Assembly: GCA_965248435.1 (NCBI GenBank)
Contig: OZ252100.1
Location: forward strand, 5,312,001 to 5,376,000
Direction: 5' to 3'
From: Candidatus Latescibacterota bacterium
GTDB lineage: Bacteria; Latescibacterota; UBA2968; GCA-2709665
Length of the DNA: 64,000 nucleotides
Shown here: positions 1 to 64,000 of the stretch, piece after piece
How the letters are laid out: each line of letters starts with the position of its first letter
Numbering within the stretch: position 1 is the first letter of the stretch
Notes under the pieces: model-generated
The model's database searches: none
Seen by the model: the letters and a program-made list of their open reading frames with translations, nothing else
What the model was told of the DNA's origin: nothing
Translations under genes and position numbers: made by a program

Positions 1-1932
1 TCTCTGCACCGAATTACGAGTGATCCGTACGACGAAAAACACCTCGATTGGTCTCCGGATGGCGAATGGATTGCCATCAGTTCAGATCGGCCCAGTGTGG
101 GCATGGCGTTCGAAGAGGGAAAAGACTTCGCCTTTGGCCAGTACGACATCTTCCTACTCCGCCCGGACGGATCCGAGATGCGTCGCGTGGTTTCGGGCGA
201 AGCCACGGATATAGATCCTTCCTGGGGGCCTGATGGAAAGAAGCTGGCCTTTGTTTCCGACCGAACTGGGGTGAAGAACGCCTTCGTCGTCGAACTTGCC
301 GATTCTTCAATTTACCCTGTCACCAATCTCCTTTCAGGGGCTAAATATCTGGACTGGTCGGCAGATGGCAAGAAAATGGCATTTACGTCATTTCATAAAG
401 GTGGATTCGACGTCTTCGTGTTGAAGGATCCCCTTGAAAATAGGAAGAAAATGGAGGATCTTCCTTTGACTCGGTTCGCAAAGCGAACAAAGGGCATCGA
501 TGACAAGTCTTTTGTCGAGCTTCAGCGAGAGCATGAGAAAGAGAAGAAGAAGCAAGCGGAAGCAGCCTTGGAATCCGAGAAGCCCGAAGAGGTCCAGGTC
601 AACGAGGAGACTTCCGATACTACCCTGATCGAACGAAAAATCGAGAAGTGGGTTTCTGATCAGATGCTGCTTGCTGCTGCAGAATCAGAAGTCGTTCCCG
701 ATACAGAGCAGAAGGAAGAAGCTGATGCTGACACCAGTGGGATCCAGGACCAACTCCAGCCATCCTTGAAAGATTGGAACAAGGAATTCCAGGTCCACAA
801 ATACAAAGTTCAGTTCAAGCCCGAGATTTTTTCTGCGAACGCGGGGTTCGACACATTCTACGGTGTCAGCAGTCTGGTCTCGCTCTCTTTGAGTGATGTG
901 CTGGGCGACCACCGTTTGATCATACAGACCGGCCTGAGCTTTTCGCTCAAAGACAGCGACTTATTCGTAACGTATGCGAATCTGAAGCGTCAGACGAATT
1001 ACTATGCGCAGGTCTTTCATACGAGACTCTTCTTCTTCAGCAACAACGTCCTGAATGCGGACCGATACTATGGCCTGGTGTTGGGGATTGAAAAACCCTT
1101 CAACCGGTTTAGCCGTTTCGAGGGGGGTGCACGATTCATCACCATCTCAAGAGAGCGGCTGGACACCTTTAACAACCAATTCGTGCGCGGTGGTTTCGTG
1201 GGCGGGACGACTCGAGGCCTTAATGGGACGCCAATCGCGACGGAGCGGTCCTTAATCTCGGAAGTGGCATTGGTGGACGACAGTACGATGTGGGGACTCT
1301 ACGGTCCGGTCGACGGACGCAGGGCTCGGATCTCTTTCGAGGGGAGTGCTGCCGGGATGAAGTTCGGCACGGCTCGCATGGATTTGCGTAAATATTTCCG
1401 GGTGCTCAAGGAGTATACGTTCGCACTGCGACTCGCAGGCGGGGCGAGTTTCGGACGAAACAAAGAGGTCTTCTACGTCGGAGGGGTGAACAACCCGGTC
1501 AATCCGAGGTTCTCCACCGCGAGTACTAATGTGGATCCCAACAGGGTCGGTTTCTCCAGTTTCGTTTGGCCGCTGAGGGGCGTAGAGCTGTTTGACCTGG
1601 CCGGAGATAGCTTTGTCCTGGCGAATGTCGCGTTTCGATTTCCTTTGCTCCACAAGTTGGCGATGGGATGGCCGTTGCCCTTCCTTTTCCAGAACGTCCA
1701 GGGCGAGCTCTTCCTCGACGTCGGGAGCGCCTTTAATCGGGATGGCTTTAATCCCTGGGAATATCGGGACGGAGGTTTCGAACTTCGGGACCTCAAGGCG
1801 GGCTACGGACTGGGTGCACGGGTGAATCTGGGCATTTTCCTCTTCCGATACGATCTGGCCTGGCCGACCGATTTCGCTCAGACCTTCAGTCCCTTGCAGT
1901 ACTTCTCTGTCGATGTGACCGGTCTGTTTTAA
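1..1932 (+). CDS. PD40/TolB-like beta-propeller + Omp85/BamA-like C-terminal barrel protein (5' end outside window)
   Basis: Frame open from base 1; repeated WSPDG/WGPDG/WSADG PD40 motifs; C-terminus with FYVGG, PLRG, GYGLGARVNLG...RYDLAWP and terminal Phe typical of Omp85 barrels. Confidence 0.8.
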   Translation, partial: SLHRITSDPYDEKHLDWSPDGEWIAISSDRPSVGMAFEEGKDFAFGQYDIFLLRPDGSEMRRVVSGEATDIDPSWGPDGKKLAFVSDRTGVKNAFVVELADSSIYPVTNLLSGAKYLDWSADGKKMAFTSFHKGGFDVFVLKDPLENRKKMEDLPLTRFAKRTKGIDDKSFVELQREHEKEKKKQAEAALESEKPEEVQVNEETSDTTLIERKIEKWVSDQMLLAAAESEVVPDTEQKEEADADTSGIQDQLQPSLKDWNKEFQVHKYKVQFKPEIFSANAGFDTFYGVSSLVSLSLSDVLGDHRLIIQTGLSFSLKDSDLFVTYANLKRQTNYYAQVFHTRLFFFSNNVLNADRYYGLVLGIEKPFNRFSRFEGGARFITISRERLDTFNNQFVRGGFVGGTTRGLNGTPIATERSLISEVALVDDSTMWGLYGPVDGRRARISFEGSAAGMKFGTARMDLRKYFRVLKEYTFALRLAGGASFGRNKEVFYVGGVNNPVNPRFSTASTNVDPNRVGFSSFVWPLRGVELFDLAGDSFVLANVAFRFPLLHKLAMGWPLPFLFQNVQGELFLDVGSAFNRDGFNPWEYRDGGFELRDLKAGYGLGARVNLGIFLFRYDLAWPTDFAQTFSPLQYFSVDVTGLF

Positions 1933-2189
1933 CGTGTAACCTCAACACGGTGGCGGCGTGGCAGCAGCATCTGGTCTTCAGCCGGGACAGAAATCCAGAA
2001 TCTGTTCTCATTGCGGGTGTGGGATTCCCGCAAAGGTATCAACCTGCGACTTCTGTGGTGGGAGTCTGGATCCAGTTACGTCGAAAGGTGAGGGAGTATG
2101 CTGGAGTTGTCGTATCGTGGCGGGAATCTCTGGTCTGATTCTCCTGGTTGGGCTGGCGATGTTTCTGTTTCAGACCAGCCAGCCCTGAG
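669..2189 (+). repeat. Left copy of ~1.52 kb direct repeat flanking the island
   Basis: Matches 60725-62245 (offset 60056) with about 20 substitutions seen by eye; ends exactly at the IS3 end at 2190. Confidence 0.95.
1958..2188 (+). CDS. Small Zn-ribbon membrane protein
   Basis: CxxC...CxxC plus CWSC and C-terminal hydrophobic helix; conserved in second copy 62014-62244. Confidence 0.6.
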   Translation: MAAASGLQPGQKSRICSHCGCGIPAKVSTCDFCGGSLDPVTSKGEGVCWSCRIVAGISGLILLVGLAMFLFQTSQP

Positions 2190-2219
2190 TGATGTGGCCT
2201 TGAAAAAGTGGACGGTGAA

Positions 2220-3065
2220 CTAAGCCGCTTTTTGGTGTTCGAAGGCGGCTGGAGATACGTAATCCAAAGACGCGTGCAGCCGCTGGTTGTTGTAGAAGAC
2301 CTCGATGTATTCGAAGAGTTCTGGCTCGGCGTGCTCGAGGTCGTCCAGGTCGATGTGGTAAGCCCACTCGGTCTTGAGGGACCGGAAAAGGGACTCGGAC
2401 ACTGCGTTGTCCCAGCAGTTCCCCTTTCGGCTCATGCTCTGGACGAACCCATATTCGGCGATCTTTTCCCGGAACCCCTCGCAGCAGTATTGGATGCCGC
2501 GGTCGGAGTGGATCATCAGCCCCTTTGGCGGACGCCGGGCACGGATAGCACGCGAGAGCGCCTTGAGGACCATCTCGTGCCGCAGGCTGGTGCTCACGCA
2601 CCACCCGACGATGCGCCGCGAGAACAGGTCGATGAAGACCGCCAGATACAACCAGCCAGCCTTGCTCGGCAGATACGTAATGTCGCTGGCCCACACCCTG
2701 TTCGGCGCGTCGATGTCAAAATTGCGATCCAGCAGGTTCGGCGCCGCAGCCAGATGGTGATTCGAGTCCGTTGTGGCCCTGAACTTCCGTGCGACCTTCG
2801 ACCGCAGGCCCTGCCGGCGCATCGATTGGGCAACTCGCGTGCGGCTGCACGGATGGCACTGGCCGGTCAAATACCGGGCGATCTTCGTGCTGCCGTAGCG
2901 AGCTTTGTGCGCCTCGAACGCCGCTCTGACTCGGGCGTCCAGAAGCCGCCGGGCCCTCTTTCTGGCGCTCTCGGGCCGCAGCAGCCAGGCATAGAAACCG
3001 CTCTTGGATACCTCCAGGACCTTCGCCATCCTCTCCACCGAAAATTCCCAGCGGTGGTCCCTCAT
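2220..3065 (-). CDS. IS3 transposase OrfB (DDE)
   Basis: WASDITY, HSDRG, CWDNAVSES motifs. Confidence 0.95.
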   Translation of the reverse strand: MRDHRWEFSVERMAKVLEVSKSGFYAWLLRPESARKRARRLLDARVRAAFEAHKARYGSTKIARYLTGQCHPCSRTRVAQSMRRQGLRSKVARKFRATTDSNHHLAAAPNLLDRNFDIDAPNRVWASDITYLPSKAGWLYLAVFIDLFSRRIVGWCVSTSLRHEMVLKALSRAIRARRPPKGLMIHSDRGIQYCCEGFREKIAEYGFVQSMSRKGNCWDNAVSESLFRSLKTEWAYHIDLDDLEHAEPELFEYIEVFYNNQRLHASLDYVSPAAFEHQKAA

Positions 3066-3376
3066 GAACCGGAACCGGCTTTCGGTGTCTTTGAAAAGAT
3101 GGCGACTGCTTTTTTTAGGATGTCCCGTTCCTCACGAGCGATCTCCAGCTCGCGACGCAGACGGCGGTTCTCCTCCTCCAGGGGCTTCTGGTGCCCCGTA
3201 CCCGGGAAGGACTCTTCAGGGTCGGCTTCAAGTTCCTTGCGCCACGTGCGGATCGCTCCCTGGTACAGCCCCAGGTCTCGCTCTACCTGCCGATCCGTCA
3301 CGTCGCCGGCATCCGCGATCCGGACTGCTTCACGCTTGAAATCGGAATCAAATGTCCGTTTCGGTTTCCCTTTCAT
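3062..3376 (-). CDS. IS3 transposase OrfA (HTH)
   Basis: FKREAV...ERDILKKA; GGAGG RBS. Confidence 0.9.
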   Translation of the reverse strand: MKGKPKRTFDSDFKREAVRIADAGDVTDRQVERDLGLYQGAIRTWRKELEADPEESFPGTGHQKPLEEENRRLRRELEIAREERDILKKAVAIFSKTPKAGSGS

Positions 3377-3439
3377 AGACACACCTCCTGACGGAAGATA
3401 CTTTGGTTCTCGGTGTGTCCACAATTTCAAAACGCCTCA

Positions 3440-3753
3440 AGGGGGCTGTTCACCTTTTACGATTTCCCGGCCGCTCCCTGGCGACACCTCCGGTCCACCA
3501 ATCCCATCGAATCCACCTTCAGCACCGTTCGAGACCGCACACGCCAGACCAAAGGATGCGGCTCTCGAAATGCCACGATGATGATGGTCTACAAACTGGC
3601 AGACCAAGCCCAAAAACACTGGCACAGATTACACAGTCACAAACTCATTGAACTCGTCGTCCAAGGCGTCGAATTCCAGGATGGAGACGTTAAAGCCGCA
3701 GCTTAATCCATCAGGATCCGCTCCCCGCCATCCACAACATTTGACAATATCTC
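3440..3753 (+). pseudogene. IS256-family transposase 3' remnant with right end
   Basis: LFTFYDFPAAPWRHLRSTNPIESTFSTVR motif; ends ACAACATTTGACAATATCTC. Confidence 0.8.
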
Positions 3754-3880
3754 GTTGCGCTATCTGGCGAGGAATCGCTACAACAGTAATCTTCTTGTTG
3801 AAAAGCAGAAAAACCGGAAAAACAGAGAAAGTGATGTCCGCTCCTTTATTCCATTCCTGATGACAAAAAACAACACGGAC

Positions 3881-3984
3881 GCTTAACACGCGATGCCCGC
3901 TACACTCCCTTCGGTCATTCGGCCCTCCGGGCACATTACCTCCGCTACGCTCCGGCAACGTCGGGTATCGCGAGGCCGTTAACG
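3881..3984 (+). repeat. attC-like site
   Basis: GCTTAAC...GTTAACG with inner arms CGCGATGCCCG / CGGGTATCGCG; next gene starts 34 bp later. Confidence 0.8.
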
Positions 3985-4017
3985 GAAATCGCCCCTACCA
4001 CCCCAAAGGAGGGAAAA

Positions 4018-5331
4018 ATGAAACTCTGGGTATTCACCTGCAGTGACAGCCCGTTCGAACACTGGCTCGACGGGTTCGAGGAGCGGTTCGACGCCTGGGC
4101 GGATAGCGGCGTGCGCGGTCTGGCCGTCGGCCGCATGGCATTCCTCCAAGAGGATGGCACCGCCATTCCGGCGTGGGCTCCCGACCCGAAGGTGTACGAG
4201 GCCCTGGGGGCGGAAGTCCCGGAGCAGCGTCCGCGCGACCTCTCAAAAGAGAAGAAGCTGCACGCAATGCTGGACAACGCCGCGGAGCGGGGCTGGCGAC
4301 TACTGATTTTCGCCGGAGGCGGCCCGACCGCCCACGTGCAGGACCAAATGAACGCCTTTCCACAGGTGCACGGCGTCATTGTCGACGGTCCGGGCGAAAA
4401 CCACTACGAGCTGGCCTTCCACCACGGGGGCGAGCTCCTGGAGATCCGTCCGGGTGAGGAGGGCCGCTTCGCCCAGGTCGGCGCCGAGATTGATCGAATA
4501 CAACGCGGCATCACCCACTTTCGGGAGCGTTTGCACAATCTGACACCGGAAATGGTGCGGTACCACGCCGACGGGGGGATGCTGGGGGCAATGCTCCTGT
4601 TCGACGTCAACGAGGACGTGCTCTACTGGCTGCGCAAGCGGCAGGAGCTCTCTCGCTTCGACTGGCAGTACATGCGGCAACAGGTCGACGCCGTCGATCG
4701 CAAGGTGGAGTTGGGCGGTATCCCGCGGGCCGTGACGTGGTCATCGCTCACCGGACAGAATTACTGTCAGATGGCGGAGTATTTCGACTATATCTTTCCG
4801 AAACACTATTTTTGGCACCGCGGCATGGACGGCATGTACGGAACCATATCCCGCTGGGTAAGACGATTGCGAAAGTGGAATCCGTCCCTGAGCGAGGCGG
4901 AGTGTTTCGCTGTAGTGAAGGCGCTGTTGGGCATCGAGCTGCCTGGCATCAACTCGCTTATGGACATGGAGATGGGTTTCCCCGACGAATTCTTCTCCAG
5001 GGTGGTCTACAACGAGACTCGGCGGGCCCTGGCGGCCATAGGTGATCCCGACAAGGTGATAGCCTGGGTGTCCACGGGGCGCCGCCCCCACGGCGGCGAC
5101 CCGATGCAGGCGCGCGATCTCTACGGCATCCTGACTGCTTCGCAGGAGGCGGGGTTGAAGCGCTTCCTATACCATCCCGAGCCGGATTTCAGGGCGGCGG
5201 AATGGACCATCATCTCGTCGCTGTGCGGAAACCAATGGGATGAAGACGCCGACGGGTACTGGCCGACGGGGACCGACAAGCCAGGCGTCTGGGACGGCGG
5301 GCGCGAGGTACCCGAAGGGGGCCGAATATGA
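4018..5331 (+). CDS. Hypothetical protein (possible TIM-barrel), cassette-like
   Basis: 437 aa ORF, strong GGAGG RBS, coherent codon usage; directly follows attC. Confidence 0.75.
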   Translation: MKLWVFTCSDSPFEHWLDGFEERFDAWADSGVRGLAVGRMAFLQEDGTAIPAWAPDPKVYEALGAEVPEQRPRDLSKEKKLHAMLDNAAERGWRLLIFAGGGPTAHVQDQMNAFPQVHGVIVDGPGENHYELAFHHGGELLEIRPGEEGRFAQVGAEIDRIQRGITHFRERLHNLTPEMVRYHADGGMLGAMLLFDVNEDVLYWLRKRQELSRFDWQYMRQQVDAVDRKVELGGIPRAVTWSSLTGQNYCQMAEYFDYIFPKHYFWHRGMDGMYGTISRWVRRLRKWNPSLSEAECFAVVKALLGIELPGINSLMDMEMGFPDEFFSRVVYNETRRALAAIGDPDKVIAWVSTGRRPHGGDPMQARDLYGILTASQEAGLKRFLYHPEPDFRAAEWTIISSLCGNQWDEDADGYWPTGTDKPGVWDGGREVPEGGRI

Positions 5332-5445
5332 GCAAGATCTCTGACTCGTTGCGGGAGGGTTTCCCGCGGGCGCGAACGATAAGCGGCAAAAACTGAAGGC
5401 GCGCAAGAACCACTGCCTGCCACCTCGAAATTTTGGAGATGTGAA

Positions 5446-5843
5446 ATGAATGATTCCCCGTCATACTCAGTTGCGGTAATTGCAGATATTCACGGCAACG
5501 TCGCTGCACTCAACGCTGTTCTTGAGGATCTGCAAAGCCAACCCTATGATCGTCTGGTGGTCGCCGGCGACCTGGTGCTGAACGGACCCCGCCCGGTCGA
5601 GAGTCTTGACGCGATACGAAATCTGGGCGCTCCCACGATTTACGGGAACGCAGACCTGTTGGTCTTTGATGAACAGTATTCCGAGGAAAGACTGGACTGG
5701 GTGAGAGAGAAGCTGGGAACAGATGGCTTGAGCTATCTGAAGGGTCTGCCCTTTGAGTACAGGATAACGCCACCGGGAGGGCAGTCTCCGGAGGATGATC
5801 TTCTCATTGTGCACGCAACGCCTACTGATGTGACCGGTATGTA
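5446..5843 (+). pseudogene. Metallophosphoesterase, 5' part (IS3-interrupted)
   Basis: ADIHGN, GDLV, GNAD, VHAT motifs; cut by IS at 5844. Confidence 0.85.
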
Positions 5844-5906
5844 TGAGGCGTTTTGAAATTGTGGACACACCGAGAACCAAAGTATCTTCCGTCAGGAGGT
5901 GTGTCT

Positions 5907-6221
5907 ATGAAAGGGAAACCGAAACGGACATTTGATTCCGATTTCAAGCGTGAAGCAGTCCGGATCGCGGATGCCGGCGACGTGACGGATCGGCAGGTAG
6001 AGCGAGACCTGGGGCTGTACCAGGGAGCGATCCGCACGTGGCGCAAGGAACTTGAAGCCGACCCTGAAGAGTCCTTCCCGGGTACGGGGCACCAGAAGCC
6101 CCTGGAGGAGGAGAACCGCCGTCTGCGTCGCGAGCTGGAGATCGCTCGTGAGGAACGGGACATCCTAAAAAAAGCAGTCGCCATCTTTTCAAAGACACCG
6201 AAAGCCGGTTCCGGTTCATGA
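5907..6221 (+). CDS. IS3 transposase OrfA
   Basis: Identical to copy 1 OrfA. Confidence 0.9.
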   Translation: MKGKPKRTFDSDFKREAVRIADAGDVTDRQVERDLGLYQGAIRTWRKELEADPEESFPGTGHQKPLEEENRRLRRELEIAREERDILKKAVAIFSKTPKAGSGS

Positions 6222-7063
6222 GGGACCACCGCTGGGAATTTTCGGTGGAGAGGATGGCGAAGGTCCTGGAGGTATCCAAGAGCGGTTTCTATGCCTGGCT
6301 GCTGCGGCCCGAGAGCGCCAGAAAGAGGGCCCGGCGGCTTCTGGACGCCCGAGTCAGAGCGGCGTTCGAGGCGCACAAAGCTCGCTACGGCAGCACGAAG
6401 ATCGCCCGGTATTTGACCGGCCAGGGCCATCCGTGCAGCCGCACGCGAGTTGCCCAATCGATGCGCCGGCAGGGCCTGCGGTCGAAGGTCGCACGGAAGT
6501 TCAGGGCCACAACGGACTCGAATCACCATCTGGCTGCGGCGCCGAACCTGCTGGATCGCAATTTTGACATCGACGCGCCGAACAGGGTGTGGGCCAGCGA
6601 CATTACGTATCTGCCGAGCAAGGCTGGCTGGTTGTATCTGGCGGTCTTCATCGACCTGTTCTCGCGGCGCATCGTCGGGTGGTGCGTGAGCACCAGCCTG
6701 CGGCACGAGATGGTCCTCAAGGCGCTCTCGCGTGCTATCCGTGCCCGGCGTCCGCCAAAGGGGCTGATGATCCACTCCGACCGCGGCATCCAATACTGCT
6801 GCGAGGGGTTCCGGGAAAAGATCGCCGAATATGGGTTCGTCCAGAGCATGAGCCGAAAGGGGAACTGCTGGGACAACGCAGTGTCCGAGTCCCTTTTCCG
6901 GTCCCTCAAGACCGAGTGGGCTTACCACATCGACCTGGACGACCTCGAGCACGCCGAGCCAGAACTCTTCGAATACATCGAGGTCTTCTACAACAACCAG
7001 CGGCTGCACGCGTCTTTGGATTACGTATCTCCAGCCGCCTTCGAACACCAAAAAGCGGCTTAG
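6218..7063 (+). CDS. IS3 transposase OrfB
   Basis: DDE motifs. Confidence 0.95.
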   Translation: MRDHRWEFSVERMAKVLEVSKSGFYAWLLRPESARKRARRLLDARVRAAFEAHKARYGSTKIARYLTGQGHPCSRTRVAQSMRRQGLRSKVARKFRATTDSNHHLAAAPNLLDRNFDIDAPNRVWASDITYLPSKAGWLYLAVFIDLFSRRIVGWCVSTSLRHEMVLKALSRAIRARRPPKGLMIHSDRGIQYCCEGFREKIAEYGFVQSMSRKGNCWDNAVSESLFRSLKTEWAYHIDLDDLEHAEPELFEYIEVFYNNQRLHASLDYVSPAAFEHQKAA

Positions 7064-7093
7064 TTCACCGTCCACTTTTTCAAGGCCACATCA

Positions 7094-7433
7094 GTTCAGT
7101 CTTCGGACGGTTACTCCGGAAGAGGAAGCCAGGACATTGCTGGGGGATGCGGAGGCCAATCTGATTGTGGCAGGACACCTTCACTACGCGTCCTATGGCG
7201 TTCCGTGCGGTCAGCGATATAGCATCATTGATTCAGTTGGGTTTCCGTTTGATGGGGATCATCAAGTTGGATATGCCAGAGTGTGGTGGGATGGGCAGGA
7301 ATGGCTTGTGGAAAACCACAGATTAAGTTACGATTACCACAAGGTTGTGGAGGATGTCAGGTGTTGTGGTGCGCCTTTTGGTGAGTTGTCAGCCAAAAGG
7401 ATCCTTCAAGCCAGATTCAGGCCGGTCATGTAG
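7094..7433 (+). pseudogene. Metallophosphoesterase, 3' part
   Basis: GHLH and SVGFPFDGD motifs complete the fold begun at 5446. Confidence 0.8.
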
Positions 7434-7439
7434 AATCAG

Positions 7440-7521
7440 AAGCCTGATGGTGCGCGCTTTATCTCTGCCCGTGATAGGCTTCGCCGTGATGGGGCTGCCA
7501 GCGGTTTACAGGCCGTTATGC
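7440..7521 (+). repeat. Degenerate attC-like site
   Basis: Ends GGCCGTTATGC like other sites; left arm not recognisable. Confidence 0.4.
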
Positions 7522-7548
7522 GAAGCGGCGAAAAGGAAATAAAGCGCC

Positions 7549-8199
7549 ATGCTGAATGCCATTCTTTGGGACAACGACGGCGTCCTGGTCGACACCGAAG
7601 GCCTGTACTTCCAGGCCTGCCGCGAAACCCTGGAACGCCTCGGCGTCCGCCTGAGCGAAGCCCGTTTCATCGAGCTCTTCCTCAAGGCCAGCGAAGGCCT
7701 TACCAGGATCGCCGCCGAACACCGCATAGACGAACAGGCGCTGGAGCCCGCCCGCATCTGGCGCAACGCCCGCTACACCGAACTGTTGCGCGCCGGCGTA
7801 CCCGTCATCGACGGCGCCCGCCAGGTGCTGCACCAACTCCACGGCACGGTGCGCATGGGCATCGTCACCAGTTCGCGGCGGGAGCACTTTGAGATCATCC
7901 ACGCCGCCACCGGCCTGCTGGACTGCATCGATTTCACGCTCGTGCGCGAAGACTACCGGCATTCCAAGCCCGACCCCGAGCCCTACCTCACGGCCATGCG
8001 GCAAAACGGCCTCAGCGCCGCCGAATGCGTCGTAATCGAAGACTCGGACCGGGGGCTGCGCGCCGCACTGGCGGCCGGGCTGCGCTGCATCGTCATACCG
8101 CAGGGCCTGACGCGCGGCCTGGACTTCACCGGCGCCCTGCGGCAACTGACCGATATCCGTCAGGTCCCACCGCTGATCCATGAACTTATGCAAACTTAG
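7549..8199 (+). CDS. HAD-superfamily hydrolase (CbbY/beta-PGM-like)
   Basis: DNDGVLVD, KPDPEPY, IEDSDRG motifs. Confidence 0.9.
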   Translation: MLNAILWDNDGVLVDTEGLYFQACRETLERLGVRLSEARFIELFLKASEGLTRIAAEHRIDEQALEPARIWRNARYTELLRAGVPVIDGARQVLHQLHGTVRMGIVTSSRREHFEIIHAATGLLDCIDFTLVREDYRHSKPDPEPYLTAMRQNGLSAAECVVIEDSDRGLRAALAAGLRCIVIPQGLTRGLDFTGALRQLTDIRQVPPLIHELMQT

Positions 8200-8279
8200 T
8201 ACTGTTTCAATTAAGTTTCTTGCGTTCAATCCCACCCGTTACGGACGAAAAGCTTGAGGGGTAGGATTTGAAAATCAAA

Positions 8280-8762
8280 GGGGGCAAAAGCAAAGACAAT
8301 AATATCCACGTCTTTTGGACATGCACTGGATTTCCTCAAGAAAGGACATAAAACGAAAGACCCCTTCAGAGTGTCTACGACTGTCTCGTTCCCGGGGGAC
8401 GTTTGCTATTGAATTTCTACGTTCCGTCCTACGTAGACGATTTGCTCCTCCATCAAGAATCTCCACATGCTGAAGAGAGATTTGGCGAGTTTATCAATCC
8501 CGAGACCGAGAAAGAGATCGAGGTAAGCTACTCGAAGATCTGCGACCATTCGTCACAAACGGAAAGCTACACCTGGACCTTTAGGCATGACTGTGAGACA
8601 GCAAAAGTGCCGATGCGTGCACGATGGATCTACCCGGAAGAGTTCCAATTGCTGTTGCGTCTGGGAGGATTCGATCGTTGGCAGTTCTTCGGAAGCCAAG
8701 ATTGTGAGCCATACGTCGGATCGGCGAAGGAAACCAACACCTATTGGGTGGTCGCCAGGTAG
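8280..8762 (+). pseudogene. C-terminal remnant of SAM methyltransferase-like gene
   Basis: RWIYPEEFQLLLRLGGF tail typical of class I methyltransferases; no intact N-terminus. Confidence 0.5.
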
Positions 8763-8814
8763 ACGTGTCGAACCGCGTTACGTTGCGGGCGATACAATTT
8801 GGGTATCGCACGTC

Positions 8815-8911
8815 AGATAACAGCACAGTTTGCGCTGCTGCTGCGGTCGCCGCCTTGGCCATCGGCAACGCCTCGTCAGCTCGGCCCTCGCAAACCGGCA
8901 TAACGTTAACA
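8815..8911 (+). repeat. attC-like site
   Basis: AGATAAC...GTTTGCG...CGCAAAC...AACGTTAACA. Confidence 0.75.
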
Positions 8912-9116
8912 GAAAGCACGCGCCAAAGTCAAAACAGGCGGCCGTCCCGGCCGCCAGGAAAATCTTTGAACCACTTCTCTTGCTTGATGGATTTGTTCGA
9001 CAGCGAATGAGCTATACGGAGTTTTTTCGACCAGATTTTTCCGTATAGGCAAGAGTTCGCGGCGAGAAGACCAATATGAGTGCACAATAAGTGAAAGGCT
9101 ACCCGGTGACGGTCAA

Positions 9117-9992
9117 ATGAAGCTACACATTCTCGGTAACGGTGGTCCGCGTCCCAGCCGTATGGGTGAACGCTACGGGTGTTCCTGCATTCTCGAGATC
9201 GGTGACGATCGTATCATGGTTGATTGCGGCCCCGGCACCACCTACAAGATGGCGCGCATGGGAATGAGTCCTACACAGGTGAATTCGGTTTTCCTAACTC
9301 ACCATCATTCGGATCATATCGTTGATTTCCCGTGTTTTGCCTTGCTACGGTTCGATCTAGACCCCGGCGATCTTCCTCCCCTCAGAATCTTTGGTCCGCC
9401 TCCGACTGTCGAATTCGTCGATCGCCTTTTTGGCAAGGACGGCGCCTTCCTTTCCGACATTGTTGCGCGTCGAGAACACCACATCAGCCACCACGGGCAC
9501 GTGGGGAGAGGCGGAACGCTTCCCCGTCCGGGCATGAAGGTCGATGTATCCGACATCAGTTCAGGAGCGGTTGTCGAGGGGAAAGGTTGGAAGGCGACGG
9601 CTGTACAGGTTCCTCATGTCGAGCCTTACCTAACCGAGCTAGCGTACCGGATCGATACGGATAGCGGCAGCGTGCTCTTCCTGTGCGATGCAGCGGACTG
9701 TCCCGAACTGAGGCCATTGGCCAGGGGGGTTGATACATTCGTTACGGGGCTCTCTATGCGCAATTTCAAGGAGAATGACGAAGATGCTTCGCATCCGATC
9801 CGGGGCGTCAGCGCGGACATATCAGAGGTCGGTGACATCGCTAATGAAGCTGGAATCTCGAGGGTCGTGGTCATCCACTGCGGTTCGCCGCGCAGTGAGG
9901 ACATCGTCGGCAGGCTCCGCGGAGGCTACCATGGGAATGGATATAGCGGTTGTATCGTGCGTCCTGACGAGCTTACGACTGTTGAGATATAG
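9117..9992 (+). CDS. MBL-fold metallo-hydrolase (RNase Z/AtsA-like)
   Basis: VDCG, THHHSDH, VPH, AYRID motifs. Confidence 0.9.
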   Translation: MKLHILGNGGPRPSRMGERYGCSCILEIGDDRIMVDCGPGTTYKMARMGMSPTQVNSVFLTHHHSDHIVDFPCFALLRFDLDPGDLPPLRIFGPPPTVEFVDRLFGKDGAFLSDIVARREHHISHHGHVGRGGTLPRPGMKVDVSDISSGAVVEGKGWKATAVQVPHVEPYLTELAYRIDTDSGSVLFLCDAADCPELRPLARGVDTFVTGLSMRNFKENDEDASHPIRGVSADISEVGDIANEAGISRVVVIHCGSPRSEDIVGRLRGGYHGNGYSGCIVRPDELTTVEI

Positions 9993-10117
9993 GTTGTGTA
10001 AGAGCGAGGAATCGGCCTCAACCCAGCACGGATAATTGATCTTCGACATTCTACCGTATGTTGGGGATTTCTATGTAGCAGCTGTGGTGTCTGGCGCAAT
10101 AAGAGAAGAGACCGAAA

Positions 10118-10258
10118 CGCCAACCAGTTGCTCCTTCTGACCGGATTCCGCTTGGCCCTTCGGGCACACCTGCTTCTGTCACGTCATTTGCTCAGTGACG
10201 CAAATGCCGCGCCAGCCCAGCGGGACAGCAGGCGTCGTAAACCTGAAGAACGTTATGC
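10118..10258 (+). repeat. attC-like site
   Basis: CGCCAAC...CTGTCACGTCATTTGC..GCAAATGCCGCGCCAG...GAACGTTATGC. Confidence 0.7.
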
Positions 10259-10426
10259 AAAACTGGCGCAAGAAACCCAACACCCCCACCCAGAAAATCG
10301 CGCACAAGAAACAATAACCACTCCATCCTGATTTCTTCACAGCGAATGGATTTACCTCTCGATCTCATTGTAAGCTCTGCGGGTTCACGCGAAGATCAGG
10401 GAGTAATTCAATACCAGGAGAAACCA

Positions 10427-11884
10427 ATGACGGACGAGAAAGCGGCCTTCCTATTCATCGACAATACGTTAATCGAGAATCTCGACAGCGTCGTGCAAGG
10501 GGTCGTACCCGCAAAGAAGGCTTCGCAACAGCCGCTGATTGAGAAGGATCGGGCCTGGGAAGAGGAGTGGCTGATCGGCGGCTACGTCAACGTCCTGTAC
10601 GACGACGACGAAAATATCTTCAAGATGTGGTACGGCGTGGGCCGAAGATTGAGCGAAGCGCGTGGCGACGTGGCGGACGGACTGGCCTACGCCGTGTCCC
10701 AAGACGCGATCCACTGGGAAAAACCCGTCCTCAACCTCGTCGAGGACAGCGGCAGCAAAGAGAATAACCTGGTCTTTCCCTTTTTGAGGTGGGGGGCCGG
10801 GACAGGAGTCATGAAAGACCCCATCGAAACAGACCCAGCCAAGCGCTACAAGATGCTCTTTATGTTCCAGAGCGGAGACATGATATTCGCCGGCATTGTC
10901 CAGCCGGTCTGTGTGGCGTATTCTGCCGACGGGATTCATTGGAACGTGCCCCAACGCTGGCTCAACCCGGTCATTCCACAGGGTTCGGATACCCACCTGG
11001 TCGCTTATTGGGATGCAAAAATTCACCGCTACGTCGTTAATCTGCGGGGCCGGCCTAACGTGCGCATCATTTGCATGGCCGAGAGCGATGATTTCGAAAA
11101 CTGGACCCCGCGCAAGATCATCGTCGCACCCGATGAGCACGATCCCCCGCAGGACCAGGAGTTTTACGGCATGAGTTCGCTGGCGTATCGCGACTTTCGT
11201 ATCGGCTTCCTGTCCGTGTTTCACACGCTCCACGAGGGGTGGATCGCCCAGAACCAGATCGAAGATTGGATGCCCGAATGGATGAACCAGATGGACATTC
11301 AGTTGACCTACTCGAAGAACGGCCGGACCTGGCATCGGGCGGGCAACCGTGAACCCATTCTGGAATGTGGCCCCCGCGGTAGCCACGACAGTGGAAATGT
11401 CTATCCGTCTCATGCCCCCTTTGTCCGCGGCGACGAGATCTGGGTCTATCACAGCTGCTCAAACGAATTGCACGGCGAGGGGACGCGCTACGGCGAAGAA
11501 TCCCGGCGGGGAATCAATCTGGCAAAGATCGAAAAGGATCGGCTGGTCTGTCTGAAGACGGAGGCGCAGGGGGTCGTGACCACGGTCCCGCTGAGTATCG
11601 AGCCCAATGCATTGTGGATCAACGCCGATGCGACCGGCGGGTCACTGCGAGTGGAGATAGTCGATCCGTTTGACCGGGTCGTGCCGGGTTTTGGCAAAGA
11701 AGACTGCAGACTCTTCTCAGCGAATGAAACAGAATACCGGGTACAATGGAAAAGCGATCCGCAAGGCGCAGTCGGAGATAAAGAGGGTGGGCTCGAAGAG
11801 AAGATGGTCTCACAGGCACGCGGGGGGGGCAAGGTCAAAGTGTACCTTGACCGCGCCAAGCTATTTGCTCTTTATGCGTCCTAA
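10427..11884 (+). CDS. Five-bladed beta-propeller glycoside-hydrolase-like protein
   Basis: Repeated YAVSQDAIHWEKP / YSADGIHW / ESDDFENW / YSKNGRTW Asp-box-like motifs; AGGAG RBS before ATG 10427. Confidence 0.75.
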   Translation: MTDEKAAFLFIDNTLIENLDSVVQGVVPAKKASQQPLIEKDRAWEEEWLIGGYVNVLYDDDENIFKMWYGVGRRLSEARGDVADGLAYAVSQDAIHWEKPVLNLVEDSGSKENNLVFPFLRWGAGTGVMKDPIETDPAKRYKMLFMFQSGDMIFAGIVQPVCVAYSADGIHWNVPQRWLNPVIPQGSDTHLVAYWDAKIHRYVVNLRGRPNVRIICMAESDDFENWTPRKIIVAPDEHDPPQDQEFYGMSSLAYRDFRIGFLSVFHTLHEGWIAQNQIEDWMPEWMNQMDIQLTYSKNGRTWHRAGNREPILECGPRGSHDSGNVYPSHAPFVRGDEIWVYHSCSNELHGEGTRYGEESRRGINLAKIEKDRLVCLKTEAQGVVTTVPLSIEPNALWINADATGGSLRVEIVDPFDRVVPGFGKEDCRLFSANETEYRVQWKSDPQGAVGDKEGGLEEKMVSQARGGGKVKVYLDRAKLFALYAS

Positions 11885-11924
11885 AGCCATTTAGGGGTTC
11901 AACAATCAACAGAGCTCAACAGGG

Positions 11925-12459
11925 TCGTCGTCTCCGTTCTCGGGCCGGTTCAGGGGGATTCCCAGGATCTCCGAGGCTTTTTTTTGGATCTCCAGGATCT
12001 TCTCTGCCTGTTCCAGACGTCGCCGTAGCCGGGCGTTCTCTTTGCGAAGTTGCTCGTTCTCCCGGGCTACGGGGTCACGTCGGCGCCCTTTCGGGCCACG
12101 CTCCTTCGAGAGTGTCCCCAGAGCCCCCTCACGACGAGCGCGTCGCCATTCTGTCAGAAGCGAGGAATAAAGACCTTCCCGTCGCAGCAATGCCCCAACC
12201 TCGCCTGGCTGTCGGCAGGCGTCGGCCTCTTCGACGATCCGCAGCTTATACGCGGCGCTGAAATGACGTCGCTTAGCTTTCTCCGGAACCTCTGCATCGG
12301 GCCGTGCTTCGTTGGAGCTCCCTTCACTCAGCACGGGGTGCTCCAACGACGGACGCTCCTTGACTTTGCTGTTACCGTTCATCTTTGATCTCTCCTCCGC
12401 CCTCAATTACTCATTAATTTCTGTGGGGGAGGTGTCTCGCTAATTATAGGCACGTAGGG
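11925..12459 (-). mobile_element. IS3-family element B, left end + OrfA only
   Basis: Reverse complement of 20346-20880; OrfA 12382->11906. Confidence 0.9.
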
Positions 12460-13200
12460 GGGTATCTGAACGACATTGGCCTTGCCGATGACGTCACACA
12501 GGAGGCGTTCATTGCGGCCTTTACTGATCTGTCGAGCCTCAGGGAGGCAGACCAGTTCAGGAGCTGGGTCTGTTCAATAGCCATTAACCTCTGCAAAATG
12601 CAATTGCGAAAGCCCAAGATCGAGGAGAACGGCATTGACCCTGACGGGATGCCGGGACTAGACCTCTCTCCAGACGAGGTATACGAACGGGAGGAACGCA
12701 GGCTTCAGATTCTTGGTGTCCTGGACTCCCTGCCGGAAGGAGAAAGGGAGGCTGTCGTCCTCTACTACCTTCTTGGGATGCGTGTGGATTCTGTGAGTGA
12801 ATCACTCGCTATCTCGAAGAACGCCGTGAAAGTCCGCCTGCACCGTGGCCGTCAAAGACTAAGACAGGAGTTGATCGCCATGGATGAGAAATCAGATAAA
12901 GTGGATGTGGAATCCTTCGCGGACTGGTCAAAACTGACAGATGAGGAGATGGTGGCCACGCTCAGGAAGACCTTTACCGAGGATCTCGCGATTGCCCTGG
13001 TGAGGAAAGACAACGCCACACGCCGGGTTCAAGACAAGATCATGCGGAACATTTCAAAGCGTGTTCAAGAAATCATGCAACGCATGATTGAAGAGAGGTC
13101 ACCATCAGAGGCTGAGATTGACAGATCCCGCACGACGATCCTGAAAACTATCCATGAGCTACAGAGTGCAGGCACTATTAGGCCCTCTCTAGTTGACTGA
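12460..13200 (+). pseudogene. 3' part of ECF sigma factor with C-terminal FliG_C-like domain
   Basis: GYLNDIGLADDVTQEAF (region 2), LPEGEREAVVL...VKVRLHRGR (region 4); tail EDLAIAL..KIMRNISKR resembles FliG C-terminus; 5' part at 36138. Confidence 0.8.
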
Positions 13201-13443
13201 CAAGGTTAACCGGCGTCAAATAGTATACCGCCCAGGGGGAATCTCTCTCTGGGCGGCTTGTCTGTTCACTGGCAGGTGGCGGCACGGCTTGTAAAAGCGG
13301 ATTGCCGGCTCGCTTTGTTGACGCTCTTCGCAGGGGGCTGTGAGCTTTTAACCTCCCTCACAATAAGGCTTTTCTGTATATTCCTGAGTGACGCCCTCAA
13401 AGATTTGCCTGGAAAGCAACGCTATGAATATCTATCCGTTTGG

Positions 13444-13606
13444 CCCTACGTGCCTATAATTAGCGAGACACCTCCCCCACAGAAATTAATGAGTAATTGA
13501 GGGCGGAGGAGAGATCAAAGATGAACGGTAACAGCAAAGTCAAGGAGCGTCCGTCGTTGGAGCACCCCGTGCTGAGTGAAGGGAGCTCCAACGAAGCACG
13601 GCCCGA
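13444..13606 (+). mobile_element. IS3-family element B, left-end fragment
   Basis: Identical to 20346-20508. Confidence 0.9.
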
Positions 13607-13646
13607 CTGGCGGGCAGTTGAGCCTAAATATCGGCGAGAGGCGAAC

Positions 13647-16600
13647 ATGGTTGACGGCATATCCAATGCCAGCACGGCTGACATGAACACCGAAAGCTCC
13701 AAATACTCGGCGCCATGTCGAGCCGGCGCAGGCGGAAAGGCGATTGCCACGAGAACTATTTCCCGGCCGAAAATCATCGGCGCAATCTCGCCGCCTCCGT
13801 ACGCTCAATCGAGCCCGCCTAAGCCTGATGTCGAAGGGGCGCAGTCCCCTCCGGCGGCACACAGGGACGATTCTCTCGCTCCCAATCCATCGGCGGGGCT
13901 GGTTACCGAAGACCATCCCCCCAAGCGCCGCCGTGGCGGCTGGGGGCGTGCAGGCGTCCTCGCCGTCGTCGCCTGGCTGGCCTGGCCGACCGCGGCCTTC
14001 GCGCAGGGTATAGGCGTGTATTCCATTGCGAGCAATGACGTGGTCGACGCCTCGGAGAAGTGGGCCGGCTTTACCATCACCGGCGGCACGGGTACGGAAA
14101 GCAGCGTGACTGTCACGGTGAACGTCAACGGCACACAGGTGGGGACCGCAACCTCGGACGCCAGTGGAAATTGGGTGGTGAACGTGGACGGTGATGCGAG
14201 CTTCGTTACCACGACCGTAAGCGGCCAATACGCCGAAGCGACGCGCGGGACTCCTGGCAACCTTGATTTCCTATCGCATCAGAGGTCCTTTACCGCGAAT
14301 CTGAAGCTGCCGCTGGTGGTGAACGCCGTTACGGGCGACGACACGATCAATATTGCGGAGAAGGCGAGCGGCTTCACCATCAGCGGCGACACGGGTACGG
14401 AAAGCGGCGTGACTGTCGATGTGAGCATCGACACGGGGACGCTGAGCACTACCTCGGGCGCCGCGGGGGCTTGGTCGGTGGTCGTGCCGTCCAATGCGAA
14501 CTACATTACCGAAACGAGCGTGGACCTTACGGTGACGGCCACCAAGACCGGTTCTGTCAGCGCGACGGTTACTCGGACGCTGCCGGTGGATTTGACGGCG
14601 CCAACGGTGAGTTACAACACGACGCCATCGAGTCTGAAGGTGGGCGTGGCGATCTCGGCGATGGCTCCGACCACGAGCGATACGGATATTGCTTCCTATG
14701 GCGTCCACGACGATGACTCGCTGCCGCCGGGACTGGCGATCGACGAGAGCACTGGCGTGATCAGCGGCGCGCCGACGACGGCCAACAACAGTACACGGGA
14801 GGTGAGGGTGCTGGCCACCGACGACGCCCGCAACGAAACCACAGAGACGATCACCTTCCCCAAGGTCGACATGGGCGACCAGACGCTGGTTGGGTTCGCA
14901 TACGGCGCGGCGCGAATCAGGTACGGCGATACTGCGCCGAGGGTGACCGAGCCGACCGGCGCCCGGACCCCGGTGACGTATTCGGCGGTGCCTGCGACGG
15001 TGTGCACCGTCAATTCGTTGGGTGCGCTGACGATTAGAGCCGGGGGGACGTGCACGATCACGGCATCGGCCAACGGCGACGCCAACTACAACGCGGCGGC
15101 GGACGTGACCCTTGGCCTGGAGGTGGCCAGGGTGACGGTCGACCCGCCGCCGGAGAGCCTGCCGCCGGAGGGCCTGCCAGTACCGGAGGGCGGCTCGGCC
15201 GGCTACACGGTGGTGCTCGACACCCAGCCGACGCATGACGTCACGATCAACGTGAACCGCCGGGGGTCCGGGGGCGACACGGATCTGACGGCGAGTCCGG
15301 TTGGGTTGACCTTCACGGACTCAAACTGGAACACCCCACAGACGGTGACGCTCTCGGCGGCCGAGGACGACGACGGCGCGCGCGGCATCGTCAATTTTGG
15401 ACACAACGCGGTCAGCGCCGACAGCATCTATGGCGGCATTGGGGCCCCCGCCGTCAAGGCAGTTGAGGACGACAACGACCCGATCGGGGTGACGATCTGG
15501 CCGCAGGTACTGAGGATGCCGGACGGCGGATCGCGGAAATACACAGTGGTTCTCAACACCCAGCCGACGGACGATGTCACGATCACGGTGACCCGGGATC
15601 ACGGGGGTGACGACGACCTGACGGCGGACCCGAATACGTTGATCTTCACGGAGGCAACCTGGTATACGCCGCAGACGGTAACGGTCTCGGCGGCCAAGGA
15701 CGACGACCAGGTGAACGGCGTCGCGATCTTCAGCCACAGCGTGGAAAGCAACGACGAGAACTACCAGTCCGACGATGAAATCACAATCGCTCCGGTAAGG
15801 GTGACCGAGGACGAGACCAGACCGAGGGTAGCGATTCAGACGGAGGCGTCGTCTCCGGTGGGCGGCGCCTTCGAGGTGACGATCCGCTTCTCCGAGTCGG
15901 TGGAAGGCTTTGAACTGGAAGATATCGAGGTGAGCAACGGGACGGCGTCGAATTTCAACAGGGTGTCCTCACGGACCTACACAGTGACGATCACGCCGGA
16001 AGAAACAGGTGAGGTCAGGGTGGAGGTGGGATCGAACGTGGCCCGGGACGGCGTCGGCAACCGCAACCGGGCGGCGGAGCCTCTGGTGATCGAGGCGGAT
16101 CTGGAGCGGCCGGAGGTAACGATCGAAGGGCCGACGGAGCCGGTGGGAATGGCGGTGTTCGAAGTGACGATCACCTTCTCCGAACCAGTGACGGGCTTTG
16201 AGCTTGAAGATATCCGAGTCACTAATGGAACGGCTTCGAACTTTACCAAAGTCTCGCCGCAGGAGTACACGGCGACGATCACGCCCTCTGCGAGCGGCGC
16301 GGTGAAGATGGAGGTTGCGGAGGACGTGGCTCGGGACGGGGGCGGCAACGGCAACCGGGCGGCGGAGCCTCTGGTGATCGAGGCGGATCTGGAGCGGCCG
16401 GAGGTAACGATCGCAGGACCGACGGAGCCGGTGGGAATGGCGGGGTTCGAAGTGACGATCACCTTCTCGGAGCCGGTGGAGGGCTTTGAGCTTGAAGATA
16501 TCCGAGTCACTAATGGAACGGCTTCGAACTTTACCAAAGTCTCGCCGCAGGAGTACACGGCGACGATCACGCCCGAAGGGATCGGTGCAGTGAGGGTGGA

Positions 16601-19600
16601 GGTCCCCAAGGACGTGGCCGAGGACGGGGGCGGCAACGGCAACCGGGCGGCGGAGCCTCTGGTGATCGAGACGGATCTGGAGCGGCCGGAGGTAACGATC
16701 GCAGGACCGACGGAGCCGGTGGGAATGGCGGGGTTCGAAGTGACGATCACCTTCTCGGAGCCGGTGGAGGGCTTTGAGCTTGAAGATATCCGAGTCACCA
16801 ATGGAACGGCTTCGAACTTTACCAAAGTCTCGCCGCAGGAGTACACGGCGACGATCACGCCCGAAGGGATCGGTGCAGTGAGGGTGGAGGTCCCCAAGGA
16901 CGTGGCCGAGGACGGGGCTGGCAACGGCAACCAGGCGGCGGAGCCTCTGGTGATCGAGACGGATCTGGAGCGGCCGGAGGTAACGATCGCAGGACCGACG
17001 GAGCCGGTGGGAATGGCGGGGTTCGAAGTGAGGATCGCCTTCTCGGAGCCGGTGGAGGGCTTTGAGCTTGAAGATATCCGAGTCACCAATGGAACAGCTT
17101 CGAACTTTACCAAAGTCTCGCCGCAGGAGTACACGGCGACGATCACGCCCGAAGGGATCGGTGCAGTGAGGGTGGAGGTCCCCAAGGACGTGGCCGAGGA
17201 CGGGGCTGGCAACGGCAACCAGGCGGCGGAGGCCTTCGAATTGGAGACGAAGCTGGCGGTGAGCTACCAGGAGGAGAGCTACACGGCCAGGGAAGGTGGA
17301 GAGACGGTGACGGTGACGGTGAAGCTGAGCCAGGGCTGGGACGAGGAGCTGGCGATCCCGATCCGGGTGACGCGGCCGGAGACGACGGAAGTCGCCGACT
17401 ATACCCTAGATGGTTTGCAGGAGTGGGATGCCCAGGAGGGCGCCGGGACGCTCACCTTCCCAGCCGAGGAAACGGAACAGACGTTTAGGATTGCAGCCAA
17501 CCATGACGGGGACGGGGACGACGAGACCTTGAAGCTGGGATTTGGGGAACTGCCGGAGATCGTACTGACAGGTGAGCCGGGCGTGGCGACAGTGATGCTG
17601 GAGGACAAAGGACTGGTGGAGCTGAAGGTGAGCTTTGGGCAGGCGGAGTACCAGATTAGGGAAGGCCAGCAGGCCGACATCGAGGTGAAGGTGGCGCCGA
17701 CGGCGGATCGGCGGGTGGAAGTACCGCTGGTGGTGAGCTTGAAAGGAGGGGCGAGCGAGGCCGACTACAGTGGGGTACCGGTGTCGTTGGTGATCGAGGA
17801 AGGCGAGAGTGAGGGGACGATTTCCGTGGAGGTGCTGGCGGATGAAGTGAACGATCCTGGGGAGGGGATTGTGCTGAGCTTTGGAGAGTTGCCGGAGGCG
17901 GTCAGTGAAGGAGAAATCCCGCAGACAACAGTGAACTTCAGGCAGCGGCGCACGGCGGAGCAGTTCTCGCAAACGCTGGAGGTGGCGCTGGCGGTGATGG
18001 CGCGGTCGATGGGGGAGAGTGTGCAGACGGCCATTGAGGGTCGCTTTGAGCGGCATCGGCAGTGGAGTCGGCTGGGGGCAGCCGGAGGAGCGGTGTCGAC
18101 AGCGCAGCCGGGAAGCGACAATAGCGCCACGGGTCTGGGTGAGGGAGAATCGCAGCGGATAGACAGCGAGAGCCTCGAGGACGCCGGCAGGCGAAGAGCT
18201 GAAGGCCCGGTAGTGCCGAGCGCTGGGGGCGGGGCCGGGGGCCGAGCAGTGATGGGATCGAGTGGGGAGTTGGGAGACCGGGAAAGTGACGTGCAAGGAG
18301 CGTGGCTGCAGAACGTCTCGCTGGGTGGATTAGCGGGCCTGTTCGGCTACGGCCAGGGCGATGCGGGCGTCTCGACCGGCTCCAGCATGGGGCCGAGTGG
18401 GACCGGCCCGACTGTCGGGTTGGGAGGGCAGCCAGGTCACGGTCAGAATCGATTCCAGGGTGCGGGGACCAGGAACTCGTCGCTGAGATCGGGATCGGGC
18501 GAGTACTCGGGGAGGAGGAATCGAGAGCTCAACCTTGCGGGAGTGTCCTTGGAGCTGCCCTTGGCAGGACAGCAGAAGGGGACGAGCAGGAGCTGGGTAC
18601 CGGCGTTGTGGGGGCAAGGGGACCTGCAGCACTTCAACGGGAACCTGGCGCGGTACGAGATGAGCTATCGAGGAGGTCTCGAGGCCGCCCATGTGGCGCT
18701 GGACCTCTATGCCAACGACAAGGTGCTGACCGGGCTGTCGTTCATGCGCAGCTGGGGGAACATGGATTACAGCGACGATGGGATCGATGGGGTGTTGAGG
18801 AGTCGCATGAGCACGTTTCATCCCTATCTGTACTGGCAGCCGACGGAACGGGTGAGCGTGTGGGGCATAGGAGGCTTGGGACGAGGGCGAGTGGACGTCA
18901 ACGAGCCGGGGAGGAGTCACGACTTCGAGGCTGACTTTCGGATGTTCGCCGGGGGATTGAGGACGGTGCTGACGCGGCGAGGCAGCAATGAGTTGGGGCT
19001 GCGGGCGGACGCCTTCTCGGCGCAACTGAGGACCGAAGCCTCCGAAGACATCGCGAAGGTGCGAGGTGAGGCCCACCTGGCGCGGTTGATGCTGGAGTGG
19101 GTGCACACCAAGCAGCTGTCAGTGGGGCGATCCCTGAGCCTGAAGGCGGAGGCCGGCGGGCGTTTCGACGGGGGCGATGCGGAACGGGGCAGCGGCGCGG
19201 AAACAGGATTCCGTCTGGGGTATCTGGATGCGAACAGTGGACTGGACGTGGCCATGTATGGCCGGGTGCTGATGGTGCACACAAGCGACTACCGGGACTG
19301 GGGATTGGGGGTACAGGCGAGCTGGGACCCGGGCGAGAAGCAGCGCGGGTTCCGAGTGTCGGTGACCTCCACGCGGGGCCAGGACGGCGGCGGGCGAACG
19401 ACGCTGTGGAACAACGCTAATATGGTCACGCGCCCAGCGGGGATGGGGGCGATGGGGCTGAGCTCCCAGTACCGGATGGAAAGCGAGGTGGCCTACGGCG
19501 GCCTGAAGGCGCCGGGCGTACCGGGTCTGCTGACGCCCTATAGCCGGCTGCGATGGGCCGGACAGGGTCGGGAGCTGGCCTGGGGGACCGCTTGGAGCCT

Positions 19601-19718
19601 GCCTCCACGCTCGCAGCTGGCGCCGCCATTGATGTTGGAAACGGAAGCCATGAGACGGGAAAGCGCAACAGGTCCGGCTGATCTAGCGGTGCTGGTGCGA
19701 ATGTCGATCCCCTTCTGA
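13647..19718 (+). CDS. Giant Ig-like/Calx-beta repeat surface protein with C-terminal autotransporter-like barrel (true start uncertain)
   Basis: Signal-like RRRGGWGRAGVLAVVAWLAWPTAAFAQ; LPPGLAID..TGVISGAP putative Ig; LTFT..NWNTPQTVT; five 96-aa Ig repeats; barrel-like C-terminus ending in Phe. Confidence 0.8.
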   Translation: MVDGISNASTADMNTESSKYSAPCRAGAGGKAIATRTISRPKIIGAISPPPYAQSSPPKPDVEGAQSPPAAHRDDSLAPNPSAGLVTEDHPPKRRRGGWGRAGVLAVVAWLAWPTAAFAQGIGVYSIASNDVVDASEKWAGFTITGGTGTESSVTVTVNVNGTQVGTATSDASGNWVVNVDGDASFVTTTVSGQYAEATRGTPGNLDFLSHQRSFTANLKLPLVVNAVTGDDTINIAEKASGFTISGDTGTESGVTVDVSIDTGTLSTTSGAAGAWSVVVPSNANYITETSVDLTVTATKTGSVSATVTRTLPVDLTAPTVSYNTTPSSLKVGVAISAMAPTTSDTDIASYGVHDDDSLPPGLAIDESTGVISGAPTTANNSTREVRVLATDDARNETTETITFPKVDMGDQTLVGFAYGAARIRYGDTAPRVTEPTGARTPVTYSAVPATVCTVNSLGALTIRAGGTCTITASANGDANYNAAADVTLGLEVARVTVDPPPESLPPEGLPVPEGGSAGYTVVLDTQPTHDVTINVNRRGSGGDTDLTASPVGLTFTDSNWNTPQTVTLSAAEDDDGARGIVNFGHNAVSADSIYGGIGAPAVKAVEDDNDPIGVTIWPQVLRMPDGGSRKYTVVLNTQPTDDVTITVTRDHGGDDDLTADPNTLIFTEATWYTPQTVTVSAAKDDDQVNGVAIFSHSVESNDENYQSDDEITIAPVRVTEDETRPRVAIQTEASSPVGGAFEVTIRFSESVEGFELEDIEVSNGTASNFNRVSSRTYTVTITPEETGEVRVEVGSNVARDGVGNRNRAAEPLVIEADLERPEVTIEGPTEPVGMAVFEVTITFSEPVTGFELEDIRVTNGTASNFTKVSPQEYTATITPSASGAVKMEVAEDVARDGGGNGNRAAEPLVIEADLERPEVTIAGPTEPVGMAGFEVTITFSEPVEGFELEDIRVTNGTASNFTKVSPQEYTATITPEGIGAVRVEVPKDVAEDGGGNGNRAAEPLVIETDLERPEVTIAGPTEPVGMAGFEVTITFSEPVEGFELEDIRVTNGTASNFTKVSPQEYTATITPEGIGAVRVEVPKDVAEDGAGNGNQAAEPLVIETDLERPEVTIAGPTEPVGMAGFEVRIAFSEPVEGFELEDIRVTNGTASNFTKVSPQEYTATITPEGIGAVRVEVPKDVAEDGAGNGNQAAEAFELETKLAVSYQEESYTAREGGETVTVTVKLSQGWDEELAIPIRVTRPETTEVADYTLDGLQEWDAQEGAGTLTFPAEETEQTFRIAANHDGDGDDETLKLGFGELPEIVLTGEPGVATVMLEDKGLVELKVSFGQAEYQIREGQQADIEVKVAPTADRRVEVPLVVSLKGGASEADYSGVPVSLVIEEGESEGTISVEVLADEVNDPGEGIVLSFGELPEAVSEGEIPQTTVNFRQRRTAEQFSQTLEVALAVMARSMGESVQTAIEGRFERHRQWSRLGAAGGAVSTAQPGSDNSATGLGEGESQRIDSESLEDAGRRRAEGPVVPSAGGGAGGRAVMGSSGELGDRESDVQGAWLQNVSLGGLAGLFGYGQGDAGVSTGSSMGPSGTGPTVGLGGQPGHGQNRFQGAGTRNSSLRSGSGEYSGRRNRELNLAGVSLELPLAGQQKGTSRSWVPALWGQGDLQHFNGNLARYEMSYRGGLEAAHVALDLYANDKVLTGLSFMRSWGNMDYSDDGIDGVLRSRMSTFHPYLYWQPTERVSVWGIGGLGRGRVDVNEPGRSHDFEADFRMFAGGLRTVLTRRGSNELGLRADAFSAQLRTEASEDIAKVRGEAHLARLMLEWVHTKQLSVGRSLSLKAEAGGRFDGGDAERGSGAETGFRLGYLDANSGLDVAMYGRVLMVHTSDYRDWGLGVQASWDPGEKQRGFRVSVTSTRGQDGGGRTTLWNNANMVTRPAGMGAMGLSSQYRMESEVAYGGLKAPGVPGLLTPYSRLRWAGQGRELAWGTAWSLPPRSQLAPPLMLETEAMRRESATGPADLAVLVRMSIPF
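15819..17240 (+). repeat. Intragenic 288-bp (96-aa) tandem repeats, ~5 units
   Basis: CTCTGGTGATCGAG recurs at 16081, 16369, 16657, 16945; last three units nearly identical. Confidence 0.95.
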
Positions 19719-19969
19719 GGAGCTGACCCCGAGCAGTGCGTGAACCCCGTGCCAGTCCCTATGAGCGGCGTGCATCAGCACCAGGGTGAACGACGACCCA
19801 GATATCCTGGTCCCGACGTTGGAGAGGGGTCTTTCTTGACCAGCGGGGCGGAAATGTGCTTGACAACGCTTCCGCCTCTCGCGAGTCGCCAGATTTTCGT
19901 AACTCCCTGTCGCAGAAGCGTTTATTCTCCAGGGCCGAACGGTGAGTGGTTATGAAGAGGGTTGCGCAA

Positions 19970-20345
19970 GGGGAGCCAGATTGTAGCTCTCACTGAAACT
20001 CTCGCCATTGTGGTTAACAACCGGGGCTTCAGTTGGAGTCTCATATACAGCCAGATCAACCTCAGTAGGTTTCCAGACGACTTTGCAGACGTGCATCTGC
20101 ATCAACTGCTTTTTCTCGTCTGGAGTGGCGGCTGAGATGAGTTCAGAGAATGTCGCCAGTGTGTCCTGAATTGTGGATGCATTGGCGACTTTCTTTTTTG
20201 CCTCCTCAATATCAAGATCAATGGTAAGAATTTCCTGATCCAGCTGGTCTTTTCGTTCTTCAAGGGCCAGTATTTTTGGGTGATGGATTGATTTCTACCT
20301 TGTTGGTGGCAATACTCTCAACGAGTGCATCTATTTTCTTGACTA
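19970..20345 (-). pseudogene. C-terminal remnant of probable large serine recombinase
   Basis: Frameshifted KIDALVESIA..ILALEERKDQLDQEI..TLATFSELISAATPDEK..CKVVWKPTEV coiled-coil tail; cut by IS at 20346. Confidence 0.45.
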
Positions 20346-21819
20346 CCCTACGTGCCTATAATTAGCGAGACACCTCCCCCACAGAAATTAATGAGTAATT
20401 GAGGGCGGAGGAGAGATCAAAGATGAACGGTAACAGCAAAGTCAAGGAGCGTCCGTCGTTGGAGCACCCCGTGCTGAGTGAAGGGAGCTCCAACGAAGCA
20501 CGGCCCGATGCAGAGGTTCCGGAGAAAGCTAAGCGACGTCATTTCAGCGCCGCGTATAAGCTGCGGATCGTCGAAGAGGCCGACGCCTGCCGACAGCCAG
20601 GCGAGGTTGGGGCATTGCTGCGACGGGAAGGTCTTTATTCCTCGCTTCTGACAGAATGGCGACGCGCTCGTCGTGAGGGGGCTCTGGGGACACTCTCGAA
20701 GGAGCGTGGCCCGAAAGGGCGCCGACGTGACCCCGTAGCCCGGGAGAACGAGCAACTGCGCAAAGAGAACGCCCGGCTACGGCGACGTCTGGAACAGGCA
20801 GAGAAGATCCTGGAGATCCAAAAAAAAGCCTCGGAGATCCTGGGAATCCCCCTGAACCGGCCCGAGAACGGAGACGACGAATGAGGGCAACTGCCGAACA
20901 ATTGGCGCCGGTGGTGGGGGTGGCAGCGGCCTGCCGTGCACTGGATGTAGCACGGGCGTCTCTCTACCGCCACCGAAAGTCCCCTTGTGTCTCTCCGCCC
21001 CGGCCGCGACAACCCTCCTCACGCAGCTTGACGACTCCGGAGCGGGCCCAGGTGCTGAAAACGCTTCACGAGGAACGGTTCGTAGACCGCGCTCCAGCGG
21101 CCGTGTATGCGACCCTGCTGGAGGAAGGGCGCTACCTGTGCTCGATTCGAACCATGTACCGCGTGCTGGCAGCGGTCGCAGAAGTGAAGGAACGCCGCAG
21201 GCAGCGCCGTCACACGCATCGAGAACCGCCGCAATGGGTGGCAACCGCCCCCAACCAGGTCTGGACCTGGGACATCACCCGACTGCCCGGTCCGCGGAAG
21301 TGGACAACCTTCGCCCTCTACGTTGTCCTGGATCTGTTCTCGCGCTACGTCGTCGCGTGGATGGTGGCTTTGCGGGAGACAGCAGCCCTGGCCAAACGGC
21401 TGGTGCAGGGCGCTTGTCAGAAGCAGGACATCCAGCCTGGACAGCTCACGCTGCACCAGGACCGCGGTGGCCCAATGACGGCCAAGACGTTCTCCCAACT
21501 CCTGGTGGATCTCGACATTCTGGCCAGCTACAGCCGACCCCGAATATCCGACGACAACCCGTACTCAGAAAGCCACTTCAAGACCCTGAAATACGCACCG
21601 GCTTATCCCGGGGGTTTTTCCAAACCGGAAGAGGCGCGGTCATACTTCCGAGTCTTCTTCCCCTGGTACAACACCCAGCACCGACACAGCGGACTCGGCC
21701 TGTTCACGCCCGAAGCTGTGCACTACAACCGCGCCGGGGATCTTTAAGCGGCCAGGCAACAGGTTCTGGACGATGCCTACCTGCGACATCCTGAACGCTT
21801 CGTCAACCATCCGCCCCAG
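20346..21819 (+). mobile_element. IS3-family element B, lacking right end
   Basis: OrfA 20423-20884, OrfB 20881-21747 (WTWDIT, HQDRG, DNPYSES); OrfB stops early (TAA where the 36.4 kb copy has CAA). Confidence 0.9.
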
Positions 21820-21948
21820 TTATAATCAACAAACGGTTGTTGAAAACCGTCATGCCGTTCGCACTGCCTAATGCTCCCCCAGTCGGCAAGGCGCGCAACC
21901 TCGTTCCTTCCGTATCTGAACCATCGGGGTCTGCCAATCCCAGTTTCT

Positions 21949-22764
21949 TCAGCCCAAGATAGGACCACCCGCAATCGAATCATCACACCTTCCACAGGTA
22001 ACATTCTCACAGTGGGTTATATAGGGATCTTCCTGGATGGCCTGCGTTGCAGCTTCCAATGCGTCTGAGGCGGGGTAGGCCAGCCACCTGCTATTTCCAA
22101 CACTTCCTTCCCTCACAAATGGAGACATCACCGATTCAAACTTGAGAAAACCACCAGAACACCCCCCTGCCTCCACTGCTAGGGGCTGGCCATCTGGGCC
22201 GTTGGCCCACCTCCTGAAAAGAACCCGACCAGCTTTCTTCTCCGCCAGATGAATCAGAGTCATTTTAGTCGGATCGACTCCAGCCAGAAGCACATATCCT
22301 TCGACAGAAGCCAGAGCGTCCAGAGGAGCGTAGACGTCATCCGCCTTTTGCCCCTTAAGCAGTTGATCCGCCAACGGGCCCATCGCTGAAAAAGAACAGA
22401 CCGGATGGTTTCCTCTTCGACTTTCATTCCGTTTTACCACGGCTGCGGAGATCGCTCCCATGTCCTCGTCAATTTCCGTGCTCGTCTCTGGATTGAAGAT
22501 ACATTTCACGTTGTTCCGGGTCCGAGCAAGGTACTCGTAGTCGGCAGCATTGCGTCGGAATTGGAGATGCACAGGCGGGGAAACAGAGTATGCCCAACTG
22601 AAAGAAGGCACTAACAGGGTGCACCCTCCAAAGAGAAACGCGTCAACTACCGCCGATGCACCCCCCTCAACTCTTCCGAAGGAACTCAGAGATCAGTGCA
22701 GACAAACGGACTGGCCCTCAAGCTGCAGCTCGCGGATTCCGCCTCGGATCTCATCAAGTGTCAC
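21949..22764 (-). pseudogene. Aminoglycoside 3-N-acetyltransferase (AAC(3)/YokD family) with in-frame stop
   Basis: VCLH*SLSSFG (TGA at 22693-22695 replaces Ser), HPVCSFSAMG, MTLIHLAE motifs. Confidence 0.8.
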
Positions 22765-22832
22765 CGACTGTGCTCCAATGGATCTGGTTCTGGTCCGCTC
22801 CAAACTGTTTATAGACCATACACCTGTGTTGC

Positions 22833-22920
22833 GGATAACGTTCTCGGCACCTACGAACCTGCCGCAGGCAGGTATTCAGTGAGGGGCGAATGCCCCGATC
22901 CGCGCACGGGCGTGTTATAG
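22833..22920 (-). repeat. attC-like site
   Basis: Minus strand CTATAAC...GGCAGGTTCGTAGGTGCCGAGAACGTTATCC. Confidence 0.85.
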
Positions 22921-22993
22921 GAAGTGCCAGCAGTTTGAGTTTAAGAGCTTGTCGTGGACTCTACGGAACACCTCAAGACGAAATATCCATTTC

Positions 22994-23913
22994 TTACTTC
23001 TCAAACATAGCTCTGTATTCTGGAATCATCCAGTCCCGATTGGTGAAATCGGGGAGACTGTTTCGGCGGAACAAATCCAGCAGGTAAAGGCATTGATCCT
23101 TTCGAATGCTTTTAGCGAGATTTGGGCCATACGATGCCCCGCCGAAGTGAAGCACACCCCGGCTGGAGGTCAGATAGACCATCTCGTGGGTAGTCATCAC
23201 AGCTGTCATCAGACCCATGGTGTCATAGTAGCCCGCGCCCTCCAAGGTGTCTTCATACATCCAGGCGCAGCTAAAACCTATACGATCAGCTACACGACGA
23301 AAAACCTCCGAGTTCTTGACCAAAGTGCAACACGGCAAACACCGTGGATGGTTCGTGCCCACCATTGTAGCCAAAGGCTCTCCAGTGTCCTCTGGAGTTG
23401 GAGCAAACAGGTTTCTTAGATTAGGTGATGAAGGTACAACTTATTCTTCTGAGCACGCTCTTTGGACCGGTATTGCGAAAGGTCCTGAGTAAGAACATTC
23501 CTATCGCCATGAAATAGACTCAAGCTGTCTGGATCTTCATTGGCTTGAATCGCCCACGTTTCCTCTCGGTCTTCGATCTCCAGAATCATTTGGTCGATCG
23601 TATCCGACATCACAAAGCAAATATCGGAGTCGAGAAGGAGGTAGTAATCACAATCGGGGTCATCCATCACGAACTGTCGAAGAACCTCACCGTGCGAGTT
23701 GGCCTGTCTCCCCTCGGCCTCCCAGCCGCTTTGTCTGAACTCAATTCCGACGCTTTCGGCGTAATCCTTTAGATCCTCCGTTCGCTCTGTGGACGAATTG
23801 TCCATGATGACGAACTTCAGATCACTACGCGCACTGTGCATGGCGAAGTAGGATCTGGCCGCCAGCTCGGTGAAACCGGAACTGTTGTGATTGATGATAA
23901 CCGCGTTGATCAT
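22994..23913 (-). pseudogene. Family 2 glycosyltransferase-like cassette gene, split
   Basis: IMDNSS and LLLDSDI motifs in 23416-23913; second part 22994-23374 in another frame. Confidence 0.65.
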
Positions 23914-23965
23914 CGAACTAGAGGTCCTGATTGTCTACTCTGTTATCAGGAAAGGCTGGCATTTC

Positions 23966-24051
23966 CTATAACGTTTCCGGCACCCACGAACCTGCCGAGC
24001 GGGGTTGGGCGAAGGTGCGGGTGCACCGAGCGGCGCACGGTCGTGTTAGCG
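23966..24051 (-). repeat. attC-like site
   Basis: Minus strand CGCTAAC...GGCAGGTTCGTGGGTGCCGGAAACGTTATAG; same family as 22833-22920. Confidence 0.85.
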
Positions 24052-24246
24052 GAAGTCGCTCTAAGGGTAGTATCGTTCGGATTAGGTCGGGGGCACAGAA
24101 ACAGCTCGACATACCACCATCCTGTTAGCAATATACGGAATCTGTACACCTTAGACCTTAGGTTCGCCACCCTCCTTGTAGAGGGCCTTCCCGCAAAGTC
24201 CCGCAGGGAATTCAATGCTAAGCCCGTTATTGGAGAGGTTTTCAGG

Positions 24247-26163
24247 ATGGACCTCATTTCAACAGTTGAGAAGGCCCAGGCAGGGGATCTGGAGGCCTTT
24301 GATTCTCTCGTACGACGCTTTCAGGATATGGCGGTTGGGTACGCGTACTCCTTGTTGGGCGACTTTCATCTTGCAGAAGATGCTGCGCAGGAAGCCTTCT
24401 TGGGAGCCTACACGAACCTGCCTCAGCTGCGTACTCCAGCTGCTTTCGTCACATGGTTCCGTCAGATCCTCTTTCGCCAGTGCCGGCGGCACAATCGCAG
24501 ACGAAGCCTCGATACCGTCTCGATTGGCTCGACGCCTGAGCTTGCTGCGGAAGCCCCGCATCCTGACCAAATTGCCGAGCAGTTGGACTTGCGCGACAGG
24601 ATTCTTGATCTGATCAGCGGCCTGCCAGAGCAGGAGGCGCAGTCGATTACCCTCTTCTACATCAGCGATTACTCACAAGCGGAGGTAGCGGCATTTCTCG
24701 GTGTATCCATAGACACCGTTAAGAACCGTCTCCGCTCAGCGCGTGGCAAACTGAAGGAAAGGATGTTAACAATGGCCAAACAGACCTTACGCGAAGAAGC
24801 TCCCTCCAAGGACGACTCGTTTGCCACTGTCGTAAGCCTTTGTAATGCTGCCCAAGCAGGTGACAGCGACCGCGTGAAGCAACTACTGGAGACACATCCC
24901 CAACTGGCAAAGCGAACGATCAGCCAATACGGGCAGATGGCGATTCAGTTTGCGGCACGGGAAGGCCATGCCGACGTCGTCCAGCTTCTGCTCAAGGCTG
25001 GAGCAGATCCGACATCAGGTATCTATCCGAACCGGTCGGCAACAAGTGCGCTGTCATTCGCACACGATCGGGGTCACGGCGCTGTGGTCAAAGTGATCGA
25101 AGATTTCCAAGCGGCTCACCCGCCCAAAACCGGTGAATCGCGTGCTGAAGATGGTCTTCTGACGGCTATTAAGGAAGAAGCCGTGGAAGCCGTGCGAACG
25201 ATGCTGGAAGCGAACCCGACACTCGCGCGCCACCCGTCGCGTCCTCTGACAAAAGCCGCAGCCATCGGCAATCTCGACATCGTGCGCTTGCTGCTCGACC
25301 ACGGCGCCGACCCAGACGATCCCTCCGACCTCGACCTAGGTGACGAAGGGACACTCAGAAATGCTGGCGAACCGCTGTGGAAGGCGGCTCAAGGGAACCA
25401 CTACGATGTGTGCAGGCTGCTGCTCGAGTGCGGCGCTGATCCGAGCGCTTATGTCTTCGCATCGGGGCCGGCGGCCGAAAGGGCAATAGAGAGTGGATAC
25501 GATGACATCCTTAGCCTCATCTACCGGTTCGGTGGAGCCGGGTTCGCGGATTGTGCGGCCCTGTCTGGTCAGATCGCTGTTCCTGCGGAGGTTTTGCATC
25601 TCCAGCCCGAGAAGGCCCCGCGTATGCTCTGGGGTGCTGCTCTTGGCGGCAACGTAGACCTTGCCGCTGTATGCTTCAAGTACGATCTGGAATCGGCAGA
25701 CTGGTTCGACCTGCTGTATCAGCCTCTCAGGGGTCGGAGAGGCCAGGCACGCTTGCGATATGCTGATGAGTCACGAGACGAACTGGCGGATAAGGTTGAG
25801 ATCTTAAGGATGATGCTGGAGCACGGTGCGTACCCAAACGTGCACGGCGAGGGAAATCAGAGCCTGCTGCATCGACTGCTTGGTGAGACGGGCCTTTGGA
25901 AAGATGAAGAGAAGAAGCCATTCGCAGAGCTGCTCCTCGACTTCGGCGCGGACATCGACGCCAGAGATGACGAACTGATGTCTACGCCGTTGGGGTATGC
26001 AGCACGCTTTGGTCACGCTGCAATGGTCCGTCTCCTGCTGGAACACGGTGCCCGAACCAACCTCCCGGGCGGCGAGCCCTGGGCGACGCCTTTAGCTTGG
26101 GCGGAAAAGATGGGGCACGAGGAGATCGCTGAAGTACTGAGGAATCACGGCGCAGAAGAATAG
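24247..26163 (+). CDS. ECF sigma-70 factor fused to ankyrin repeats
   Basis: AEDAAQEAF region 2, TVKNRLRSAR region 4; multiple ankyrin motifs (AAREGHADVVQLLLKAGAD, TPLGYAARFGH); GGAGAGG RBS. Confidence 0.9.
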   Translation: MDLISTVEKAQAGDLEAFDSLVRRFQDMAVGYAYSLLGDFHLAEDAAQEAFLGAYTNLPQLRTPAAFVTWFRQILFRQCRRHNRRRSLDTVSIGSTPELAAEAPHPDQIAEQLDLRDRILDLISGLPEQEAQSITLFYISDYSQAEVAAFLGVSIDTVKNRLRSARGKLKERMLTMAKQTLREEAPSKDDSFATVVSLCNAAQAGDSDRVKQLLETHPQLAKRTISQYGQMAIQFAAREGHADVVQLLLKAGADPTSGIYPNRSATSALSFAHDRGHGAVVKVIEDFQAAHPPKTGESRAEDGLLTAIKEEAVEAVRTMLEANPTLARHPSRPLTKAAAIGNLDIVRLLLDHGADPDDPSDLDLGDEGTLRNAGEPLWKAAQGNHYDVCRLLLECGADPSAYVFASGPAAERAIESGYDDILSLIYRFGGAGFADCAALSGQIAVPAEVLHLQPEKAPRMLWGAALGGNVDLAAVCFKYDLESADWFDLLYQPLRGRRGQARLRYADESRDELADKVEILRMMLEHGAYPNVHGEGNQSLLHRLLGETGLWKDEEKKPFAELLLDFGADIDARDDELMSTPLGYAARFGHAAMVRLLLEHGARTNLPGGEPWATPLAWAEKMGHEEIAEVLRNHGAEE

Positions 26164-26194
26164 CATATACCGGTCAGGCAACTGGAGCGATATC

Positions 26195-26245
26195 CGCTAA
26201 CGTTCTTTGTGTGCGCGAACCTGCGCAAGCAGGCAGAGTCGAGTC
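26195..26245 (-). repeat. attC-like half site (R' side)
   Basis: Minus strand GCAGGTTCGCGCACACAAAGAACGTTAGCG. Confidence 0.7.
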
Positions 26246-26905
26246 TCAAATGCCTTTCGATCGTCCAAAGTAGATCGCGACTCTAAACTCGACGATGCGT
26301 TTTGCTTCAGCCCCATTTCGACGTCCGTTGAAGTTCCAGAAAAACTCTAGGAGCCTCTCGGCCTCCTCCACTGAGTCAAATCGGAACTCTGTCTCAACTA
26401 CTTCGCAGTTAAACCCTCGATTACTCCACCACACAGGATCGCTGGCGATCTTCCTCTCGAAGAGACCCGAAAACTCGTCGTCACCCGCGTTATCCACCAC
26501 CACAATTTGCCCGCCAGGCTCCACAACTCGGTTCGCCTCTGCTAGTCCGTCTTCCCCGTATCCAGCACCTGGGAAGAAGTATGCCCACGTGGCGTAGGCT
26601 CCAGCAAATCCACAAGATCGAAAGGGTAATTCTTGCGCGACAGCTGTAACCCAGAGAAACTCCTTCTGGGCATCTATCATCTTTGGTGCTGGTTCACAGG
26701 GGATAACTAGCCGATCTTCTGTCGTAAGCTGAGCTGCAGTGTGACCATCCCCGGCTCCAATGTCGAGCACTTTTCCATCTGGAAGAAGTGATTGAAGATG
26801 CGCAATCACAACACCATCGCGATCCATACATCGGCGCTCGATTTCAAATAGTTCCGGATATTGTGACCCGTAGAATGGAACTTGCTTGGGTATAGGCTCA
26901 GGCAT
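26246..26905 (-). CDS. Class I SAM-dependent methyltransferase
   Basis: VLDIGAGDG motif I; RVVEPGG. Confidence 0.85.
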   Translation of the reverse strand: MPEPIPKQVPFYGSQYPELFEIERRCMDRDGVVIAHLQSLLPDGKVLDIGAGDGHTAAQLTTEDRLVIPCEPAPKMIDAQKEFLWVTAVAQELPFRSCGFAGAYATWAYFFPGAGYGEDGLAEANRVVEPGGQIVVVDNAGDDEFSGLFERKIASDPVWWSNRGFNCEVVETEFRFDSVEEAERLLEFFWNFNGRRNGAEAKRIVEFRVAIYFGRSKGI

Positions 26906-27203
26906 GGTAGATTGGCCGGCATTAGGGTAAAGATTATTCTCACACCCGCCTTTCGAGTGCTCAACGTTCCACTCCCCTATGCTTCTAGTTGGCCTCCTGA
27001 TTCTAGTGAACGAGGAACAAATCTCAAATTCGCTCAGATTTCGTCACTCTTAGACCCCTGCCCCTGACCAGAATCAAAAAGACCCTGAGCCAGAGGTGGA
27101 AAACGGTTCAAATTTCGTCGTTCTCGACGCGATCTATATCTGAACAGGGTCAGGGTAGAGAACTCACGGGAGAGAACGAGGAACTGTCGCTGAGCGATTG
27201 CTG

Positions 27204-27983
27204 TTAGAAATATTGCTCGATGAATCTTCCAATGGCGTCGCTATTACAGTCTGCAATCACATGATCCGCAATTTCCTTAACTTCGGTTGTGGCATTCCCC
27301 ATCGCGACCTTGACGCCTGCGAGGTTCAGCATTCCCAGGTCAGGGATGTCATCGCCGAACGCAACCAAGTCTTCTGGAGCGATGCCTATCGAATCCAGAA
27401 GTCTCTGTAGCGTTACGGACTTGTCTATCGACGCATCGACGACGTTCAGAAAGGTTCCATTCATCGCTGGTATTGCTCTTCCACCCAAGCTTCGAATCCA
27501 ACCCATGTGATGGAGCAAAGAAGCGCCTAGACCATCAATTGCCACCTTTGAAACAGAGTCAAATTTAACACGATGCAGAGGCACAACCATGTCGGGAGTT
27601 GCACTGTGCCTTTGTGCAAGCTCTTCATCTGTCAGCCAAGCATTGGTCGCGAATTCATGCCCGTAAAACTCAATTGACAGATGAGTCTCACGGGCTAGTA
27701 TCGGATGCTCGACAATCTCTTTCGCCAATTTCCCTAGCTTTACCTCGGCACTTGGCTTCTCCAGACCGAACTGCCAAACCGCTCCATTAAGAGTAACGTT
27801 ATAACATCTTTCAAGAAGCTCCATTTCGACAAATCGTTTCACCGCTCTCATAGGACGCGAAGTTGCCAAGAATACATAGTTGCCGTTACCTAGCCATCGG
27901 CAAAGTACCTGCTTGGTATGCGCACCAATCTTCTTATCAGAGTTTAGCAGCGTATCGTCAAGGTCGAACGCGAGAACAGTCAT
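27204..27983 (-). CDS. Cof-like HAD-IIB hydrolase
   Basis: DLDDTLL, ATSR, AFGDDIPD, AMGNA; start moved to MTVLAF because the longer ORF runs through the attC. Confidence 0.9.
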   Translation of the reverse strand: MTVLAFDLDDTLLNSDKKIGAHTKQVLCRWLGNGNYVFLATSRPMRAVKRFVEMELLERCYNVTLNGAVWQFGLEKPSAEVKLGKLAKEIVEHPILARETHLSIEFYGHEFATNAWLTDEELAQRHSATPDMVVPLHRVKFDSVSKVAIDGLGASLLHHMGWIRSLGGRAIPAMNGTFLNVVDASIDKSVTLQRLLDSIGIAPEDLVAFGDDIPDLGMLNLAGVKVAMGNATTEVKEIADHVIADCNSDAIGRFIEQYF

Positions 27984-28025
27984 GTCGTGCTCATAATCGA
28001 GATTCGTCAGAAAGAACAGCCATAC

Positions 28026-28113
28026 GCATAACGTCCTGGCCATTCCGCAAACCCGCGAAGGCAGGTTGAGCGGAGGCGCGAATGCGCCAGAGCCGTGGGT
28101 GCGCGTGTTATAC
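28026..28113 (-). repeat. attC-like site
   Basis: Minus strand GTATAAC (contains the upstream gene's TAA stop)...GGACGTTATGC. Confidence 0.85.
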
Positions 28114-29079
28114 GCAGCACTGCCTATCAATTGCGTTCAAGACATCCTGTTGCAGTCTCTCTAAATCCGGGTCTTTCCAATCTTTGGTCTTTACGTGATC
28201 CCGAATGGACGAATCACAGAATGGAGTTTCACGCAGTTTCTCTAAGGCTTCTAAACAACGGCCTTCGTCATTAGCAAGTTCCGTCAAAACAAACTCCCGA
28301 TGCTCGGCTAGAAAGTAGGTTTCAAATTCTCGAGTCTTTTCACACAGTCCTCTGAGTTTCCCGCGACCTTCTTTTGAATCTGGCACTCCGTAGTTCAGAT
28401 TTGTCCTGCAATACTCGAAGAGTGAAGTGAGGTAGGCTCCCCACTCATGCGGTAGATGTTCTGGATGCTCCCGTAGCAGATCCGCTTTACTGGTCAGATA
28501 CTGTCCCGATGATCGGGCAGTGAGTGCAGTGGCTGCCCAAGAAATCGCTCTTACCAAGTCCTTAGTAGTGCCTTCGCTGCCTTGGTTGTTTCCGCGATTT
28601 GTGTTGTACCCGTAGAATTCACCAGAGGCATTCGGGAAGTCCATCGGGACCTTGGCGACCCCTGGTCGTCCGAACAAATGGCAGATCAGCCAGGAGCCCG
28701 CGTACATCCGTTCACGAATCCACTCGCGGATCGACATTACAGCAAGCTGGTCTCGAACCTCGTCTCCATATACCAAGACGCTATTCAGTTTCAGGGCCGG
28801 TCTAACCTTCTGATTCCTGCAAACAAGCTCAAGATCCAACTCCATTGGACTGGATTGATCTAGGTTCGCCGTCAATTCCAAAGCCATTTGCCGGTCCTTC
28901 TCGCTGACGACGTCCCCCAAGATGATCACCAAATCCAAGTCGCTGCCGGGAACGACATAGTCTGCAGCGTAGCTCCCCTCCGCGTAAATTGCATCGATTC
29001 GGTTGGGGAACGCTATCGTGAACGCGTCAGCTATATCAGCGATTACGTCTTTGACGTCTTGGAGGTTTGTGTAAACCAA
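28108..29079 (-). CDS. Pol-beta-type nucleotidyltransferase domain protein
   Basis: YAEGSYA...SDLDLVII motif. Confidence 0.8.
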   Translation of the reverse strand: MVYTNLQDVKDVIADIADAFTIAFPNRIDAIYAEGSYAADYVVPGSDLDLVIILGDVVSEKDRQMALELTANLDQSSPMELDLELVCRNQKVRPALKLNSVLVYGDEVRDQLAVMSIREWIRERMYAGSWLICHLFGRPGVAKVPMDFPNASGEFYGYNTNRGNNQGSEGTTKDLVRAISWAATALTARSSGQYLTSKADLLREHPEHLPHEWGAYLTSLFEYCRTNLNYGVPDSKEGRGKLRGLCEKTREFETYFLAEHREFVLTELANDEGRCLEALEKLRETPFCDSSIRDHVKTKDWKDPDLERLQQDVLNAIDRQCCV

Positions 29080-29100
29080 GTGCTATCCTTGCAGTGTTGC

Positions 29101-29119
29101 ATTTAACGTTCTCGGCACC
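29101..29119 (-). repeat. attC-like half site cut by IS
   Basis: TAACGTTCTCGGCACC identical to the corresponding part of 22833-22920. Confidence 0.7.
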
Positions 29120-29437
29120 TGACCTGCCCCCACCTATGTATCCAGATCCAGAGTTAGGATGCGGTTGCGACTAGCCCGATTCGAGCTCTTTCAGGCGCCG
29201 GGCCTGATCGACTTCCATTCCGCCGTATTCACGGCGCCAACGGTAGTAGGTCTGCTCGCTGATGCCGAGATGGCGGGCAGCCTCACCGATGGTCTTGCCC
29301 TCGGAGATGAGGATCTCCGCTTGCCGGAGGTGCCCGATGATCTGCTCTGCGGTATAACGCTTCCTGGCCATAATGACCCCTTTCTGGTTACCCATATCCT
29401 AACTCTAGGAATGGGAACAATCCAGGGGGTCAGGTCA
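29120..29437 (-). mobile_element. Internally deleted (318 bp) derivative of IS3-family element C
   Basis: Both ends of 43722-44945 retained, OrfB lost. Confidence 0.9.
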
Positions 29438-30222
29438 GGAGTTCAAGATACACATCACAGGGTGTCTTTCGCAAGTCTTTCTGGTAAGCCGGTAGAAGCC
29501 ACCTTCGACGGAGGCATCCTGACCAGCGACAGCGGGGTGCTGCTGCTTCGTGAGGTGGAGGCCAGAACCGGGATTTTGCATAGGATGGTTGCGGCGCTCA
29601 CGGATCGCCGACATCAAAGTTACGTACATCATTCGATGACGGACCTGATCAAACAACGTGTGTTTCAGATGGCCTGTGGCTATGAGGATGCGAACGATTG
29701 CAATACGTTGCGCGAGGACCCCGGCTTCAAGGCGGCCTGTGATCGGTTGCCGCTTTCCGGTGCGGATCTGGCCAGTCAGCCCACGATGAGTCGGTTCGAG
29801 AACCGGATCAGCAGAACCGATTTGTATCGGATCGCCAAGGCCTTTGCGGATGTGTTTGTCGCCTCGTATGAGGAACCGCCCGAAGCCATTCTGTTGGATA
29901 TCGATGACACGGAAGACAAGGTGTATGGGTCTCAACAGTTGTCGTTGTTCAATGCGTATTTCAATGGCTATTGCTACCAGCCCCTGCATATCTATGAAGG
30001 CCAGACGGGCAAGTTGATCACGACGGTCTTGCGTCCTGGCAGGCGGCCCACGGGTAAAGAGATCGTCACCATCCTCAAACGGGTGATCGCCTACCTGCGC
30101 CGCGCCTGGCCCGACGTGGCGATCCTGTTGCGCGGCGATGCGCATTTTTCTTGCCCCGAAGTTCATACGTTGTGTGAGGAAGAAGATGTGTATTTTGTCT
30201 TTGGACAAAACGGCAACGCCAA
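29438..30222 (+). pseudogene. IS1380-family transposase fragment
   Basis: Matches internal part of 41929-43293; truncated at both ends. Confidence 0.9.
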
Positions 30223-30291
30223 TTCCCAGTCAAGGTCGTAGAGGATACCTCGAGTCGAATCTCCGTCTACATCGCTCCCGGGACGCCATTC

Positions 30292-30777
30292 ATGGCACCA
30301 GCCTGTAGTCGCGATGAGCATTTGTTTACAATTGCCAGCCGAAGGTGGCGGCTCAAAGAGGAAACATGGTTTGACCAGCCCATGCTCTGGACTTCAATGC
30401 CTGGAGAATCCTGCTCGATCTGGACGATCTGGCAGGGTGCGGACTGGCAACATTGGGGATGGAAGGTGAACCCAGAAACCCCTTGGAGGCGGACCAGCAT
30501 TGGATTCGATACTGCCGACCTTGTGCTTGATGCCGTCATCGAACCTGATTTCAAATCCTGGTCTTGGAAAGATGAAGAGGAGTTAGATGAAGCGCAGAGC
30601 CTCGGATTACTGACCCTGGATGAAGTTGCTTCGGTTCGTGATGTAGCAAACCGTGTTCTGCGGCGGGTTCTCGATAGCGAGCAGGAGCAGGTTAGAGCGT
30701 GGGCTAGTTGGCGCCCAGATCCAGATTGGGACATTCCCGAGTTGGCACCTGGATGGGAGACTCCTGATCTAGCATAG
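30292..30777 (+). CDS. DUF402-like protein (probably 5'-truncated)
   Basis: GFDTADLVLD...WSWKDEEELDEA motif. Confidence 0.65.
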   Translation: MAPACSRDEHLFTIASRRWRLKEETWFDQPMLWTSMPGESCSIWTIWQGADWQHWGWKVNPETPWRRTSIGFDTADLVLDAVIEPDFKSWSWKDEEELDEAQSLGLLTLDEVASVRDVANRVLRRVLDSEQEQVRAWASWRPDPDWDIPELAPGWETPDLA

Positions 30778-30822
30778 TGAAGCGTTCTTCGTGAATGCGC
30801 GACAATACAAAGGATTTTGTCT

Positions 30823-31386
30823 ATGGAAAATTCTGTGTTACGACCTTGGAAGACTTTATCACGGCGAACTATCTTGAAACACGGTAGATTTCTTACCGTC
30901 GAGAGTCATACAGTGGAGTGGCCTGATGGTCAGGTGATCTCTGATTGGCCGTGGATAATCGCGCCGGATGCTGTGATTGTTCTCGCAGAGACGGCAGACA
31001 ACAGATTCCTTTGCTTCAGGCAGACGAAATACGCCGTGGAAGGCTCATCACTAGCGCCTGTTGGAGGCATGGTAGAAAAGGGCGAGATTCCGCTCGATGC
31101 AGCAAAGCGAGAGTTGTTGGAGGAAACTGGGTTCGAGTCACAAGATTGGATGCCTCTTGGCAGCTACAAAGTCGATCCTAACCGTGGAATCGGGGTCAGG
31201 CATCTGTTCCTGGCGCGCAATGCACAGAAGGTAGCCGAGCCAAATAGCGATGACTTGGAAGACCAGCAACTCCTATTTCTAACTCGGTCAGACTTGCAGG
31301 CAGCCCTGGAAGCAAATGATTTTAAGGTACTATCGTGGACCACAGTCGTAGCATTGGCTTTACATCACCTGAACCAGAAAAGCTGA
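30823..31386 (+). CDS. NUDIX hydrolase
   Basis: GMVEKGEIPLDAAKRELLEETG Nudix box. Confidence 0.9.
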   Translation: MENSVLRPWKTLSRRTILKHGRFLTVESHTVEWPDGQVISDWPWIIAPDAVIVLAETADNRFLCFRQTKYAVEGSSLAPVGGMVEKGEIPLDAAKRELLEETGFESQDWMPLGSYKVDPNRGIGVRHLFLARNAQKVAEPNSDDLEDQQLLFLTRSDLQAALEANDFKVLSWTTVVALALHHLNQKS

Positions 31387-31415
31387 TAAAATCCAACAGC
31401 TGAGTAGGATCAAAT

Positions 31416-32219
31416 ATGATTCCGATGCACGAGGCCAATCGTCGAATCTGGGATGAGCAGGCCACAACGTGGGAAGACCGCCTCAATCGCAGCGATCGGT
31501 GGCGAAGGTGTCACAAGGAACCGGAATTGGCTTTTGAGGGCGCGACTCTAGAGACAATTCGAGAGATGGTTGGAGATCTCTGCGGCAAGCAGGTGTGCAT
31601 CATTGGCAGTGGAGATAACCTCGCGGCCTACGCCCTCGCAGGGTTAGGGGCAGAGGTGATTTCGACAGACATCTCTGAGCAGCGATTGAACCTGGCCGCG
31701 GGCCGGGCTGAGCAGCTCGGTTTGTCGATCGATTTTGTTCGTGCGGATGCTGCATCTCTAGAGTTCGCAGGCGACTCGACCTTTGATCTTGTTTGCTCCA
31801 CGAATGGCTTTTTTGTATGGATTGCTGATGTCGCTGCAGTTTTCCGCGAAGTGTCGAGAATACTGAAGCCGGGAGGAGCCTACGTTTTCTACGACATCCA
31901 TCCGTTCATGCGCCCGTGGAAAGATCAAGAAAAGCCTATTGAAATGGAGAAGCCTTACTGGGAGACCGGACCATTTCGAGTGTCGGAGGAGGAATCTTAC
32001 GAATTTAATTGGACTTTGTCCGACTTGCTGAATCCGCTCTGCGAAGCAGGCTTAACGATAAGAAGGATTGTTGAGAGTCCTGCCGAAGATTCTGGCTTCT
32101 GGGAGGGCAGTCACTACAAGGCAGGGACAGATGAAACTCTGGCAGACTGGAAATCGAACCCTCGTGCCGGTTTACCGGTGTGGCTAACCGTCGCCGCCTC
32201 AAATGCAAAATGCAAATAG
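31416..32219 (+). CDS. Class I SAM-dependent methyltransferase
   Basis: IIGSGD, TDIS, FDLV, RILKPGG. Confidence 0.85.
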   Translation: MIPMHEANRRIWDEQATTWEDRLNRSDRWRRCHKEPELAFEGATLETIREMVGDLCGKQVCIIGSGDNLAAYALAGLGAEVISTDISEQRLNLAAGRAEQLGLSIDFVRADAASLEFAGDSTFDLVCSTNGFFVWIADVAAVFREVSRILKPGGAYVFYDIHPFMRPWKDQEKPIEMEKPYWETGPFRVSEEESYEFNWTLSDLLNPLCEAGLTIRRIVESPAEDSGFWEGSHYKAGTDETLADWKSNPRAGLPVWLTVAASNAKCK

Positions 32220-32228
32220 GATCACCTT

Positions 32229-32993
32229 GTGTCGTATCGGCCTATCACACTCGACAAGAAGCCCGACCTCGAAGACCAGATCCACCGCCTAAGCATCGCT
32301 TCGTGGCCCGAATTCCTTCGCCACACCAATATTCTCTACTGGCATCTCCTTTTCGAGCAATTTGCTGAGTTTCAGCTGGTCCTGTGCGACGCCTCGCAGG
32401 ATGTGATTGCGGTCGGCCACACGTTGCCCCTCGTATGGGATGAGTCGCTCGCGGATTTGCCCCCTGACCTCCACACGATTTTCGTCCGCGCGAAAGAGGT
32501 GGTGGAACGCCAACAGACCGCAACAGCGCTCTCGGCCTTGGCAGTGATGGTAGCACCCGCTCACCGACGAAAAGGGCACAGCAGAACGATGGTGCAGGCA
32601 ATGGCAGACATGGCGGCCGAACGCGGATTGAGCGCGCTCATCGCCCCTGTGCGACCTACCTTGAAGGCCTCCTATCAGCTTACACCCTTCGAGACATATC
32701 TAGGCTGGACTCGGGAAGATGGGTCGCCGTTTGATCCCTGGGTTCGGGTCCACTGGCGTCTGGGAGCTGAAAGGCTGAAGGTGATTCCCAAGGGAGTAGT
32801 GGTTACTGGCACAATAGCCGAGTGGGAGGCGTGGACCGGGTTGCAGTTTCCAGAAAGTGGTTCTTACATTGTGTCAGGGGCGTTGCAGCCAGTAGAAATA
32901 GATCGTGAACGGGATCGGGGATGCTATGCCGATCCTAATGTTTGGATGCGGCATCCTGTAGGCGAGGATCGTCAAATTCGTGTAGGTGATTGA
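32229..32993 (+). CDS. GNAT-family N-acetyltransferase
   Basis: VAPAHRRKGHS acetyl-CoA motif; APVRP and DPWVRVHWRLG. Confidence 0.8.
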   Translation: MSYRPITLDKKPDLEDQIHRLSIASWPEFLRHTNILYWHLLFEQFAEFQLVLCDASQDVIAVGHTLPLVWDESLADLPPDLHTIFVRAKEVVERQQTATALSALAVMVAPAHRRKGHSRTMVQAMADMAAERGLSALIAPVRPTLKASYQLTPFETYLGWTREDGSPFDPWVRVHWRLGAERLKVIPKGVVVTGTIAEWEAWTGLQFPESGSYIVSGALQPVEIDRERDRGCYADPNVWMRHPVGEDRQIRVGD

Positions 32994-33987
32994 TGCGTGT
33001 GCTTCTGCTTGGTGGAACCGGGCTCAGTGGACCCTTTGTCGCGCGAGAATTACAGAACAGTGGCCATGAGGTAGTGGTCTATCATCGTGGGGAGCACGAG
33101 AGCCCGTATATGCCAGATTGTGAGCATATTCACGGTGACAGGAGAAATCGTGAAGCGTTCAGAGAAGAGCTGAAGAAGATCAAGGCAGATGCTGTCATTG
33201 ATATGCATAGGTATGATTGATGCCGACTCTGAGCCAGTGATTGAGGCTTTCAGAGGTCGAATCAAGGCATCTGTGCACATCAGTTCCGGTGATGTCTATG
33301 CAGAATTCGGGGAAACACAGATTTCAGAAGATGCTCCCCTTAGACAACCCCCATCTTACGAGGAGGAGCCTCGGGACTACGACAAGGTTTTGATGGAGAG
33401 GGCAGTGCTAGGGGCTTGTCAAGAAGGGGACTTTCCCGCAACGGTAATCCGGTATCCAGTAATTTACGGTCCAGGCAGATTAGGTGGGTATCGCGAATGG
33501 CCTCTGATTAAGCGGGTCCTCGATGGGAGAGACGCCTTACCCCTCCCAGGGAAGGCGTTTCGAATACCAGCTGCTCGAGGGTACCACAAGAATCTAGCAG
33601 CAGGTGTCGTATCAGCTCTGGAGTCGGATGTGGCTGTGGGTAAGGCCTACTAATCTCGCCGATGTGGAGTGTCAAACGCTTCCCGAGATAGCCGAGGGGA
33701 TAGCGAAGATCTTGGGTCACGAATGGGAGATCATCGAAATACCAGACGACGTTTGGGAGGGAAATATCTATAGCGGGCCGCTCGGTCAATACGATCTTTC
33801 TCGTGCTACAAGGGATCTGGGCCTCCGTGACGTTGTGGCCGTAGAAGAAGCACTCAAGGAAACCGTCCTCTGGCAGCTTGAGAACCCGCCGGAACCGAAC
33901 GAGACCTGGAAAATCACAGTAGATGAGGAGGCGTACCAGATAGAGGAAGGACTGTTTGCCAAGGTACCGCGGGCTGCCAAGAAGTGA
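32993..33987 (+). pseudogene. NAD-dependent epimerase/dehydratase, frameshifted
   Basis: LLGGTGLSG, ISSGDVY, YDK; split over three ORFs. Confidence 0.8.
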
Positions 33988-34017
33988 ATACGCTCCTATA
34001 AGACGGAGGTATTGAAA

Positions 34018-34458
34018 ATGCCTTTCGAACCCAGGATTAGCATCATTACGCTCGGTGTAAGTGATATGGCAACGTCGATCAGGTTCTATAGGGACGGGCT
34101 TGGCTTTCCGACATCTGCTAAAGACGACGCAGGATGGGCGCTCTTTGAAACCAGCGGTACTCGCTTTTCGCTTTATCCCTACGATCACCTGGCCAAGGAT
34201 ATTTCGCCAGCTACGGAGGGACTTAGGAGCGGATTCGGCGGAATCACTCTGGCTCACAACACAAGAATGCGTGAAGACGTAGATGAAGTCCTCAGCATCG
34301 CTGAGGGCGCCGGAGGGAAGATACTCAAGCCTCCGCGGGAATCATCCTGGGGCGGTTACAGCGGGTATTTTGCAGATCCCGACGGATACCCGTGGGAGGT
34401 GGCCTGGGGTCCAATGTTCGAAATCAGAGATGATGGCACACTCGTATTGAACCAATAG
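34018..34458 (+). CDS. VOC/glyoxalase family protein
   Basis: ITLGVSD..FY, WGGYSGYFADPDGYPWEVAW. Confidence 0.9.
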   Translation: MPFEPRISIITLGVSDMATSIRFYRDGLGFPTSAKDDAGWALFETSGTRFSLYPYDHLAKDISPATEGLRSGFGGITLAHNTRMREDVDEVLSIAEGAGGKILKPPRESSWGGYSGYFADPDGYPWEVAWGPMFEIRDDGTLVLNQ

Positions 34459-34508
34459 TTCCGTGGGTCGGGCAGCAAAGTATGAATGGGATGAATCATT
34501 GACCAGCC

Positions 34509-35438
34509 ATGATGAAACCGACACTTACGTTCGCAGGAGATGAGGGGGACTCTTGGGTCTATAGATTTGGCGAACTCATTCTCAAGACGGACAAACTGGA
34601 TCGACCTGACCGCAACAGAGTCATCGCTTTGGGAGCGGCTTGTGGAATCCAGATGGAACACATGGTCCGTCACCCGGAACTGGTCCACGGCAAGAAAATC
34701 TTGGAGCCATTTTCGGGATCAGGCCCACTGGGGATTGTTGCTCTGTCGCTGGGCGCTGAGAAGGTCACCTTCGTAGACATCAATTCCAGGGCAATGGACC
34801 TTCTTTTGAGGAATGTTAAGAGAAACAACCTCCCCTCAGACAGAATTACCACGGCTATCACAGATTTCAGCAGCTTTCAGACTTCTGGTAGGTTTGATGC
34901 GATCTTCGCCAACCCACCTTTCGTCGCCACCCCTGAAGGTGTTGTTGGAGCCCTGCACTCCGAGGCTGGGGTGGATGGAAACGGTCCTGCTGAGCAACTA
35001 CTGAACAAGCTTCCAGCGTTGCTTGAGAAAGACGGTCAGGCATTCTTGTATCTGATTCAAATCGAGAGCGAGGGCATCCCGACAATCCTGACAACTGTCG
35101 AGTCGTGCTTGCCCCGGAGGCCTGTCGAGCTAACCAAAGGATTTCGAGAGTCAAAGGCATTCGAAGAGCTTGTCAGTACATACGAAGAGTCATTGTCACA
35201 CAAAACCGAGCAAATTGAAGCATGGGCGAGCAAGCTGAGAGACCGTTTCGGGCGCAATTTAACGATAAACCATTATATGATCCACATAGATGCTGAATCT
35301 CAGAGTAGCGGCTCCACAATCAGAGATTACGATGGCGCCAAATACGGGGAAGGTTATTTTCGACGATTCAACCTGAAAGCCACTGCACTTGAGAACTTCG
35401 TGCAATCAGATAAAGGCTCGGTTGAAGAGTTTGAATAG
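34509..35438 (+). CDS. SAM-dependent methyltransferase (NPPF type)
   Basis: EPFSGSG, VDIN, FANPPF. Confidence 0.85.
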   Translation: MMKPTLTFAGDEGDSWVYRFGELILKTDKLDRPDRNRVIALGAACGIQMEHMVRHPELVHGKKILEPFSGSGPLGIVALSLGAEKVTFVDINSRAMDLLLRNVKRNNLPSDRITTAITDFSSFQTSGRFDAIFANPPFVATPEGVVGALHSEAGVDGNGPAEQLLNKLPALLEKDGQAFLYLIQIESEGIPTILTTVESCLPRRPVELTKGFRESKAFEELVSTYEESLSHKTEQIEAWASKLRDRFGRNLTINHYMIHIDAESQSSGSTIRDYDGAKYGEGYFRRFNLKATALENFVQSDKGSVEEFE

Positions 35439-35460
35439 GATGAGTTAAGGAAGCACTTAA

Positions 35461-36062
35461 ATGACAGATGATAAAATGGTGCTAGTTGGCGCGGCCTTTC
35501 CAAGGACAGGAACAATGTCTGTAAAGCAGTAGGCCGCTGCTACCACATGCACGAGGTGTTCCTCAACCCTGAGCATATTGAAATCTGGGATGCTACCTGC
35601 GATGGAAAAATGCCGGATTGGAGGGCACTTCTCTCCGGGTATGCGGCCACACTCGACGCGCCAGCCTGTTTGTACTGGAGGGAACTTGCTAATTGCTTTC
35701 CTAGCGCCAAGGCGCTCCTGATCAGACGCGATCCAGAGAGTTGGTATGAAAGCATGCTTTCCACGACATACCAAGTTGTGATGGGACCAAAGGGAGAGAC
35801 TGAGCGGGCATTGGCAATGGTGAAGCGCGTTCTTTTCAAAGGCTATTTCAAGGGTCGATTCGAGGATAAGGAATACGCGATATCAAAGTACCGCCAATAC
35901 TGCAAAGAGGTTAGGGAAAGCATCAGTGAGGAACGACTGCTCGACTACGAGGTTTCACAAGGATGGGACCCTCTATGCGAGTTACTAGATTACGGCGTTC
36001 CAGATGAGCCATTCCCAATGAAGAACACGAGAGAGAGGTTTCAGGCAAGAAATCGATTGTGA
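35461..36062 (+). pseudogene. Sulfotransferase-family protein, broken near N-terminus
   Basis: GAAFPRTGTMSVK then stop; CYHMHEV, RDPESWYES, GWDPLC..PFP..N. Confidence 0.75.
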
Positions 36063-36137
36063 GGGCAAAACGACATGTAACCAAATCCGCCCAGTCCGCA
36101 TCCTATATTGTGAAGGCCTTCAACAAGCGGAGAGCTG

Positions 36138-36242
36138 ATGAACGACAAGGTTTTTGTGACTAGGTCGCTTGAGGGCGATACAGATGCCTTCGGCACCCTA
36201 GTGAAGCGCCACTATAGCACTGTGCGCGGGCTGGCAGCGGGG
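36138..36242 (+). pseudogene. 5' part of the ECF sigma-FliG_C gene
   Basis: MNDKVFVTRSLEGDTDAFGTLVKRHYSTVRGLAAG joins in frame to GYLNDIG at 12460 via shared GGG. Confidence 0.85.
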
Positions 36243-36570
36243 CGGAACGTGTCAATAAGAATGAGACACCTCGCGTGAAAGTTTAGTGTAGGGTGGGCTT
36301 GCACTCGGCGAGCACTCGATGATGTTGCTTGGTTGGTTGATCCAGACTTCCGTCGGGATCTTTGGGGCCTGGGGCGGATGGTTGACGAAGCGTTCAGGAT
36401 GTCGCAGGTAGGCATCGTCCAGAACCTGTTGCCTGGCCGTTTGAAGATCCCCGGCGCGGTTGTAGTGCACAGCTTCGGGCGTGAACAGGCCGAGTCCGCT
36501 GTGTCGGTGCTGGGTGTTGTACCAGGGGAAGAAGACTCGGAAGTATGACCGCGCCTCTTCCGGTTTGGAA
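36243..36570 (-). mobile_element. IS3-family element B, right-end fragment
   Basis: Matches 3' OrfB of 20346-21819 and supplies the missing end CGGAACGTGTCAATAAGAATGAGACAC. Confidence 0.85.
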
Positions 36571-36636
36571 CGGCTCGGCGCACGAGGCTCCTTCGCCAAA
36601 CCCCTACGGGGTTCGGGAGTGCTGGAAACGTTATAG
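36571..36636 (+). repeat. attC-like half site
   Basis: GGTTCGGGAGTGCTGGAAACGTTATAGG closely resembles the 23966 site. Confidence 0.7.
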
Positions 36637-36849
36637 GCCATGCCACGCAGTCACGTCGCTCAAGACAGCAGCAAGGGTGGCAGAATAACAAAACTTGGAA
36701 ACGCAAGCCTGAAGCAGGGCGAACGTAGCTCATTCGTGCGCGATTCAAGGGGGTTTCGAGTGTGCAAGTCCGAAACGCCGGCGCCTCCACATCGGTCTCA
36801 TCAGTGTAGGCGAAGCCGTCTGTGGTGGCGTGACTTTGGCGGATCCACG

Positions 36850-37129
36850 GTGTGCGTTTACTAAGGTTCGGAATCGCCACGAAATATGGGCGCCACCGCC
36901 TTTCCCACAGATGGGAAGCACGATTGCCGCGTCGATTGTCGCTTTTGGCGAGGCGTGGCCTTCCCCGAGGCGCTCTCTGCGATTTTGGGTGAGCATGCCG
37001 TCGGCCTGTCACCCGCCAACGTGGTTCGTCTCAAACAGATTTGGGAACAGGAATATCAGGCGTGGCGTCATCGGGATCTTTCGGATAAACACAACGTGTA
37101 TGTGTGGGCTGATGGCATCTATTTCCAGG
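36850..37129 (+). pseudogene. IS256-family transposase internal remnant
   Basis: GLSPANVVRLKQIW...YVWADGIYF. Confidence 0.75.
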
Positions 37130-38379
37130 TGATGTGGCCTTGAAAAAGTGGACGGTGAACTAAGCCGCTTTTTGGTGTTCGAAGGCGGCTGGAGATACGT
37201 AATCCAAAGACGCGTGCAGCCGCTGGTTGTTGTAGAAGACCTCGATGTATTCGAAGAGTTCTGGCTCGGCGTGCTCGAGGTCGTCCAGGTCGATGTGGTA
37301 AGCCCACTCGGTCTTGAGGGACCGGAAAAGGGACTCGGACACTGCGTTGTCCCAGCAGTTCCCCTTTCGGCTCATGCTCTGGACGAACCCATATTCGGCG
37401 ATCTTTTCCCGGAACCCCTCGCAGCAGTATTGGATGCCGCGGTCGGAGTGGATCATCAGCCCCTTTGGCGGACGCCGGGCACGGATAGCACGCGAGAGCG
37501 CCTTGAGGACCATCTCGTGCCGCAGGCTGGTGCTCACGCACCACCCGACGATGCGCCGCGAGAACAGGTCGATGAAGACCGCCAGATACAACCAGCCAGC
37601 CTTGCTCGGCAGATACGTAATGTCGCTGGCCCACACCCTGTTCGGCGCGTCGATGTCAAAATTGCGATCCAGCAGGTTCGGCGCCGCAGCCAGATGGTGA
37701 TTCGAGTCCGTTGTGGCCCTGAACTTCCGTGCGACCTTCGACCGCAGGCCCTGCCGGCGCATTGATTGGGCAACTCGCGTGCGGCTGCACGGATGGCCCT
37801 GGCCGGTCAAATACCGGGCGATCTTCGTGCTGCCGTAGCGAGCTTTGTGCGCCTCGAACGCCGCTCTGACTCGGGCGTCCAGAAGCCGCCGGGCCCTCTT
37901 TCTGGCGCTCTCGGGCCGCAGCAGCCAGGCATAGAAACCGCTCTTGGATACCTCCAGGACCTTCGCCATCCTCTCCACCGAAAATTCCCAGCGGTGGTCC
38001 CTCATGAACCGGAACCGGCTTTCGGTGTCTTTGAAAAGATGGCGACTGCTTTTTTTAGGATGTCCCGTTCCTCACGAGCGATCTCCAGCTCGCGACGCAG
38101 ACGGCGGTTCTCCTCCTCCAGGGGCTTCTGGTGCCCCGTACCCGGGAAGGACTCTTCAGGGTCGGCTTCAAGTTCCTTGCGCCACGCGCGGATCGCTCCC
38201 TGGTACAGCCCCAGGTCTCGCTCTACCTGCCGATCCGTCACGTCGCCGGCATCCGCGATCCGGACTGCTTCACGCTTGAAATCGGAATCAAATGTCCGTT
38301 TCGGTTTCCCTTTCATAGACACACCTCCTGACGGAAGATACTTTGGTTCTCGGTGTGTCCACAATTTCAAAACGCCTCA
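37130..38379 (-). mobile_element. IS3-family element A, copy 3
   Basis: OrfB 37160-38005, OrfA 38002-38316; same IRs. Confidence 0.95.
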
Positions 38380-38425
38380 ATCCACTTGGTCTTTGAGTTC
38401 AAACAAAGCAACCCCTTATTTGCGC

Positions 38426-38481
38426 CCTTCGAACACCAAAAAGCGGCTTAGTTCACCGTCCACTTTTTCAAGGCCACATCA
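38426..38481 (+). mobile_element. Isolated right end of IS3 element A
   Basis: CCTTCGAACACC...AAGGCCACATCA identical to element end. Confidence 0.85.
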
Positions 38482-38769
38482 TCGTGCCTTTGCTACTTAC
38501 ACTGCACGGACACACCCAGGCAAACTCACCTGGTTCTGAATTCAACACTTTAAACAACATTTTTTCACCCCCAATTGCAGAAAAGATGCAGACATCCTCC
38601 ATTGCCACTTCACCCTTAAAAGTGCTGCGGGTGTATGGCGGATTTGACGCTTGAAATTTCCCACTTAAAGAAGATAAGGGGCTTCAGAATTCAACTACGC
38701 TTTGGCTGGTATTGGTGCAGGGGAAATTGTGGGGGAGGTTTAAAAGCTGTGGAAAACTAAGAGAGAGAT

Positions 38770-38907
38770 ATGACAAAACGTCTTGAGAAAAAAGTGGATA
38801 TGCTTCTTGGAATAGCGAAGGATTTGGATCAGAAAGTGGACTATCTGATTGAGAGCAGGAAGGAATACTATCGCTTTGATGATTACCAGAGGCTGGAAGA
38901 TGGGTAG
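38770..38907 (+). CDS. Small hypothetical protein (45 aa)
   Basis: MTKRLEKKVDMLLG...; purine-rich RBS; overlaps next small ORF 38900-39028. Confidence 0.4.
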   Translation: MTKRLEKKVDMLLGIAKDLDQKVDYLIESRKEYYRFDDYQRLEDG

Positions 38908-39353
38908 GAAGAAGAGCAGTCAGATGAAGAATGTCTACGAGGATCTGATGAAGAAAGTAGCAGAGTTAACGAAGGAAGCTATAGAAGAGATGAGAAGGAT
39001 TGCCAGAGATGGTGAACCGAAAGTTTGATACGCATCTGCTCTATAGCTGGATGTGGCAATGCCACATTCAGCCTTAGAAGTAATGCGTAGTCTCGCGCCT
39101 ATAGATCTATTTTAATGTCTCGGTCGAGATCCGGAGAGGCAACAGAGGGACCAAAGAATCTGATTCAAGTCCCGGTCGATGACCTGAGTTCAGGTTTCTA
39201 TTACCGAGTGTCTCTATAGAATGGGGTTTACGAACTGGTTCAGGTTATCTACATTTAAGTTAGGATTTGCGCATTTCGTCCTATTGCGGAGATTTGGGAC
39301 GAATGAGCGCTTCGCGGTGGCCGACTCCGGATTCTCAAAAGCATTGGAGATGT

Positions 39354-40466
39354 ATGATTCGGCTGACTCAAATAACCTCCGAGCAGTTGGAGTGGTATCA
39401 AAGAATCACCGGCGGTTTTTATGGAATGGATTTCACCTTTGGAGGACCACCGGGTTTATTCGGATTCTACGGCGAGTTTGATATTTCCAGCGAAGGGCAG
39501 GTTGACTTGGCAAACCTCCTGGTTGCCGATTCCTGTGAACACGGGAAGGACGAGATGATTGCCGAGATTAGTGCCCTGCGACGGACTATCATGGGTAGCC
39601 GGTGGTCTGTCACACTGCGCCAGGAAAACCGACTCGAAGCTGCCTGGGAGGAGTTCAAGATGGAGTTTTTCTCGGGCCCAACGCGTGATGGAACGGTCGC
39701 AACCCACCTATTGCTCTCGCACGACAATCCTGCTGTTTTTAGAGAGCCTTATTTCAATGATAACTTTGAACTGCGTTCTGACCGTGCCCGTCAGAAGTCT
39801 GTCCAGCGAAAGCCAGGGGACTACTATCCTGTAAGTCCAGAGCGAGCCCCTGAGCAGGTTGAGGAAGTTGATGTGACGGAACTTGCACATCGCATTCGGG
39901 ATAAGTCACTGGTGGCGTTCACGGGCGCCGGGTTATCCGCCACGGCAGGTATCCCCACGTTCGAAGGGAAAGGTGGGCTGCAGGAACAATTCCCTATCGA
40001 CAATTACCGTTTTCCTGGTGCTGTTGCCGATTGGATGATACACCGACCTCGTGAGACGGCTTTAATGCTTGGAAAATTCTATACCCGTTTCATGACAGCT
40101 TGTCCCACCCAGGCTCACGCAGCTTTCGCACGATTGGAGAAACACGGGATACTGAAACACATCATTACGGGCAACTTTGACATGCTGCACGAGCGGGCCG
40201 GTAGCCAAAGAGTGCATATCAATGAACCCAAGTACTTTAAGGGCTCAAATGAGGGGTGGGCTTGGATTCAGGAAGGTCAGGTAGTTTTGGTTACAGGCGT
40301 GTCGATGGATGCAAATAATGGTCTGCTGGACTATGCCCGTTACAACGGCCTCCAAATCGCCGTCATAGATCCAGAACGGCCGGACTTCATGCATGCACAA
40401 GACTGGTTTGTCGAGGGTCTCGCTGACGATATCTTGCCGGAACTGACAAGGCTACTCACAACCTGA
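39354..40466 (+). CDS. Sir2/CobB-like domain protein with unknown N-terminal domain
   Basis: FTGAGLSATAGIPTF, IITGNFDMLHERAGS; no Zn-finger cysteines. Confidence 0.85.
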   Translation: MIRLTQITSEQLEWYQRITGGFYGMDFTFGGPPGLFGFYGEFDISSEGQVDLANLLVADSCEHGKDEMIAEISALRRTIMGSRWSVTLRQENRLEAAWEEFKMEFFSGPTRDGTVATHLLLSHDNPAVFREPYFNDNFELRSDRARQKSVQRKPGDYYPVSPERAPEQVEEVDVTELAHRIRDKSLVAFTGAGLSATAGIPTFEGKGGLQEQFPIDNYRFPGAVADWMIHRPRETALMLGKFYTRFMTACPTQAHAAFARLEKHGILKHIITGNFDMLHERAGSQRVHINEPKYFKGSNEGWAWIQEGQVVLVTGVSMDANNGLLDYARYNGLQIAVIDPERPDFMHAQDWFVEGLADDILPELTRLLTT

Positions 40467-40560
40467 TCATTCACTTCAGGGAATGCAAGTACGGGAGCAT
40501 GATTCCAAGATCTGACCAGTATGAAACTCTGAGATATAGATGGAGATCATGTCCCACGTC

Positions 40561-40650
40561 CTCTAACAACCGATCCCCGCTGCGGCACATTCGTGCCTTA
40601 GCCCTTCGGGCACCCCACTGCGTGAGTTCGTGGATCAAAGAACGTTATGC
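40561..40650 (+). repeat. attC-like site
   Basis: CTCTAAC..GATCC...GGATCAAAGAACGTTATGC. Confidence 0.8.
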
Positions 40651-40662
40651 TGGATTCAATGA

Positions 40663-41646
40663 CTAAGTGCAACACTTGGACTTGAAGACTTCAGCTGGTG
40701 TTTTGAAGTTAAGACATTTTCTTGGTCGGTTGTTGATCCGGTTCTGAATTTTCTTTAACTCGTGTTTGCTGACCTTTGAGAAGTCTGTCTTCTTGGGGAG
40801 GTATCTGCGGACCAGACCGATAGCGTTTTCCACAGCGCCTCGCTCCCAGCTGTGAAACGGTTTGCAGAAATAGGATTTGGTGCCAAGCACCTCGTTGACC
40901 CGTTGATGTTGGCCGTTTTCGGATCCGTTGTCATATGTGATGCTCTTCCTCATGTGGGGAGGATGTCGCCCAAGGCGTCGATTAATCGCTTCGGCGACCT
41001 CCGAGGGTCCGTTCTTTGCCAGCTTAGCCAGGTGTAGGTATCTCGACGATCGCTCAAGACAAGCGCCAAGGGCCTGTTTGCTCTCTCGAGAGATGATGGT
41101 GTCGGATTCCCAGTGGCCAGGTTGTTTCCGTTTTTCGATGTAACGGGGACGTCGATCGATCGAAATACGGTCTGGAATGTGGCTTTCCCGGTGTTTTCGG
41201 GTATGCCACCGCGGCTTTCGTTTTTTGTGAGCTCGGGATAAGCAAGCAACCAGATCCCGCTGCTTGCGCACCTTTGGATCGTAGATATACTGGTAGATGG
41301 CTTCGTGGCTGATACCCGCGCTCGGACGCTCCTCGGGAAGCCTCCCAGCGATCAACTCGGGAGACCATCCTTGCTTGAGTTTGGTCTCGACATATCGCCG
41401 GATAACCGGATTCTTCAGCCGTTTCCGCTTGCCGGCCTCCCGCTTACGTTTCTCAGCCCTTCTGTGAGCCTGGAGGCCCGAGTAACTCTCAGCTATCGGG
41501 GACGGATTACGTTTCAACTCTCTTGAAATCGTGCTGGCGCTCCGGTCAAGGGCCTTGGCAATATCTCTAAGGCTTGCACCAGCGGCTCGACAAAGCGCAA
41601 TCAGCTCGCGTTCGTCTATCGTAAGATGCTTGTAATTGTTTCCCAT
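40663..41646 (-). mobile_element. IS30-family transposase / element
   Basis: YKHLTIDER, STISRELKRN, SHEAIYQYIY, GHWESD, YDNGSE, RPRKCL; end sequence GGATTCAATGACTAAGTGCAACA at ~40651. Confidence 0.9.
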
Positions 41647-41676
41647 ACACTTAGGATATGACAGTTGCCACCCTAA

Positions 41677-43373
41677 CCTGATTAATTCATGAATCATCAG
41701 ATAATGCAATTTAGGGAAGCAGAAAGAGCTTCCGAGTGAGACGAGAAACGAAAGAGCACGGGCTGAGACGGATTTGGCGTGTCCAGGCCGTGTCGGCGGC
41801 GCCTGCTGGCAGCACGTTTGCTCCGTGGCGTCAGGTTGCTCTGAATTCCGCTGTCAAGAGCACAGACGTCTCCGTGGCTGTTGGTCGTGTCGCTCCAAAC
41901 GTGAAGGCGGGGTCAGCACGTCGATGGGTTATGGAACATCCGTTGCCAGATTATAGAGGATCTTGCCGTAAAGGTGTTTGAGTGGAAACGCCGTTGGGAG
42001 ATGGAACTTGATCCTGGTTTTCAACTCACGAACGCGCCCGGCGACTTTCAAGAGACGGTTTTGCAGGGTATTGAACTGTGCGTTCGTCCACTTCGTGCCG
42101 CGCAACCCGGTTTGTGCCAAGGCGTGCATCAGGACATAGGCGGCGCTGTGGAGAAAGAGACGGAAGTGATTGGCCTGGAAGGTGTGACAAGAGGTGCGAT
42201 CGGAATGGAGAAAGGTCTTGTGATTCTTGATGAAGTTTTCCATCCTGCCGCGTGCGCAATAGGCGGTTTTGTAGATGAATGACGGTTGGGCGCGCTTTAG
42301 GTTGGTGACCACGAATCGGATATTGTCTCCTTGCGGGGTGACTTCCGCCTTGCAGATGATGCGTTGTGGACAAGCCCATGTTTTCGCCTGATAGTCCCAG
42401 CAGTGATAAAGGCGCGTGGTTGTTCCGGAATCGGCATACAGCGCTTTGGCCTGGTCCATCAAGGGCAGTGCCGAGCGCAGCAGTTTGGCGTTGCCGTTTT
42501 GTCCAAAGACAAAATACACATCTTCTTCCTCACACAACGTATGAACTTCGGGGCAAGAAAAATGCGCATCGCCGCGCAACAGGATCGCCACGTCGGGCCA
42601 GGCGCGGCGCAGGTAGGCGATCACCCGTTTGAGGATGGTGACGATCTCTTTACCCGTGGGCCGCCTGCCAGGACGCAAGACCGTCGTGATCAACTTGCCC
42701 GTCTGGCCTTCATAGATATGCAGGGGCTGGTAGCAATAGCCATTGAAATACGCATTGAACAACGACAACTGTTGAGACCCATACACCTTGTCTTCCGTGT
42801 CATCGATATCCAACAGAATGGCTTCGGGCGGTTCCTCATACGAGGCGACAAACACATCCGCAAAGGCCTTGGCGATCCGATACAAATCGGTTCTGCTGAT
42901 CCGGTTCTCGAACCGACTCATCGTGGGCTGACTGGCCAGATCCGCACCGGAAAGCGGCAACCGATCACAGGCCGCCTTGAAGCCGGGGTCCTCGCGCAAC
43001 GTATTGCAATCGTTCGCATCCTCATAGCCACAGGCCATCTGAAACACACGTTGTTTGATCAGGTCCGTCATCGAATGATGTACGTAACTTTGATGTCGGC
43101 GATCCGTGAGCGCCGCAACCATCCTATGCAAAATCCCGGTTCTGGCCTCCACCTCACGAAGCAGCAGCACCCCGCTGTCGCTGGTCAGGATGCCTCCGTC
43201 GAAGGTGGCTTCTACCGGCTTACCAGAAAGACTTGCGAAAGACACCCTGTGATGTGTATCTTGAACTCCCACGGTAGTTTCCTCCTGTTTCATTGTGTTA
43301 TGGTTATTTGCGTAACCACAATATAATACAATGACTTGGGTAAGGAAACTACCTTTTTTATGAATTATTCAGG
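41677..43373 (-). mobile_element. IS1380-family element (transposase 41929-43293)
   Basis: IRs CCTGATTAATTCAT / CCTGAATAATTCAT; TSDSGVLLL, LRGDAHF, RGRMENFIK. Confidence 0.92.
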
Positions 43374-43721
43374 CTAGAAACACCAGAACAGTAAGAATCG
43401 CGATGAGCACATTCGTTCTCGTCTGGAGCAGCTCCAGGCGACGCTGGATATAGATTCTCATTCCCCAAATATTCTGTTTATCTCTATCATACACATCTCG
43501 TCGACCAGACAGAGAATCGAACTGATAAGTGGTTATTGCTCGTGACTCATCATACGGCCTAAGCGAACAAGAAAGAAAAGCCGGACCATCGTTGAAGCTG
43601 GTAAGACGGACAATGTATATTTCAACTGAGTCGTTCGGATTTATCGGCTGAATTGAAAATTCACTATCACAGCTATAACCATGCCTGTCTTGATATTTAA
43701 TCCAAATGTCTGTGATTGTGG

Positions 43722-44945
43722 TGACCTGCCCCCACCTATGTATCCACATCCAGAGTTAGGATGCGGTTGCAACTAGCGGTCCTAAGACCGTTTCAGGCGC
43801 CGGCGGCCTATAGCCAAGCGAGCTGTGTGGGCGGACCCGATTGTACTGCCGTCGCCACACCTCGGTCAACACCTTTGCCTCCTGCAGCGTCGTGAAGATC
43901 TCACCGTTGAGGAGTTCATCCCTGAGTTTCCCGTTGAAGCTTTCGATGTAGCCGTTCTCCCACGGACTACCCGGCTCGATGAACAACGTCCCGACCTCCA
44001 ACCTCGAGAGCCACTCCCGGACGGCTTTGGCCACGAACTCGGGCCCGTTGTCCGATCTGATGTGTTTCGGGATGCCGTGCCTCAACATCAGCCCGGCCAA
44101 CATCCGTAGAACGTCCCGCGAGCTCTGCTTGCGGGCAACTTCTATCGCCAGGCACTCGCGGGTGAACTCGTCGACCACCGTCAGGAGCTTCAGGGGCCTC
44201 CCTTCCTGGGTCCGATCGAATAGGAAGTCGTAAGCCCAAACGTGGTTGCCGTGCTCCGGTCTGAGCCTGATGCAGGAACCGTCATTGAGCCACAGCCGAC
44301 CGCGCTTCGGCTGTCTGGCGGGCACCTTCAGCCCCTCCTGACGCCAGATCCGCTCCACCCGCTTGTGGTTCACCCGCCAGCCGTCACCCCTGAGCAGGGC
44401 CGTGATCCTACGGTAGCCATACCGCCCGTATTCGCTGGCCAGAGAGACGATGCTCGCGGTCAGAAGCTCCTCGTCGTCTCCCACCCTGGGCGTGTATCGC
44501 TGGGTGCGCCTCACCTGTCCCAGCACACGGCACGCCCGACGCTCGGAAACGGTCAGCACCTCACAGACGTGCCCGACCGTCTGACGCCGACGCGTCGGGC
44601 TTAGAAGTTTCCCCGGGAGGCTTCCTTCAGGATCGAGATGTCCAGAGCCTGGTCGGCGACCAGCCTCTTCAACCGTTGGTTTTCCTGATCGAGCTCTTTC
44701 AGGCGCCGGGCTTGATCGACTTCCATTCCGCCGTATTCACGGCGCCAACGGTAGTAGGTCTGCTCGCTGATGCCGAGATGGCGCGCAGCCTCACCGATGG
44801 TCTTGCCCTCGGAGATGAGGATCTCCGCTTGCCGGAGGTGCCCGATGATCTGCTCTGCGGTATAACGCTTTCTGGCCATAATGACCCCTTTCTGGTTACC
44901 CATATCCTAACTCTAGGAATGGGAACAATCCAGGGGGTCAGGTCA
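43722..44945 (-). mobile_element. IS3-family element C (IS407-group-like)
   Basis: TGACCTG ends; OrfA 44601-44879, OrfB 43756-44559 with WAYDF, SDNGPEF, ENGYIESFNG. Confidence 0.93.
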
Positions 44946-45220
44946 ATCTGGTCCGGCGGGAACTGGCCACCCCATAGGGATCGGTCCGTCCAAACCGGAC
45001 GGACACGCACAGAAAGGACCGTCCGGAACGCTTCCGGGGCAGAAAACACCCCCGGAAGCCCCCGAGATGACGCCGCTTTCAACATGAACATACTCTGAAA
45101 AACTCATATTATACCACGTGATCGAACAAATGGGTTGATCAGAGGTTTTCCCAAAGTGCCGGTTGTTGGACATTTTCCCGAGAGAAAGTCATAGTTTTTC
45201 CGTTGACCGGCTGAGGCTGT

Positions 45221-45256
45221 TTGTATATTTGTGACAGCTTGTATATTTGTGACAGC
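45221..45256. repeat. Perfect 18-bp tandem duplication upstream of operon
   Basis: TTGTATATTTGTGACAGC x2. Confidence 0.85.
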
Positions 45257-45338
45257 TTGGCGGCAACATTTTCGCCTGGGGAAGTGTAGCTTTTTTTGCG
45301 GCTGATTCTGGAAGCAGCTTGGCTTCAGGGAGTGCCTC

Positions 45339-46631
45339 GTGGATGGTCCTCAACACCACACGGTCATCATTGTAGGTGGAGGTCCTGCCGGGCTCGGATT
45401 CGCCGTGGCTTTGGGAGGATGGCATCCCTATTTCCGCGAAGGTCGTCTCATTCGACAGCGCCATCCTGAGCTTGCCTCCTTCCTGGCTGCCTTCAAACGA
45501 TCATTACTAGCACTCAACTTTGAAGAAGCCCTCGATATGGGCATAGCCCCTGTCAAGCTCTTCCGCAATTTGCATCATCCTCAGCGGGAGTTTTGCGGAA
45601 CAAGTGAGATTGCTCTCGAATTTCGGCAAGGAAGGCCGATAGACTACTTACTAATCTCGCAGGAAGAAGTTGGTGGGGTCTGGAATGGAGCTCCCCGAGA
45701 TCTTATATCCATTTCGCCGGGTCATTGGATGGAACTCGCATTCTACCCGCTTGCAGATCATGTACAGGACCTGAGAGTTGACGTAGATGATGTGGACGAG
45801 CCAATTTCGAGGAGAAACCTGGTCAACTATTACCGTTGCATTCCAGGGAAGTTTGGGCAGTCAGACCACATTCGGACGAGAGAAAGGGTTGAACAGATCG
45901 AGCCGCATCAGAGAGGGTTCCTCCTGCGTTCACGAGATCTGTGTACAGGGAACTCACGCCAATATACCTGCAAGTACGTTATCTACGCCGTGGGACAACG
46001 ATGTATTCTTCGTCGATTGAATGTACGAGGTGAGAATTTGAGTTTTGTTACGAATCGCTACAGCAGCCCGGAGGACTTTTCAGGATTTCGTTTCGCTGTT
46101 GTGGGCGGAGGAAGGTCGGGAGACTGGGTGGCAACAGAGCTACACGACGCAGGTCGCCAGGTCTTCTACATAATGCGGCAACCCTTCGCGCGCCACCATA
46201 GATCGGAGGACGATCGCCACTATGGGCGTATCACCGAAATAAAGCGGAGCCGTTCCCCTCGATTCGAGATTCTTTATGAAACTCAAGTAAAAGGATTCGA
46301 AAGGTTCTCCAACGCTGGGAGAGTCATTCTTAGCTCAAGAGGCAAAGAGCGTACTCTTAATGTCGACCACGTTGTTGTAGAAATCGGAGGCATCGCTGAC
46401 TACTCGATTTTCAAAGGGTTTCCTCCCCTAAATCTGTCCGAGATGTATGATCGGCATCGGCTTCAGGTACACCAGTTGTCTACCTATCCGCACAACTATG
46501 AATCAACGGAAATCCCCAACCTCTATCCCGGAGGCTATCTGGCTAAAGGGATCCTGCCCTTCGTTGGAGCAATGCACGGTAGTACGTATCCAATCGTTGG
46601 TGACATAGCGAAAAAGGAGGGAGCTTTGTAG
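45339..46631 (+). CDS. FAD/NAD(P)-dependent oxidoreductase, OSGIN-like
   Basis: IVGGGPAG, GGVW, second VVGGGRSG motif. Confidence 0.8.
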   Translation: MDGPQHHTVIIVGGGPAGLGFAVALGGWHPYFREGRLIRQRHPELASFLAAFKRSLLALNFEEALDMGIAPVKLFRNLHHPQREFCGTSEIALEFRQGRPIDYLLISQEEVGGVWNGAPRDLISISPGHWMELAFYPLADHVQDLRVDVDDVDEPISRRNLVNYYRCIPGKFGQSDHIRTRERVEQIEPHQRGFLLRSRDLCTGNSRQYTCKYVIYAVGQRCILRRLNVRGENLSFVTNRYSSPEDFSGFRFAVVGGGRSGDWVATELHDAGRQVFYIMRQPFARHHRSEDDRHYGRITEIKRSRSPRFEILYETQVKGFERFSNAGRVILSSRGKERTLNVDHVVVEIGGIADYSIFKGFPPLNLSEMYDRHRLQVHQLSTYPHNYESTEIPNLYPGGYLAKGILPFVGAMHGSTYPIVGDIAKKEGAL

Positions 46632-46763
46632 CCGCACCTATCCTCAGCCGCCCATTGATTACCCTCGTACTCGGGGGGGTGTACCACTGTATCCCCATTT
46701 AATTGTGCTGGTCAAACGCTGATTGCCACTCAAGTCTAAGCTAAATCAATCGGGGCTCGATTT

Positions 46764-47075
46764 ATGGAAAAAGTATTCTGTTTTCGCTTCGACTTTGAAA
46801 GCGTTTTCTTCGACAGTAGAGACCGTACAGTTCTCCTGGTACGTGATGAGCTTCAAGAATCGCGTGATGAGTCGTTGTCGAGAGATGCTGAATTTTCAGT
46901 TCTATCTTCACATTCATCCAAGGCAGTCCGCTCAATGCGAACTGCGAAGTCCGATCAAGAAAGCTTTCCAATGGAGATTCCCCTCACTTCGCTCGCAGAA
47001 GATCTTCTATTTCGAAGACAGAGAAGCGAACGATTAGGACTCGAATTGCTCAGCCAGTTGTGGAAGGCCAGTTAA
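46764..47075 (+). CDS. Small hypothetical protein (103 aa)
   Basis: Co-directional ORF filling the operon gap; weak RBS. Confidence 0.5.
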   Translation: MEKVFCFRFDFESVFFDSRDRTVLLVRDELQESRDESLSRDAEFSVLSSHSSKAVRSMRTAKSDQESFPMEIPLTSLAEDLLFRRQRSERLGLELLSQLWKAS

Positions 47076-47153
47076 TGAGAACCTAGCTATGTGCATCATA
47101 CCTGGCAGGACACTCGTCGGGGCTCAATCATTTCCGGCGCAGGAGGAGAGTGA

Positions 47154-48212
47154 ATGTACGATGTATCCGTTGACACGTGCGGAGTTAGAATACAGTTCTT
47201 GATAGAGTGCTCATCACTGCGAGACCTGATTGCGCCTGCTTTTCTTCACCCGGGGCGACATTTCAGAAACAGGGAGGTGACTACCACCATATGGATTTGT
47301 CCTCGGAGTTCGTCATCAAACCTTGAAGGGCAAATGCCTAATAAGCTGAGAAAAGCGTTTGCTGATTTTGGATCTTGGCTCATGAGATACTGCAGGGACG
47401 AAAAAGCATATGAAAGAAGCGATGCGCGAGTGTTCTACAAGGATCAATATGCCGGGTGGTGTTTCCAAGGCCAACAGAATCAGTTCTGCATAGTAGACTT
47501 GGAATCATGGAATGAAACAGGATATGATCATGCGTATTTCTACTATATGATCCTTCGCCCATTAATGTACGAGGCTCTTTGGAAGGAAGGGAGATTCTTC
47601 TTACATGGAGCAGGGCTCCGAAGCGCCGATGACAAGACCATGCTGTTGATTGGGGACAGAAATCACGGAAAGACAACCCTTGGGATAGCTGGATGCTTAT
47701 GCGGGTATAAACTGCTCACTGATGACACCTTGATCTGTCAGTATCGAAGCGAAAATGGTCAGATTCTATTTGATACCATTCAGAGGGAAGTTCACATCGA
47801 TCCTGAGCTTCGACACAGGCTTCCAGGTCTCTCCGCACTCGAGGGTTTAAAGCCTTACGCATCCGAGGAAAAGGAGGTTGGTATACGTCTGTCTGATCTA
47901 TTCCCTCACTCAATAGCTACTGAGCTTTGCAATGTCAATGTACTCGCCTTCCCTCTTATATCTGATGTACCCAACTCCTCACTGCAGGCAATGAACGCAA
48001 GTCATGCGTTTGGCCATCTGGTACTGAACAGCTATACGGGCCTTATCGACAACTCAGCTGATTCGACGCTCCACCAGCTATCGGCTTTTGCGGAGATATG
48101 TAGGAGGGCGAAGTCAGTGATACTTGTATGTGGTAGGGACTCTTACGATGATCCCCGTAAGGCGATCAGGCTGCTAGAAGGTGCGTTTAGCGAGAGTCTG
48201 AAAGTAGCATGA
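47154..48212 (+). CDS. HprK-related kinase
   Basis: LHGAGL...GDRNHGKTT...LLTDD; AGGAGG RBS. Confidence 0.8.
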   Translation: MYDVSVDTCGVRIQFLIECSSLRDLIAPAFLHPGRHFRNREVTTTIWICPRSSSSNLEGQMPNKLRKAFADFGSWLMRYCRDEKAYERSDARVFYKDQYAGWCFQGQQNQFCIVDLESWNETGYDHAYFYYMILRPLMYEALWKEGRFFLHGAGLRSADDKTMLLIGDRNHGKTTLGIAGCLCGYKLLTDDTLICQYRSENGQILFDTIQREVHIDPELRHRLPGLSALEGLKPYASEEKEVGIRLSDLFPHSIATELCNVNVLAFPLISDVPNSSLQAMNASHAFGHLVLNSYTGLIDNSADSTLHQLSAFAEICRRAKSVILVCGRDSYDDPRKAIRLLEGAFSESLKVA

Positions 48213-48279
48213 GACTCGATTCCAAGGCCGTCTCTGTAAAGCAGAGTGGGCATGCTACGGCCAGTGAAAGGGATGAGAG

Positions 48280-49887
48280 ATGAAAACAGTGTTAGTCAGC
48301 GAAACACTTCGGTATAGAGGCTTCAATGGGATGAACAAAGCTCTGCCGGTCTTGGCTTCAAGTCTGTGCAACGCTGGTTTCACCAATGTTGTACAACTTG
48401 ATCTCGAGAGACCAGAGCTCAGTATAACGGATGTCTGCTCAGAAGCCAGAGATGCCGATCTTGTTGCCTTTGCTGGATGTATGACCCCGCAGTGGCCAGA
48501 GCTCGATGTAAGCACAAAGTATGTTGCGGACTACTTGGAAGGCCTCGGAAAGAGGATCCCCATCATCGTGGGCGGGCACGCGGCTAAGAGCGTTGAAAGT
48601 ATAGCTGCCGTGACGCCTTGGATAACAGCTTTTTTCGACGGCGATGGAGAGAAGGCGATTGTTGATATTGTAAAACTCATTGCCGAAGGATGCTTCCGCC
48701 AACGGAAACATGAGGTCACTGGACTTTGTTTCGTTGACGAGTTTGGTCAATTTCACAAATCCATCAGCGATAGGGTGATGGACCTGAATGAGTATGATCA
48801 GAACTACAGGGCGGTCCATATACCACAAGTTCATGATATGAAAATTTTCACTGACAGTCGAGGGAGACAGCTCAAGACTGGCCAACTCTTCACACAGAGG
48901 GGGTGCCCTTGGAATTGCTCATATTGCAGCAAGAGCACGGAGAATAACCTCGTGCCCAGATTGAACGAAGAGGCGATAAGGAGAAACCTCAGGAGTCTAA
49001 AAGCGGAGGGCTATGAGGCTGTCTATCTCGACGTAGATACTTTCACTGTGAACAAGCCTGTTGCGAGAATGGAAGCCGAGATTTTGAAGGAAGAGGGCTT
49101 CTTCTGGGGGTCTAACACGAGAGTAGACATGGTAGACTTGGATTTGATCCAACACCTAGCTAGCAACAACTGTATCTACATGTTCTACGGCGTGGAGCAC
49201 ACGCAGCCAGAGGTTTTGCTAGCGCTGAATAAGTTTAATGGACCCATCAGAAGCCAGACTAGGCAGATAGACTACTACCGTAAAGCGATTCGGAGGGTGT
49301 TCACTTGGATGAACGAAGCCGGCATTCCGAGCGCCTACTTCGTGATTTTTGGACTCCCGAAGGTGCGGCTGGATGACGCTGGGACAGGCAATGAGGGTTA
49401 TGAGCCAACGACACTTGAAGACGATGTTGAGGCGGTTAAATTCGGATTAGACTACTGTAATCCATCCTACTTAAACTTCAATGTACTAAGATTCATGCCC
49501 GGCAGTGCGTCTGCGGATCTCCCGAACCATTCCGCCTTTTCTTGTGTAAGGCCCTCGGGAGACGCTCCAATTGATGCTGGCTACTTTTTGCCTCGCCTTG
49601 TGAGGGCTAATGGATATAAGCTTCAGGAGAATCATCCGGTATACAGACTCTGTGAGTCTGTTGCGGCAAATCAACCAACGACGACGGCGGTTAATCCGCA
49701 GAGAGTTTACGAGTGTGTTCGGAGAGTCATGAATCACATCAATCATAGGATCGATTCATCGAAGAAACCTACAACGTTGTTTATCGATAGGGACATCCTC
49801 TCCCAAGGCCTCGTAAGAAGGGACGAAGAAGGAAGGTACAGTATTGCTCCCCTTAAGGAATTCGATGACCTACCCGCACCACAGTGA
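48280..49887 (+). CDS. B12-binding-domain radical SAM protein
   Basis: IIVGGHA, GDGEKAI, RGCPWNCSYC (CxxxCxxC), GVE. Confidence 0.88.
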   Translation: MKTVLVSETLRYRGFNGMNKALPVLASSLCNAGFTNVVQLDLERPELSITDVCSEARDADLVAFAGCMTPQWPELDVSTKYVADYLEGLGKRIPIIVGGHAAKSVESIAAVTPWITAFFDGDGEKAIVDIVKLIAEGCFRQRKHEVTGLCFVDEFGQFHKSISDRVMDLNEYDQNYRAVHIPQVHDMKIFTDSRGRQLKTGQLFTQRGCPWNCSYCSKSTENNLVPRLNEEAIRRNLRSLKAEGYEAVYLDVDTFTVNKPVARMEAEILKEEGFFWGSNTRVDMVDLDLIQHLASNNCIYMFYGVEHTQPEVLLALNKFNGPIRSQTRQIDYYRKAIRRVFTWMNEAGIPSAYFVIFGLPKVRLDDAGTGNEGYEPTTLEDDVEAVKFGLDYCNPSYLNFNVLRFMPGSASADLPNHSAFSCVRPSGDAPIDAGYFLPRLVRANGYKLQENHPVYRLCESVAANQPTTTAVNPQRVYECVRRVMNHINHRIDSSKKPTTLFIDRDILSQGLVRRDEEGRYSIAPLKEFDDLPAPQ

Positions 49888-50019
49888 TCTGATGTGGACA
49901 GGATTACAGCTTGCAAGACATTCCAACAGCGTTCAGTAGTCCAGAATTCAGATTGCAGCGGCCAGATACAAACTTGCAGTGAGTGGCGAAGACCAGTACA
50001 TAGAGTTATAGATGTTCTA

Positions 50020-50994
50020 ATGACAAAGCTTGTCGTAACTCTTTGGGGCTCAATGAGTCTCTCCGACCTTGAATTTCTGGTAGATAACGGCGTCCAGTGT
50101 TATAGGCTGAACTGTGCCAGATTGTCCAATAGCACGGTGAGGAAACTGATTCAAACGGTGAGGGAGTTACACGCAAGAGTAGGAATTGAGCCCAAGATCT
50201 TTGTCGATCTCCCGGGAAACAAAGCCAGGTTGTGGGCCGATGGAATGGACATTTCAGAAGGATCTAGACTATCGGTGAAGTTGGGAAGTAGTAAAACGAA
50301 TGAGGTTTATATCACTGGGAGCGATCTGATACATGTGATAGAAGTAGGAGATGTTCTCGTTGTCCGCGGGAGAAAGAGAATAGAGTTGCTTGTGGAGCAT
50401 CAAGGAGCTGAGGACATTGTACTGAAAGCGCTTTGTGACGGGAGAATCGGCGGCGGATATCATGTTGTGATAAAGGACAGATACTTCCCATGTCTTCACT
50501 TGACAGAGGAAGACAAGAGCCTGCTTCCTTCGGTGTTCGGCATGCAGCCGGACTTCATTGCTGCGTCATTTGCTGACTCCCCGGGAGTTATGAGTGAACT
50601 TGCACTGCAAGGCGCGAGATCTGGGACTTCTGCCAAGCTTCTGGCGAAGCTTGAATCTCCATCGGCCTTATCCAACATGGAGGCAATCCTGGCTGAATCT
50701 GATGGTGCAGTACTGGGAAGAGATGATCTCTCAGCGTGGATGAGCAGCGATCAAATACGCACACAAGTCGAAAGGACAATTTCGTACTGCAAGAGGAATA
50801 AGATAGTTTCTGTTCCCGCATCGAGCTACTTCAGAAGCCTACTCTCTAACGACTGTTTTTCCGATGATGAAGCAGAAGAATTGGCCAACGTTCTTACTAT
50901 GACCCCCGACTATCTCTACTGCAACGAAACCTCGATTTCCGATCGTTGGCCTATCGTAATCAAGAAAGCAAGAAGCCTCGGTATGCTCGAATAG
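50020..50994 (+). CDS. Divergent pyruvate-kinase-like protein (no C domain)
   Basis: TKLVVTL, YRLNC, DLPGNKAR, AASF, AKLES, GRDDL, NETS. Confidence 0.75.
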   Translation: MTKLVVTLWGSMSLSDLEFLVDNGVQCYRLNCARLSNSTVRKLIQTVRELHARVGIEPKIFVDLPGNKARLWADGMDISEGSRLSVKLGSSKTNEVYITGSDLIHVIEVGDVLVVRGRKRIELLVEHQGAEDIVLKALCDGRIGGGYHVVIKDRYFPCLHLTEEDKSLLPSVFGMQPDFIAASFADSPGVMSELALQGARSGTSAKLLAKLESPSALSNMEAILAESDGAVLGRDDLSAWMSSDQIRTQVERTISYCKRNKIVSVPASSYFRSLLSNDCFSDDEAEELANVLTMTPDYLYCNETSISDRWPIVIKKARSLGMLE

Positions 50995-51093
50995 TGTTAA
51001 GATATCCTCTCGTCCCTTCTGATCCAAGAAATGTAACTTCCGGCATCTGTCTTTGTGAAGAAAGCTCACTATTCACATGGGAGAGGTGATAGT

Positions 51094-53016
51094 ATGACTA
51101 TAAGGCATGGTGATTTGCCCGAAACCTTTGGCACGAGATTCTGCCAAGAAGGAATACCCTTACCGGAACTATCCCCAGAAGAGGTCTTATTGGTTCACTT
51201 TTCGAGGTCATTATTGCTTCCCGCCGTTTTGAAGGCTATGAATAAGATTCTCAGAGGTGAAGTTGATTGGAAGGTGTTTCTGGATGGCTCGAAGAGACAT
51301 CGTCTGCACAGTCGGATTTACCATCATTGTGTAAAACACGGCCTGCAGATTCCCTCGCAAGTTACGAGAAGCTTGGAGGACGCTGCTAAGACTGCAAAGG
51401 AGACGACATCTCAGTGTTTCCATGAAATTGAGCAGATCCGAAGAGCTTTGCTAAATGTCGATGCTCCAGTTGTGCTCCAGAAGGGCCCTGCGTTGATCCA
51501 CCAGGTATACGATTCGCAATTTGTCCGACCGTTCAGAGATATTGATCTCTTAACGCCTACGTGTTTCGTCCCAGAGGTTGAGGGATGTCTTAGGAACATG
51601 GGGTATGAGCCCGAGTTCAAGTATTCGGTGACGCGTATCATAAGGCCCGCAACCCCACTGGAAATCCAAAGGAATAAGTACAACTACCACTTGAGGCCTA
51701 TGAGAAAGTTCGAGAACGATATACCAGGAAGTATACCAGTGGAACTTCATTACACAGGATTCTCGAAGGGGAAATTCGACTTTGATAGTATTGTTAAGAA
51801 TAGTGAGAACCTTGAAGCAATTGGGTCTGGATTGAAAGTACCATCTCTAGCCGATCAGGTTATTCTTACCAGCATACACCTCCATCAGCATGTCGGCCTT
51901 GGCCTGCTTATTCAGGAATCTACGTCTGGCTGGGTAGGAATACTTAAGTATCTCTCAGATGTTTACGCTTGTTTGCGTATATACCTAGCGTTTGTAGGTG
52001 ATTGGGCGCAACTAACTGAGCGAAGTATCGACATTCACGCAAATGAAATGCTGGGATATGCACTCTATTATCTCAATATCTTCTATGGGAGGGGGACAGT
52101 TCCAGAGGGGATGGTAAGTTACTTGATTTCCCCAGGTGAGTTAGAAGTTCCACTGTCTGGGAATATCTGCGTTACCGTAGATTCCATCGATCACTTCCTC
52201 CAGCCCGACATCAAGACCGCCACTAGCACGTACGGCCCAGCCCTATGGATGCTTAATCTGCCGAATGTGATCAAGAGGCTTCGCAATGAGTTTGATAGTT
52301 GGAATGCACAGGATGGACATATGCTGGCCGCGCGTTGTCATCGCGTGGCTACCGATTCTCTTGTTGACGGTATGCCCGATGACGAGACCTGGAGGCTGGC
52401 TGAAGAGCAATCTATTGACGAGGATAATCCTAATCGTAGAGGGTTTTTCAGAACGCACTTGGCGCAAGGATTATGGCCTAGTCAAGGTGGAGTAAAAGGG
52501 TATTTGCGTCTTTTGTGGAACGATCAGCATTTGTTCATAAGAACCAGGGTGACAGCAGATTGTATCCATTATGTGTCTTCCGATAGCATCAGGCCAGGCG
52601 AGATGGTGACTTTTCATGTCTCCAACCTATTGGATAAAGAAATGACCGTGAACAAGGTAAGCGTCCAAATTCGAGAGGGTGGATATGGAGAGTTAAACCG
52701 TTCAATGCTCGGCGAAAAATTGTTGGAAAATGTCGTGCGTCTTGAAGACGTACGTCTCCTTGTTTGCACATCAAGCGATGAATACTGTCTCGTTGTTGGC
52801 ATTCCATGGGATGCAATGAGTATGATTCCATATCCTGGATTTTCTTTCGGATTCGATTCAGAAATACGGCACTGCTATCTAGTTCGCCGTCCGTTTAATG
52901 AATTTCCACAACCGAAAACAGTTATCAGATGGTCAGGCGGGCCGTTTCCAATGTCACACTACCCAGAATTCTATGGTACCGGAATTCTGTGGGACAGATC
53001 TGCAATGAGTAGGTAA
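51094..53016 (+). CDS. Nucleotidyltransferase-family protein with C-terminal CBM9/DOMON-like domain
   Basis: QKGPAL..VY..RPFRDIDLL, VELH; LLWNDQHLFI..V..D and IPW..GFD. Confidence 0.75.
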   Translation: MTIRHGDLPETFGTRFCQEGIPLPELSPEEVLLVHFSRSLLLPAVLKAMNKILRGEVDWKVFLDGSKRHRLHSRIYHHCVKHGLQIPSQVTRSLEDAAKTAKETTSQCFHEIEQIRRALLNVDAPVVLQKGPALIHQVYDSQFVRPFRDIDLLTPTCFVPEVEGCLRNMGYEPEFKYSVTRIIRPATPLEIQRNKYNYHLRPMRKFENDIPGSIPVELHYTGFSKGKFDFDSIVKNSENLEAIGSGLKVPSLADQVILTSIHLHQHVGLGLLIQESTSGWVGILKYLSDVYACLRIYLAFVGDWAQLTERSIDIHANEMLGYALYYLNIFYGRGTVPEGMVSYLISPGELEVPLSGNICVTVDSIDHFLQPDIKTATSTYGPALWMLNLPNVIKRLRNEFDSWNAQDGHMLAARCHRVATDSLVDGMPDDETWRLAEEQSIDEDNPNRRGFFRTHLAQGLWPSQGGVKGYLRLLWNDQHLFIRTRVTADCIHYVSSDSIRPGEMVTFHVSNLLDKEMTVNKVSVQIREGGYGELNRSMLGEKLLENVVRLEDVRLLVCTSSDEYCLVVGIPWDAMSMIPYPGFSFGFDSEIRHCYLVRRPFNEFPQPKTVIRWSGGPFPMSHYPEFYGTGILWDRSAMSR

Positions 53017-53131
53017 CTCTTCGTTTCCCTTCGTAGGAACAATCTTCGTGACAGAAAGATGAGTGTCCAATGAGAACTTATGGGAGTATCACTACTAAGA
53101 ACCAAGCTTCGATTTCAAATCGGTGTCGAAT

Positions 53132-53938
53132 ATGAGACGCGGTCACCTGGGGCAAGTGGACCTTGTCGAAGTAGGACCAGGTGTGCGCGTCATCCGAAAG
53201 AAGATGAAAGCGAAGTGCTACTTGGAGCGCCATCTCTTTGCCCTACAGAAGCTAAAGAATACAGGAGTCGTTCCGCGGCTAGATGTCTATCCGGAGGAGC
53301 TTACAATAGACTATGAGTACGTAGACGGAGCACATCTCGAGGACCTGAATCCCGAGACGTATGGTGACTGCCTCGAGAGTGCGGGAGCAGCAATGGCATT
53401 GATTCACTCCTTTCCCTTTAATACCTATGGTTTCGTTGACAGCCTTTCAGCAACGCGGAACGATTGGTGGTCTATTCAGGATGAACGATTCGATCAAATG
53501 CTCAAGGTGTGCCGTGAACATGGGGCAATCGGAGAAGATCTGAACATGAAAATAGACAGGGCATACAAAGAGCTTCGGTCTGGACTACCACTCGAGTACG
53601 ATTCCTGTCTTTCGCACTGTGACTTCAGTTCAGATAACCTGCTTTTCTGGCGTAAGGGCGACTTTTGGAAGTGTACTGTTATTGATTTCGACCATGCGCA
53701 GGCGTGTCCCCCGCACTATGACTTCGGGCGGGTTCAATTTGACTTGTTTGATAAGTGGCCTATGTACAAGCATTCCTTTTGCGATGGCTATAAAGCAATA
53801 AGAGTTCTTCCGGACCTAGAAAGGCTAATGCCCATCTATAGGGTATTGTGGCCACTGGACCTGATGGCTTGGGGATGTCGAAACGGAGCTAGTGGTCTTG
53901 TAAGGGAAAATGTCCAGATCCTTCAAGAGATAGATTAG
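53132..53938 (+). CDS. APH/choline-kinase-family phosphotransferase
   Basis: HCDFSSDNLL and IDFD motifs. Confidence 0.85.
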   Translation: MRRGHLGQVDLVEVGPGVRVIRKKMKAKCYLERHLFALQKLKNTGVVPRLDVYPEELTIDYEYVDGAHLEDLNPETYGDCLESAGAAMALIHSFPFNTYGFVDSLSATRNDWWSIQDERFDQMLKVCREHGAIGEDLNMKIDRAYKELRSGLPLEYDSCLSHCDFSSDNLLFWRKGDFWKCTVIDFDHAQACPPHYDFGRVQFDLFDKWPMYKHSFCDGYKAIRVLPDLERLMPIYRVLWPLDLMAWGCRNGASGLVRENVQILQEID

Positions 53939-54633
53939 GCACCCGATTCTTGAAATCGTTTCTATTCTGTCATAGCTATTGCCTCATCCTCCTCTAGGGG
54001 AAAGAATGCGCGTAGACTCACGCAAAGACCATCAGAAACTTTACCCATGGTTTCCAACCTGCTGTTAACGTCACCCCGCTCAATCTGACCTCGATACTTC
54101 CCCGGAGGATTTTGCTCAACTGCTTAGGCGATTTGGAATCGAAGACGCTGTTCTCTGGGTTCTTGAGCATATGGATCGGACACTGAATACTGGTATAGTT
54201 CCCTCACTTAATTTGCATTCATGTCTAAGTGAGTCTTGGCTAGCCAGTGCGTATGCCCTAGCGGTAAACTGCGCGGTTGGAACGGGACAATGCGTAAGCG
54301 ACTTCATTACAAGAAGCGTCGAGAGATTCTCGTGGAATCGTCTCCAAACAGTGGGGCTCCCCCCGGCCCTGTATCTGAGTAAGGAAGTCATAATAATCTG
54401 GCCAACGTCTTAATCAAGATTGTGGAGAAGAATCCAGTATATGCATTGTTAATTCGCCGCTAGATCGCCCCTTTGGCTTTGCTTGGTTACGGACCCAGGG
54501 GTCCGAATTCCTTTGGAGCAACCCTACCGCCGTTCACATCTCTTCAAACTGAGGAGTTAAGGTTTTCACCTCCCTTTCGGCTCTGGACACCGCAGGGGGA
54601 GCGACACTGAAGAAATCTCGGGCTCACACTCAA

Positions 54634-54854
54634 ATGGCCGCAAGAACCCATTCGGAACTGTTGAAGCGCTATCTGGGCTCCCAGAAACAGAAAGTAGCTA
54701 TACTGCTTGTATTACTGCTGGGAAACGCCACGCTCTTGCTTATTTATCCCCAAATTATCCGCACTTTCATCGACACTGCCAAAAGTGGTGGGTCACTGTC
54801 GACGCTAACTCAACTTTCCATTTTGTTTATTGTTCTAGTCATCGTGCGACAAGG
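54634..54854 (+). pseudogene. ABC transporter permease/ATPase N-terminus truncated by IS3
   Basis: LLKRYL...PQIIRTFID transmembrane start. Confidence 0.7.
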
Positions 54855-56104
54855 TGAGGCGTTTTGAAATTGTGGACACACCGAGAACCAAAGTATCTTC
54901 CGTCAGGAGGTGTGTCTATGAAAGGGAAACCGAAACGGACATTTGATTCCGATTTCAAGCGTGAAGCAGTCCGGATCGCGGATGCCGGCGACGTGACGGA
55001 TCGGCAGGTAGAGCGAGACCTGGGGCTGTACCAGGGAGCGATCCGCACGTGGCGCAAGGAACTTGAAGCCGACCCTGAAGAGTCCTTCCCGGGTACGGGG
55101 CACCAGAAGCCCCTGGAGGAGGAGAACCGCCGTCTGCGTCGCGAGCTGGAGATCGCTCGTGAGGAACGGGACATCCTAAAAAAAGCAGTCGCCATCTTTT
55201 CAAAGACACCGAAAGCCGGTTCCGGTTCATGAGGGACCACCGCTGGGAATTTTCGGTGGAGAGGATGGCGAAGGTCCTGGAGGTATCCAAGAGCGGTTTC
55301 TATGCCTGGCTGCTGCGGCCCGAGAGCGCCAGAAAGAGGGCCCGGCGGCTTCTGGACGCCCGAGTCAGAGCGGCGTTCGAGGCGCACAAAGCTCGCTACG
55401 GCAGCACGAAGATCGCCCGGTATTTGACCGGCCAGTGCCATCCGTGCAGCCGCACGCGAGTTGCCCAATCAATGCGCCGGCAGGGCCTGCGGTCGAAGGT
55501 CGCACGGAAGTTCAGGGCCACAACGGACTCGAATCACCATCTGGCTGCGGCGCCGAACCTGCTGGATCGCAATTTTGACATCGACGCGCCGAACAGGGTG
55601 TGGGCCAGCGACATTACGTATCTGCCGAGCAAGGCTGGCTGGTTGTATCTGGCGGTCTTCATCGACCTGTTCTCGCGGCGCATCGTCGGGTGGTGCGTGA
55701 GCACCAGCCTGCGGCACGAGATGGTCCTCAAGGCGCTCTCGCGTGCTATCCGTGCCCGGCGTCCGCCAAAGGGGCTGATGATCCACTCCGACCGCGGCAT
55801 CCAATACTGCTGCGAGGGGTTCCGGGAAAAGATCGCCGAATATGGGTTCGTCCAGAGCATGAGCCGAAAGGGGAACTGCTGGGACAACGCAGTGTCCGAG
55901 TCCCTTTTCCGGTCCCTCAAGACCGAGTGGGCTTACCACATCGACCTGGACGACCTCGAGCACGCCGAGCCAGAACTCTTCGAATACATCGAGGTCTTCT
56001 ACAACAACCAGCGGCTGCACGCGTCTTTGGATTACGTATCTCCAGCCGCCTTCGAACACCAAAAAGCGGCTTAGTTCACCGTCCACTTTTTCAAGGCCAC
56101 ATCA
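54855..56104 (+). mobile_element. IS3-family element A, copy 4
   Basis: OrfA 54918-55232, OrfB 55229-56074. Confidence 0.95.
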
Positions 56105-56329
56105 CAATTCGTCGGATCGCTAATCGTAGACAGAGATTTCAAATGCTGTCAGGATGGATTTGGGCAAGATACACCGGATGCTGGCAGGCCTTGCTGCACG
56201 TTTTGGAGACCGAGTTACACGCAAACGGCAAGAAACTAAATGGGCACAAAATTCTCCTTGCTTCAAGGTCACGCCCTCCATGTATGCCCTTTAATCTTGA
56301 ATTAACCCCGCAGCCACAGGGGAGGAAGT

Positions 56330-56995
56330 ATGCAGGAACTCAATATTGAAGCTTTTTTTTCAGTTCCGAAAATCGATTCTCCGCCTGCGCGATATTATAA
56401 AGACACACATAGAGACGAATTCCAGTTCTGCAAAGACGAGACCGGTGTAGAAGGGCTTGTAATGGAGTTCGGGGTCTTCGAAGGTAAAAGCATCAACGAT
56501 ATCGCACGCGTTTGGACCGATCAGCAAGTTTACGGTTTTGACAGTTTTGAGGGGCTACCTGAAGATTGGGATATGGGAGATGGCGTAGTATTTACAAAGG
56601 ACAGGTTTTTTAACGCAGGGGGCGTTTTGCCCGACGTACCCGATCATGTGACGTTAATAAAAGGCTTCTTTGACGCAAGCTTGCCGGGTTGGTGGAACGC
56701 AAATAAAAACCCAATTTCATTTTTAAATATTGATTCCGACCTTTATTCTTCTGCAATCTTCATTTTAGAGACACTAAATGACTACCTGTTACCTGGTGCG
56801 ATTGTGCGGTTCGACGAACTATGTGATTGGCGACTTTTCGATCCCCGGGAAACGCGCCCGCCAAAACATAAATATTACACTTGGGCTGAAAATGAATGGA
56901 AAGCCCTAAACGAATGGATTTCCAAATACGACCGGGAAGTCGCACCTTTAGCTCGCAACTACGCATTTTCGAGTATCGTACGAATCATAAAATGA
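56330..56995 (+). CDS. TylF/MycF-like O-methyltransferase
   Basis: EFGVFEG, GFDSFEGLPEDW, IDSDLYSS, FDE. Confidence 0.85.
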   Translation: MQELNIEAFFSVPKIDSPPARYYKDTHRDEFQFCKDETGVEGLVMEFGVFEGKSINDIARVWTDQQVYGFDSFEGLPEDWDMGDGVVFTKDRFFNAGGVLPDVPDHVTLIKGFFDASLPGWWNANKNPISFLNIDSDLYSSAIFILETLNDYLLPGAIVRFDELCDWRLFDPRETRPPKHKYYTWAENEWKALNEWISKYDREVAPLARNYAFSSIVRIIK

Positions 56996-57021
56996 CTTAT
57001 GGTGTGCCAGGGGCAGTCAGC

Positions 57022-57142
57022 GCGTAACAGGCAGTTTGTACGTCAGTCGCTTCGCTTCTTCGGCATGGCGGAAACCCCGGCTCCACACAACAATCCTAAC
57101 CCCACTCACGCCGGAGTCACAAACTGCCCAGACGCGTTACAC
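57022..57142 (+). repeat. attC-like site
   Basis: GCGTAACAGGCAGTTTGT...ACAAACTGCCCAGACGCGTTACAC. Confidence 0.8.
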
Positions 57143-57199
57143 GCAAGCACCCCACGGAACCACAGAACCAAGAAGCTGCCATTTCTGGGAGGTACTGAA

Positions 57200-58018
57200 A
57201 TGAAGCGCGGGCAATTGGCGAAGGTCCACAGAATCAGATCCGAATCCGGGTACGAGGTCATCCGTAAGGAAATGACTTCGATCGATTTCCTGAAGAGGCA
57301 CCTGAAGGTGATGGACCAACTCAAGGAGACTGGCATAGTCCCAGTACTGGTCAGCGTCGATGAGGCGAAGATTGCCCTTGAATACGAATTTGTAGATGGC
57401 AGGCATATCGATGAAATAGAAGAAGCCGAGCATGATCAAGTCTTCCGCATGGCAGGAGTCGTTCTGGCTCAGATGCACACCCATCATCTAGACGGCTTTG
57501 GAGTAGTTGACAACCTTAAGAAGGCAGAATCAGACTGGTGGTCTATCCAAGATGAGCGAATTGATCGGAAGCTATCGGTTTGCCTGGAATTCAAGACCCT
57601 GGAACAGCGGGAAGCAGACCGACTACGCGACATCTACTTCGAGCTTAGATCGTCTCTATCCGAGGAACACGAGTCTTGTCTAAGTCATTGCGACTACCGA
57701 TCGGACAATCTTCTTTTCATGAAGATGAAAGGCAATTGGAAGTGCATCGTCATAGATTTCGATCACGCTCAAGGAGCTCCTGCGCACTTCGACTTCGGTA
57801 GAATACAACTTGACCTGTTCGACCGTTGGCCAACACACAGAGACTCTTTCTGCCTAGGATACGAGAGCGTAAGACCATTGCCCAATCTGGCTGGAACACT
57901 ACCCGTCTACAGGATCCTATGGCCGCTCGACCTGTTGGCGTGGGGTTCCATCAATAAGGCTGAAGGTCTCACAAGTCGCATGAAACGACTGCTGGAAACA
58001 GAAAACGATCTGATTTAA
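57200..58018 (+). CDS. APH-family phosphotransferase, paralog of 53132-53938
   Basis: HCDYRSDNLL, IDFD; GGAGG RBS before ATG 57200. Confidence 0.85.
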   Translation: MKRGQLAKVHRIRSESGYEVIRKEMTSIDFLKRHLKVMDQLKETGIVPVLVSVDEAKIALEYEFVDGRHIDEIEEAEHDQVFRMAGVVLAQMHTHHLDGFGVVDNLKKAESDWWSIQDERIDRKLSVCLEFKTLEQREADRLRDIYFELRSSLSEEHESCLSHCDYRSDNLLFMKMKGNWKCIVIDFDHAQGAPAHFDFGRIQLDLFDRWPTHRDSFCLGYESVRPLPNLAGTLPVYRILWPLDLLAWGSINKAEGLTSRMKRLLETENDLI

Positions 58019-58085
58019 GGCGTGGGCAACCGGCGAATAAAACAAGAGGGCGCGCACAACCATCGCCTGCATTCAGGACGAGAGG

Positions 58086-58512
58086 TTGGTGCGCAATCGA
58101 GTCCCTTACCTAGCTTACAAGGCCTTTCAGTTCAATACTTGGAAGTCGGGAGTCCGGTGTTGGGAAGAAATGTCGCGCATCTTGGTAAAGAACGGTTTGT
58201 TCCTGCTCGTGATACTGTCAACAAGCCGAGACATCCCTCAGGGGAGCAAAGATGATCCCAGACATTGGCACAACTTTCCTCTCGCCAATTGAACATAAGA
58301 GAGGTATCACCTACCACCACTACTCGAAAGGAGAAGTTGAAGAGCTAAGAGTCAGGAACGTGTTGAGGATAATCGACGCACACGAGTCTACGGCGATTAG
58401 GACGGATGAACTAGATGGTCACAGGGTATGTGGAATTGAAGTTACTTTTATGCCACCTATGATTCTCGAAATGCCCAAGGAGGTGCCATACACTTATGAA
58501 ACTGATTACTGA
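58086..58512 (+). pseudogene. Methyltransferase-like C-terminal remnant
   Basis: EMSRILVKNGLFLL then frameshift to HHYSKGEVEEL. Confidence 0.4.
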
Positions 58513-59461
58513 ACGTGTACCCGAAGAACTAACTCCCAAACATGGCATGAAGTTAACCCCTGAACAAAGCGAGTTACTACCATCTGAGGAGGAGATAGCC
58601 CACTATAATGAGCATGGCTGGTACATATCGAAAGAGATTCTATCTGACGCTGAGATTGAAGATGCTTTTGCTGGTAGCGAACGTCATTACTCAGGTGAGC
58701 GTGACTATAGTCTTCCTATTCAAATTAGGAGTTTCTTAGATTGGACACCTGAGAAAGGAGAGGGACTACGGCTTAATGATTACATTGTAATACAGAATTT
58801 GCAAATACAAAAATTGGCATTTAATGCGCTAATAGGGGCGATTGCGTCACGCCTTTCCGGCAGTGATCGAATAAGGCTTTGGAATAGCCAGCTTATTTAT
58901 AAACCCTCCCAAGTTCAAGATGACAGGGTGAAGATTGGATGGCATGTCGATCGCGCTTACTGGAGGACTTGCACATCCGATCGAATGCTAACTGCCTGGA
59001 TTCCCTTACATGATTGTGATGAGACCACGGGAACCATGATAATGCTTGACGGTAGCCATCGGTGGCCTAGTAATGCGTCAGTGGATGAATTGAGAAGGGG
59101 GAAGACTTTCCTTATTCACGCGATTCCCGAGAGCTCTATATGTTCAGATGCATCCGAATTAGAAGCCAGGATTAGTTCATGTGGAATGCCGATCAACAAA
59201 GTGCCCATGAATCTTCATGCTGGACAAGTATGTTTTCATAATTGTCTTACATTTCATGGTAGTGGCCTGAATCGGAGTACAACAGACCGTCGTGTGGTTG
59301 TTATTCATCTGCAAGATGGAGAGAACAGATATAGAGTCTCTAAAGATGAGTCTGGCGAAGTCCATAGATATAACAACGATCTGATGTGTAGAAAATTGTC
59401 GGACGGCAGTCCGGATTATTCAGATCCTATCATATGTCCACTGTTGTGGGAGAATAAATGA
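58496..59461 (+). CDS. Phytanoyl-CoA dioxygenase (PhyH) family protein
   Basis: WHVD, TAWIPL, GSHRW, FHGSG..N. Confidence 0.9.
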   Translation: MKLITERVPEELTPKHGMKLTPEQSELLPSEEEIAHYNEHGWYISKEILSDAEIEDAFAGSERHYSGERDYSLPIQIRSFLDWTPEKGEGLRLNDYIVIQNLQIQKLAFNALIGAIASRLSGSDRIRLWNSQLIYKPSQVQDDRVKIGWHVDRAYWRTCTSDRMLTAWIPLHDCDETTGTMIMLDGSHRWPSNASVDELRRGKTFLIHAIPESSICSDASELEARISSCGMPINKVPMNLHAGQVCFHNCLTFHGSGLNRSTTDRRVVVIHLQDGENRYRVSKDESGEVHRYNNDLMCRKLSDGSPDYSDPIICPLLWENK

Positions 59462-60175
59462 CGCCGGGCAATTTTGGTGCCTTGGCAAAGTCTGGGGTTT
59501 GATTGGACACTCAGCGAGCAGTAAGAATGTTAGATATTTCTTTTCTAAAGGGCTGTCTAATTTCCATATTTGGACCAACTCCTAACGAGTCCGTTTTCGA
59601 AGTGGATGTAGAATAGGGTTCGCCGCTTCATTGCGCCTGTATACCCACTGTTCAGTCGTGGCCCAGGCGCCCGTCGTCTCGTTTATGGTTGTAGGAGTAC
59701 CCCAGCAAGCTCTTGCCTCCCTCTTTTGACATGCCCCCTCTAGCTGGCCGATCGCGAGCACGCGCCGTCGACACTCCAGATTTGTCGGAGGGTTTCCCGT
59801 TCGGTTTGTCGGGTTGATTGACGGACGTGACGATCTGGTTGGTACGAAAGATTGCAACTCCATGCCCCGAACTTAGAGGAATTGAGAAGTACTGACGCCC
59901 GGATGATTTTGGAGCATGTCGTTCCTGAAGAAGAAGAGAAGAGAGCGATCCTTCGAGGTATGAGCCAAGCTGAGGTCCACCTGACAAATCCGAAAGTCTT
60001 CTGTAATTGATTTCACGCGGTTACCCGCTCTGGACTCACCTGAATGGGCCAAATTTCCGGAAGCTTATGAGGTCAGGCAATTTACCATAAGAGATCTCAA
60101 TGGTCATAGGTTTCATTTTCACAACAGTGTTGAACTGTGAGGGAAGTCATTTATAGAATCAGTGAGCCAGGTGAC

Positions 60176-60724
60176 ATGATCGACAAACTAGATAAGAGAG
60201 AGGGAGCCCTGCTCCCACACGTCTCTCTAAGCCGTCCTGTGACGGTCACGATGTGTTTGGTGGCCCTCATGGTAGTCGGGGTGTTGGCGCTTAAACGAAT
60301 TCCGATTCAGGATTTTCCTTTTGGACTTGAGGCCAGGACAATTTCGGTATGGGTTCCTGTGCAGAGGAATACGCCAACGATAGAAAAGGATCAGTACATC
60401 GCACAGCCTATGATAGAGTACCTGAAGGCCGTAAAAGGGTTGCGGAGGCTGTGGACGAGCAGTGAAACCTGGGGCGTCCATACTCGCCTCGAGTTTCGGA
60501 ACGACATGGACATGGCCCTAGCATATGGCAAGGTAACGGAGGCAGTTGAGCTGATGAGGCCTTTGCTGCCTGAGGAGGTTCGCCAAGACATCAGAATTTG
60601 GAAATACGACAAGGATGCAGATGAGGAGATTCTCTGGATCGGCATCTCCATGCCGGATCACGTTGAAAATTACCACGATTACATACATACTACGGTGCAG
60701 CGGCCCTTGGAGCGAATTGATGGG
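60176..60724 (+). pseudogene. AcrB/AcrD/AcrF RND permease N-terminal fragment
   Basis: SLSRPVTVTM...PLERIDG; truncated by the repeat. Confidence 0.75.
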
Positions 60725-62245
60725 GCTTGCTGCTGCAGAATCGGAAGTCGTTCCCGATACAGAGCAGAAGGAAGAAGCTGATGCTGACACCAGTGGGATC
60801 CAGGACCAACTCCAGCCATCCTTGAAAGATTGGAACAAGGAATTCCAGGTCCACAAATACAAAGTTCAGTTCAAGCCCGAGATTTTTTCTGCGAACGCGG
60901 GGTTCGACACATTCTACGGTGTTAGCAGTCTGGTCTCGCTCTCTTTGAGTGATGTGCTGGGCGACCACCGTTTGATCATACAGACCGGCCTGAGCTTTTC
61001 GCTCAAAGACAGCGACTTATTCGTAACGTATGCGAATCTGAAGCGGCAGACGAATTACTATGCGCAGGTCTTTCATACGAGACTCTTCTTCTTCAGCAAC
61101 AACGTCCTGAATGCGGACCGATACTATGGCCTGGTGTTGGGGATTGAAAAACCCTTTAACCGGTTTAGCCGTTTCGAGGGGGGTGCACGATTCATCACCA
61201 TCTCAAGAGAGCGGCTGGACACCTTTAACAACCAATTCGTGCGCGGTGGTTTCGTGGGCGGGACGACTCGAGGCCTTGATGGGACGCCAATCGCGACGGA
61301 GCGGGCCTTCATCTCGGAGGTGGCATTGGTGGACGACAGTACGATGTGGGGACTCTACGGTCCGGTCGACGGACGCAGGGCTCGGATCTCTTTCGAGGGG
61401 AGTGCTGCCGGGATGAAGTTCGGCACGGCTCGCATGGATGTGCGTAAATATTTCCGGGTGCTCAAGGAGTATACGTTCGCACTACGACTCGCAGGCGGGA
61501 CGAGTTTCGGACGAAACAAAGAGGTCTTCTACGTCGGAGGGGTGAACAACCCGGTCAATCCGAGGTTCTCCACCGCGAGTACTAATGTGGATCCCAACAG
61601 GGTCGGTTTCTCCAGTTTCGTTTGGCCGCTGAGGGGCGTAGAGCTGTTTGACCTGGCCGGAGATAGCTTTGTCCTGGCGAATGTCGCGTTTCGATTTCCT
61701 TTGCTCCACCAGTTGGCGATGGGATGGCCGTTGCCCTTCTTTTTCCAGAACGTCCAGGGCGAGCTCTTCCTCGACGTCGGGAGCGCCTTCAATCGGGATG
61801 GCTTTAATCCCTGGGAATATCGGGACGGAGGTTTCGAACTTCGGGACCTCAAGGCGGGCTACGGACTGGGTGCACGGGTGAATCTGGGCATTTTCCTCTT
61901 CCGATACGATCTGGCCTGGCCGACCGATTTCGCTCAGACCTTCAGTCCCTTGCAGTACTTCTCTGTCGATGTGACCGGTCTGTTTTAACGTGTAACCTCA
62001 ACACGGTGGCGGCGTGGTAGCAGCATCTGGTCTTCAGCCGGGACAGAAATCCAGAATTTGTTCTCATTGCGGGTGTGAGATTCCCGCAAAGGTATCAACC
62101 TGCGACTTCTGTGGTGGGAGTCTGGATCCAGTTACGTCGAAAGGTGAGGGAGTATGCTGGAGTTGTCGTATCGTGGCGGGAATCTCTGGTCTGATTCTCC
62201 TGGTCGGGCTGGCGATATTTCTGTTTCAGGCCAGCCAGCCCTGAG
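60725..62245 (+). repeat. Right copy of ~1.52 kb direct repeat (headless BamA-like 3' half to 61988)
   Basis: See 669-2189. Confidence 0.95.
62014..62244 (+). CDS. Small Zn-ribbon membrane protein, second copy
   Basis: 4 aa differences from 1958-2188. Confidence 0.6.
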   Translation: MVAASGLQPGQKSRICSHCGCEIPAKVSTCDFCGGSLDPVTSKGEGVCWSCRIVAGISGLILLVGLAIFLFQASQP

Positions 62246-62290
62246 GGTGAGGATGCTTGAAAGATTGGGTTGGCCTGTGGGATTCAGTAA

Positions 62291-62605
62291 ATGGGAGTAA
62301 AAGAGTTCTATATTGATGGCGTGATGTTGATCGCTGCTGGAGACTTCAACGGGGCGATCGGGTCGTTTCACAAGGCCCTTGAAGCGGATTCGCGGTTCTA
62401 CATGGCGCACCTGGGCTTGTCCCAGGCCCTGGACAAGCAGGGCAAGGTAGACGAGGCGATAACTCAAGCTAGAAGAGCGATAGAAATTGCGCCTGAAGAG
62501 CCGCTGGCCCACGCAAGTCTCTCCCGGTTACTGCAACAGAAGGGGCTGATCCCCGAGGCAGAAGAGGAGATGGCCGAATCTATGCGACTTCAGGGCGAGA
62601 TCTAA
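62291..62605 (+). CDS. TPR-repeat protein
   Basis: GDFNGAIGSFHKALEAD, GKVDEAITQARRAIEIAP. Confidence 0.85.
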   Translation: MGVKEFYIDGVMLIAAGDFNGAIGSFHKALEADSRFYMAHLGLSQALDKQGKVDEAITQARRAIEIAPEEPLAHASLSRLLQQKGLIPEAEEEMAESMRLQGEI

Positions 62606-62626
62606 AAGCTAAGATCGGTTGGTTAG

Positions 62627-62659
62627 AAAAGGGGGACGTGAAAACGTCCCCCTTTTTTT
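62627..62659 (+). terminator. Rho-independent terminator (likely bidirectional)
   Basis: AAAAGGGGGACGT-GAAA-ACGTCCCCCTTTTTTT. Confidence 0.85.
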
Positions 62660-62695
62660 GTTTTCTTGGATTTAAAAAGGGTTTAGTTTCAGAAA

Positions 62696-63637
62696 ATGGG
62701 AGAAGATATGACGGATGATTTCGAGGGCGTTTTTCCGATCCTGGCCACCCCCTTTGACGAGGGGGGAAACATCGATCTGGAATCATTGGAACGAACTGTC
62801 CGGTTCATGGTAGACATCGAAGTGGATGGACTCACGGTTCTGGGCGTGGCGGGTGAGGCCAACCGGATGGTGGATGGGGAACGGGAACGAGTCATTCGGA
62901 CGGTCATCGAGGTCGCCGCTGGGCGAATACCCATCATCGTCGGAACGAGCTACAGCGGGACCGCGCCCACGCGGGCGCTGAGCCAAATGGCGGAATCGCT
63001 GGGTGCGGATGGGGTAATGGTCGCCCCCTCGCGCGAGCCTGTACCGAACGAGGGGCGTATCTTTGAGTTCTTTCAGCAGGTCGCTGAGGGAATTTCGATC
63101 TCGATCGTGGTTCAGGACCATCCGGCTTCGACTCAGGTACATATGTCGGTCCCCCTCATGCTCAAATTGATCAAGGAGATTCCCCAGGTCGCATGCATCA
63201 AGGAAGAGGATGTTCCGACAGCGCCGAAGATTTCCGCGCTCTTGGCAGGTATGTCGGAGCGGAAGATCCCCATTTTGACCGGGTTGGGCGCGCTCTATGG
63301 GTACTTTGATCTGTCAAGGGGGTCGAAAGGATTCATGACGGGGTTTGGGTTCCCCGAGGTGATGCAGGCCATAGTCCACGCTGCACGCCAAGAACGGTTT
63401 GACAAGGTGCGGGAGGTCTATCATCGGTTCCTGCCCCTGATCGTATACGAGCAGCAGCCTGGCGTCGCGATTCGAAAGGAAGTGCTGAGGCTGCGTGGGC
63501 TGATCGCCCACAACAAGGTTCGGCACCCCGGAGCCTCGATCGATGAAGCAACGTCCCTCCAACTGAGGGGCCTGTTGGATGACGTACTTGGGGATGTCGA
63601 CATTACGAAACCTGTCGAAGTAGACGGCGAAACCTAA
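62696..63637 (+). CDS. Dihydrodipicolinate synthase (DapA-like) family protein
   Basis: ATPF, GVAGE, GADGVMVAP, IKEE. Confidence 0.9.
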   Translation: MGEDMTDDFEGVFPILATPFDEGGNIDLESLERTVRFMVDIEVDGLTVLGVAGEANRMVDGERERVIRTVIEVAAGRIPIIVGTSYSGTAPTRALSQMAESLGADGVMVAPSREPVPNEGRIFEFFQQVAEGISISIVVQDHPASTQVHMSVPLMLKLIKEIPQVACIKEEDVPTAPKISALLAGMSERKIPILTGLGALYGYFDLSRGSKGFMTGFGFPEVMQAIVHAARQERFDKVREVYHRFLPLIVYEQQPGVAIRKEVLRLRGLIAHNKVRHPGASIDEATSLQLRGLLDDVLGDVDITKPVEVDGET

Positions 63638-63638
63638 A

Positions 63639-64000
63639 ATGCCATGCCTCCTCGCTACAGCGCGTAGGCCCGACCTGACAAGAGGGGGTCTCGCCTTCAA
63701 GCTGGCTTTCTGGGCGGCGCTTTGCCTTCCATCCCTGGACGCATCCGGATCGGTGACGGCGGACTCCTTGTTCGTGGAGGCAACCTCTCGTTCCACACGT
63801 CGTCTGGAGGACCGAATTTCCCTCTTGAAGCGGGCGGCGAAGCTGGACAGGGGACAATCAAAGGTCTATCACGCGCTGGGTCGCCTATCCATGGAGCAGA
63901 ACACGATCTCCTCTCGGGCGGCGGCACGCAAATGGTTGAAGAAAGCGATGGTGCTGGACCCTGAAAATATTACTTATCACGAATCTTATGCCGCCCTATT
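63639..64000 (+). CDS. Secreted TPR-like protein (runs off window)
   Basis: Open frame to window end; VYHALGRL..KAMVLDPEN. Confidence 0.6.
   Translation, partial: MPCLLATARRPDLTRGGLAFKLAFWAALCLPSLDASGSVTADSLFVEATSRSTRRLEDRISLLKRAAKLDRGQSKVYHALGRLSMEQNTISSRAAARKWLKKAMVLDPENITYHESYAAL

Follow-up and report, generated by a model that had tools for sequence, protein, structure and literature searches.

Campbell-type insertion-duplication, in which a non-replicating circle such as a suicide vector enters the chromosome by a single homologous crossover, is among the closest known processes to the one considered here. The locus that we describe resembles it in that direct repeats of host homology enclose the insert, the neighbouring genes are intact, no site-specific recombinase is needed and the repeats permit loss via homologous recombination. 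It differs in that the insert is 58.5 kb long with a 1.5-kb arm and is natural, in a marine Latescibacterota genome, in that 20 differences separate the two repeat copies A and B with no visible reciprocal switch, and in that one border is an IS3 which itself marks a recombination junction. A second process, homology-facilitated illegitimate recombination (HFIR), has been documented in Acinetobacter, Streptococcus pneumoniae and Pseudomonas stutzeri (PMC3240628, PMC5361080). Our locus is like HFIR in combining one homologous anchor, here the 3' part of a gene that we call G, with one illegitimate joint, the foreign DNA presumably coming from a linear fragment. According to PMC3240628, canonical HFIR yields deletions rather than duplications, and typically ~1 kb is inserted while ~1 kb of recipient DNA is deleted (PMC3240628, PMC5361080), whereas our locus shows duplication of recipient DNA in place of a deletion, with an insert ~60 times larger. 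In the E. coli HFIR assay described in PMC3240628, 56 of 60 recombinants were homology duplications, formed when conjugated DNA had closed into a circle again and crossed over once. A third parallel is prophage e14, inserted into the E. coli K-12 gene icd and accompanied by the 3' pseudogene icdC (PMC13626634). There, as may be the case here, the insert supplies the 3' end of the intact gene and the resident end has been moved to the far side; at both loci, losing the insert would leave a chimeric gene. In e14, a site-specific recombinase belongs to the element and the duplicated gene end is short, whereas our locus has neither recombinase nor att site but an accidental gene-gene joint. Finally, Rhs, CDI and T6SS effector genes gain a new end via homology in their conserved part and keep the old end downstream as an orphan 3' module (PMC5361080). 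Such modules carry variable toxin tips together with immunity genes and follow closely on the main gene; in our locus, by contrast, the two ends are 98.7% identical and 60 kb apart, without toxin-immunity logic. The microcin H47 island was also considered as a product of the same mechanism and set aside: although its direct repeats are long and imperfect and an integrase is lacking, it is reported to recombine by site-specific exchange in a recombination-deficient host (PMC3191183).

The window, by which we mean the whole 64,000-nt stretch of DNA analysed, contains the island, both repeat copies and the flanking genes (Table 1). The product of G has an HExxH region, propeller repeats of the TolB-like PD40 kind and, at its C terminus, a barrel of the Omp85 type. 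In an ungapped comparison at an offset of 60056, 669-2189 recurred at 60725-62245 with 98.7% identity over 1521 bp, and similarity collapsed beyond both ends; BLAST extended the repeat 6 bp leftward via a matching 4-nt GATG patch. A 1.5-kb match at this identity excludes chance, and the repeat occurs in two copies only across the 5.67-Mb genome. An initial annotation, made from the sequence alone, had put the substitutions at about 20, several of them non-synonymous. We counted exactly 20, of which 7 are synonymous, 7 non-synonymous and 6 non-coding, with 14 in the ORF portion and 6 in the 257-nt 3' non-coding tail; they approach the IS3 end to within 15 bp and the left joint to within 18 bp. 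The rest of the anatomy given in that annotation also held. The left copy ends flush with an IS3 end, a 1250-bp element of the IS3 family opening with TG... at position 2190, and the right copy starts abruptly in a truncated AcrB gene, at about codon 196 and out of frame. The upstream gene and the downstream operon both stay intact, G being full length by comparison with the 1078-aa orthologue of a sister species, as is the dapA-like gene. The truncated gene, AcrB', matches positions 4-171 of 1021 of Pfam ACR_tran. At the joint, where HFIR would be expected to show 3-10 bp of microhomology, the one match visible is the GATG patch, which lies 2 nt away.

Table 1. Coordinates of the features discussed, as positions in the window
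Feature	Position	Strand	Description
Gene G, intact	1..1932	+	begins 1298 nt ahead of the window; 1076 aa
Repeat copy A	669..2189	+	G codons ~656-1076 and 257-nt 3' tail; apparently the diverged allele
Island	2190..60724	.	58,535 bp of IS-rich accessory DNA
IS3 copy c1	2190..3439	-	1250 bp with TG...CA ends; minus-strand orfA and orfB; left island border; flanks GAG / AGG
Mutator/IS256-type transposase, last ~60 codons	3443..3625	+	truncated by c1; PF00872 positions 318-377 of 379
IS3 copy c2	5844..7093	+	inverted relative to c1; unlike flanks AAC / TAC
IS3 copy c3	37130..38379	-	unlike flanks AGG / ATC
Inverted 56-bp IS3-end fragment	38426-38481		behind c3
IS3 copy c4	54855..56104	+	inverted relative to c1; unlike flanks TTG / CCT
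AcrB'	60137..60724	+	first ~196 codons (N-terminal part) of a gene for an RND permease, broken off at the joint
Illegitimate out-of-frame joint, AcrB' to G codon ~656	60724..60725	.	crossed by one source-run contig
Repeat copy B	60725..62245	+	displaced G 3' fragment; apparently nearer the ocean-strain allele; continues unbroken into native downstream DNA
Unoccupied IS3 target CCCTGAG/GGTGAGG	62243..62248	.	equivalent of the copy A-IS3 meeting point
dapA-like (DHDPS family) gene, intact	62696..63637	+	first of the downstream block; syntenic with G in the sister species

We then compared the locus with its relatives. In two seawater strains about 98% identical to the source, X1 (on a 31.9-kb contig) and X3, the sequence runs from the 5' part of G through an intact G into the downstream DNA, and a contig from X4 starts within the repeat and continues beyond 62245 without IS3. 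In the sister species (G001), 84 bp separate the end of G from the operon, with synteny on either side. The G-operon adjacency in the two ocean strains and the sister species shows that the island is an insertion, as had been proposed; relative to this empty site, recipient DNA is duplicated and none is missing. The ocean contigs and one contig of the source run (record 6) also pass through the unoccupied IS3 target. Region 58500-60707 had no coverage in three seawater runs, which we do not take as absence of the island from the sea; our evidence from these runs is confined to contigs bridging the empty site. When metagenome contigs were scanned with the G 3' protein, only L015 and L016 were found, at 63-64% protein identity, and no conspecific strain; both were used as distant outgroups only. 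For the proteins of the flanking genes, 7 of 10 exact sequences were absent from the protein-cluster collection, and the sole downstream cluster found (P0006-P0010) gave no usable contrast between the flanks.

The island holds four IS3 copies, further IS3-family elements and IS1380-like and IS30-like elements, together with genes for a 2073-aa adhesin, sigma-factor fusions, a SIR2 protein, small-molecule-modifying enzymes and a B12-radical-SAM cluster. In 20 relatives, no counterpart of the right-hand 15 kb of this cargo was found. The IS3 copies are 99.8-100% identical to one another, compared with the 1.3% divergence between the repeat copies. Target duplications were found at none of the four copies in the window, and two copies elsewhere in the genome have GGG and AAG duplications. 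A composite-transposon pattern was not seen either: the right island end is without an IS, and no IS3 in the window has matching flanks. Behind c1, the last codons of a Mutator/IS256-type transposase gene are the sole match to that gene, the remainder being nowhere in the genome. Thus c1, at the left border, is itself a recombination or deletion junction. The island is therefore a multi-step mosaic and not a single captured unit, and its left end may have been rebuilt by later IS3-IS3 events. AGG occurs both to the right of c1 and to the left of c3, and a stop-free frame of 139+87 codons spans the virtual junction of these two flanks. We rejected this as an ancestral IS3 site, since the right flank of c1 is the Mutator-type transposase end and the left flank of c3 has no such match, and a 3-bp match among 12 cross-pairs arises by chance about 1 time in 5.

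To place the two copies, we phased them against ocean strain X1. Among the differences listed (40 of 130), 16 changes were private to copy A and 4 to copy B (binomial p=0.012), a polarity that relies on one ocean strain and presumes that the listed differences are complete for it up to 62636. At 4 sites, again among the differences listed, the ocean strains carry the letter of copy A. The sister species was used to polarise non-synonymous sites only; as an outgroup at synonymous sites it was discarded, being ~80% identical and in conflict with the ocean strain at 4 such sites. At 4 non-synonymous sites, copy A alone deviates, compared with copy B, two ENA proteins and the sister species. On this phasing against one ocean strain, and among the differences listed, copy A appears to be the diverged lineage. 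The intact copy is more altered than the orphan, which is the reverse of pseudogene decay after duplication in place, and the comparison supports the view that A and B are distinct natural alleles and not a recent in-place duplication. This part of the initial annotation, which had derived one copy from a related allele, is borne out. The internal switch expected of a single crossover was, in contrast, not seen: among the differences listed, the smallest heterogeneity p across split points was 0.25, and the posterior for a Campbell crossover gave the first 320 bp ~40%, the last 450 bp ~47% and the middle half ~13%. A crossover, if any, would therefore lie near an end of the repeat; a crossover in the middle appears disfavoured, while one near an end is allowed.

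The probable origin of the island (roughly 60%) is, in our view, a RecA-type insertion-duplication that needed no integrase, brought in DNA of a conspecific strain and left one illegitimate joint. In the order of events that we infer, about 60 kb from a diverged conspecific, with IS3 already just behind G, would have been gained through general (RecA-type) homologous recombination of the host, involving neither a site-specific recombinase nor a transposition spanning the island. The last 1.5 kb of G would have been the sole homology of the incoming DNA to the recipient, and its other end, within an RND-pump gene, would have been joined illegitimately to G at codon ~656. As an outcome, one G 3' copy would complete the gene, and the other would become an orphan 60 kb downstream, before the native dapA-like operon. 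Two routes to the joint can be proposed: either a linear fragment may have circularised and entered by a single crossover near an end of the homology (Campbell), or the non-homologous end may have been joined straight to the recipient in a one-ended, HFIR-like event. Which copy came in would depend on the position of the crossover; a crossover at the left end, or the linear route, would make copy A the incoming allele. The protein comparison points weakly in this direction, with 1-3 private changes in 437 comparable residues of the G 5' part and 4-5 in 284 of copy A. The Campbell circle favoured by the initial annotation is thus one of several routes between which these data do not discriminate, a one-ended linear event and a double crossover in IS3 and the DNA downstream being equally compatible, and overall that interpretation is partly supported. 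RecA-dependent loss via the 1.5-kb direct repeats could take place at present. It seems improbable to us that, instead of being a single scar, the gene end of 1.5 kb serves as a working attachment site for an integrase-free island that moves repeatedly. As a RecA circle or a headful-size ~60-kb fragment, such an island would pass to other strains by transformation or in transducing particles, re-enter the same gene and, on each entry, bring in a functional barrel domain of its own and displace the resident one.

The double crossover deserves separate attention. The recipient would have had G with end A, IS3 and the operon, and a linear donor would have carried IS3, the island, AcrB' joined to the G 3' end B, and the operon; exchanges in IS3 and in the downstream DNA would have brought in the island. 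The AcrB'/G joint would be an older deletion or rearrangement scar, imported along with copy B and some downstream DNA. The near-identity of the IS3 copies, and a c1 that is a recombinant or deletion junction without target duplication, are what such a history would leave, and copy B, being nearer the ocean strains, could derive from that gene pool. Legitimate double crossovers are moreover orders of magnitude commoner than HFIR (PMC3240628). Nevertheless, we regard this history as unlikely. The donor must have lost the 5' two-thirds of G and all DNA upstream of G, and the protein counts given above weakly argue that the 5' part of G does not belong to the lineage of copy A. Furthermore, divergence is steady across 1.75 kb downstream of copy B, with no visible shift of the kind that imported downstream DNA might show.

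Duplication or rearrangement in place, giving copies that were identical at first and came to differ by 1.3% through later mutation or an overwriting tract, would suit a region so rich in IS elements that promote rearrangement. Both A and B also have K903, against Q in the ocean strains and the sister species, which makes them close relatives. However, most of the private changes listed fall in the intact copy, which is under selection, and few in the orphan, and the IS copies are near-identical while the repeat copies differ by 1.3%. With differences so close to both borders, the ends of an overwriting tract must also nearly coincide with those of the repeat. Finally, AcrB' has no parent gene from which a local rearrangement could have drawn it: no DNA copy exists elsewhere in the genome, and the best paralogue is 60% identical in protein. 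We therefore hold duplication in place to be quite improbable.

The island was also searched for mobility genes. In a six-frame family search, none of the 16 tyrosine recombinase (PF00589) matches and none of the 3 serine recombinase (PF00239) matches of the genome fell inside the window, and Pfam, NCBIfam and PHROG scans of the island found no integrase, relaxase, phage or transfer genes; the earlier proposal that no dedicated integrase is involved agrees with these scans. Contig C2 (17 kb), considered as a vehicle, has nothing in common with the window or with C1. These searches weigh against the idea that the island is what remains of an integrase-driven element, comparable to e14 in icd, which carried a replacement 3' end for G and whose integrase was later lost through IS3 activity. 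Its anatomy would be the same, with an intact gene entering the element and a displaced 3' pseudogene on the far side; copy A is uniformly foreign-looking, and IS3 occupies the exact spot expected for the integrase gene. We find this very improbable, since not even a recombinase remnant was found in the six frames of the window, the far border is an out-of-frame gene-gene joint without an att core, and the repeat is as long as 1521 bp, with phage and transfer genes absent.

Read-level data were obtained from contigs of the source run. The AcrB'/G joint is bridged by record 3, which covers 58500-60773 with 0 differences at a depth of 37.5. Further contigs lead from the 5' part of G into copy A (record 4, at 40.3), from copy A to the IS3 end (record 7, at 39.2) and from copy B into downstream DNA (record 6, at 39). 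The shared interior of the repeat has a depth of 73.2, about twice that of the junctions, the island and both flanks (37.5-40.3), which indicates two copies per genome at a dosage equal to that of flanks and island. The contig over the repeat interior has the letter of copy B at 16 of 16 interior differences, so that read-level support there is for the B allele only. Contigs built from short words are unable to join the two ends of one repeat copy, and the choice between an integrated and an excised arrangement thus rests on the deposited assembly. No circle was seen among these contigs, in which its joint would equal sequence that the integrated form already contains. An assembly artefact merging two strains or alternative arrangements, for which the strain-typical size of the A/B difference and this inability to phase the ends of the repeat copies would speak, is the least credible explanation, as the AcrB'/G and A-IS3 joints are both present in reads and a strain mixture would have doubled the depth of the shared flanks, and the check for a two-strain chimera called for by the initial annotation was accordingly negative.

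In our reading, the process that the island exemplifies is a known one, and the case is well documented. In a bacterium of this little-studied marine phylum, tens of kb of accessory genes would have been gained by general recombination and one accidental end-joining, and integrase-free gain has both read-level and population-level support here. The locus, large and bordered by an IS on one side, joins the insertion-duplication scars already known. Such scars may be a practical marker of integrase-free gene gain, which tools relying on integrases or short att sites overlook. Loss of the island through the 1.5-kb repeats would be expected at a measurable rate, and every loss would leave a chimeric outer-membrane protein gene.

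Copies A and B, the two copies of the 3' end of the outer-membrane protein gene G, were compared without gaps. They match at a fixed offset of 60,056 bp with exactly 20 substitutions (98.7% identity), 14 of them in the reading frame (7 synonymous and 7 non-synonymous) and 6 in the 257-nt tail after the stop codon. The likeness stops sharply at either side, and no third copy was found across the genome (5.66 Mb and a 17-kb contig). Copy A adjoins an IS3-family element, and the corresponding point in copy B is an unoccupied target, CCCTGAG/GGTGAGG. Copy B starts directly behind a gene fragment, here called AcrB', that holds the first ~196 codons for an RND (AcrB-type) permease; since the AcrB' and G frames are out of register, the joint is an accidental fusion of two gene bodies. 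Copy B continues into native downstream DNA and then a full-length dapA-like gene. The initial annotation, which had described this anatomy and held that the upstream gene and the downstream operon stay intact, was right in all details. The architecture of G is unusual for one protein, with a signal peptide, an HExxH metallopeptidase-like region, TolB-like PD40 propeller repeats and a C-terminal Omp85-type barrel, and is kept across the family.

Features of the locus in window positions, with contigs (records) of the source-organism run X20
Feature	Position	Strand	Length	Depth	Remark
G, intact	-1298 to 1932	+	1076 aa		starts 1298 nt ahead of the window
Copy A	669-2189				final 421 codons of G and 3' tail
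IS3 copy c1	from 2190		1250 bp		left border; TG...CA ends
Island	2190-60724		58,535 bp		between copies A and B
Second IS3-family element, pieces	11925-12459, 13444-13606, 20346-20880				flank the adhesin-like ORF
Sigma region-4 fusion	12598-13200				with FliG C-terminal domain
Adhesin-like ORF	13497-19718		2073 aa		Big_12 x5, Calx-beta, He_PIG, Ca-tandemer
Tandem repeats in adhesin	15870-17321		288 bp each		five
ECF sigma fusion	23836-26163				followed by ~450 aa of ankyrin repeats
FomD-like hydrolase	30292-30777				apart from the enzyme run
Small enzyme genes	31425-36056				methyltransferases, GNAT, sulfotransferase
IS3 copy c3	37130-38379
Solo IS3 left end	38426-38481		56 bp		inverted; 46 bp past c3
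IS30-like element	40646-41676				HTH_38 and rve
Enzyme run	45339-59461				small-molecule enzymes
Copy B	60725-62245
Record 3			4.7 kb	37.5	crosses the AcrB'-G joint, zero differences
Record 4			10.7 kb	40.3	G 5' part into copy A
Record 5	60744-62204		1461 nt	73.2	shared repeat interior
Record 6			14.2 kb	39	copy B out into operon
Record 7			99 nt	39.2	copy A with three private letters into IS3 end

A search for the empty site found it in seawater metagenome contigs and in the sister species of the genus. Contigs from X1 (31.9 kb) and X3 (2.8 kb), ~98% identical, align from 60725 onward; they extend to the left into G 5' sequence, not into AcrB', and to the right through 62245 without IS3. A contig from X4 starts within the repeat and likewise crosses 62245 without IS3. 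In the sister species, 84 bp separate the end of G from the operon, and synteny holds for kilobases on either side. These results indicate that the island was inserted into a conserved junction between G and the operon.

Three elements are required by every reading of the locus: an exchange, driven by homology, with DNA from a lineage of the same species that is ~1.3% diverged; a single illegitimate joint, between AcrB' and G; and an IS3 inserted behind G in one of the two lineages. The most likely, to which we give a probability of about 0.6, is additive integration of a ~60-kb fragment. The ends of such a fragment would have lain in G and in the RND gene; the fragment could have closed to a circle and entered by a single crossover close to one end of the 1.5-kb homology, or the end without homology could have been attached directly. 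For the circle there is a direct experimental precedent: PMC3240628 reports an E. coli conjugation assay designed for homology-facilitated illegitimate recombination (HFIR) in which 56 of 60 recombinants had the homology duplicated, through one crossover by a molecule that had re-circularised, and only 4 of 60 were true HFIR, with deletions. Entry of the island by circle and single crossover is a candidate, as yet unproven. A double crossover in IS3 and in the downstream DNA, bringing in an older AcrB'-G scar, is unlikely; legitimate recombination alone would suffice for it, but a donor without most of G is also required.

The initial annotation took the two copies for related alleles, and phasing against X1 bears this out by placing them in separate lineages. 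Between X1 and copy B there are 33 differing sites within the repeat and 29 over the 1.75 kb that follow downstream; with the 40 of these 62 differences that are listed, assumed complete to 62636 and consistent with the counts, X1 carries the A letter at 4 of the 20 A/B sites (61305, 61440, 62058 and 62205) and the B letter at 16. Taking this one ocean strain as reference, private changes number 16 in copy A and 4 in copy B (binomial p=0.012), so that copy A, intact and functional, would be the more diverged lineage. Two proteins from other public assemblies agree at 6 of the 7 non-synonymous sites and split at the seventh, and at 4 of these sites copy A alone differs from copy B, both public proteins and the sister species. 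A duplication in place that diverged later is accordingly hard to credit, since decay of an orphan copy would give the opposite skew, with copy B more changed. The private changes are evenly interleaved along the repeat (smallest heterogeneity p 0.25). Under a flat prior, the posterior for the position of a Campbell crossover puts ~40% within the first 320 bp, ~47% within the last 450 bp and ~13% in the middle half; the terminal 18 + 16 bp take 15%, where the prior gives 2%; a crossover in mid-repeat is disfavoured, and one near an end is possible. In the protein comparison, private residues number 1-3 in 437 for the G 5' part and 4-5 in 284 for copy A, which weakly suggests a lineage boundary near position 669.

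We then considered the content of the island. None of the 16 PF00589 and 3 PF00239 matches of the genome, tyrosine and serine recombinases, falls in the window, even as a remnant, and Pfam, NCBIfam and PHROG scans found no relaxase, transfer or phage gene among the island ORFs. A decayed integrase-driven element is thus very improbable. The structure is genuine, and the core idea of the initial annotation, an island gained by homology without an integrase, is sound. The island is built as a mosaic. Its insertion sequences are four IS3 copies plus further IS3-family, IS1380-like and IS30-like elements, and its accessory genes include the repeat adhesin, sigma-factor fusions, a SIR2 protein, transferases (acetyl-, phospho-, nucleotidyl- and methyl-) and a cluster containing a B12-radical-SAM enzyme. 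The final 15 kb were not found in 20 relatives, save for IS3 relatives and short matches (64-72% identity, in 8 of the 20) to the first gene, a flavoprotein gene. No second DNA copy of AcrB' occurs in the genome, and its best paralogue shows 60% protein identity. Two of the six IS3 copies of the genome lie outside the window, with clean 3-bp target duplications (GGG, AAG); none of the four inside has one. The left-border copy c1 adjoins a remnant of a Mutator-type transposase gene, its final ~60 codons; the remainder of that gene was not found anywhere in the genome. This IS3 therefore marks a junction made by recombination or deletion rather than a simple insertion, indicating a multi-step history; the island was assembled over several steps.

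Other features were observed in the island. The solo IS3 end is a leftover of another rearrangement. Both sigma fusions are unusual; the ECF fusion partially matches the defence-associated sigma MzaA, and the FliG fusion has a DNA copy 89.7% identical at 959162-960018 of the source chromosome contig C1. The enzyme run comprises flavin monooxygenase-like, B12-binding radical SAM, pyruvate-kinase-barrel and NTP_transf_5 proteins, two APH-family kinases, a TylF-like O-methyltransferase and a PhyH dioxygenase; with the FomD-like hydrolase, it may form a cluster that makes or modifies a phosphonate- or aminoglycoside-like compound. The small enzyme genes have paralogous blocks, 84-88% identical, at three other places of C1 (~0.94-0.95 Mb, 2.05 Mb), and such blocks may be cassette-like units. 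The genome is very IS-rich, with more than 30 copies of the IS30-like element (~99% identity) scattered over the chromosome.

Of the words sampled from 59000-64000, 97-100% are present in public runs labelled as one organism, and contigs from X20 were placed on 58500-64000. Flanks, island and the four junctions are at one dosage (junctions 37.5-40.3) and the repeat at ~2x, as expected of one genome that carries a duplication; with two strains mixed, the shared flanks would be doubled, and these equal depths make an assembly artefact the least probable reading. Contigs built from short words do not tie the left end of a repeat copy to its right end, so that an integrated arrangement, as opposed to an excised one, rests on the deposited assembly. 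Record 5 carries the B letter at all 16 interior A/B differences, so the interior A letters are without read confirmation here; its depth lies between the estimates for no differences (~78) and for differences collapsed to one path (~67). For two copies at equal dosage, mixed letters or broken contigs are expected over the repeat interior, and record 5 shows neither; an oddity in how the contig was built, or copies that have been partly homogenised, could account for this.

Altogether, the structure works like a Campbell-type insertion-duplication, with bracketing direct repeats, native flanks intact and adjacent without the insert, and no recombinase of its own; as to the reciprocal hybrid copies of that model, private changes here are interleaved. 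It shares with HFIR the logic of an anchor and an illegitimate joint, but the usual coupling to deletion is absent. Like e14 in icd, as described in PMC13626634, the insert completes an intact gene and displaces a 3' pseudogene, although the recombinase that defines such elements is missing. It also resembles the orphan 3' modules found behind Rhs, CDI and T6SS genes (PMC5361080). The 1.5-kb repeats would now allow RecA-dependent deletion of the island, with a chimeric G as the product, by analogy with the repeat-mediated deletions yielding chimeric genes in evolving E. coli that PMC13626634 describes. The case is a large, unusually well-supported example of an already known process.

What the first reader, a model, noticed from the sequence alone, without database searches (positions are those of the whole stretch)
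12460..36242. ECF sigma factor fused to a FliG C-terminal-like domain, split 24 kb apart
Seen: 36138-36242 and 12460-13200 join in frame through a duplicated GGG, each abutting the matching end of IS3-B, giving a ~281-aa protein. The tail (FADWSKLTDEEMVATLRK..EDLAIAL..KIMRNISKRVQE..ELQSAGTI) parallels the flagellar rotor FliG C-domain. Inference: a sigma factor regulated by, or docking through, a rotor-derived domain; I know no characterised example. A possible ECF promoter TGTAACC-N15-GCATC lies upstream at ~36076.
Basis: partly seen in the sequence, partly recalled or inferred. Interest (0 to 1): 0.7.

Follow-up and report, generated by a model that had tools for sequence, protein, structure and literature searches.

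The report
Broken sigma factor with rotor-protein tail
A mobile element has split one of two copies of a small transcription factor (an ECF sigma factor) that ends in a domain borrowed from the flagellar rotor protein FliG; this combination is rare and I found no description of it in print.

Summary
Window 36138-36242 and 12460-13200 are the two halves of one 280-aa ECF sigma factor. An IS3-family element split it at a duplicated GGG. Both halves match one intact homologue (P0004) and an intact paralogue elsewhere in the genome (P0003). The last 100 residues pass Pfam FliG_C (41 bits, cut-off 23.3) and fold as the six-helix FliG C-terminal domain (Z 13-15, rmsd 1.3-1.7 A). The window copy is a pseudogene.

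The architecture is real and rare: 15 of 1.84 billion representatives at E<=1e-30, and 6 of 168 genomes of the phylum, all six with canonical FliG. The tail is under purifying selection (Ka/Ks 0.15, like the sigma core).

Of 42 relatives gathered, 28 carry a membrane-less copy of the MotA stator's cytoplasmic domain behind FliG_C. This genome also encodes a sigma-less FliG_C-MotA(cyt) protein and two sigma-FliM fusions.

The function is inferred: a docking or regulatory extension, probably for a MotA-type domain. However, the clade of the window's gene has lost the acidic pair of the torque helix. The binding test never ran because the queue was full.

The closest prior art is ECFs with C-terminal extensions and the 'captured extension' model for Planctomycetes. 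I rate it a new variant of a known kind.

The parts
36076..36102 (+). Putative ECF-type promoter TGTAACC-N15-GCATC(C), 36 nt upstream of the ATG
   Evidence: Similarity between the two paralogous loci begins abruptly at CATGTAACC (window 36074), and the motif is kept in both. No sigma-70-type promoter was found in 35900-36300. Genome-wide, the other 3 strict matches lie inside ORFs and their number is about what chance gives (5 found including the 2 paralogues, ~2.3 expected). Function not tested.
36138..36242 (+). 5' half of the sigma gene (codons 1-35, start of region 2), ending in the GGG target duplication at 36240-36242
   Evidence: Translation. 34/35 identical to P0004 residues 1-35. 88.8% nt identity to the paralogue over 36074-36242.
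36243..36570 (-). Fragment of the IS3-family element: its last 328 nt, with the terminal inverted repeat next to the A half
   Evidence: 202 nt at 99% to positions 1273-1474 of the copy at 20346-21819. Its end resembles the other end of the IS (22/31). 36571-37129 beyond it is unique sequence.
11925..12459 (-). Fragment of the same IS: its first 535 nt, with the terminal repeat next to the B half
   Evidence: 535 nt at 99.8-100% to 20346-20880. The sequence to its left (8500-11924) is unique in the genome.
12460..13200 (+). 3' half of the sigma gene. It begins with the second GGG (12460-12462). Rest of region 2: 12463-12612. Region 4: 12703-12861. FliG_C domain: 12913-13179. Stop: 13198-13200.
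   Evidence: Translation. Pfam: Sigma70_r2 E 6e-9, Sigma70_r4_2 E 1.1e-13, FliG_C E 2.6e-10. PDB sequence match to T. maritima FliG C-domain 1qc7, E 2.4e-6. 89% identical to P0004 residues 35-280.
13228..13256 (+). Terminator-like hairpin 28 nt after the stop
   Evidence: 13 pairs (9 G-C) followed by a T-rich tail. Conserved in the paralogue's downstream region.
13444..13606 (+). Third fragment of the same IS (first 163 nt). With 11925-12459 it brackets the B half between two inverted left ends.
   Evidence: 100% to 20346-20508 and complementary to 12297-12459.
20346..21819 (+). Largest copy of the IS (positions 1-1474; right end missing)
   Evidence: ORFs 20399-20884 (HTH_Tnp_1) and 20881-21747 (rve).

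Best explanation
SHOWN. The window holds a dead copy of a 280-aa ECF (group 4) sigma factor. Its last ~100 residues are a FliG C-terminal six-helix domain, the part of the flagellar rotor that faces the stator.
- An IS3-family element inserted at codon 35 and left a 3-bp GGG duplication.
- Later IS-linked rearrangements truncated the element and left the 3' half 24 kb upstream of the 5' half, on the same strand.
- An intact paralogue (P0003; Ks 0.23 to this copy) lies at C1:959280-960119.
- The gene is a self-contained cassette of about 1.02 kb: ECF-type promoter motif, gene, terminator.
- The tail is as constrained as the sigma core.

INFERRED. The tail is a regulatory or docking extension, like the C-terminal extensions of other ECFs that have no anti-sigma gene next door. 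Its ancestral partner is a MotA-type cytoplasmic domain, because two thirds of the gathered relatives carry such a domain directly behind FliG_C. In this short form the partner would act in trans. It would be either the soluble FliG_C-MotA(cyt) protein P0234 or the stator protein MotA itself. It would hold or release the sigma factor, so that transcription from the TGTAACC-N15-GCATCC promoter (at least autoregulation) follows the state of motor components.

My confidence that it is an IS-split sigma-FliG_C pseudogene is about 0.95. My confidence in trans docking to a MotA-type domain is about 0.35. The figure given for this explanation blends the two.
For: Identity and the break.

Domains: Pfam. 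On P0003, NCBIfam passes only the superfamily model sigma70-ECF (98 bits, cut-off 42.9).

Fold: AF2 model with pLDDT 81.9 and six helices at 187-271. Model residues 185-276 superpose on FliG C-domains: 3usw Z 15.3, rmsd 1.3 A, 89 residues; 4fhr_B Z 15.0, 1.7 A, 91 residues; 1qc7_B Z 14.2, 1.5 A, 88 residues; 8ucs_H (FliG bound to MotAB) Z 13.1, 1.6 A, 87 residues.

Selection: Ka/Ks between the broken copy and the paralogue is 0.163 for the sigma part and 0.151 for the tail.

Family: 18 of 22 top representatives scanned carry r2 + r4 + FliG_C.

MotA link:
- The tail of P0234 aligns to this genome's MotA at 144-192 ~ 81-129 (53% identity, E 2e-13) and 200-224 ~ 212-236 (60%, E 2e-7), skipping the transmembrane part.
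- NCBIfam MotA models hit P0234 residues 133-197 (E 1.6e-15, below the whole-protein cut-off).
- 28 of 42 sigma-FliG_C proteins have 1-2 such domains behind FliG_C.
- In this genome only P0234 and MotA have this domain.

No anti-sigma domain was seen among the paralogue's neighbours.

Flagella: the genome has flagellin, FliM, FliG and MotA genes. All 6 of 6 genomes with the full-length fusion have FliG_N, against 70 of 168 in the phylum.
Against: Torque helix: real FliG keeps an Arg and an acidic pair 7-8 residues later (T. maritima DE; this genome's FliG EE). The broken copy has R,M at those two positions. P0003 has H,M; P0004 G,F; P0086 Q,F; P0089 N,F. The canonical charge contact to MotA is therefore probably lost in exactly this short-form clade, which also lacks the MotA-like domain.

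The partner candidates P0234 and MotA are not linked to the sigma gene; P0234 sits among purine and housekeeping genes.

No regulon was found. The other promoter-motif matches are at chance level and lie inside ORFs.

The fit of P0234's tail to solved MotA chains is weak (Z 5.6-5.8, rmsd 5.5-6.1 A).

Co-occurrence with flagella rests on about 3 independent lineages.

On a sigma-core tree the FliG_C extension needs at least 8 changes of state. That fits promiscuous domain capture as well as it fits function (FastTree, biased sample).
Confidence: 0.45

Rival explanations
1. The tail works only in cis. It folds back on sigma2/sigma4 and switches the factor on or off, as described for the ECF41/ECF42-type extensions. 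It has no flagellar partner, and the FliG_C fold is merely a convenient helical scaffold.
For: Casas-Pastor et al. 2021 (PMC7826278, passages read) state that C-terminal extensions are the second most common ECF regulatory mode, correlate with the lack of an anti-sigma factor, and are thought to interact with the core ECF regions. The short-form clade has lost the acidic torque-helix pair and the MotA-like domain. No anti-sigma neighbour was seen.
Against: The AF2 model does not place the tail confidently on the sigma core (pTM 0.41 although pLDDT is 81.9). This is weak evidence. 28 of 42 relatives keep a MotA-derived domain next to FliG_C, which points to an interface inherited from the motor. 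The fusion was found only in genomes with canonical FliG (6 of 6).
Confidence: 0.3
2. Fortuitous capture without a specific role. A duplicated sigma2-sigma4 segment landed in frame in a fliG-like (or P0234-like) gene, and the 3' part was carried along as a passenger, as proposed for Planctomycetes ECFs.
For: Pinto & da Fonseca 2020 (PMC7671368; abstract passages, section 12 part 1) propose exactly this origin for diverse extensions. The related sigma clade carries FliM, FliG_C, histidine-kinase, ankyrin, PheRS-core, T2SSF, PilM, Lon-N, citrate-synthase and Rho domains. P0220 (421 aa) looks like a sigma core plus a P0234-like protein. At least 8 changes of state are needed on the sigma-core tree.
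Against: Capture explains the origin, not the retention. Tail Ka/Ks is 0.15, the same as the sigma core. The short form persists in clusters only 47-53% identical to P0003 (P0086, P0089), with invariant tail positions. Pure FliG_C-bearing clades of 5-12 proteins have support 89-100.
Confidence: 0.15
3. The 24-kb split is an assembly artefact. In the cell the gene is either intact or interrupted by one complete IS.
For: The region is dense in repeats: four fragments of this IS and four copies of another.
Against: The IS pieces next to each half are partial (535 and 328 nt) and continue into sequence that is unique in the genome. A collapsed repeat would not give that. Four runs of one sample hold 92-99% of the sampled 31-mers of 35950-36650, which spans both junctions of the A side. 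In 4 of 4 runs a contig covers 12430-12758 without any difference. All runs come from one sample, probably the one that was assembled, so this is not independent support.
Confidence: 0.03

Closest known systems
ECF sigma factors with fused C-terminal regulatory extensions (ECF41, ECF56, ECF294, ECF295, ECF205 with SnoaL-like extensions; ECF42 with TPR; ECF238 with Cys-rich extensions) - Casas-Pastor et al. 2021, PMC7826278
   Same: A sigma2-sigma4 core followed by an extension of more than 50 aa, with no recognisable anti-sigma gene next door.
   Different: Here the extension is a FliG_C domain. 'FliG' and 'FliM' occur 0 times in that paper's main text and 0 times in the one supplementary file held. 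They also occur 0 times in the review PMC8999054. Other supplements that I could not see might list it.
FliG C-terminal domain of the flagellar rotor (Pfam PF01706; T. maritima 1QC7/1LKV; FliG bound to MotAB, 8UCS)
   Same: Sequence (41 bits; 1qc7 E 2.4e-6) and the six-helix fold, starting at the position of the hinge before helix 1. The Arg of the 'SKR' motif is kept.
   Different: There are no FliG_N or FliG_M domains, so the usual route into the C ring is missing. The acidic pair of the torque helix is replaced (R,M in the broken copy; H,M in P0003). The domain is fused to a transcription factor.
Planctomycetes ECF clade with captured, unrelated C-terminal extensions (Pinto & da Fonseca 2020, NAR Genom Bioinform 2:lqz026, PMC7671368)
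   Same: A highly conserved sigma core with many different C-terminal Pfam domains, proposed to arise by insertion of a duplicated sigma2-sigma4 segment into other genes. I see the same pattern.
   Different: FliG and FliM are not named in the main text. In the one held supplement, which was cut when stored, the only 'flig' strings are letters inside protein sequences. The figure listing the Pfam hits is not held. The window's gene sits in a different sigma subclade, all of whose members are short forms.
FlgM / sigma-28 (FliA) checkpoint (recalled from general knowledge, no call)
   Same: It works like this in one respect only: a sigma factor whose availability is tied to the flagellar apparatus.
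   Different: FliA is a group 3 sigma factor held by a separate, secreted anti-sigma factor. Here a rotor domain is part of a group 4 sigma factor itself. No homology is implied.

Membership tests
ECF (group 4) sigma-70 family | Regions 2 and 4 only, matching the ECF profiles | tested here: met
   Pfam Sigma70_r2 and Sigma70_r4_2 are above cut-off on the B half. NCBIfam TIGR02937 sigma70-ECF gives 98 bits (cut-off 42.9) on the intact paralogue. The model superposes on SigW, sigmaE and AlgU. No region 3 or region 1.1 hit was listed.
A named ECF group (equivalog level) | Score above the cut-off of a specific NCBIfam sigma model | tested here: not met
   All 24 specific models shown lie below their cut-offs; the best is PRK05602, 101 bits against 208. 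The ECF Hub group models were not available here.
ECFs with a regulatory C-terminal extension | Extension of more than 50 aa after region 4 and no anti-sigma gene adjacent | tested here: met
   About 100 aa follow region 4. The neighbours of the intact paralogue are HIT, a DUF4037-like protein and GFA, with no anti-sigma domain. This check used Pfam only and one locus.
ECFs with a regulatory C-terminal extension | The extension controls sigma activity | not testable with these tools
   This needs in vitro transcription or reporter assays with and without the tail.
ECF41 / ECF42 | SnoaL-like or TPR extension | tested here: not met
   The tail is FliG_C. No SnoaL or TPR hit appears at E<=10.
FliG_C domain (PF01706) | Profile score above the gathering cut-off | tested here: met
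   41 bits against 23.3, covering profile positions 20-106 of 108. In the genome scan the window copy scores 43.4 bits and the paralogue 43.0 bits.
FliG_C domain (PF01706) | Six-helix C-terminal fold | tested here: met
   Z 13.1-15.3 and rmsd 1.3-1.7 A over 87-91 residues against 3usw, 4fhr_B, 1lkv, 1qc7_B and 8ucs_H.
Flagellar rotor protein FliG (functional switch protein) | FliG_N and FliG_M domains for assembly on FliF and FliM | tested here: not met
   The sigma core takes the place of the N-terminal two thirds. There are no FliG_N or FliG_M hits.
Flagellar rotor protein FliG (functional switch protein) | Charged torque-helix residues (E. coli R281, D288, D289; numbering recalled) | tested here: not met
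   The Arg is kept. The acidic pair is R,M in the broken copy and H,M in P0003, against DE in T. maritima and EE in this genome's FliG.
IS3 family (the interrupting element) | OrfA with HTH_Tnp_1 and OrfB with a DDE (rve) domain, terminal inverted repeats, 3-bp target duplication | tested here: met
   HTH_Tnp_1 and rve. Ends are 22/31 identical when read inward. GGG stands on both sides. The programmed frameshift between the ORFs was not examined.

The most novel reading that the evidence does not exclude
A class of ECF sigma factors is gated by a copy of the flagellar rotor-stator interface. The FliG_C tail docks on a MotA-type cytoplasmic domain. That domain is fused in cis in the long forms. 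In short forms like this one it is supplied in trans by the stator or by the soluble FliG_C-MotA(cyt) protein P0234. Transcription would then read out stator availability or engagement, a direct line from motor state to gene expression. Together with the sigma-FliM fusions and a FliG_M/C-transmembrane protein in the same genome, motor interfaces would have been reused as sigma/anti-sigma pairs.
Probability: 0.25. Interest if true: 0.85.

Novelty: new variant of a known kind. Interest (0 to 1): 0.6.

Why it matters
ECF sigma factors with fused extensions are treated as the 'one-component systems' of the sigma world, and the nature of the extension tells what is sensed. I did not find an extension made of the stator-facing domain of FliG in the ECF classification, in reviews, or in six full-text searches. 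In most relatives it is followed by the rotor-facing domain of MotA.

If the pair still binds, it would be a ready-made, soluble model of the rotor-stator contact. It would also be a candidate route by which motor state (stator pool, load, assembly) reaches transcription, a link that is still poorly understood.

If it does not bind, the family is a clear and datable example of how captured gene fragments become fixed regulatory domains.

For this window itself the result is more modest: the gene is dead, and its intact twin elsewhere in the genome is the one to study.

Tried and rejected
The job was never accepted because the queue was full. No result exists.

Regulon. The genome scan for TGTAACC-N14-17-GCATC gave 5 matches, 2 of them the paralogues themselves, against ~2.3 expected from shuffles. 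The other three lie inside ORFs. One lies inside the HD-domain ORF, about 420 nt before the sigma-FliM gene. No regulon can be claimed.

Related loci. The search for related loci failed with alignment A1. With A2 it returned 50 loci. Nearly all match only the sigma core. L066 (Gemmataceae, query residues 16-274, 22% identity) and L042 (Spirochaetales, 18-238) reach into the tail.

Conserved neighbours. The five loci from relatives (L079-L083, +/-1.5 kb) showed no shared neighbour by ORF listing alone. They were not scanned with Pfam.

Expression. No RNA holder was listed for 35950-36650.

Fold of P0234's tail. The match to solved MotA chains is only Z 5.6-5.8; the MotA assignment rests on sequence.

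MgtE_N reading. No MgtE_N hit was listed at E<=10, and all PDB sequence hits with a matching stretch are FliG.

Rearrangement history. I could not derive a single event that moves the halves apart. The order B - seg1 - seg2 is collinear with the paralogous locus, while A sits after seg2. At least two events are needed, so the history is left open.

Earlier findings. Two look-ups returned nothing.

Organism.


Full report
**1. What is in the window**

36138-36242 (+) reads MNDKVFVTRSLEGDTDAFGTLVKRHYSTVRGLAAG. 12460-13200 (+) reads GYLNDIGLADDV...AGTIRPSLVD followed by a stop. Each piece ends or begins with GGG (36240-36242 and 12460-12462).

Directly after the first piece come 328 nt (36243-36570) that are the reverse complement of the right-hand end of an insertion sequence. 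Directly before the second piece come 535 nt (11925-12459) that are the reverse complement of its left-hand end. Read inward, the two ends share 22 of their first 31 columns. The largest copy (20346-21819) encodes an HTH_Tnp_1 protein and an rve (DDE) protein. This is an IS3-family element with a 3-bp target duplication.

No complete copy exists in the genome. A blastn of the element against all 5.67 Mb finds only four fragments, all in this window: 11925-12459, 13444-13606, 20346-21819 and 36243-36570.

**2. The two halves are one gene**

The genome holds an intact paralogue at C1:960119-959280 (P0003, 280 aa). It reads ...RGLATGYLKDIGL... across the break.

A 280-aa protein from another assembly (P0004) is 34/35 identical to the first half over its residues 1-35. 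It is 218/246 identical, without gaps, to the second half over residues 35-280. The two halves therefore meet at one glycine codon, and the restored protein would have 280 residues.

**3. The tail is a FliG C-terminal domain**

- On the 3' half, Pfam gives Sigma70_r2 (E 6e-9), Sigma70_r4_2 (E 1.1e-13) and FliG_C (E 2.6e-10; 41 bits against a cut-off of 23.3; profile positions 20-106 of 108).
- A sequence search of the last 101 residues against the PDB finds the T. maritima FliG C-domain 1qc7 at E 2.4e-6. All listed hits with an aligned stretch are FliG.
- An AF2 model of P0003, built on a 15-sequence alignment, has pLDDT 81.9 and six helices at 187-271.
- Model residues 185-276 superpose on FliG C-domains with Z 13.1-15.3 and rmsd 1.3-1.7 A over 87-91 residues. 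The matches are 3usw, 4fhr_B, 1lkv, 1qc7_B and 8ucs_H, the last being FliG bound to the MotAB stator.
- The ESM Atlas look-up of the tail also lands on FliG_C clusters (0.91).

The domain starts where the hinge before helix 1 of FliG's last domain lies. FliG_N and FliG_M are absent.

In real FliG the torque helix has an Arg and, 7-8 residues later, two acidic residues: DE in T. maritima and EE in this genome's FliG. That these are E. coli R281, D288 and D289, which contact MotA R90 and E98, is recalled and comes from no call. The window copy keeps the Arg but has R,M at the acidic positions. P0003 has H,M; P0004 G,F; P0086 Q,F; P0089 N,F.

**4. It is a pseudogene here, but the gene type is alive**

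Between the broken copy and the paralogue Ks is 0.23. Ka/Ks is 0.163 for the sigma part and 0.151 for the tail. The tail has been as constrained as the core, and the disruption is recent compared with the duplication.

The similarity between the two loci covers only about 1.02 kb. It starts abruptly at CATGTAACC (window 36074) and ends about 110 nt after the stop.

Inside that unit lie:
- a conserved TGTAACC-N15-GCATCC motif, 36 nt upstream of the ATG;
- a GGAGAG ribosome-binding site;
- a terminator-like hairpin at 13228-13256.

No sigma-70-type promoter is found upstream. This is what an autoregulated ECF gene looks like, but the promoter is untested. A genome scan gave no further credible sites.

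**5. How rare it is, and where it occurs**

- Word-indexed search of 5.8 billion proteins: 3 of 81 hits carry FliG_C, namely P0004, the window's own fragment P0005, and P0006.
- Exhaustive HMMER search of 1.84 billion representatives: 15 proteins at E<=1e-30. Of 22 top or long-matching representatives scanned with Pfam, 18 have r2 + r4 + FliG_C, several with two or three FliG_C copies.
- In the window's phylum, a profile of the family finds full-length matches in 6 of 168 genomes: G000, G037, G039, G041, G063 and G065. The one other genome of the same genus has none. 691 weaker matches were not listed, so diverged members may be missed.
- Canonical FliG (FliG_N) is present in 70 of 168 genomes and in all 6 of those. 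Those six represent about three independent lineages, so this is suggestive only.
- This genome is flagellated: 8 flagellin_N places, 5 FliM places, 8 FliG_C places and one flagellar MotA.

**6. The unexpected context: a MotA-derived domain**

Longer relatives continue after FliG_C with about 90 residues that resemble this genome's MotA.

A sigma-less 232-aa protein of this genome, P0234, shows it best. Its residues 5-97 are FliG_C (82.8 bits). Residues 144-192 align to MotA 81-129 (53% identity, E 2e-13). Residues 200-224 align to MotA 212-236 (60%, E 2e-7). This joins the cytoplasmic loop and the C-terminal tail of MotA with the two membrane helices between them left out. NCBIfam MotA models hit the same stretch (E 1.6e-15, below the whole-protein cut-offs). 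The fold match to solved MotA chains is weak (Z 5.6-5.8).

One search lists 53 proteins with a FliG_C-like domain. I dropped 11 rows that are fragments or lack a sigma core: P0001, P0005, P0097, P0234, P0237-P0240, P0243, P0246 and P0247. Of the remaining 42, 28 have one or two MotA(cyt)-like domains behind FliG_C and 14 do not. The 42 include members of the same clusters, so they are not independent.

In this genome only P0234 and MotA carry the domain.

The window's gene belongs to a sigma-core clade of five proteins (P0003, P0004, P0086, P0241, P0242; support 100) that are all short forms.

**7. More motor domains on sigma factors**

About 2 kb from the intact paralogue lies P0233, an ECF sigma factor with a FliM-type domain (31.3 bits against a cut-off of 27). 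A second such fusion, P0235, lies 9 kb further on.

A search with P0233 lists 27 sigma-FliM rows and 19 sigma-FliG_C rows among the best 120. Within the same sigma clade (50-60% identical cores) it also lists extensions made of histidine-kinase, ankyrin, PheRS-core, T2SSF, PilM, Lon-N, citrate-synthase and Rho domains. Source names include Poribacteria, Planctomycetota, Phycisphaerae, Armatimonadetes and Thermodesulfobacteriota. One FliG_C-MotA(cyt) cluster is named Latescibacterota.

On a FastTree of 333 sigma cores, the 41 FliG_C-bearing proteins need at least 8 changes of state. They form pure clades of 12, 9, 2, 10 and 5, plus three singles. The sample is biased, since it consists of hits to P0003 and P0233. 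I left out P0001, P0002 and P0005, and all proteins without a near-complete N-terminal core.

**8. What is known**

Casas-Pastor et al. 2021 (PMC7826278; passages read) describe C-terminal extensions as the second most common mode of ECF regulation: 19 groups, with SnoaL-like, TPR, Cys-rich, DUF1835 and transmembrane extensions. FliG and FliM occur nowhere in the main text, nor in the one supplementary file held.

The review PMC8999054 has no FliG either.

Pinto & da Fonseca 2020 (PMC7671368; passages, section 12 part 1) propose that in Planctomycetes a duplicated sigma2-sigma4 segment inserts into other genes and captures their 3' part as an extension. This fits the pattern and gives a plausible origin for sigma-FliG_C. 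P0220, for example, looks like a sigma core placed in front of a P0234-like gene. FliG is not named in that paper's text. The held supplement, which was cut when stored, has only chance letter strings, and the figure with the Pfam hits is not held.

Six full-text searches found no paper on a sigma-FliG or sigma-MotA fusion.

**9. Mechanism**

Shown: the architecture, the fold, the conservation, the lack of a recognisable anti-sigma neighbour, and the association with MotA-derived domains and with flagellated genomes.

Inferred: the tail is a docking or regulatory module.

I rank the trans-docking model first (about 0.35). In it, a MotA-type domain, either P0234 or the stator, holds or releases the sigma factor. 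The reason is that the family as a whole keeps both sides of the rotor-stator contact together. A purely cis-acting extension comes second (about 0.3). It is favoured by the loss of the acidic pair in this clade. A passenger without a role comes third (about 0.15). It is disfavoured by Ka/Ks. The one computational binding test available never ran.

**10. The rearrangement**

The window and C1:940-990 kb share several paralogous segments at 84-99% identity. In both loci the order is 3' part of the sigma gene, then seg1, then seg2. In the window the 5' part follows seg2, only 18 nt after it.

The B half is bracketed by two inverted left ends of the IS (11925-12459 and 13444-13606). Both outer flanks of the truncated IS pieces are unique sequence. 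More than one IS-mediated event is needed, and I could not reconstruct them.

An assembly error is unlikely. Junction 31-mers are present in four runs of one sample. A contig covers 12430-12758 without any difference in all four runs, but it has only 30 letters on the IS side. The sample is probably the source of the assembly, so this is not independent support.

**11. Verdict**

This copy is a pseudogene. The gene type is real, rare, conserved and, as far as I could search, not described. It is a new variant of a known kind, namely an ECF sigma factor with a C-terminal extension. The most interesting reading, a rotor-stator interface reused to gate a sigma factor, is open and directly testable.

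Noticed in passing
L001:4159-5316 (+) = G000:C1:956158-957315; L013:922-2070 (+) = G000:C1:946970-948118: Two ECF sigma factors (P0233, 385 aa; P0235, 383 aa) carry a C-terminal FliM-type domain. They lie 2 kb and 11 kb from the intact sigma-FliG_C paralogue. A search lists 27 such sigma-FliM rows among the best 120. P0004 and the sigma-FliM protein P0253 are both reported from a contig of the same length, 50,582 nt.
   Followed up: partly
L006:1096-1791 (-) = G000:C1:2513189-2513884: P0234, a soluble 232-aa protein made of a canonical FliG_C domain plus the cytoplasmic loop and C-terminal tail of MotA, without the membrane helices. It sits among purine-biosynthesis and housekeeping genes.
   Followed up: partly
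L109:5624-7339 (+) = G000:C1:31623-33338: A 571-aa protein with FliG_M and FliG_C domains, then a hydrophobic stretch and a ~230-aa C-terminal part with no Pfam hit. The layout is like that of a membrane anti-sigma factor, with FliG in place of the anti-sigma domain. It is not in a flagellar cluster.
   Followed up: no
window 23836-26163 (+): A 775-aa ORF: an ECF sigma core (regions 2 and 4 at residues 158-308) followed by ankyrin repeats. It is another member of the 'sigma plus captured domain' pattern, lying between the two halves.
   Followed up: no
window 13497-19718 (+): A 2073-aa ORF with Big_12, He_PIG and Calx-beta domains and five 288-nt tandem repeats (15870-17321). Its 5' end runs into the IS fragment at 13444-13606, so its start is probably lost.
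   Followed up: no
window 2189-3440, 5844-7093, 37130-38380, 54855-56105: Four copies, of six in the genome, of a second 1.25-kb IS3-family element (HTH_Tnp_1 + rve), at 99.7-99.8% identity. An extra 56-nt copy of its end lies at 38426-38481.
   Followed up: partly
window 12459-41676 versus G000:C1:941821-983019: Eight paralogous segments (83-99% identical) are shared between the window and the region around the intact paralogue. Both regions are rich in small modifying enzymes: methyltransferases, acetyltransferases, NUDIX, HIT, glyoxalase and sulfotransferase.
   Followed up: partly
window 21949-22611 (-): A 220-aa ORF with an aminoglycoside 3-N-acetyltransferase (Antibiotic_NAT) domain, just after the truncated IS copy.
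   Followed up: no
G000:C1:2545895-2546911 and about 1.5 kb further on (2548049-2548372): Two FliG_C matches with identical scores 1.5 kb apart, each in a 339-aa frame. This looks like a tandem duplicate of fliG. A third fliG lies at 4870976-4872001. Relatives that carry the fusion show 5-18 FliG_N matches per genome.
   Followed up: no
P0007, P0008, P0010 (proteins): ECF sigma factors 37-39% identical in the core carry a C-terminal PF02577 domain. Its name, 'bifunctional nuclease', is recalled. This is another unusual extension.
   Followed up: no
G037:C2:4972093-4972395 (+): A 127-aa frame that matches only the FliG_C-tail part of the family profile (positions 183-283, 132.6 bits). It may be a stand-alone tail or another broken copy.
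   Followed up: no
window 12598-13200 (+): The source annotation appears to call a 200-aa ORF (P0005) inside the 3' half: the end of region 2, region 4 and FliG_C. If it were expressed from IS-borne or read-through transcription, it would be a sigma4-FliG_C fragment.
   Followed up: no

Follow-up and report, generated by a model that had tools for sequence, protein, structure and literature searches.

How does a complete gene for an ECF sigma factor come to lie reversed inside an array of gene cassettes, and is the unit that encloses it a real one? We examined this in a window of 64,000 nt, the whole stretch of DNA analysed here. The repeat-flanked unit around the gene, in which the sigma factor is fused to an ankyrin solenoid, is a genuine feature. 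We think it probable that this unit is a genuine integron-type cassette, in a cluster of attC sites broken up by IS elements, and that it carries antisense to the array a complete sigma-ankyrin gene that would have its own promoter and be controlled in cis. The evidence for a reverse-oriented cassette, as the first-pass annotation had called it, comes from attC models, R'/R'' matches and ORF orientation, which together define a discrete integron-type unit with a reversed gene and a leader of its own.

The gene (24247..26163, + strand) is intact and encodes 638 aa, with domains assigned by Pfam and TIGR02937. Both conserved sigma regions are present on the + strand: sigma2 (Sigma70_r2, E 7.9e-13) at 24307-24507, residues 21-87, and sigma4 (Sigma70_r4_2, E 3.7e-13) at 24595-24753, residues 117-169. 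They are followed by a conserved junction motif, APSKDDSF, at approximately residues 184-192, and by some 450 aa of ankyrin repeats (Pfam Ank; ~24814-26157, +, about residues 190-637). The protein classifies as an ECF (group 4) member of the sigma-70 family, with a Sigma70_ECF match at E 2e-9 and a TIGR02937 score of 97.7 bits against a cut-off of 42.9. The AF2 model shows a confident fold, with pLDDT 85.9 and pTM 0.75; Foldseek searches against the PDB returned only ankyrin solenoids and DARPins, which carry no information on domain packing. That a single intact sigma-ankyrin gene faces against the array, as had been proposed, is confirmed by the ORF, the Pfam matches and the strand of the array.

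The repeats that delimit the cassettes belong to an attC family with 106 nhmmer matches, corresponding to about 100 copies in the genome, and form arrays with a spacing of 0.5-3 kb. Across 43 sites, paired cells make up 91.4%, versus 79.7% after shuffling (none of 500 shuffles was as high) and 29-44% in slid controls; 16 of the 25 pairs show compensatory changes. The 10-bp L stem alone has compensatory changes in nine of its ten pairs and a bulge at column 15, and the TAAC/GTTA pairs are retained in 38-42 of the 43 sites. What the family conserves is a folded structure, made up of an R box, an unpaired spacer and an L box with an extrahelical base and bounded by inverse core sites (in the attC of the sigma cassette, CGCTAAC as R'' and GTTATAG as R'). 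In their structured attC of ~90 nt, AAC/GTT cores and bulged L stem, the units resemble the cassettes of sedentary chromosomal integrons and of CALINs (clusters of attC sites lacking integrase, a concept reportedly described by Cury et al. in 2016). They share with these also the one-gene format, a start complementary to their own R'', and arrays of tens of units.

The array reads on the minus strand, the longest ORF following the attC direction in 64 of 71 inter-attC gaps. Three of the seven opposite gaps hold 363-aa ORFs, one of which was scanned and belongs to the IS110 family, the two unscanned ones being alike in size and layout; a fourth has an HTH_38+rve transposase, a fifth is ambiguous (a 119-aa ORF versus a 118-aa ORF), and the last two hold sigma fusions. 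With IS elements and the ambiguous 119-aa case set aside, the reversed cassette genes found in this genome are sigma fusions. Alternatively, the repeat might be chance, or the array might read on the plus strand, which would leave the sigma gene in ordinary forward position and make the remaining genes the reversed ones; attC sites are near-palindromes, whose flank pairs fit either reading. We regard this as highly improbable: the 64 of 71 gaps already contradict it, and the L stem has its bulge on the 5' arm of the model's strand (column 15), which we take to correspond, on the bottom strand, to an extrahelical base in the 3' arm, where known attCs carry theirs. Moreover, all five neighbouring genes in this segment of the window are on the minus strand, including the two that flank the sigma-ankyrin gene, a methyltransferase gene and an unknown 165-aa ORF.

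A repeat of nine bases had been noticed at the two ends of the unit. It is exactly complementary, reading GTTAGCGGA at 24045-24053 (+) and TCCGCTAAC at 26193-26201 (+), and each form occurs exactly once in the 64-kb window, on opposite strands. Taken alone the 9-mer is unremarkable (eight matches with at most one mismatch in the window versus 11.4 expected), a point that would suit a chance repeat; it rises above chance because of where its copies stand, one as R'' core within a full attC (site B) and the other as R' core within the remnant of the preceding attC (site C). Site B (23963..24055, -), the sigma cassette's own attC, aligns to the covariance model (CM R1) over its full length, 1-94, with 72.3 bits and E 2.2e-15. 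It has the R'' core TCCGCTAAC at 24053->24045, the R' GTTATAG at 23972->23966, an L stem CCG(T)GCGCC / GGTGCCGG and two inner hairpins. Site A (22830..22924, -), which belongs to the next cassette, scores 81.8 bits with the CM; between the R'' flank of this attC and the beginning of its cassette, 11 of 12 bases match.

Model alignments and R'/R'' complementarity place the cassette, as a recombination unit of 2229 nt, at 23972..26200 (-). On the 5' side the preceding R' is cut between 26201 and 26200, and the cassette begins with the TT that follows the G; on the 3' side the cut falls between 23972 and 23971, and the cassette ends with the G of its own R'. The end of the unit had been put at the R'' at 24045; that core position is exact, and the cassette itself continues through its own attC to 23972. 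The start coordinate given in the first-pass annotation, 23966, already takes in the G of this R' at 23972. The start of the cassette and its own R'' show complementarity at 14 of 16 positions, a footprint of recombination at G|TT. Beyond the GTTA core the sigma-ankyrin cassette has 10 of 12 matches; genome-wide, at least 9 of 12 are found in 33 of 60 adjacent attC pairs and in 107 of 5000 random pairings.

The attC on the other side has not lasted as well. Site C (26192..26280, -), from the preceding cassette, scores 15 bits with the CM versus 69-82 bits at neighbouring attCs, and its R and L pairs are broken. Its 3' half is retained (hairpin 2, the L' arm and GAAC|GTTAGCGGA), and nhmmer matches it over profile positions 51-123 only (E 2.8e-4). 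The 5' half, with R'' and L'', is unrecognisable and overlaps the 3' end of the preceding cassette gene, which encodes a class I SAM methyltransferase of 219 aa (26246..26905, -, with the array; Pfam Methyltransf_11/25). Functional attC sites are therefore not present on both sides as needed for single excision; site C lacks its R''/L'' half, so the sigma-ankyrin unit cannot excise alone here. The nearest intact attC upstream in the array is site D (28023..28117, -; CM 69.3 bits). Sites D and B bound the smallest unit with two full attCs, which holds a HAD hydrolase, the methyltransferase and sigma-ankyrin.

No integron integrase in the genome reaches the TIGR02249 cut-off of 265 bits. The best matches are two pieces, of 104 and 93 bits, which leave model positions 177-236 unmatched; they come from an IS91-linked recombinase in six copies, which scores 195.5 bits as a whole protein. 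There is thus no complete integron with IntI and attI beside the array, and, since no IntI scores above the cut-off, the array is a CALIN. Among 31 related genomes the attC family occurs in 23 and IntI in a single one (G004), in which we found no member of the attC family in three 20-kb stretches around its two intI matches or in two stretches around its sigma homologues. The lack of IntI here and in 30 of the 31 genomes searched sets these arrays apart from sedentary chromosomal integrons. The genomes holding the sigma homologue loci L062, L053, L048, L054 and L013 likewise have no IntI above the cut-off.

We therefore weighed whether the cassette is a fossil, delivered once by an integron and now fixed as an ordinary chromosomal regulator, its attC remains being decaying scars with no role. 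The genome without IntI, the lost half of site C, the contrast between attC in 23 and IntI in one of the 31 related genomes, and the interruption of the array by IS3-, IS110-, IS91- and DDE_Tnp_1_4-type elements are all in keeping with it. The full-scoring attC at site B and the near-perfect R'/R'' complementarity still seen in 33 of 60 adjacent pairs tell against it, as does a 98.8%-identical copy with a differing flank in other samples, which argues for recent movement. We judge it a serious possibility, though on balance not the expected one. It touches solely on whether the cassette can still move, and can hold alongside the integron-type cassette that we favour. This cassette is at present stuck in the genome, which encodes no IntI and has lost the R''/L'' half of the preceding attC; nothing but the three-gene block from site D to site B could be excised, and that would require an integrase acting in trans.

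The copies come from two public runs belonging to two studies (X5 and X8). One contig (X5 record 9), 2203 nt long and with 26 differences, spans 24035-26202 and then has 33 nt unlike the window; the other (X8 record 30) covers 26020-26202 and then has 136 nt unlike it. Both leave the window at 26202, the predicted G|TT point, although Logan contigs break at repeats and their flanking letters are unread. The G|TT point predicted beforehand is where these two contigs depart, and occurrence in differing contexts would be a further likeness to integron and CALIN cassettes. A 639-aa variant, P0002, lies on a contig of 10.6 kb. Within the ORF, the X5 variant has 15 listed differences, nine synonymous and six not, plus an in-frame TGG insertion, and its leader has seven substitutions in 193 nt. 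As judged from these sequences, the sigma-ankyrin ORF is evidently under purifying selection. Joints between attCs in reads (for example 23997->28059 and 22873->28071) were considered as excision products and rejected, as their sides of at most 36 nt fit other attC copies. The methyltransferase, HAD, ORF165 and AAC(3) parts of the window had no cover in X5, X7 and X8, and this was kept out of the evidence.

The gene's leader, from R'' to ATG, measures 193 nt (24054..24246, +), in agreement with the ~195 bp of upstream region noted at the outset, and on the basis of its sequence and a shared motif it is the presumed promoter region. It contains a near-palindrome, TAGAGGGCCTTC, at 24179-24190, and the upstream regions of paralogous sigma genes have it as well. 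The motif T[AG]GA[AG]GGCCTTC has 16 genomic matches, versus 1-3 in mononucleotide shuffles, and occurs in nine of 158 upstream regions of homologues. It led to no regulon or target promoter, comparable context among the 16 genomic matches being found only at three sigma genes. A consensus scan of the + strand ahead of the gene gave no sigma-70-type promoter, a result that is uninformative for an uncultured phylum. The gene would be transcribed from a promoter of its own in this leader, independently of read-through along the array, which would make its reversed position both possible and necessary. Reverse-oriented, self-promoted cassettes are known from Vibrio superintegrons, where they are mostly toxin-antitoxin pairs. 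The sigma-ankyrin cassette is like them in its antisense gene, its own upstream region and an expression that would not depend on Pc, and unlike them in carrying a single sigma-fusion gene and not an addiction module. It also departs from usual integron cassettes, its cargo being a transcription initiation factor in place of an enzyme or toxin-antitoxin pair, its gene antisense to the array and the preceding attC half decayed.

The unit contains no anti-sigma gene, as had been claimed, because no second gene fits; the distance from stop to R' is 37 nt. With a tail well above 50 aa and no nearby anti-sigma gene, the protein has the make-up of an ECF sigma factor with a putative regulatory C-terminal extension. 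According to the main text of Casas-Pastor et al. (2021; PMC7826278), such extensions are SnoaL-like in ECF41/56, TPR in ECF42 and Cys-rich in ECF238. Our protein shares with these groups the sigma2-sigma4 core, the fused C-terminal domain and the lack of an adjacent anti-sigma factor, and differs from them, as described there, in that its tail is an ankyrin solenoid. It has neither the SnoaL-like nor the TPR extension of ECF41 and ECF42, since the tail matches ankyrin families only, and the word ankyrin is absent from that main text. By likeness to these groups, which have C-terminal extensions and no anti-sigma factors, we propose that sigma2 and sigma4 would bind core RNA polymerase and that the ankyrin tail may set activity in cis, the binding of a partner freeing or blocking the sigma core.

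The tail might alternatively serve as a defence-type sensor, detecting a phage or other foreign protein so that the sigma core turns on an effector, in resemblance to MzaA of the MZA anti-phage system. Like MzaA (NF041931), the protein is of the sigma-70 family with repeat-like regions, and it matches that NCBIfam model in part. At 85.1 bits versus a cut-off of 800 it is not a member, however, the best-matching stretch is ankyrin repeat, and the cassette lacks Mza partner genes and any effector gene. The PADLOC candidate models PDC-M72A and 'Ankyrin' were matched, though on generic ankyrin regions, and the sigma-FliM, sigma-FliG_C and sigma-GNAT cassettes described below have no PADLOC match. 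The same window does hold a SIR2-domain cassette (39267-40463, followed by an attC at 40557-40653). A defence role would also fit reports of defence systems as a frequent cargo of chromosomal integron cassettes; such cassettes are the subject of a preprint (bioRxiv 10.1101/2024.07.02.601686). Overall we find a defence role unlikely.

The sigma-ankyrin gene is one of several such fusions. In the same genome a sigma-FliM gene (s956) lies reversed between two full attCs (55.4 and 63.9 bits), a second (s946) is reversed with an attC 110 nt upstream, and a sigma-FliG_C gene at 959 kb (s959) forms a forward cassette. A 676-aa sigma-GNAT fusion is a reversed cassette in four other assemblies labelled as three different phyla; in L062 and L048 it stands reversed between attCs with R'/R'' matches of 15 of 16. 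The sigma cores of the ankyrin, FliM and GNAT forms make up one clade (support 96/95), so that, unlike the ECF groups with extensions as the main text of Casas-Pastor et al. (2021) presents them, a single core clade bears ankyrin, FliM and GNAT-like tails. The first-pass annotation had proposed a set of exchangeable sigma-sensor cassettes, partly from a sigma-FliG_C gene in the window. These further cassettes speak for such a set, whereas the window copy (12418..13311, +) is truncated and is not a working cassette. By blastp and blastn it is 89% identical to s959 and truncated 5' and 3', with Pfam matches to r4 and FliG_C only; it lacks the sigma2 N-terminus, has an IS3-family remnant upstream, and its homology ends ~15 nt into an attC.

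The first-pass reading is weakened by 171 loci with sigma homologues from other genomes and metagenomes: the attC family is carried by the four sigma-GNAT loci alone and by no sigma-ankyrin homologue. None of the closest sigma-ankyrin homologues (56-59% identity) has the attC family within 5-6 kb; the sigma-ankyrin architecture is therefore mostly chromosomal, and the present case is one captured instance. Synteny among the closest homologues (L123 versus L125, L126 and others) revealed nothing beyond the gene itself. Weak attC traces near the sigma homologues of relatives (L019, 22 bits; L013, 16; L012, 13) were too weak to count.

Integron cassettes are usually regarded as promoterless add-on enzymes. 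A sigma factor is the opposite cargo, working only by taking over host RNA polymerase. The openly available main texts searched contained neither sigma-factor integron cassettes nor ankyrin-tailed ECF sigma factors. Gene cassettes here may transport regulators besides enzymes, and sigma-ankyrin, to which at least three other cassettes with sigma fusions of related core can be added, makes a concrete, testable case of cassette-borne regulators. It also offers a natural series of predicted one-polypeptide sigma switches, with varied tails on one core. A broader proposal, which we advance tentatively and hold rather doubtful, is that arrays in this lineage and in co-occurring bacteria circulate self-promoted ECF sigma factors of one core with interchangeable ankyrin, FliM, FliG_C and GNAT-like tails, nearly always antisense. 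If so, capture of a cassette would install a ready signal-to-transcription module that engages host RNA polymerase. Cassette arrays would then not stand functionally apart from the regulation of the host, and new regulation could arise through the swapping of tails together with the shuffling of cassettes.

The two exact 9-mers GTTAGCGGA (24045-24053, + strand) and TCCGCTAAC (26193-26201, + strand), each occurring once in the window on its own strand, enclose a sole long ORF (24247-26163, +) encoding a 638-aa protein. Pfam places Sigma70_r2 at residues 21-87 and Sigma70_r4_2 at residues 117-169, also recognizes Sigma70_ECF, and finds ankyrin families over residues ~190-637; TIGR02937, the NCBIfam ECF superfamily model, scores 97.7 bits (cut-off 42.9). 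By structural definition, the unit encodes an ECF sigma factor. Foldseek with the predicted structure (pLDDT 85.9, pTM 0.75) retrieves ankyrin proteins, and the model shows an intact ECF sigma core joined to a confidently folded ankyrin solenoid. The leader, from the attC core site R'' to the ATG, measures 193 nt, only 37 nt lie past the stop codon, and the cassette holds no anti-sigma gene. These results agree with the first-pass annotation, which described one intact 638-aa sigma-ankyrin gene with ~195 bp of its own upstream region and no anti-sigma gene.

An attC profile built from three window copies and searched over the 5.67-Mb genome recovered about 100 copies, spaced at 0.5-3 kb in arrays at ~946-993, 1439-1446, 2055-2089, 3853-3872, 4947-4951, and 5548-5552 kb and in the window. 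Forty-three sites were aligned and tested for a structure made up of a TAAC/GTTA R box, a 10-bp L stem in which a single base bulges out, and a pair of inner hairpins. Paired cells make up 91.4% vs 79.7% in shuffles (0/500 reach the observed value), 16 of 25 pairs show compensatory changes, and sliding the partners by 1-3 columns leaves only 29-44% of cells paired. The covariance model made from this alignment (R1) identifies three minus-strand attCs around the cassette: site A (22830-22924, 81.8 bits), site B, the cassette's own attC (23963-24055, 72.3 bits), and site D, the next intact site upstream (28023-28117, 69.3 bits). Plus-strand attCs occur at 40557-40653 (39.6 bits), 8811-8914 (35.4 bits), 3877-3987 (29.8 bits), and 36539-36639 (24.9 bits).

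Because attC sites are near-palindromic, the flanks fit either strand reading. Gene direction fixes the strand: of 71 inter-attC gaps across the genome, 64 have a longest ORF that follows the attC model direction. The array thus runs on the minus strand at the sigma cassette and the sigma gene is antisense to it, as had been proposed. The seven opposite gaps hold the sigma-ankyrin cassette, the sigma-FliM fusion s956, an HTH_38+rve transposase, an ambiguous case (119 aa vs 118 aa), and three 363-aa ORFs. The latter lie antisense in three different arrays of the source-genome contig G000:C1 (1444413-1445504, 2066415-2067506, and 3860707-3861798), in gaps of about 2.1 kb each; scanning of one showed an IS110-family transposase, and the two others are alike in length and layout. 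IS1111-attC elements target attC sites, and the antisense ORFs within arrays are reminiscent of them.

When a cassette recombines at G|TT, its opening bases end up complementary to the R'' of that cassette. The 9-mer alone is within chance (8 matches at ≤1 mismatch vs 11.4 expected). Genome-wide, complementarity of at least 9/12 beyond the GTTA core is found in 33 of 60 adjacent attC pairs vs 107 of 5000 random pairings; the sigma-ankyrin cassette reaches 10/12, or 14/16 with the core included. This hallmark therefore delimits the unit on the minus strand as 26200->23972 (2229 nt), and the complementary ends noticed at first pass stand as a cassette signature. Structurally, the unit is an integron cassette.

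It is neither an independently excisable cassette nor a complete integron. Site C, the attC remnant preceding it, keeps its 3' half alone (nhmmer match to profile positions 51-123; 15 bits by covariance model, with broken R and L pairing); the lost half would be expected inside the 3' end of a methyltransferase ORF. The smallest block still between full attCs, from D to B, carries a HAD hydrolase, the methyltransferase, and the sigma-ankyrin gene. A TIGR02249 search of the genome found no integron integrase above 265 bits, and the array is therefore a CALIN, a cluster of attC sites without integrase. The best matches are six near-identical copies of a 283-aa tyrosine recombinase (195.5 bits for the whole protein) without model positions 177-236. 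Among 31 related genomes, the attC family is present in 23 and IntI in G004 only (464.5 bits); the three 20-kb stretches scanned around the two intI matches of G004 lack the attC family. No IntI above the cut-off was found in G017 or in the four sigma-GNAT cassette assemblies described below.

Each 283-aa XerA/IntI-like recombinase is paired with a 394-aa IS91 transposase (452.7 bits) in a 2.5-kb IS91-family element, whose six near-identical copies lie outside the window (G000:C1 1448.6, 2071.9, 3849.9, 4651.4, 4843.4, and 5171.5 kb). Four copies precede an attC array of the same orientation by 2-3 kb, and another sits inside the 2055-2089 kb array. Every one of the six is joined at its right end exactly to G|TTA, behind which comes cassette-like sequence; the element might prefer the attC core as its target, or it might act as a surrogate platform.

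We compared public sequencing runs with window 20000-30500. A 2203-nt contig of X5, a run from a different study, spans exactly 24035-26202 with 26 differences and then goes on for 33 nt that do not resemble the window; a 319-nt contig of X8, which comes from a third study, spans 26020-26202 and goes on for 136 nt that likewise do not resemble it. Both depart from the window one base past the G of the predicted G|TT. Logan contigs tend to stop at repeats, which bears on these breakpoints, and we consider them good but incomplete support for the sigma cassette having moved. The in-frame TGG insertion at 25880 in the X5 variant agrees with P0002, a cluster representative of 639 aa (99% identity). 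The 22 differences listed for this variant divide into 7 in the 193-nt leader and 15 within the 1917-nt ORF; 9 of the 15 are synonymous, as would be expected under purifying selection on the protein.

Fusion of sigma to ankyrin is a common architecture: of the best 120 matches, from assemblies labelled Latescibacteria, Poribacteria, Gemmatimonadetes, and others, almost all combine r2, r4, and Ank. In contrast, the 638-aa form is rare in the sequence searches. The highest identity among 30 relatives searched was ≤54%, and the 168 genomes of the phylum yielded no full-length match; in eight of them the match is confined to the tail (from residue ~123-180 to 634, 53-57% identity), three with internal stop codons. 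Of 171 homologue loci examined (91 + 80), four bear attCs of the R1 family. At all four, near-identical genes encode a 676-aa sigma fusion whose tail is weakly GNAT-like (Acetyltransf_9) and are reversed in attC arrays (L062 and L053, 5995-8025; L048, 2169-4193; L054, 189-2219). At L062 and L048, full attCs lie on both sides of the gene and R'/R'' match at 15/16 bases. The remaining loci are without R1-family attCs. By label, the four assemblies belong to Latescibacterota, Gemmatimonadetes (two), and Rhodothermales, a spread that could represent real cross-phylum cassette transfer or mis-binned contigs.

Other sigma fusions are encoded in the source genome. Two sigma-FliM genes are reversed, s956 (956158-957315, +) between full attCs and s946 (946970-948121, +) with an attC 110 nt upstream. 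The sigma-FliG_C gene s959 (959277-960119, -) is a forward cassette, s943 (943471-944376, +) joins sigma to an FHIPEP fragment at the array edge, and the sigma-ankyrin genes s2110 (2110314-2111759, -) and s3218 (3218453-3219976, -) are outside clear arrays. In or beside attC arrays (L115, 943-960 kb; window 12418-13311), ECF sigma cores carry pieces of flagellar proteins: FliM twice, FliG_C twice, and an FHIPEP/FlhA linker once. The genome also encodes full FlhA and several FliG proteins, and the sequences suggest that flagellar-tailed sigma factors may dock to the flagellar switch or to the export gate.

In a tree of sigma cores (first 195 residues), the Ank, FliM, and GNAT forms are one clade (support 96/95), all members of which share the junction motif P-S-R/K-D-x-x-F after sigma4 regardless of tail; the FliG_C and FHIPEP forms are long branches outside it. 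The window sigma-FliG_C gene (12418-13311) is an 89% copy of s959, with its 5' end cut by an IS remnant and homology ending about 15 nt into the attC. Exchangeable sigma-sensor cassettes may exist, with Ank, FliM, and GNAT tails on one core clade; the window sigma-FliG_C gene is a truncated copy rather than a working cassette. At 30-70 nt, a near-palindrome, T[AG]GA[AG]GGCCTTC, precedes the sigma-ankyrin gene (window 24179-24190) and both sigma-FliM genes (G000:C1 946940 and 956126). Variants of it precede s959, s2110, and the sigma-GNAT genes. Its candidate roles are an operator or a leader hairpin, or it may have been inherited as part of the leader.

Stand-alone homologues of the ankyrin tail (35-42% identity) occur in most of the 30 relatives searched, and the source genome has one of 562 aa (G000:C1 2628290-2629978, 37% identity). 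In genomes of genus g25, from another family, proteins of 470-490 aa with 53-57% identity to the tail begin at the junction motif, and three g25 loci resemble sigma-ankyrin genes minus sigma2, with stop codons.

The window is a heavily IS-rearranged region, with four copies of an IS3-family element (2220-3065, 6218-7063, 37160-38005, and 55229-56074; a 281-aa rve ORF plus an HTH_Tnp_1 ORF) and DDE_Tnp_1_4 and IS30-like transposases. A 399-aa SIR2-domain ORF (39267-40463, +), followed by the plus-strand attC at 40557-40653, resembles a defence-type cassette and would lie in an inverted stretch of this broken array. In the array ORF at 21952-22611 (-), Pfam recognizes an aminoglycoside 3-N-acetyltransferase-like domain (Antibiotic_NAT, E 4e-22). 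Against NCBIfam AAC(3) the ORF scores 57 bits, well short of the 270-bit cut-off; it is therefore a distant relative and does not represent a known resistance allele.

Cassettes in reverse orientation generally bring a promoter of their own. Reversal would shield the sigma gene from array read-through transcription and keep it under its own control; promoter and motif searches identified no promoter or regulon for it. By analogy with ECF groups with C-terminal extensions (PMC7826278), the ankyrin tail may take the place of the anti-sigma factor and gate the sigma core in cis, and the signal would be a protein partner, as ankyrin repeats suggest. The protein belongs to neither ECF41 nor ECF42, nor to MzaA (85 bits vs a cut-off of 800). 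In the literature searched, we found no description of sigma factors as integron cassettes or of ankyrin-tailed ECF sigma factors. According to Blanco et al. (2024; PMC11551772), chromosomal integrons are isolated from their host in function, a view to which the sigma-factor cassette is a plausible counter-example.

Follow-up and report, generated by a model that had tools for sequence, protein, structure and literature searches.

What do the genes of a low-GC run in this DNA, a 64,000-nt stretch of a Candidatus Latescibacterota bacterium contig (hereafter the window), produce together? An initial annotation had proposed a new RiPP-like or phospho-/nucleotidyl small-molecule pathway. Our analyses bear this out in part: portions of the gene set recur elsewhere, and one triad of genes is already known from linear polyphosphorylated peptide (LPP) clusters. 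Tentatively, and with less than even confidence, we interpret the island as what is left, between IS elements, of a horizontally acquired RiPP-type cluster for phosphopeptide tailoring.

Layout and boundaries of the island

Pfam and NCBIfam scans, together with the list of open reading frames, recovered every gene of the initial annotation on the + strand and in its expected place, including the TylF, second APH and PhyH genes downstream of the IS (Table 1), and motif reading found the catalytic motifs of the island enzymes all intact. The low GC content that had been noted is likewise real: the gene run at 45339-54854, all on the + strand, has 44-51% GC against 56.6% genome-wide, and GC is uniform on both sides of the IS at 54855. 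Seven ORFs across 45339-53938 are co-directional and IS-free, with intergenic gaps of about 70-130 nt. Given its low GC, its short same-strand gaps and the presence of the kinase in 0 of 40 relatives, the island looks foreign and operon-like. The tandem repeat upstream of the first gene is possibly a regulator binding site. The host is Gram-negative-like: the window also encodes Omp85 and AcrB.

Table 1. Features of the island and its borders, with window coordinates.
Feature	Position	Strand	Basis
IS3-family element, second type, left boundary	43722..44945	-	Pfam HTH_Tnp_1, rve/rve_3
Tandem direct repeat, 18 nt x 2	45222..45257	+	read from sequence
Two-dinucleotide-binding flavoprotein (FMO/TrxR-like), 430 aa	45339..46631	+	Pyr_redox_3 1.9e-20
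103-aa ORF, directly upstream of kinase	46764..47075	+	ORF list
Divergent HprK-like P-loop kinase, 352 aa	47154..48212	+	profile searches, motif reading
Class B (B12-binding) radical SAM enzyme (B12-rSAM), 535 aa	48280..49887	+	Radical_SAM 5.7e-14, B12-binding 4.9e-6
Barrel-only pyruvate-kinase (PK) homologue, 324 aa	50020..50994	+	PF00224 2.2e-20
NTP_transf_5 nucleotidyltransferase with beta-rich, weakly CBM9-like C-terminal domain, 640 aa	51094..53016	+	PF14907 8.3e-36
APH-family kinase 1, 271 aa	53123..53938	+	PF01636 3.5e-18
695-nt stretch without supported gene	53939..54633	.	ORF list
MsbA/McjD-type ABC exporter, N-terminal stump	54634..54854	+	translation; transmembrane N-terminus
IS3-family element, 1250 bp	54855..56104	+	Pfam and repeat analysis; one of 6 full genomic copies
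TylF-type O-methyltransferase, 221 aa	56330..56995	+	PF05711 7.8e-10, Methyltransf_24
APH-family kinase 2, 339 aa	56999..58018	+	PF01636 4.4e-18; catalytic motifs present
86-aa ORF overlapping PhyH start	58252..58512	+	good SD (GGGGAG)
PhyH-type Fe(II)/2-oxoglutarate dioxygenase, 321 aa	58496..59461	+	PF05721 2.9e-19

The unique DNA at 44946-54854 has an IS on either side, and the 9968-nt island contig begins inside the last bases of the left element. This element comprises orfA (44601-44903) and orfB (43756-44559), both on the - strand, and has repeat families D5 and D10 in common with 29120-29437. The window carries four identical copies of the 1250-bp IS bounding the island on the right, as well as at least three other IS types. 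The copy at 54855 is flanked by AGG and CAA and hence lacks the 3-bp target duplication, which is kept at two of the six genomic copies; the DNAs on its two sides may therefore not originally have been contiguous. The truncated ABC exporter proposed earlier is confirmed as an MsbA-type stump severed by this element. The open frame of this stump encodes 77 aa and ends at 54867, inside the IS. A search of the window and of the DNA up to 5 kb from each IS copy turned up no ABC nucleotide-binding domain: the island exporter is destroyed and the remainder of its gene is gone.

The number of IS copies, the unmatched flanks at 54855, the IS boundaries at both ends and the missing ABC remainder are consistent with a mosaic of unrelated foreign fragments, joined by IS insertion, recombination and deletion and having no joint function. 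The complete gene set, moreover, was not found in any other genome or contig searched, and word-indexed searches with the kinase and the NTP_transf_5 fusion returned the window's own proteins alone. We nonetheless judge a mosaic to be unlikely, since it accords poorly with an IS-free co-directional run, with uniform GC across the IS, with the paralogy of the two APH genes flanking it (45% identity over 268 aa) and with the recurrence elsewhere of both the kinase/PK-barrel pair and a combination of kinase, B12-rSAM, NTP_transf_5 and exporter.

The HprK-like kinase and its pyruvate-kinase-barrel partner

The kinase gene has a strong SD sequence (AGGAGG) and its product a P-loop, GDRNHGKT, at residue 167. 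The protein had no Pfam match and scored 17.1 bits against TIGR04352 (cut-off 200) in the NCBIfam scan. An exhaustive HMMER search found 569 relatives; 28 of the 30 closest match TIGR04352 and 22 match TIGR04355 at E<=1e-3, and the family profile matches solved HPr kinases (3tqf, 1.4e-6) and PEPCK. These matches bear out the original description of the protein as HprK-like and assign it to the HprK-related family. A PqqD-family protein is the partner in the HprK-related kinase A/B system (TIGR04352/TIGR04355). The window kinase belongs to the same superfamily, but lies far below the TIGR04352 cut-off, and a PqqD-family partner is absent at the island. No sign of an RRE was seen in the kinase N-terminus. 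According to two publications, characterized members of the HprK-related family phosphorylate peptide Ser residues (PMC8498205, PMC13381572).

The barrel-only PK homologue is a member of a small family of ~330-aa proteins, whose profile matches solved PKs at 3e-33. It retains the RLN, DLPGxKxR, AKxE, GRDD and NET motifs, alignable to a solved PK, and a start at 49894 was rejected because its homologues begin at 50020. With canonical pyruvate kinase it shares the TIM barrel and lid domain and the PEP, Mg and phosphoryl-transfer motifs. In contrast to that enzyme, it has no C-terminal regulatory domain (the PK C-terminal domain was absent in the Pfam scan), reaches 100 bits against a TIGR01064 cut-off of 306, is ~25% identical to the genome's own 485-aa PK and belongs to a separate, small family whose members neighbor kinases or HAD phosphatases.

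Kinase and PK barrel are neighbors in all three loci fetched for the kinase clade (the window, L003 and L005), in both gene orders; in the window, the B12-rSAM gene stands between them. We infer a fourth pair, P0030 with P0008, from the equal lengths of their contigs; in a quick tree, all four cases belong to a single group of 8 members (SH-aLRT 89). The PK barrel is a conserved partner of the window's kinase clade, and we regard this pairing as the most notable feature of the island; no description of a peptide-type kinase paired with a stripped-down pyruvate kinase was found in the literature.

Pairs of this kind are also familiar from regulation: the PEP synthase regulatory protein switches PEP synthase by phosphorylation, HprK/P does likewise with HPr, and HprK/P-type P-loop proteins regulate carbon-flux proteins. 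The HprK-like protein might thus be a kinase/phosphorylase that switches the PK barrel by phosphorylation, in a metabolic or regulatory rather than biosynthetic role. The constant adjacency of the two genes in either order would fit, as would L003, where the pair adjoins a housekeeping AspRS and neither exporter nor NTP_transf_5 was found on the 11.9-kb contig or in its MAG (completeness not stated). The rSAM and APH of L003 show no detectable orthology to those of the window. This explanation appears improbable, however: in both L002 and L004, PK barrels of this family are accompanied by a HAD phosphatase plus two unknown proteins but by no HprK-like kinase, and in the window the B12-rSAM gene divides the pair, which lies amid tailoring enzymes.

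Tailoring enzymes, candidate substrates and a putative pathway

The next gene, whose start is likely at 51094, had been described as a nucleotidyltransferase-CBM9 fusion. The NTP_transf_5 assignment stands, with a DxD motif at D149, but the CBM9 assignment is sub-threshold: CBM9_1 matches at E 0.051, and a full-length paralogue (42% identical) reaches 23.1 bits against a cut-off of 23.4. The C-terminal domain shows all-beta secondary structure over model residues 112-294 of an AF2 prediction that is itself unusable as a model (pLDDT 35). The flavoprotein also matches Pyr_redox_2 and Lys_Orn_oxgnase (4.4e-6) and has two GxGxxG motifs, at residues 13 and 256. In the B12-rSAM, the CX3CX2C motif begins at C209, the B12-binding domain scores 26.8 bits, under its 32.1 cut-off, and matches to NCBIfam subfamilies (BchE, ApyD, PhpK, KedN5) are all far under their cut-offs. 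APH 1 carries HxDxxxxN at 165 and DFD at 188, and PhyH an HxD motif at H150.

In line with the initial annotation, Pfam scans of the island genes showed no NRPS, PKS or PEP mutase domain, and the Pfam/NCBIfam scans likewise gave no scaffold enzyme of another kind, such as a glycosyltransferase or a sugar-nucleotide synthase; the absence of a scaffold-forming enzyme fits the prediction of a ribosomal scaffold. The 103-aa ORF noted earlier does exist as an open frame and is a candidate substrate peptide, but possibly it is no gene at all. It has no homologue and no family match even at E<=10, its codon score corresponds to the 9th percentile of true frames and is matched by ORFs that overlap it in other frames, and its SD is weak, its AF2 fold of low confidence (pLDDT 45) and its C-terminal residue Ser; it shows no sign of an RRE. 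Within the 695-nt stretch, an 80-aa ORF (54171-54413) also ends in Ser and has a low codon score and no family match. The 86-aa ORF, again with no family match, has the top codon score among small ORFs (0.152, 91st percentile of true frames) and is probably a real small gene. The strict LPP precursor motif was not found, and of 24 matches to a loose YxxP motif, none falls where a small intergenic ORF begins.

Co-occurrence in other genomes, which the initial annotation had proposed to examine, gave a divided answer: no other genome or contig searched has the full set, whereas two of its sub-modules do occur again. One is the kinase/PK-barrel pair; the other joins an HprK-like kinase with NTP_transf_5, B12-rSAM, exporter or lasso protease. 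Among distant HprK-like kinases, that of L007 has a B12-rSAM directly upstream and lies with two SPASM radical SAM proteins, NTP_transf_5 and two MsbA-type exporters, its B12-rSAM and NTP_transf_5 resembling those of the window at family level only; a lasso B2 protease adjoins the kinase in L015, and an MsbA-type exporter does so in L006. The contexts of all three annotated distant kinases are of peptide or exporter type.

The same enzymes could instead tailor a small molecule or glycan, with the HprK-like, PK-like and two APH kinases and the nucleotidyltransferase attaching phosphate or nucleotidyl groups, and B12-rSAM, TylF, PhyH and flavoprotein methylating and oxidizing either a metabolite (sugar-like or phosphorylated) or a polymer of the surface. 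Sugar hydroxyls are the classical substrates of TylF- and APH-type enzymes, and the C-terminal domain of the NTP_transf_5 protein gives weak CBM9 matches. Its paralogue lies in a glycan-type locus (GT2, epimerase, GFO/IDH oxidoreductase, aminotransferase, cytidylyltransferase and ABC-2 exporter), and in L002 the PK barrel accompanies, besides its HAD phosphatase, NTP_transf_5, a carrier protein with an amino-acid:carrier-protein ligase, and the same ABC_tran plus 2x ABC2_membrane_6 set. This alternative is a serious one, if on the unlikely side: the island has none of the scaffold enzymes named above, its exporter stump is of MsbA/McjD rather than ABC-2 type, the distant kinase contexts are those just described, and the characterized HprK-related kinases, so far as the publications consulted describe them, all act on protein or peptide.

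Under the preferred phosphopeptide-tailoring reading, and extrapolating from protein families, the HprK-like kinase would place one or more phosphates onto a peptide Ser. The PK barrel might use phosphoenolpyruvate to lengthen the phosphate chain or regenerate NTP at the kinase, a role proposed from its conserved partnership with the kinase clade and its retained PK phosphoryl-transfer site. The NTP_transf_5 protein would then attach a nucleotide-activated sugar or nucleotide group at the phosphate, a step in which its carbohydrate-binding-like domain may act as a guide. Further tailoring would fall to the B12-rSAM, flavoprotein, TylF methyltransferase, PhyH dioxygenase and two APH kinases, and export to the ABC pump. 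Several observations count against this reading: the missing precursor, RRE and leader peptidase, the glycan-type locus of the NTP_transf_5 paralogue, the PK barrels found without an HprK-like kinase, L003 with neither exporter nor NTP_transf_5 and with no detectably orthologous rSAM or APH, the family-level likeness of the L007 proteins, and the unmatched flanks at 54855. Since the pump has been lost and neither a recognizable precursor nor an RRE or leader peptidase remains, the pathway is probably incomplete or silent in the sequenced strain.

Comparison with known peptide-tailoring systems

The closest known systems are LPP clusters and paeninodin-type lasso tailoring. LPP clusters come from Bacillota and combine an HprK-like kinase, a transferase named as NTP_transf_5 in the supplement and an MsbA-type exporter without a lasso cyclase, the kinase adding several phosphates onto one Ser of a linear peptide; supplementary co-occurrence counts for the HprK kinase are 140 with MsbA and 136 with the NTP transferase (Popov et al., Nat Commun 2026, PMC13381572). 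Paeninodin/pseudomycoidin-type tailoring uses the kinases PadeK/PsmK and the nucleotidyltransferase PsmN (PMC8498205); as a point in common with this system, both candidate small ORFs of the island end in Ser.

The island belongs to neither system: searches of the whole genome found neither the archaeal-type SpI peptidase (TIGR02228) nor the lasso B2 protease (PF13471), the surroundings of the island hold no RRE or cyclase, and a motif-bearing precursor was not detected. The earlier statement that neither cyclase nor RRE is visible holds near the island: PqqD has only two genomic matches, both megabases from the window, and Asn_synthase matches also lie far from it. The island resembles a characterized pathway in kind without belonging to it. 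Like LPP clusters, it lacks a lasso cyclase and unites an HprK-like kinase with NTP_transf_5 and an MsbA-type exporter, and since this triad has been described there, it is not new in kind. Unlike them, the island has a truncated exporter, lacks both a discrete RRE and a precursor bearing the YxxPxVLxHQxIxFETxxS leader, resides in a Gram-negative-like host and adds a PK barrel, a B12-rSAM, a flavoprotein and two APH kinases.

Gene content and setting of the island

The plus-strand run of genes that the initial annotation had listed between 45339 and 54854 was borne out by our analysis, as were the TylF, second APH and PhyH genes that it had placed beyond the insertion sequence (IS). The low GC content described for the run was likewise confirmed, with island genes at 44-51% GC compared to 56.6% for the genome, and every catalytic motif checked is intact, comprising those in the table and a DxD motif.

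Features of the island, in window coordinates
Feature	Coordinates	Strand	Remarks
Flavoprotein	45339-46631	+	Pyr_redox_3 1.9e-20; two GxGxxG motifs
103-aa ORF	46764-47075	+	
HprK-like kinase, 352 aa	47154-48212	+	P-loop intact
B12-binding radical SAM enzyme	48280-49887	+	CX3CX2C at C209
PK barrel (barrel-only pyruvate-kinase homologue)	50020-50994	+	start set by homologues beginning MTKLVV
NTP_transf_5 protein, 640 aa	51094-53016	+	SD-preceded ATG; agrees with 640-aa database entry
APH kinase	53123-53938	+	HxDxxxxN/DFD intact
ABC exporter N-terminal transmembrane stump, 77 aa	from 54634	+	interrupted by IS at 54854/54855
IS3-family element, 1250 bp	54855-56104		
TylF-type methyltransferase, second APH, PhyH dioxygenase	3' of IS, in that order		second APH: HxDxxxxN/DFD intact; PhyH: HxD intact

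The radical SAM enzyme matches Radical_SAM above its cut-off, and its B12-binding match (26.8 bits) falls below the 32.1-bit cut-off, yet lies at the expected N-terminal position. The combination of an N-terminal B12-binding domain and a CX3CX2C core places the protein, at the level of sequence, among predicted class B (cobalamin-dependent) enzymes; no NCBIfam subfamily reached its cut-off, and a PDB sequence search returned no match. The proposed fusion of a nucleotidyltransferase with a CBM9 domain stands for its first half, in which the NTP_transf_5 domain scores above cut-off (PF14907, 8.3e-36), but the CBM9 assignment is sub-threshold, both in the window protein (E 0.051) and in its paralogue (23.1 bits vs a 23.4-bit cut-off). 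The AF2 model of this C-terminal domain, computed from a three-sequence alignment, has a pLDDT of 34.8 and is too poor for fold search. An orthologue of the fusion protein in another genome (G004) is surrounded by IS elements, and a kinase or PK homologue is absent there. Predicted promoters and terminators did not exceed those of shuffled sequences (16 vs 15.0 and 13 vs 13.7), and no tRNA genes or Rfam families were found at the borders of the island. A perfect 18-nt tandem direct repeat (two copies, 45222-45257) precedes the flavoprotein start by 80 nt.

The 1250-bp IS is present in four copies in the window (2190-3439, 5844-7093, 37130-38379 and 54855-56104), which are at least 99.8% identical, and in the whole genome as six full copies and a 56-nt fragment. 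A 3-bp target duplication flanks two of the six genomic copies and none of the four in the window. The flanks of the copy in the ABC gene (AGG and CAA) are unmatched, indicative of recombination or deletion subsequent to insertion. CCT is both the left flank of the 2190 copy and the right flank of the 37130 copy, suggesting past recombination between the two. Neither the window nor the DNA up to 5 kb from each IS copy encodes an ABC nucleotide-binding domain, indicating that the remainder of the exporter has been lost. Public contigs from one sample break at IS edges and show the unique DNA at 44946-54854 to be IS-bounded on both sides; this evidence comprises four DNA runs, which resolve the IS junctions and are blind to rare IS-free variants. 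The segment 3' of the IS is probably of the same origin, since it is equally low in GC, and its APH and the first share 45% identity. The island is foreign and IS-damaged.

Elsewhere in the window, a 99%-identical duplicated segment (663-962 and 60719-61018) joins the window ends in an Omp85-type gene region, and a 214-aa N-terminal fragment of AcrB (60137-60781) is found at the island's right edge; both add to the signs of IS-driven rearrangement. A 2073-aa ORF (13497-19718), in which a 288-nt repeat occurs five times in tandem (15870-17321), probably encodes a large repetitive surface protein.

The IS evidence also supports a mosaic of unrelated fragments brought together by the IS. We regard this explanation as unlikely, given the tight co-directional spacing of the genes at 45339-53938, their uniform GC content and the recurrence of sub-modules of the island in other genomes.

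The kinase and its PK-barrel partner

The island kinase has no Pfam match and scores 17.1 bits (E 2.2e-3) against TIGR04352, for which the curated cut-off is 200 bits, and strict membership in HprK-related kinase A was accordingly rejected. The HprK-like assignment made in the initial annotation nevertheless holds as a family-level relationship. An exhaustive HMMER search identified 569 relatives. Of the 30 closest, 28 reach E<=1e-3 against HprK-related kinase A, and a profile built from these relatives matches, across the His/P-loop/DD segment, HPr kinases and PEP carboxykinases of solved structure. Residues H151, K173, T175, D190 and D191 are invariant among 30 kinase sequences, and the alignment with the solved HPr kinase 3tqf covers this segment. 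The P-loop GxxxxGK[ST], the preceding His and the following DD are those expected of the HPr kinase/phosphorylase superfamily, to which we assign the predicted protein at the level of fold.

The PK barrel presents PF00224 and no PF02887, and its TIGR01064 score (100.5 bits) is below the 306.4-bit cut-off; it is not a pyruvate kinase equivalog, lacking the regulatory C-terminal domain, and belongs instead to a small family of barrel-only proteins of about 330 aa. It retains the RLN, DLPGxKxR, AKxE, GRDD and NET motifs, which align to the PEP/Mg/phosphoryl-transfer site of solved pyruvate kinases and whose roles (PEP, Mg, phosphoryl transfer) we take to be those of pyruvate kinase enzymology.

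The kinase was detected in none of the 40 related genomes, and a word-indexed search of 5.8 billion proteins matched it and the NTP_transf_5 fusion to the window's own proteins only. A scan for PK barrels in one genome per species confirmed three loci from 200 pattern matches, and a metagenome scan with the kinase alignment yielded a 2178-nt contig, that of the kinase P0033, together with distant relatives, and none of the long contigs of P0028, P0030 and P0033. On this 2.2-kb contig (L005) the kinase gene is followed by a PK-barrel gene. In a gammaproteobacterial MAG (L003), the PK barrel lies between an APH and a kinase that has 30% identity to that of the window (E 9e-40), and a radical SAM gene is found two genes away. 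We infer that a further kinase (P0030) and PK barrel (P0008), both on contigs of 13,164 nt, lie on one and the same contig. In a rapidly computed maximum-likelihood tree of 68 kinases, the eight closest form a single group that includes all four PK-partnered kinases (counting the inferred partnering), with an SH-aLRT of 89, below the tool's 95% mark.

The pair at L003 occurs without an exporter or NTP_transf_5 gene, which is compatible with an enzyme-regulator pair in which the kinase would switch the PK-barrel enzyme, by analogy with the PEP synthase regulatory protein. We consider such an arrangement highly unlikely.

Two Bacillota loci have the PK barrel but not the kinase; there it forms a conserved module of four genes together with a HAD phosphatase and two proteins of unknown family. 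This module spans 11716-15107 in L002 and 6753-9961 in L004, with companions of about 730 and 380 aa and adjoining ABC-2 exporters, and a CAAX protease is encoded beside it in L004. L002 additionally encodes an NTP_transf_5 protein, an amino-acid:carrier-protein ligase, a carrier protein and an ABC-2 exporter. The large module proteins of both loci have no Pfam or NCBIfam match at E<=0.001 and weak ones only above it, PDB sequence searches with the 745-aa and 395-aa proteins of L002 gave no match, and no HprK kinship was found for its 395-aa and 343-aa proteins.

Taken together, these data identify the kinase/PK-barrel pairing as the new element of the island, of which the copy here is probably degenerate. 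As two genes found in at least three unrelated sources, the pair is amenable to direct in vitro test, and the conserved association of such a kinase with a PK barrel that looks catalytically intact suggests, on the basis of sequence, PEP-driven chemistry. A more specific proposal is that the PK barrel acts with its HprK-like partner as a PEP-dependent phosphotransferase on a peptide, building or extending a (poly)phosphate chain on Ser. We deem this decidedly improbable; if true, it would constitute a phosphorylation chemistry that is not known from ribosomal peptide natural products and define a new, rare kinase/PK-barrel RiPP family across distant phyla.

A putative peptide phosphorylation pathway

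The most economical model of the island, which we advance tentatively and by analogy, is a pathway for peptide-Ser phosphorylation. In it, the PK barrel would supply phosphoryl groups from PEP, for chain extension or NTP regeneration, the NTP_transf_5 protein would decorate the phosphate, the remaining island enzymes would tailor the product and an ABC pump would export it. We think that this strain has the pathway only in incomplete form, because exporter, RRE, peptidase and a recognisable precursor are all missing. The island is probably broken, and its value is that of a pointer to the kinase/PK-barrel module, not of a producer strain.

Candidate peptides were sought among the small ORFs. 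The 103-aa ORF listed in the initial annotation is an open frame without support as a gene. It has no Pfam match at E<=10, is dissimilar to the genome's PqqD-like protein, shares no alignment with the ORF that separates the PK gene from the kinase gene in L003, and gives an AF2 model (pLDDT 45.5) too poor for fold search. A six-frame pattern search of 44900-60200 found no strict match to YxxPxVLxHQxIxFETxxS, the precursor motif of linear polyphosphorylated peptide (LPP) clusters; matches to a loose version are scattered, and none falls where a small intergenic ORF begins. An 86-aa ORF at 58252-58512 has a good SD, the top codon score among small ORFs and no family match. Its overlap with the PhyH start codon suggests translational coupling, and the product is a candidate small partner protein or dioxygenase substrate.

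The complete gene set of the island has no other occurrence in the genomes and contigs searched, so that the conserved synteny sought as a check on the initial annotation is limited to sub-modules, namely the kinase/PK-barrel pair and the peptide-type surroundings of wider HprK-like relatives. In the annotated representative (L007) of eight loci with the same kinase match (L007-L014), the kinase is immediately preceded by a B12-radical SAM gene, and NTP_transf_5, two MsbA-type exporters and two SPASM radical SAM proteins are also encoded. A lasso B2 protease adjoins the kinase in L015, and L006 encodes an MsbA-type exporter and an FkbM methyltransferase; L006, L007 and L015 have domain classes, not orthology, in common with the window.

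About 200 kb downstream, a second locus of the same genome (G000:C1:5564135-5582351; L021, L023) contains two more NTP_transf_5 genes, one encoding a 630-aa protein with the same C-terminal domain and 42% identity to the window fusion, as well as a stand-alone copy (146 aa) of that domain. The locus also encodes GT2, epimerase, aminotransferase, cytidylyltransferase and CYTH proteins, and its exporter (ABC_tran and two ABC2_membrane_6) resembles that of L002. The presence of this full-length paralogue in a glycan-type locus with an ABC-2 exporter, along with the carrier-protein chemistry of L002, favors tailoring of a small molecule or glycan in place of a peptide. The island, however, is devoid of scaffold and glycosyltransferase genes, and we view this alternative as rather unlikely.

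Comparison with known systems

Natural-product biosynthesis seldom involves peptide phosphorylation, and the characterisation of HprK-like kinase/NTP_transf_5 systems has only just begun, the final LPP product not yet being known in 2026. No specific match to known anti-phage defence in PADLOC-DB was obtained for any of the ten island proteins scanned, the radical SAM protein giving one weak superfamily match to a candidate model (24 bits), and a defence-system reading was rejected. Amid the insertion sequences immediately upstream of the island, a 399-aa SIR2-domain protein (39267-40466) has weak PADLOC matches to the candidate PDC-S65.

HprK-like kinases that have been characterised phosphorylate a peptide Ser once or several times, and the nucleotidyltransferase associated with them attaches hexoses to that phosphate (PMC8498205, PMC13381572). 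The LPP supplement names NTP_transf_5 as the transferase family, the same Pfam as the window protein (PMC13381572). Full-text searches of the literature gave no description of a pyruvate-kinase-like partner in such clusters; neither 'PF00224' nor 'pyruvate kinase' occurs in the covered part of the LPP spreadsheets, and a PK domain may still exist in LPP neighbourhoods (PMC13381572).

Several features of the known systems were absent. The LPP leader peptidase SpI (TIGR02228) had no match at E<=0.01 in the whole genome, in a search whose control was positive in 9/14 known genomes. The two genomic matches to the PqqD-like RRE family (PF05402) lie megabases from the window, and the nearest of six to the Asn_synthase family of lasso cyclases (PF00733) about 1 Mb away, in agreement with the earlier observation that neither cyclase nor RRE was visible. 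An RRE hidden in the kinase N-terminus was rejected by hhalign against the genome's PqqD-like protein (probability 0.2%), and the lasso B2 leader peptidase (Transglut_core3, PF13471) had no match in the genome. Membership in the LPP clusters was rejected for want of SpI, RRE and precursor motif, and that in paeninodin-type lasso clusters for want of cyclase and B2 protease. The initial proposal of a new RiPP-like or phospho-/nucleotidyl small-molecule pathway is thus far supported in part.

The LPP clusters are the closest described system, sharing with the island a kinase and an NTP_transf_5 protein; of an MsbA-type exporter, the window has only a 77-aa transmembrane N-terminus. The island appears to work, at least in part, like the tailoring machinery of LPP and lasso systems, as a member of neither.
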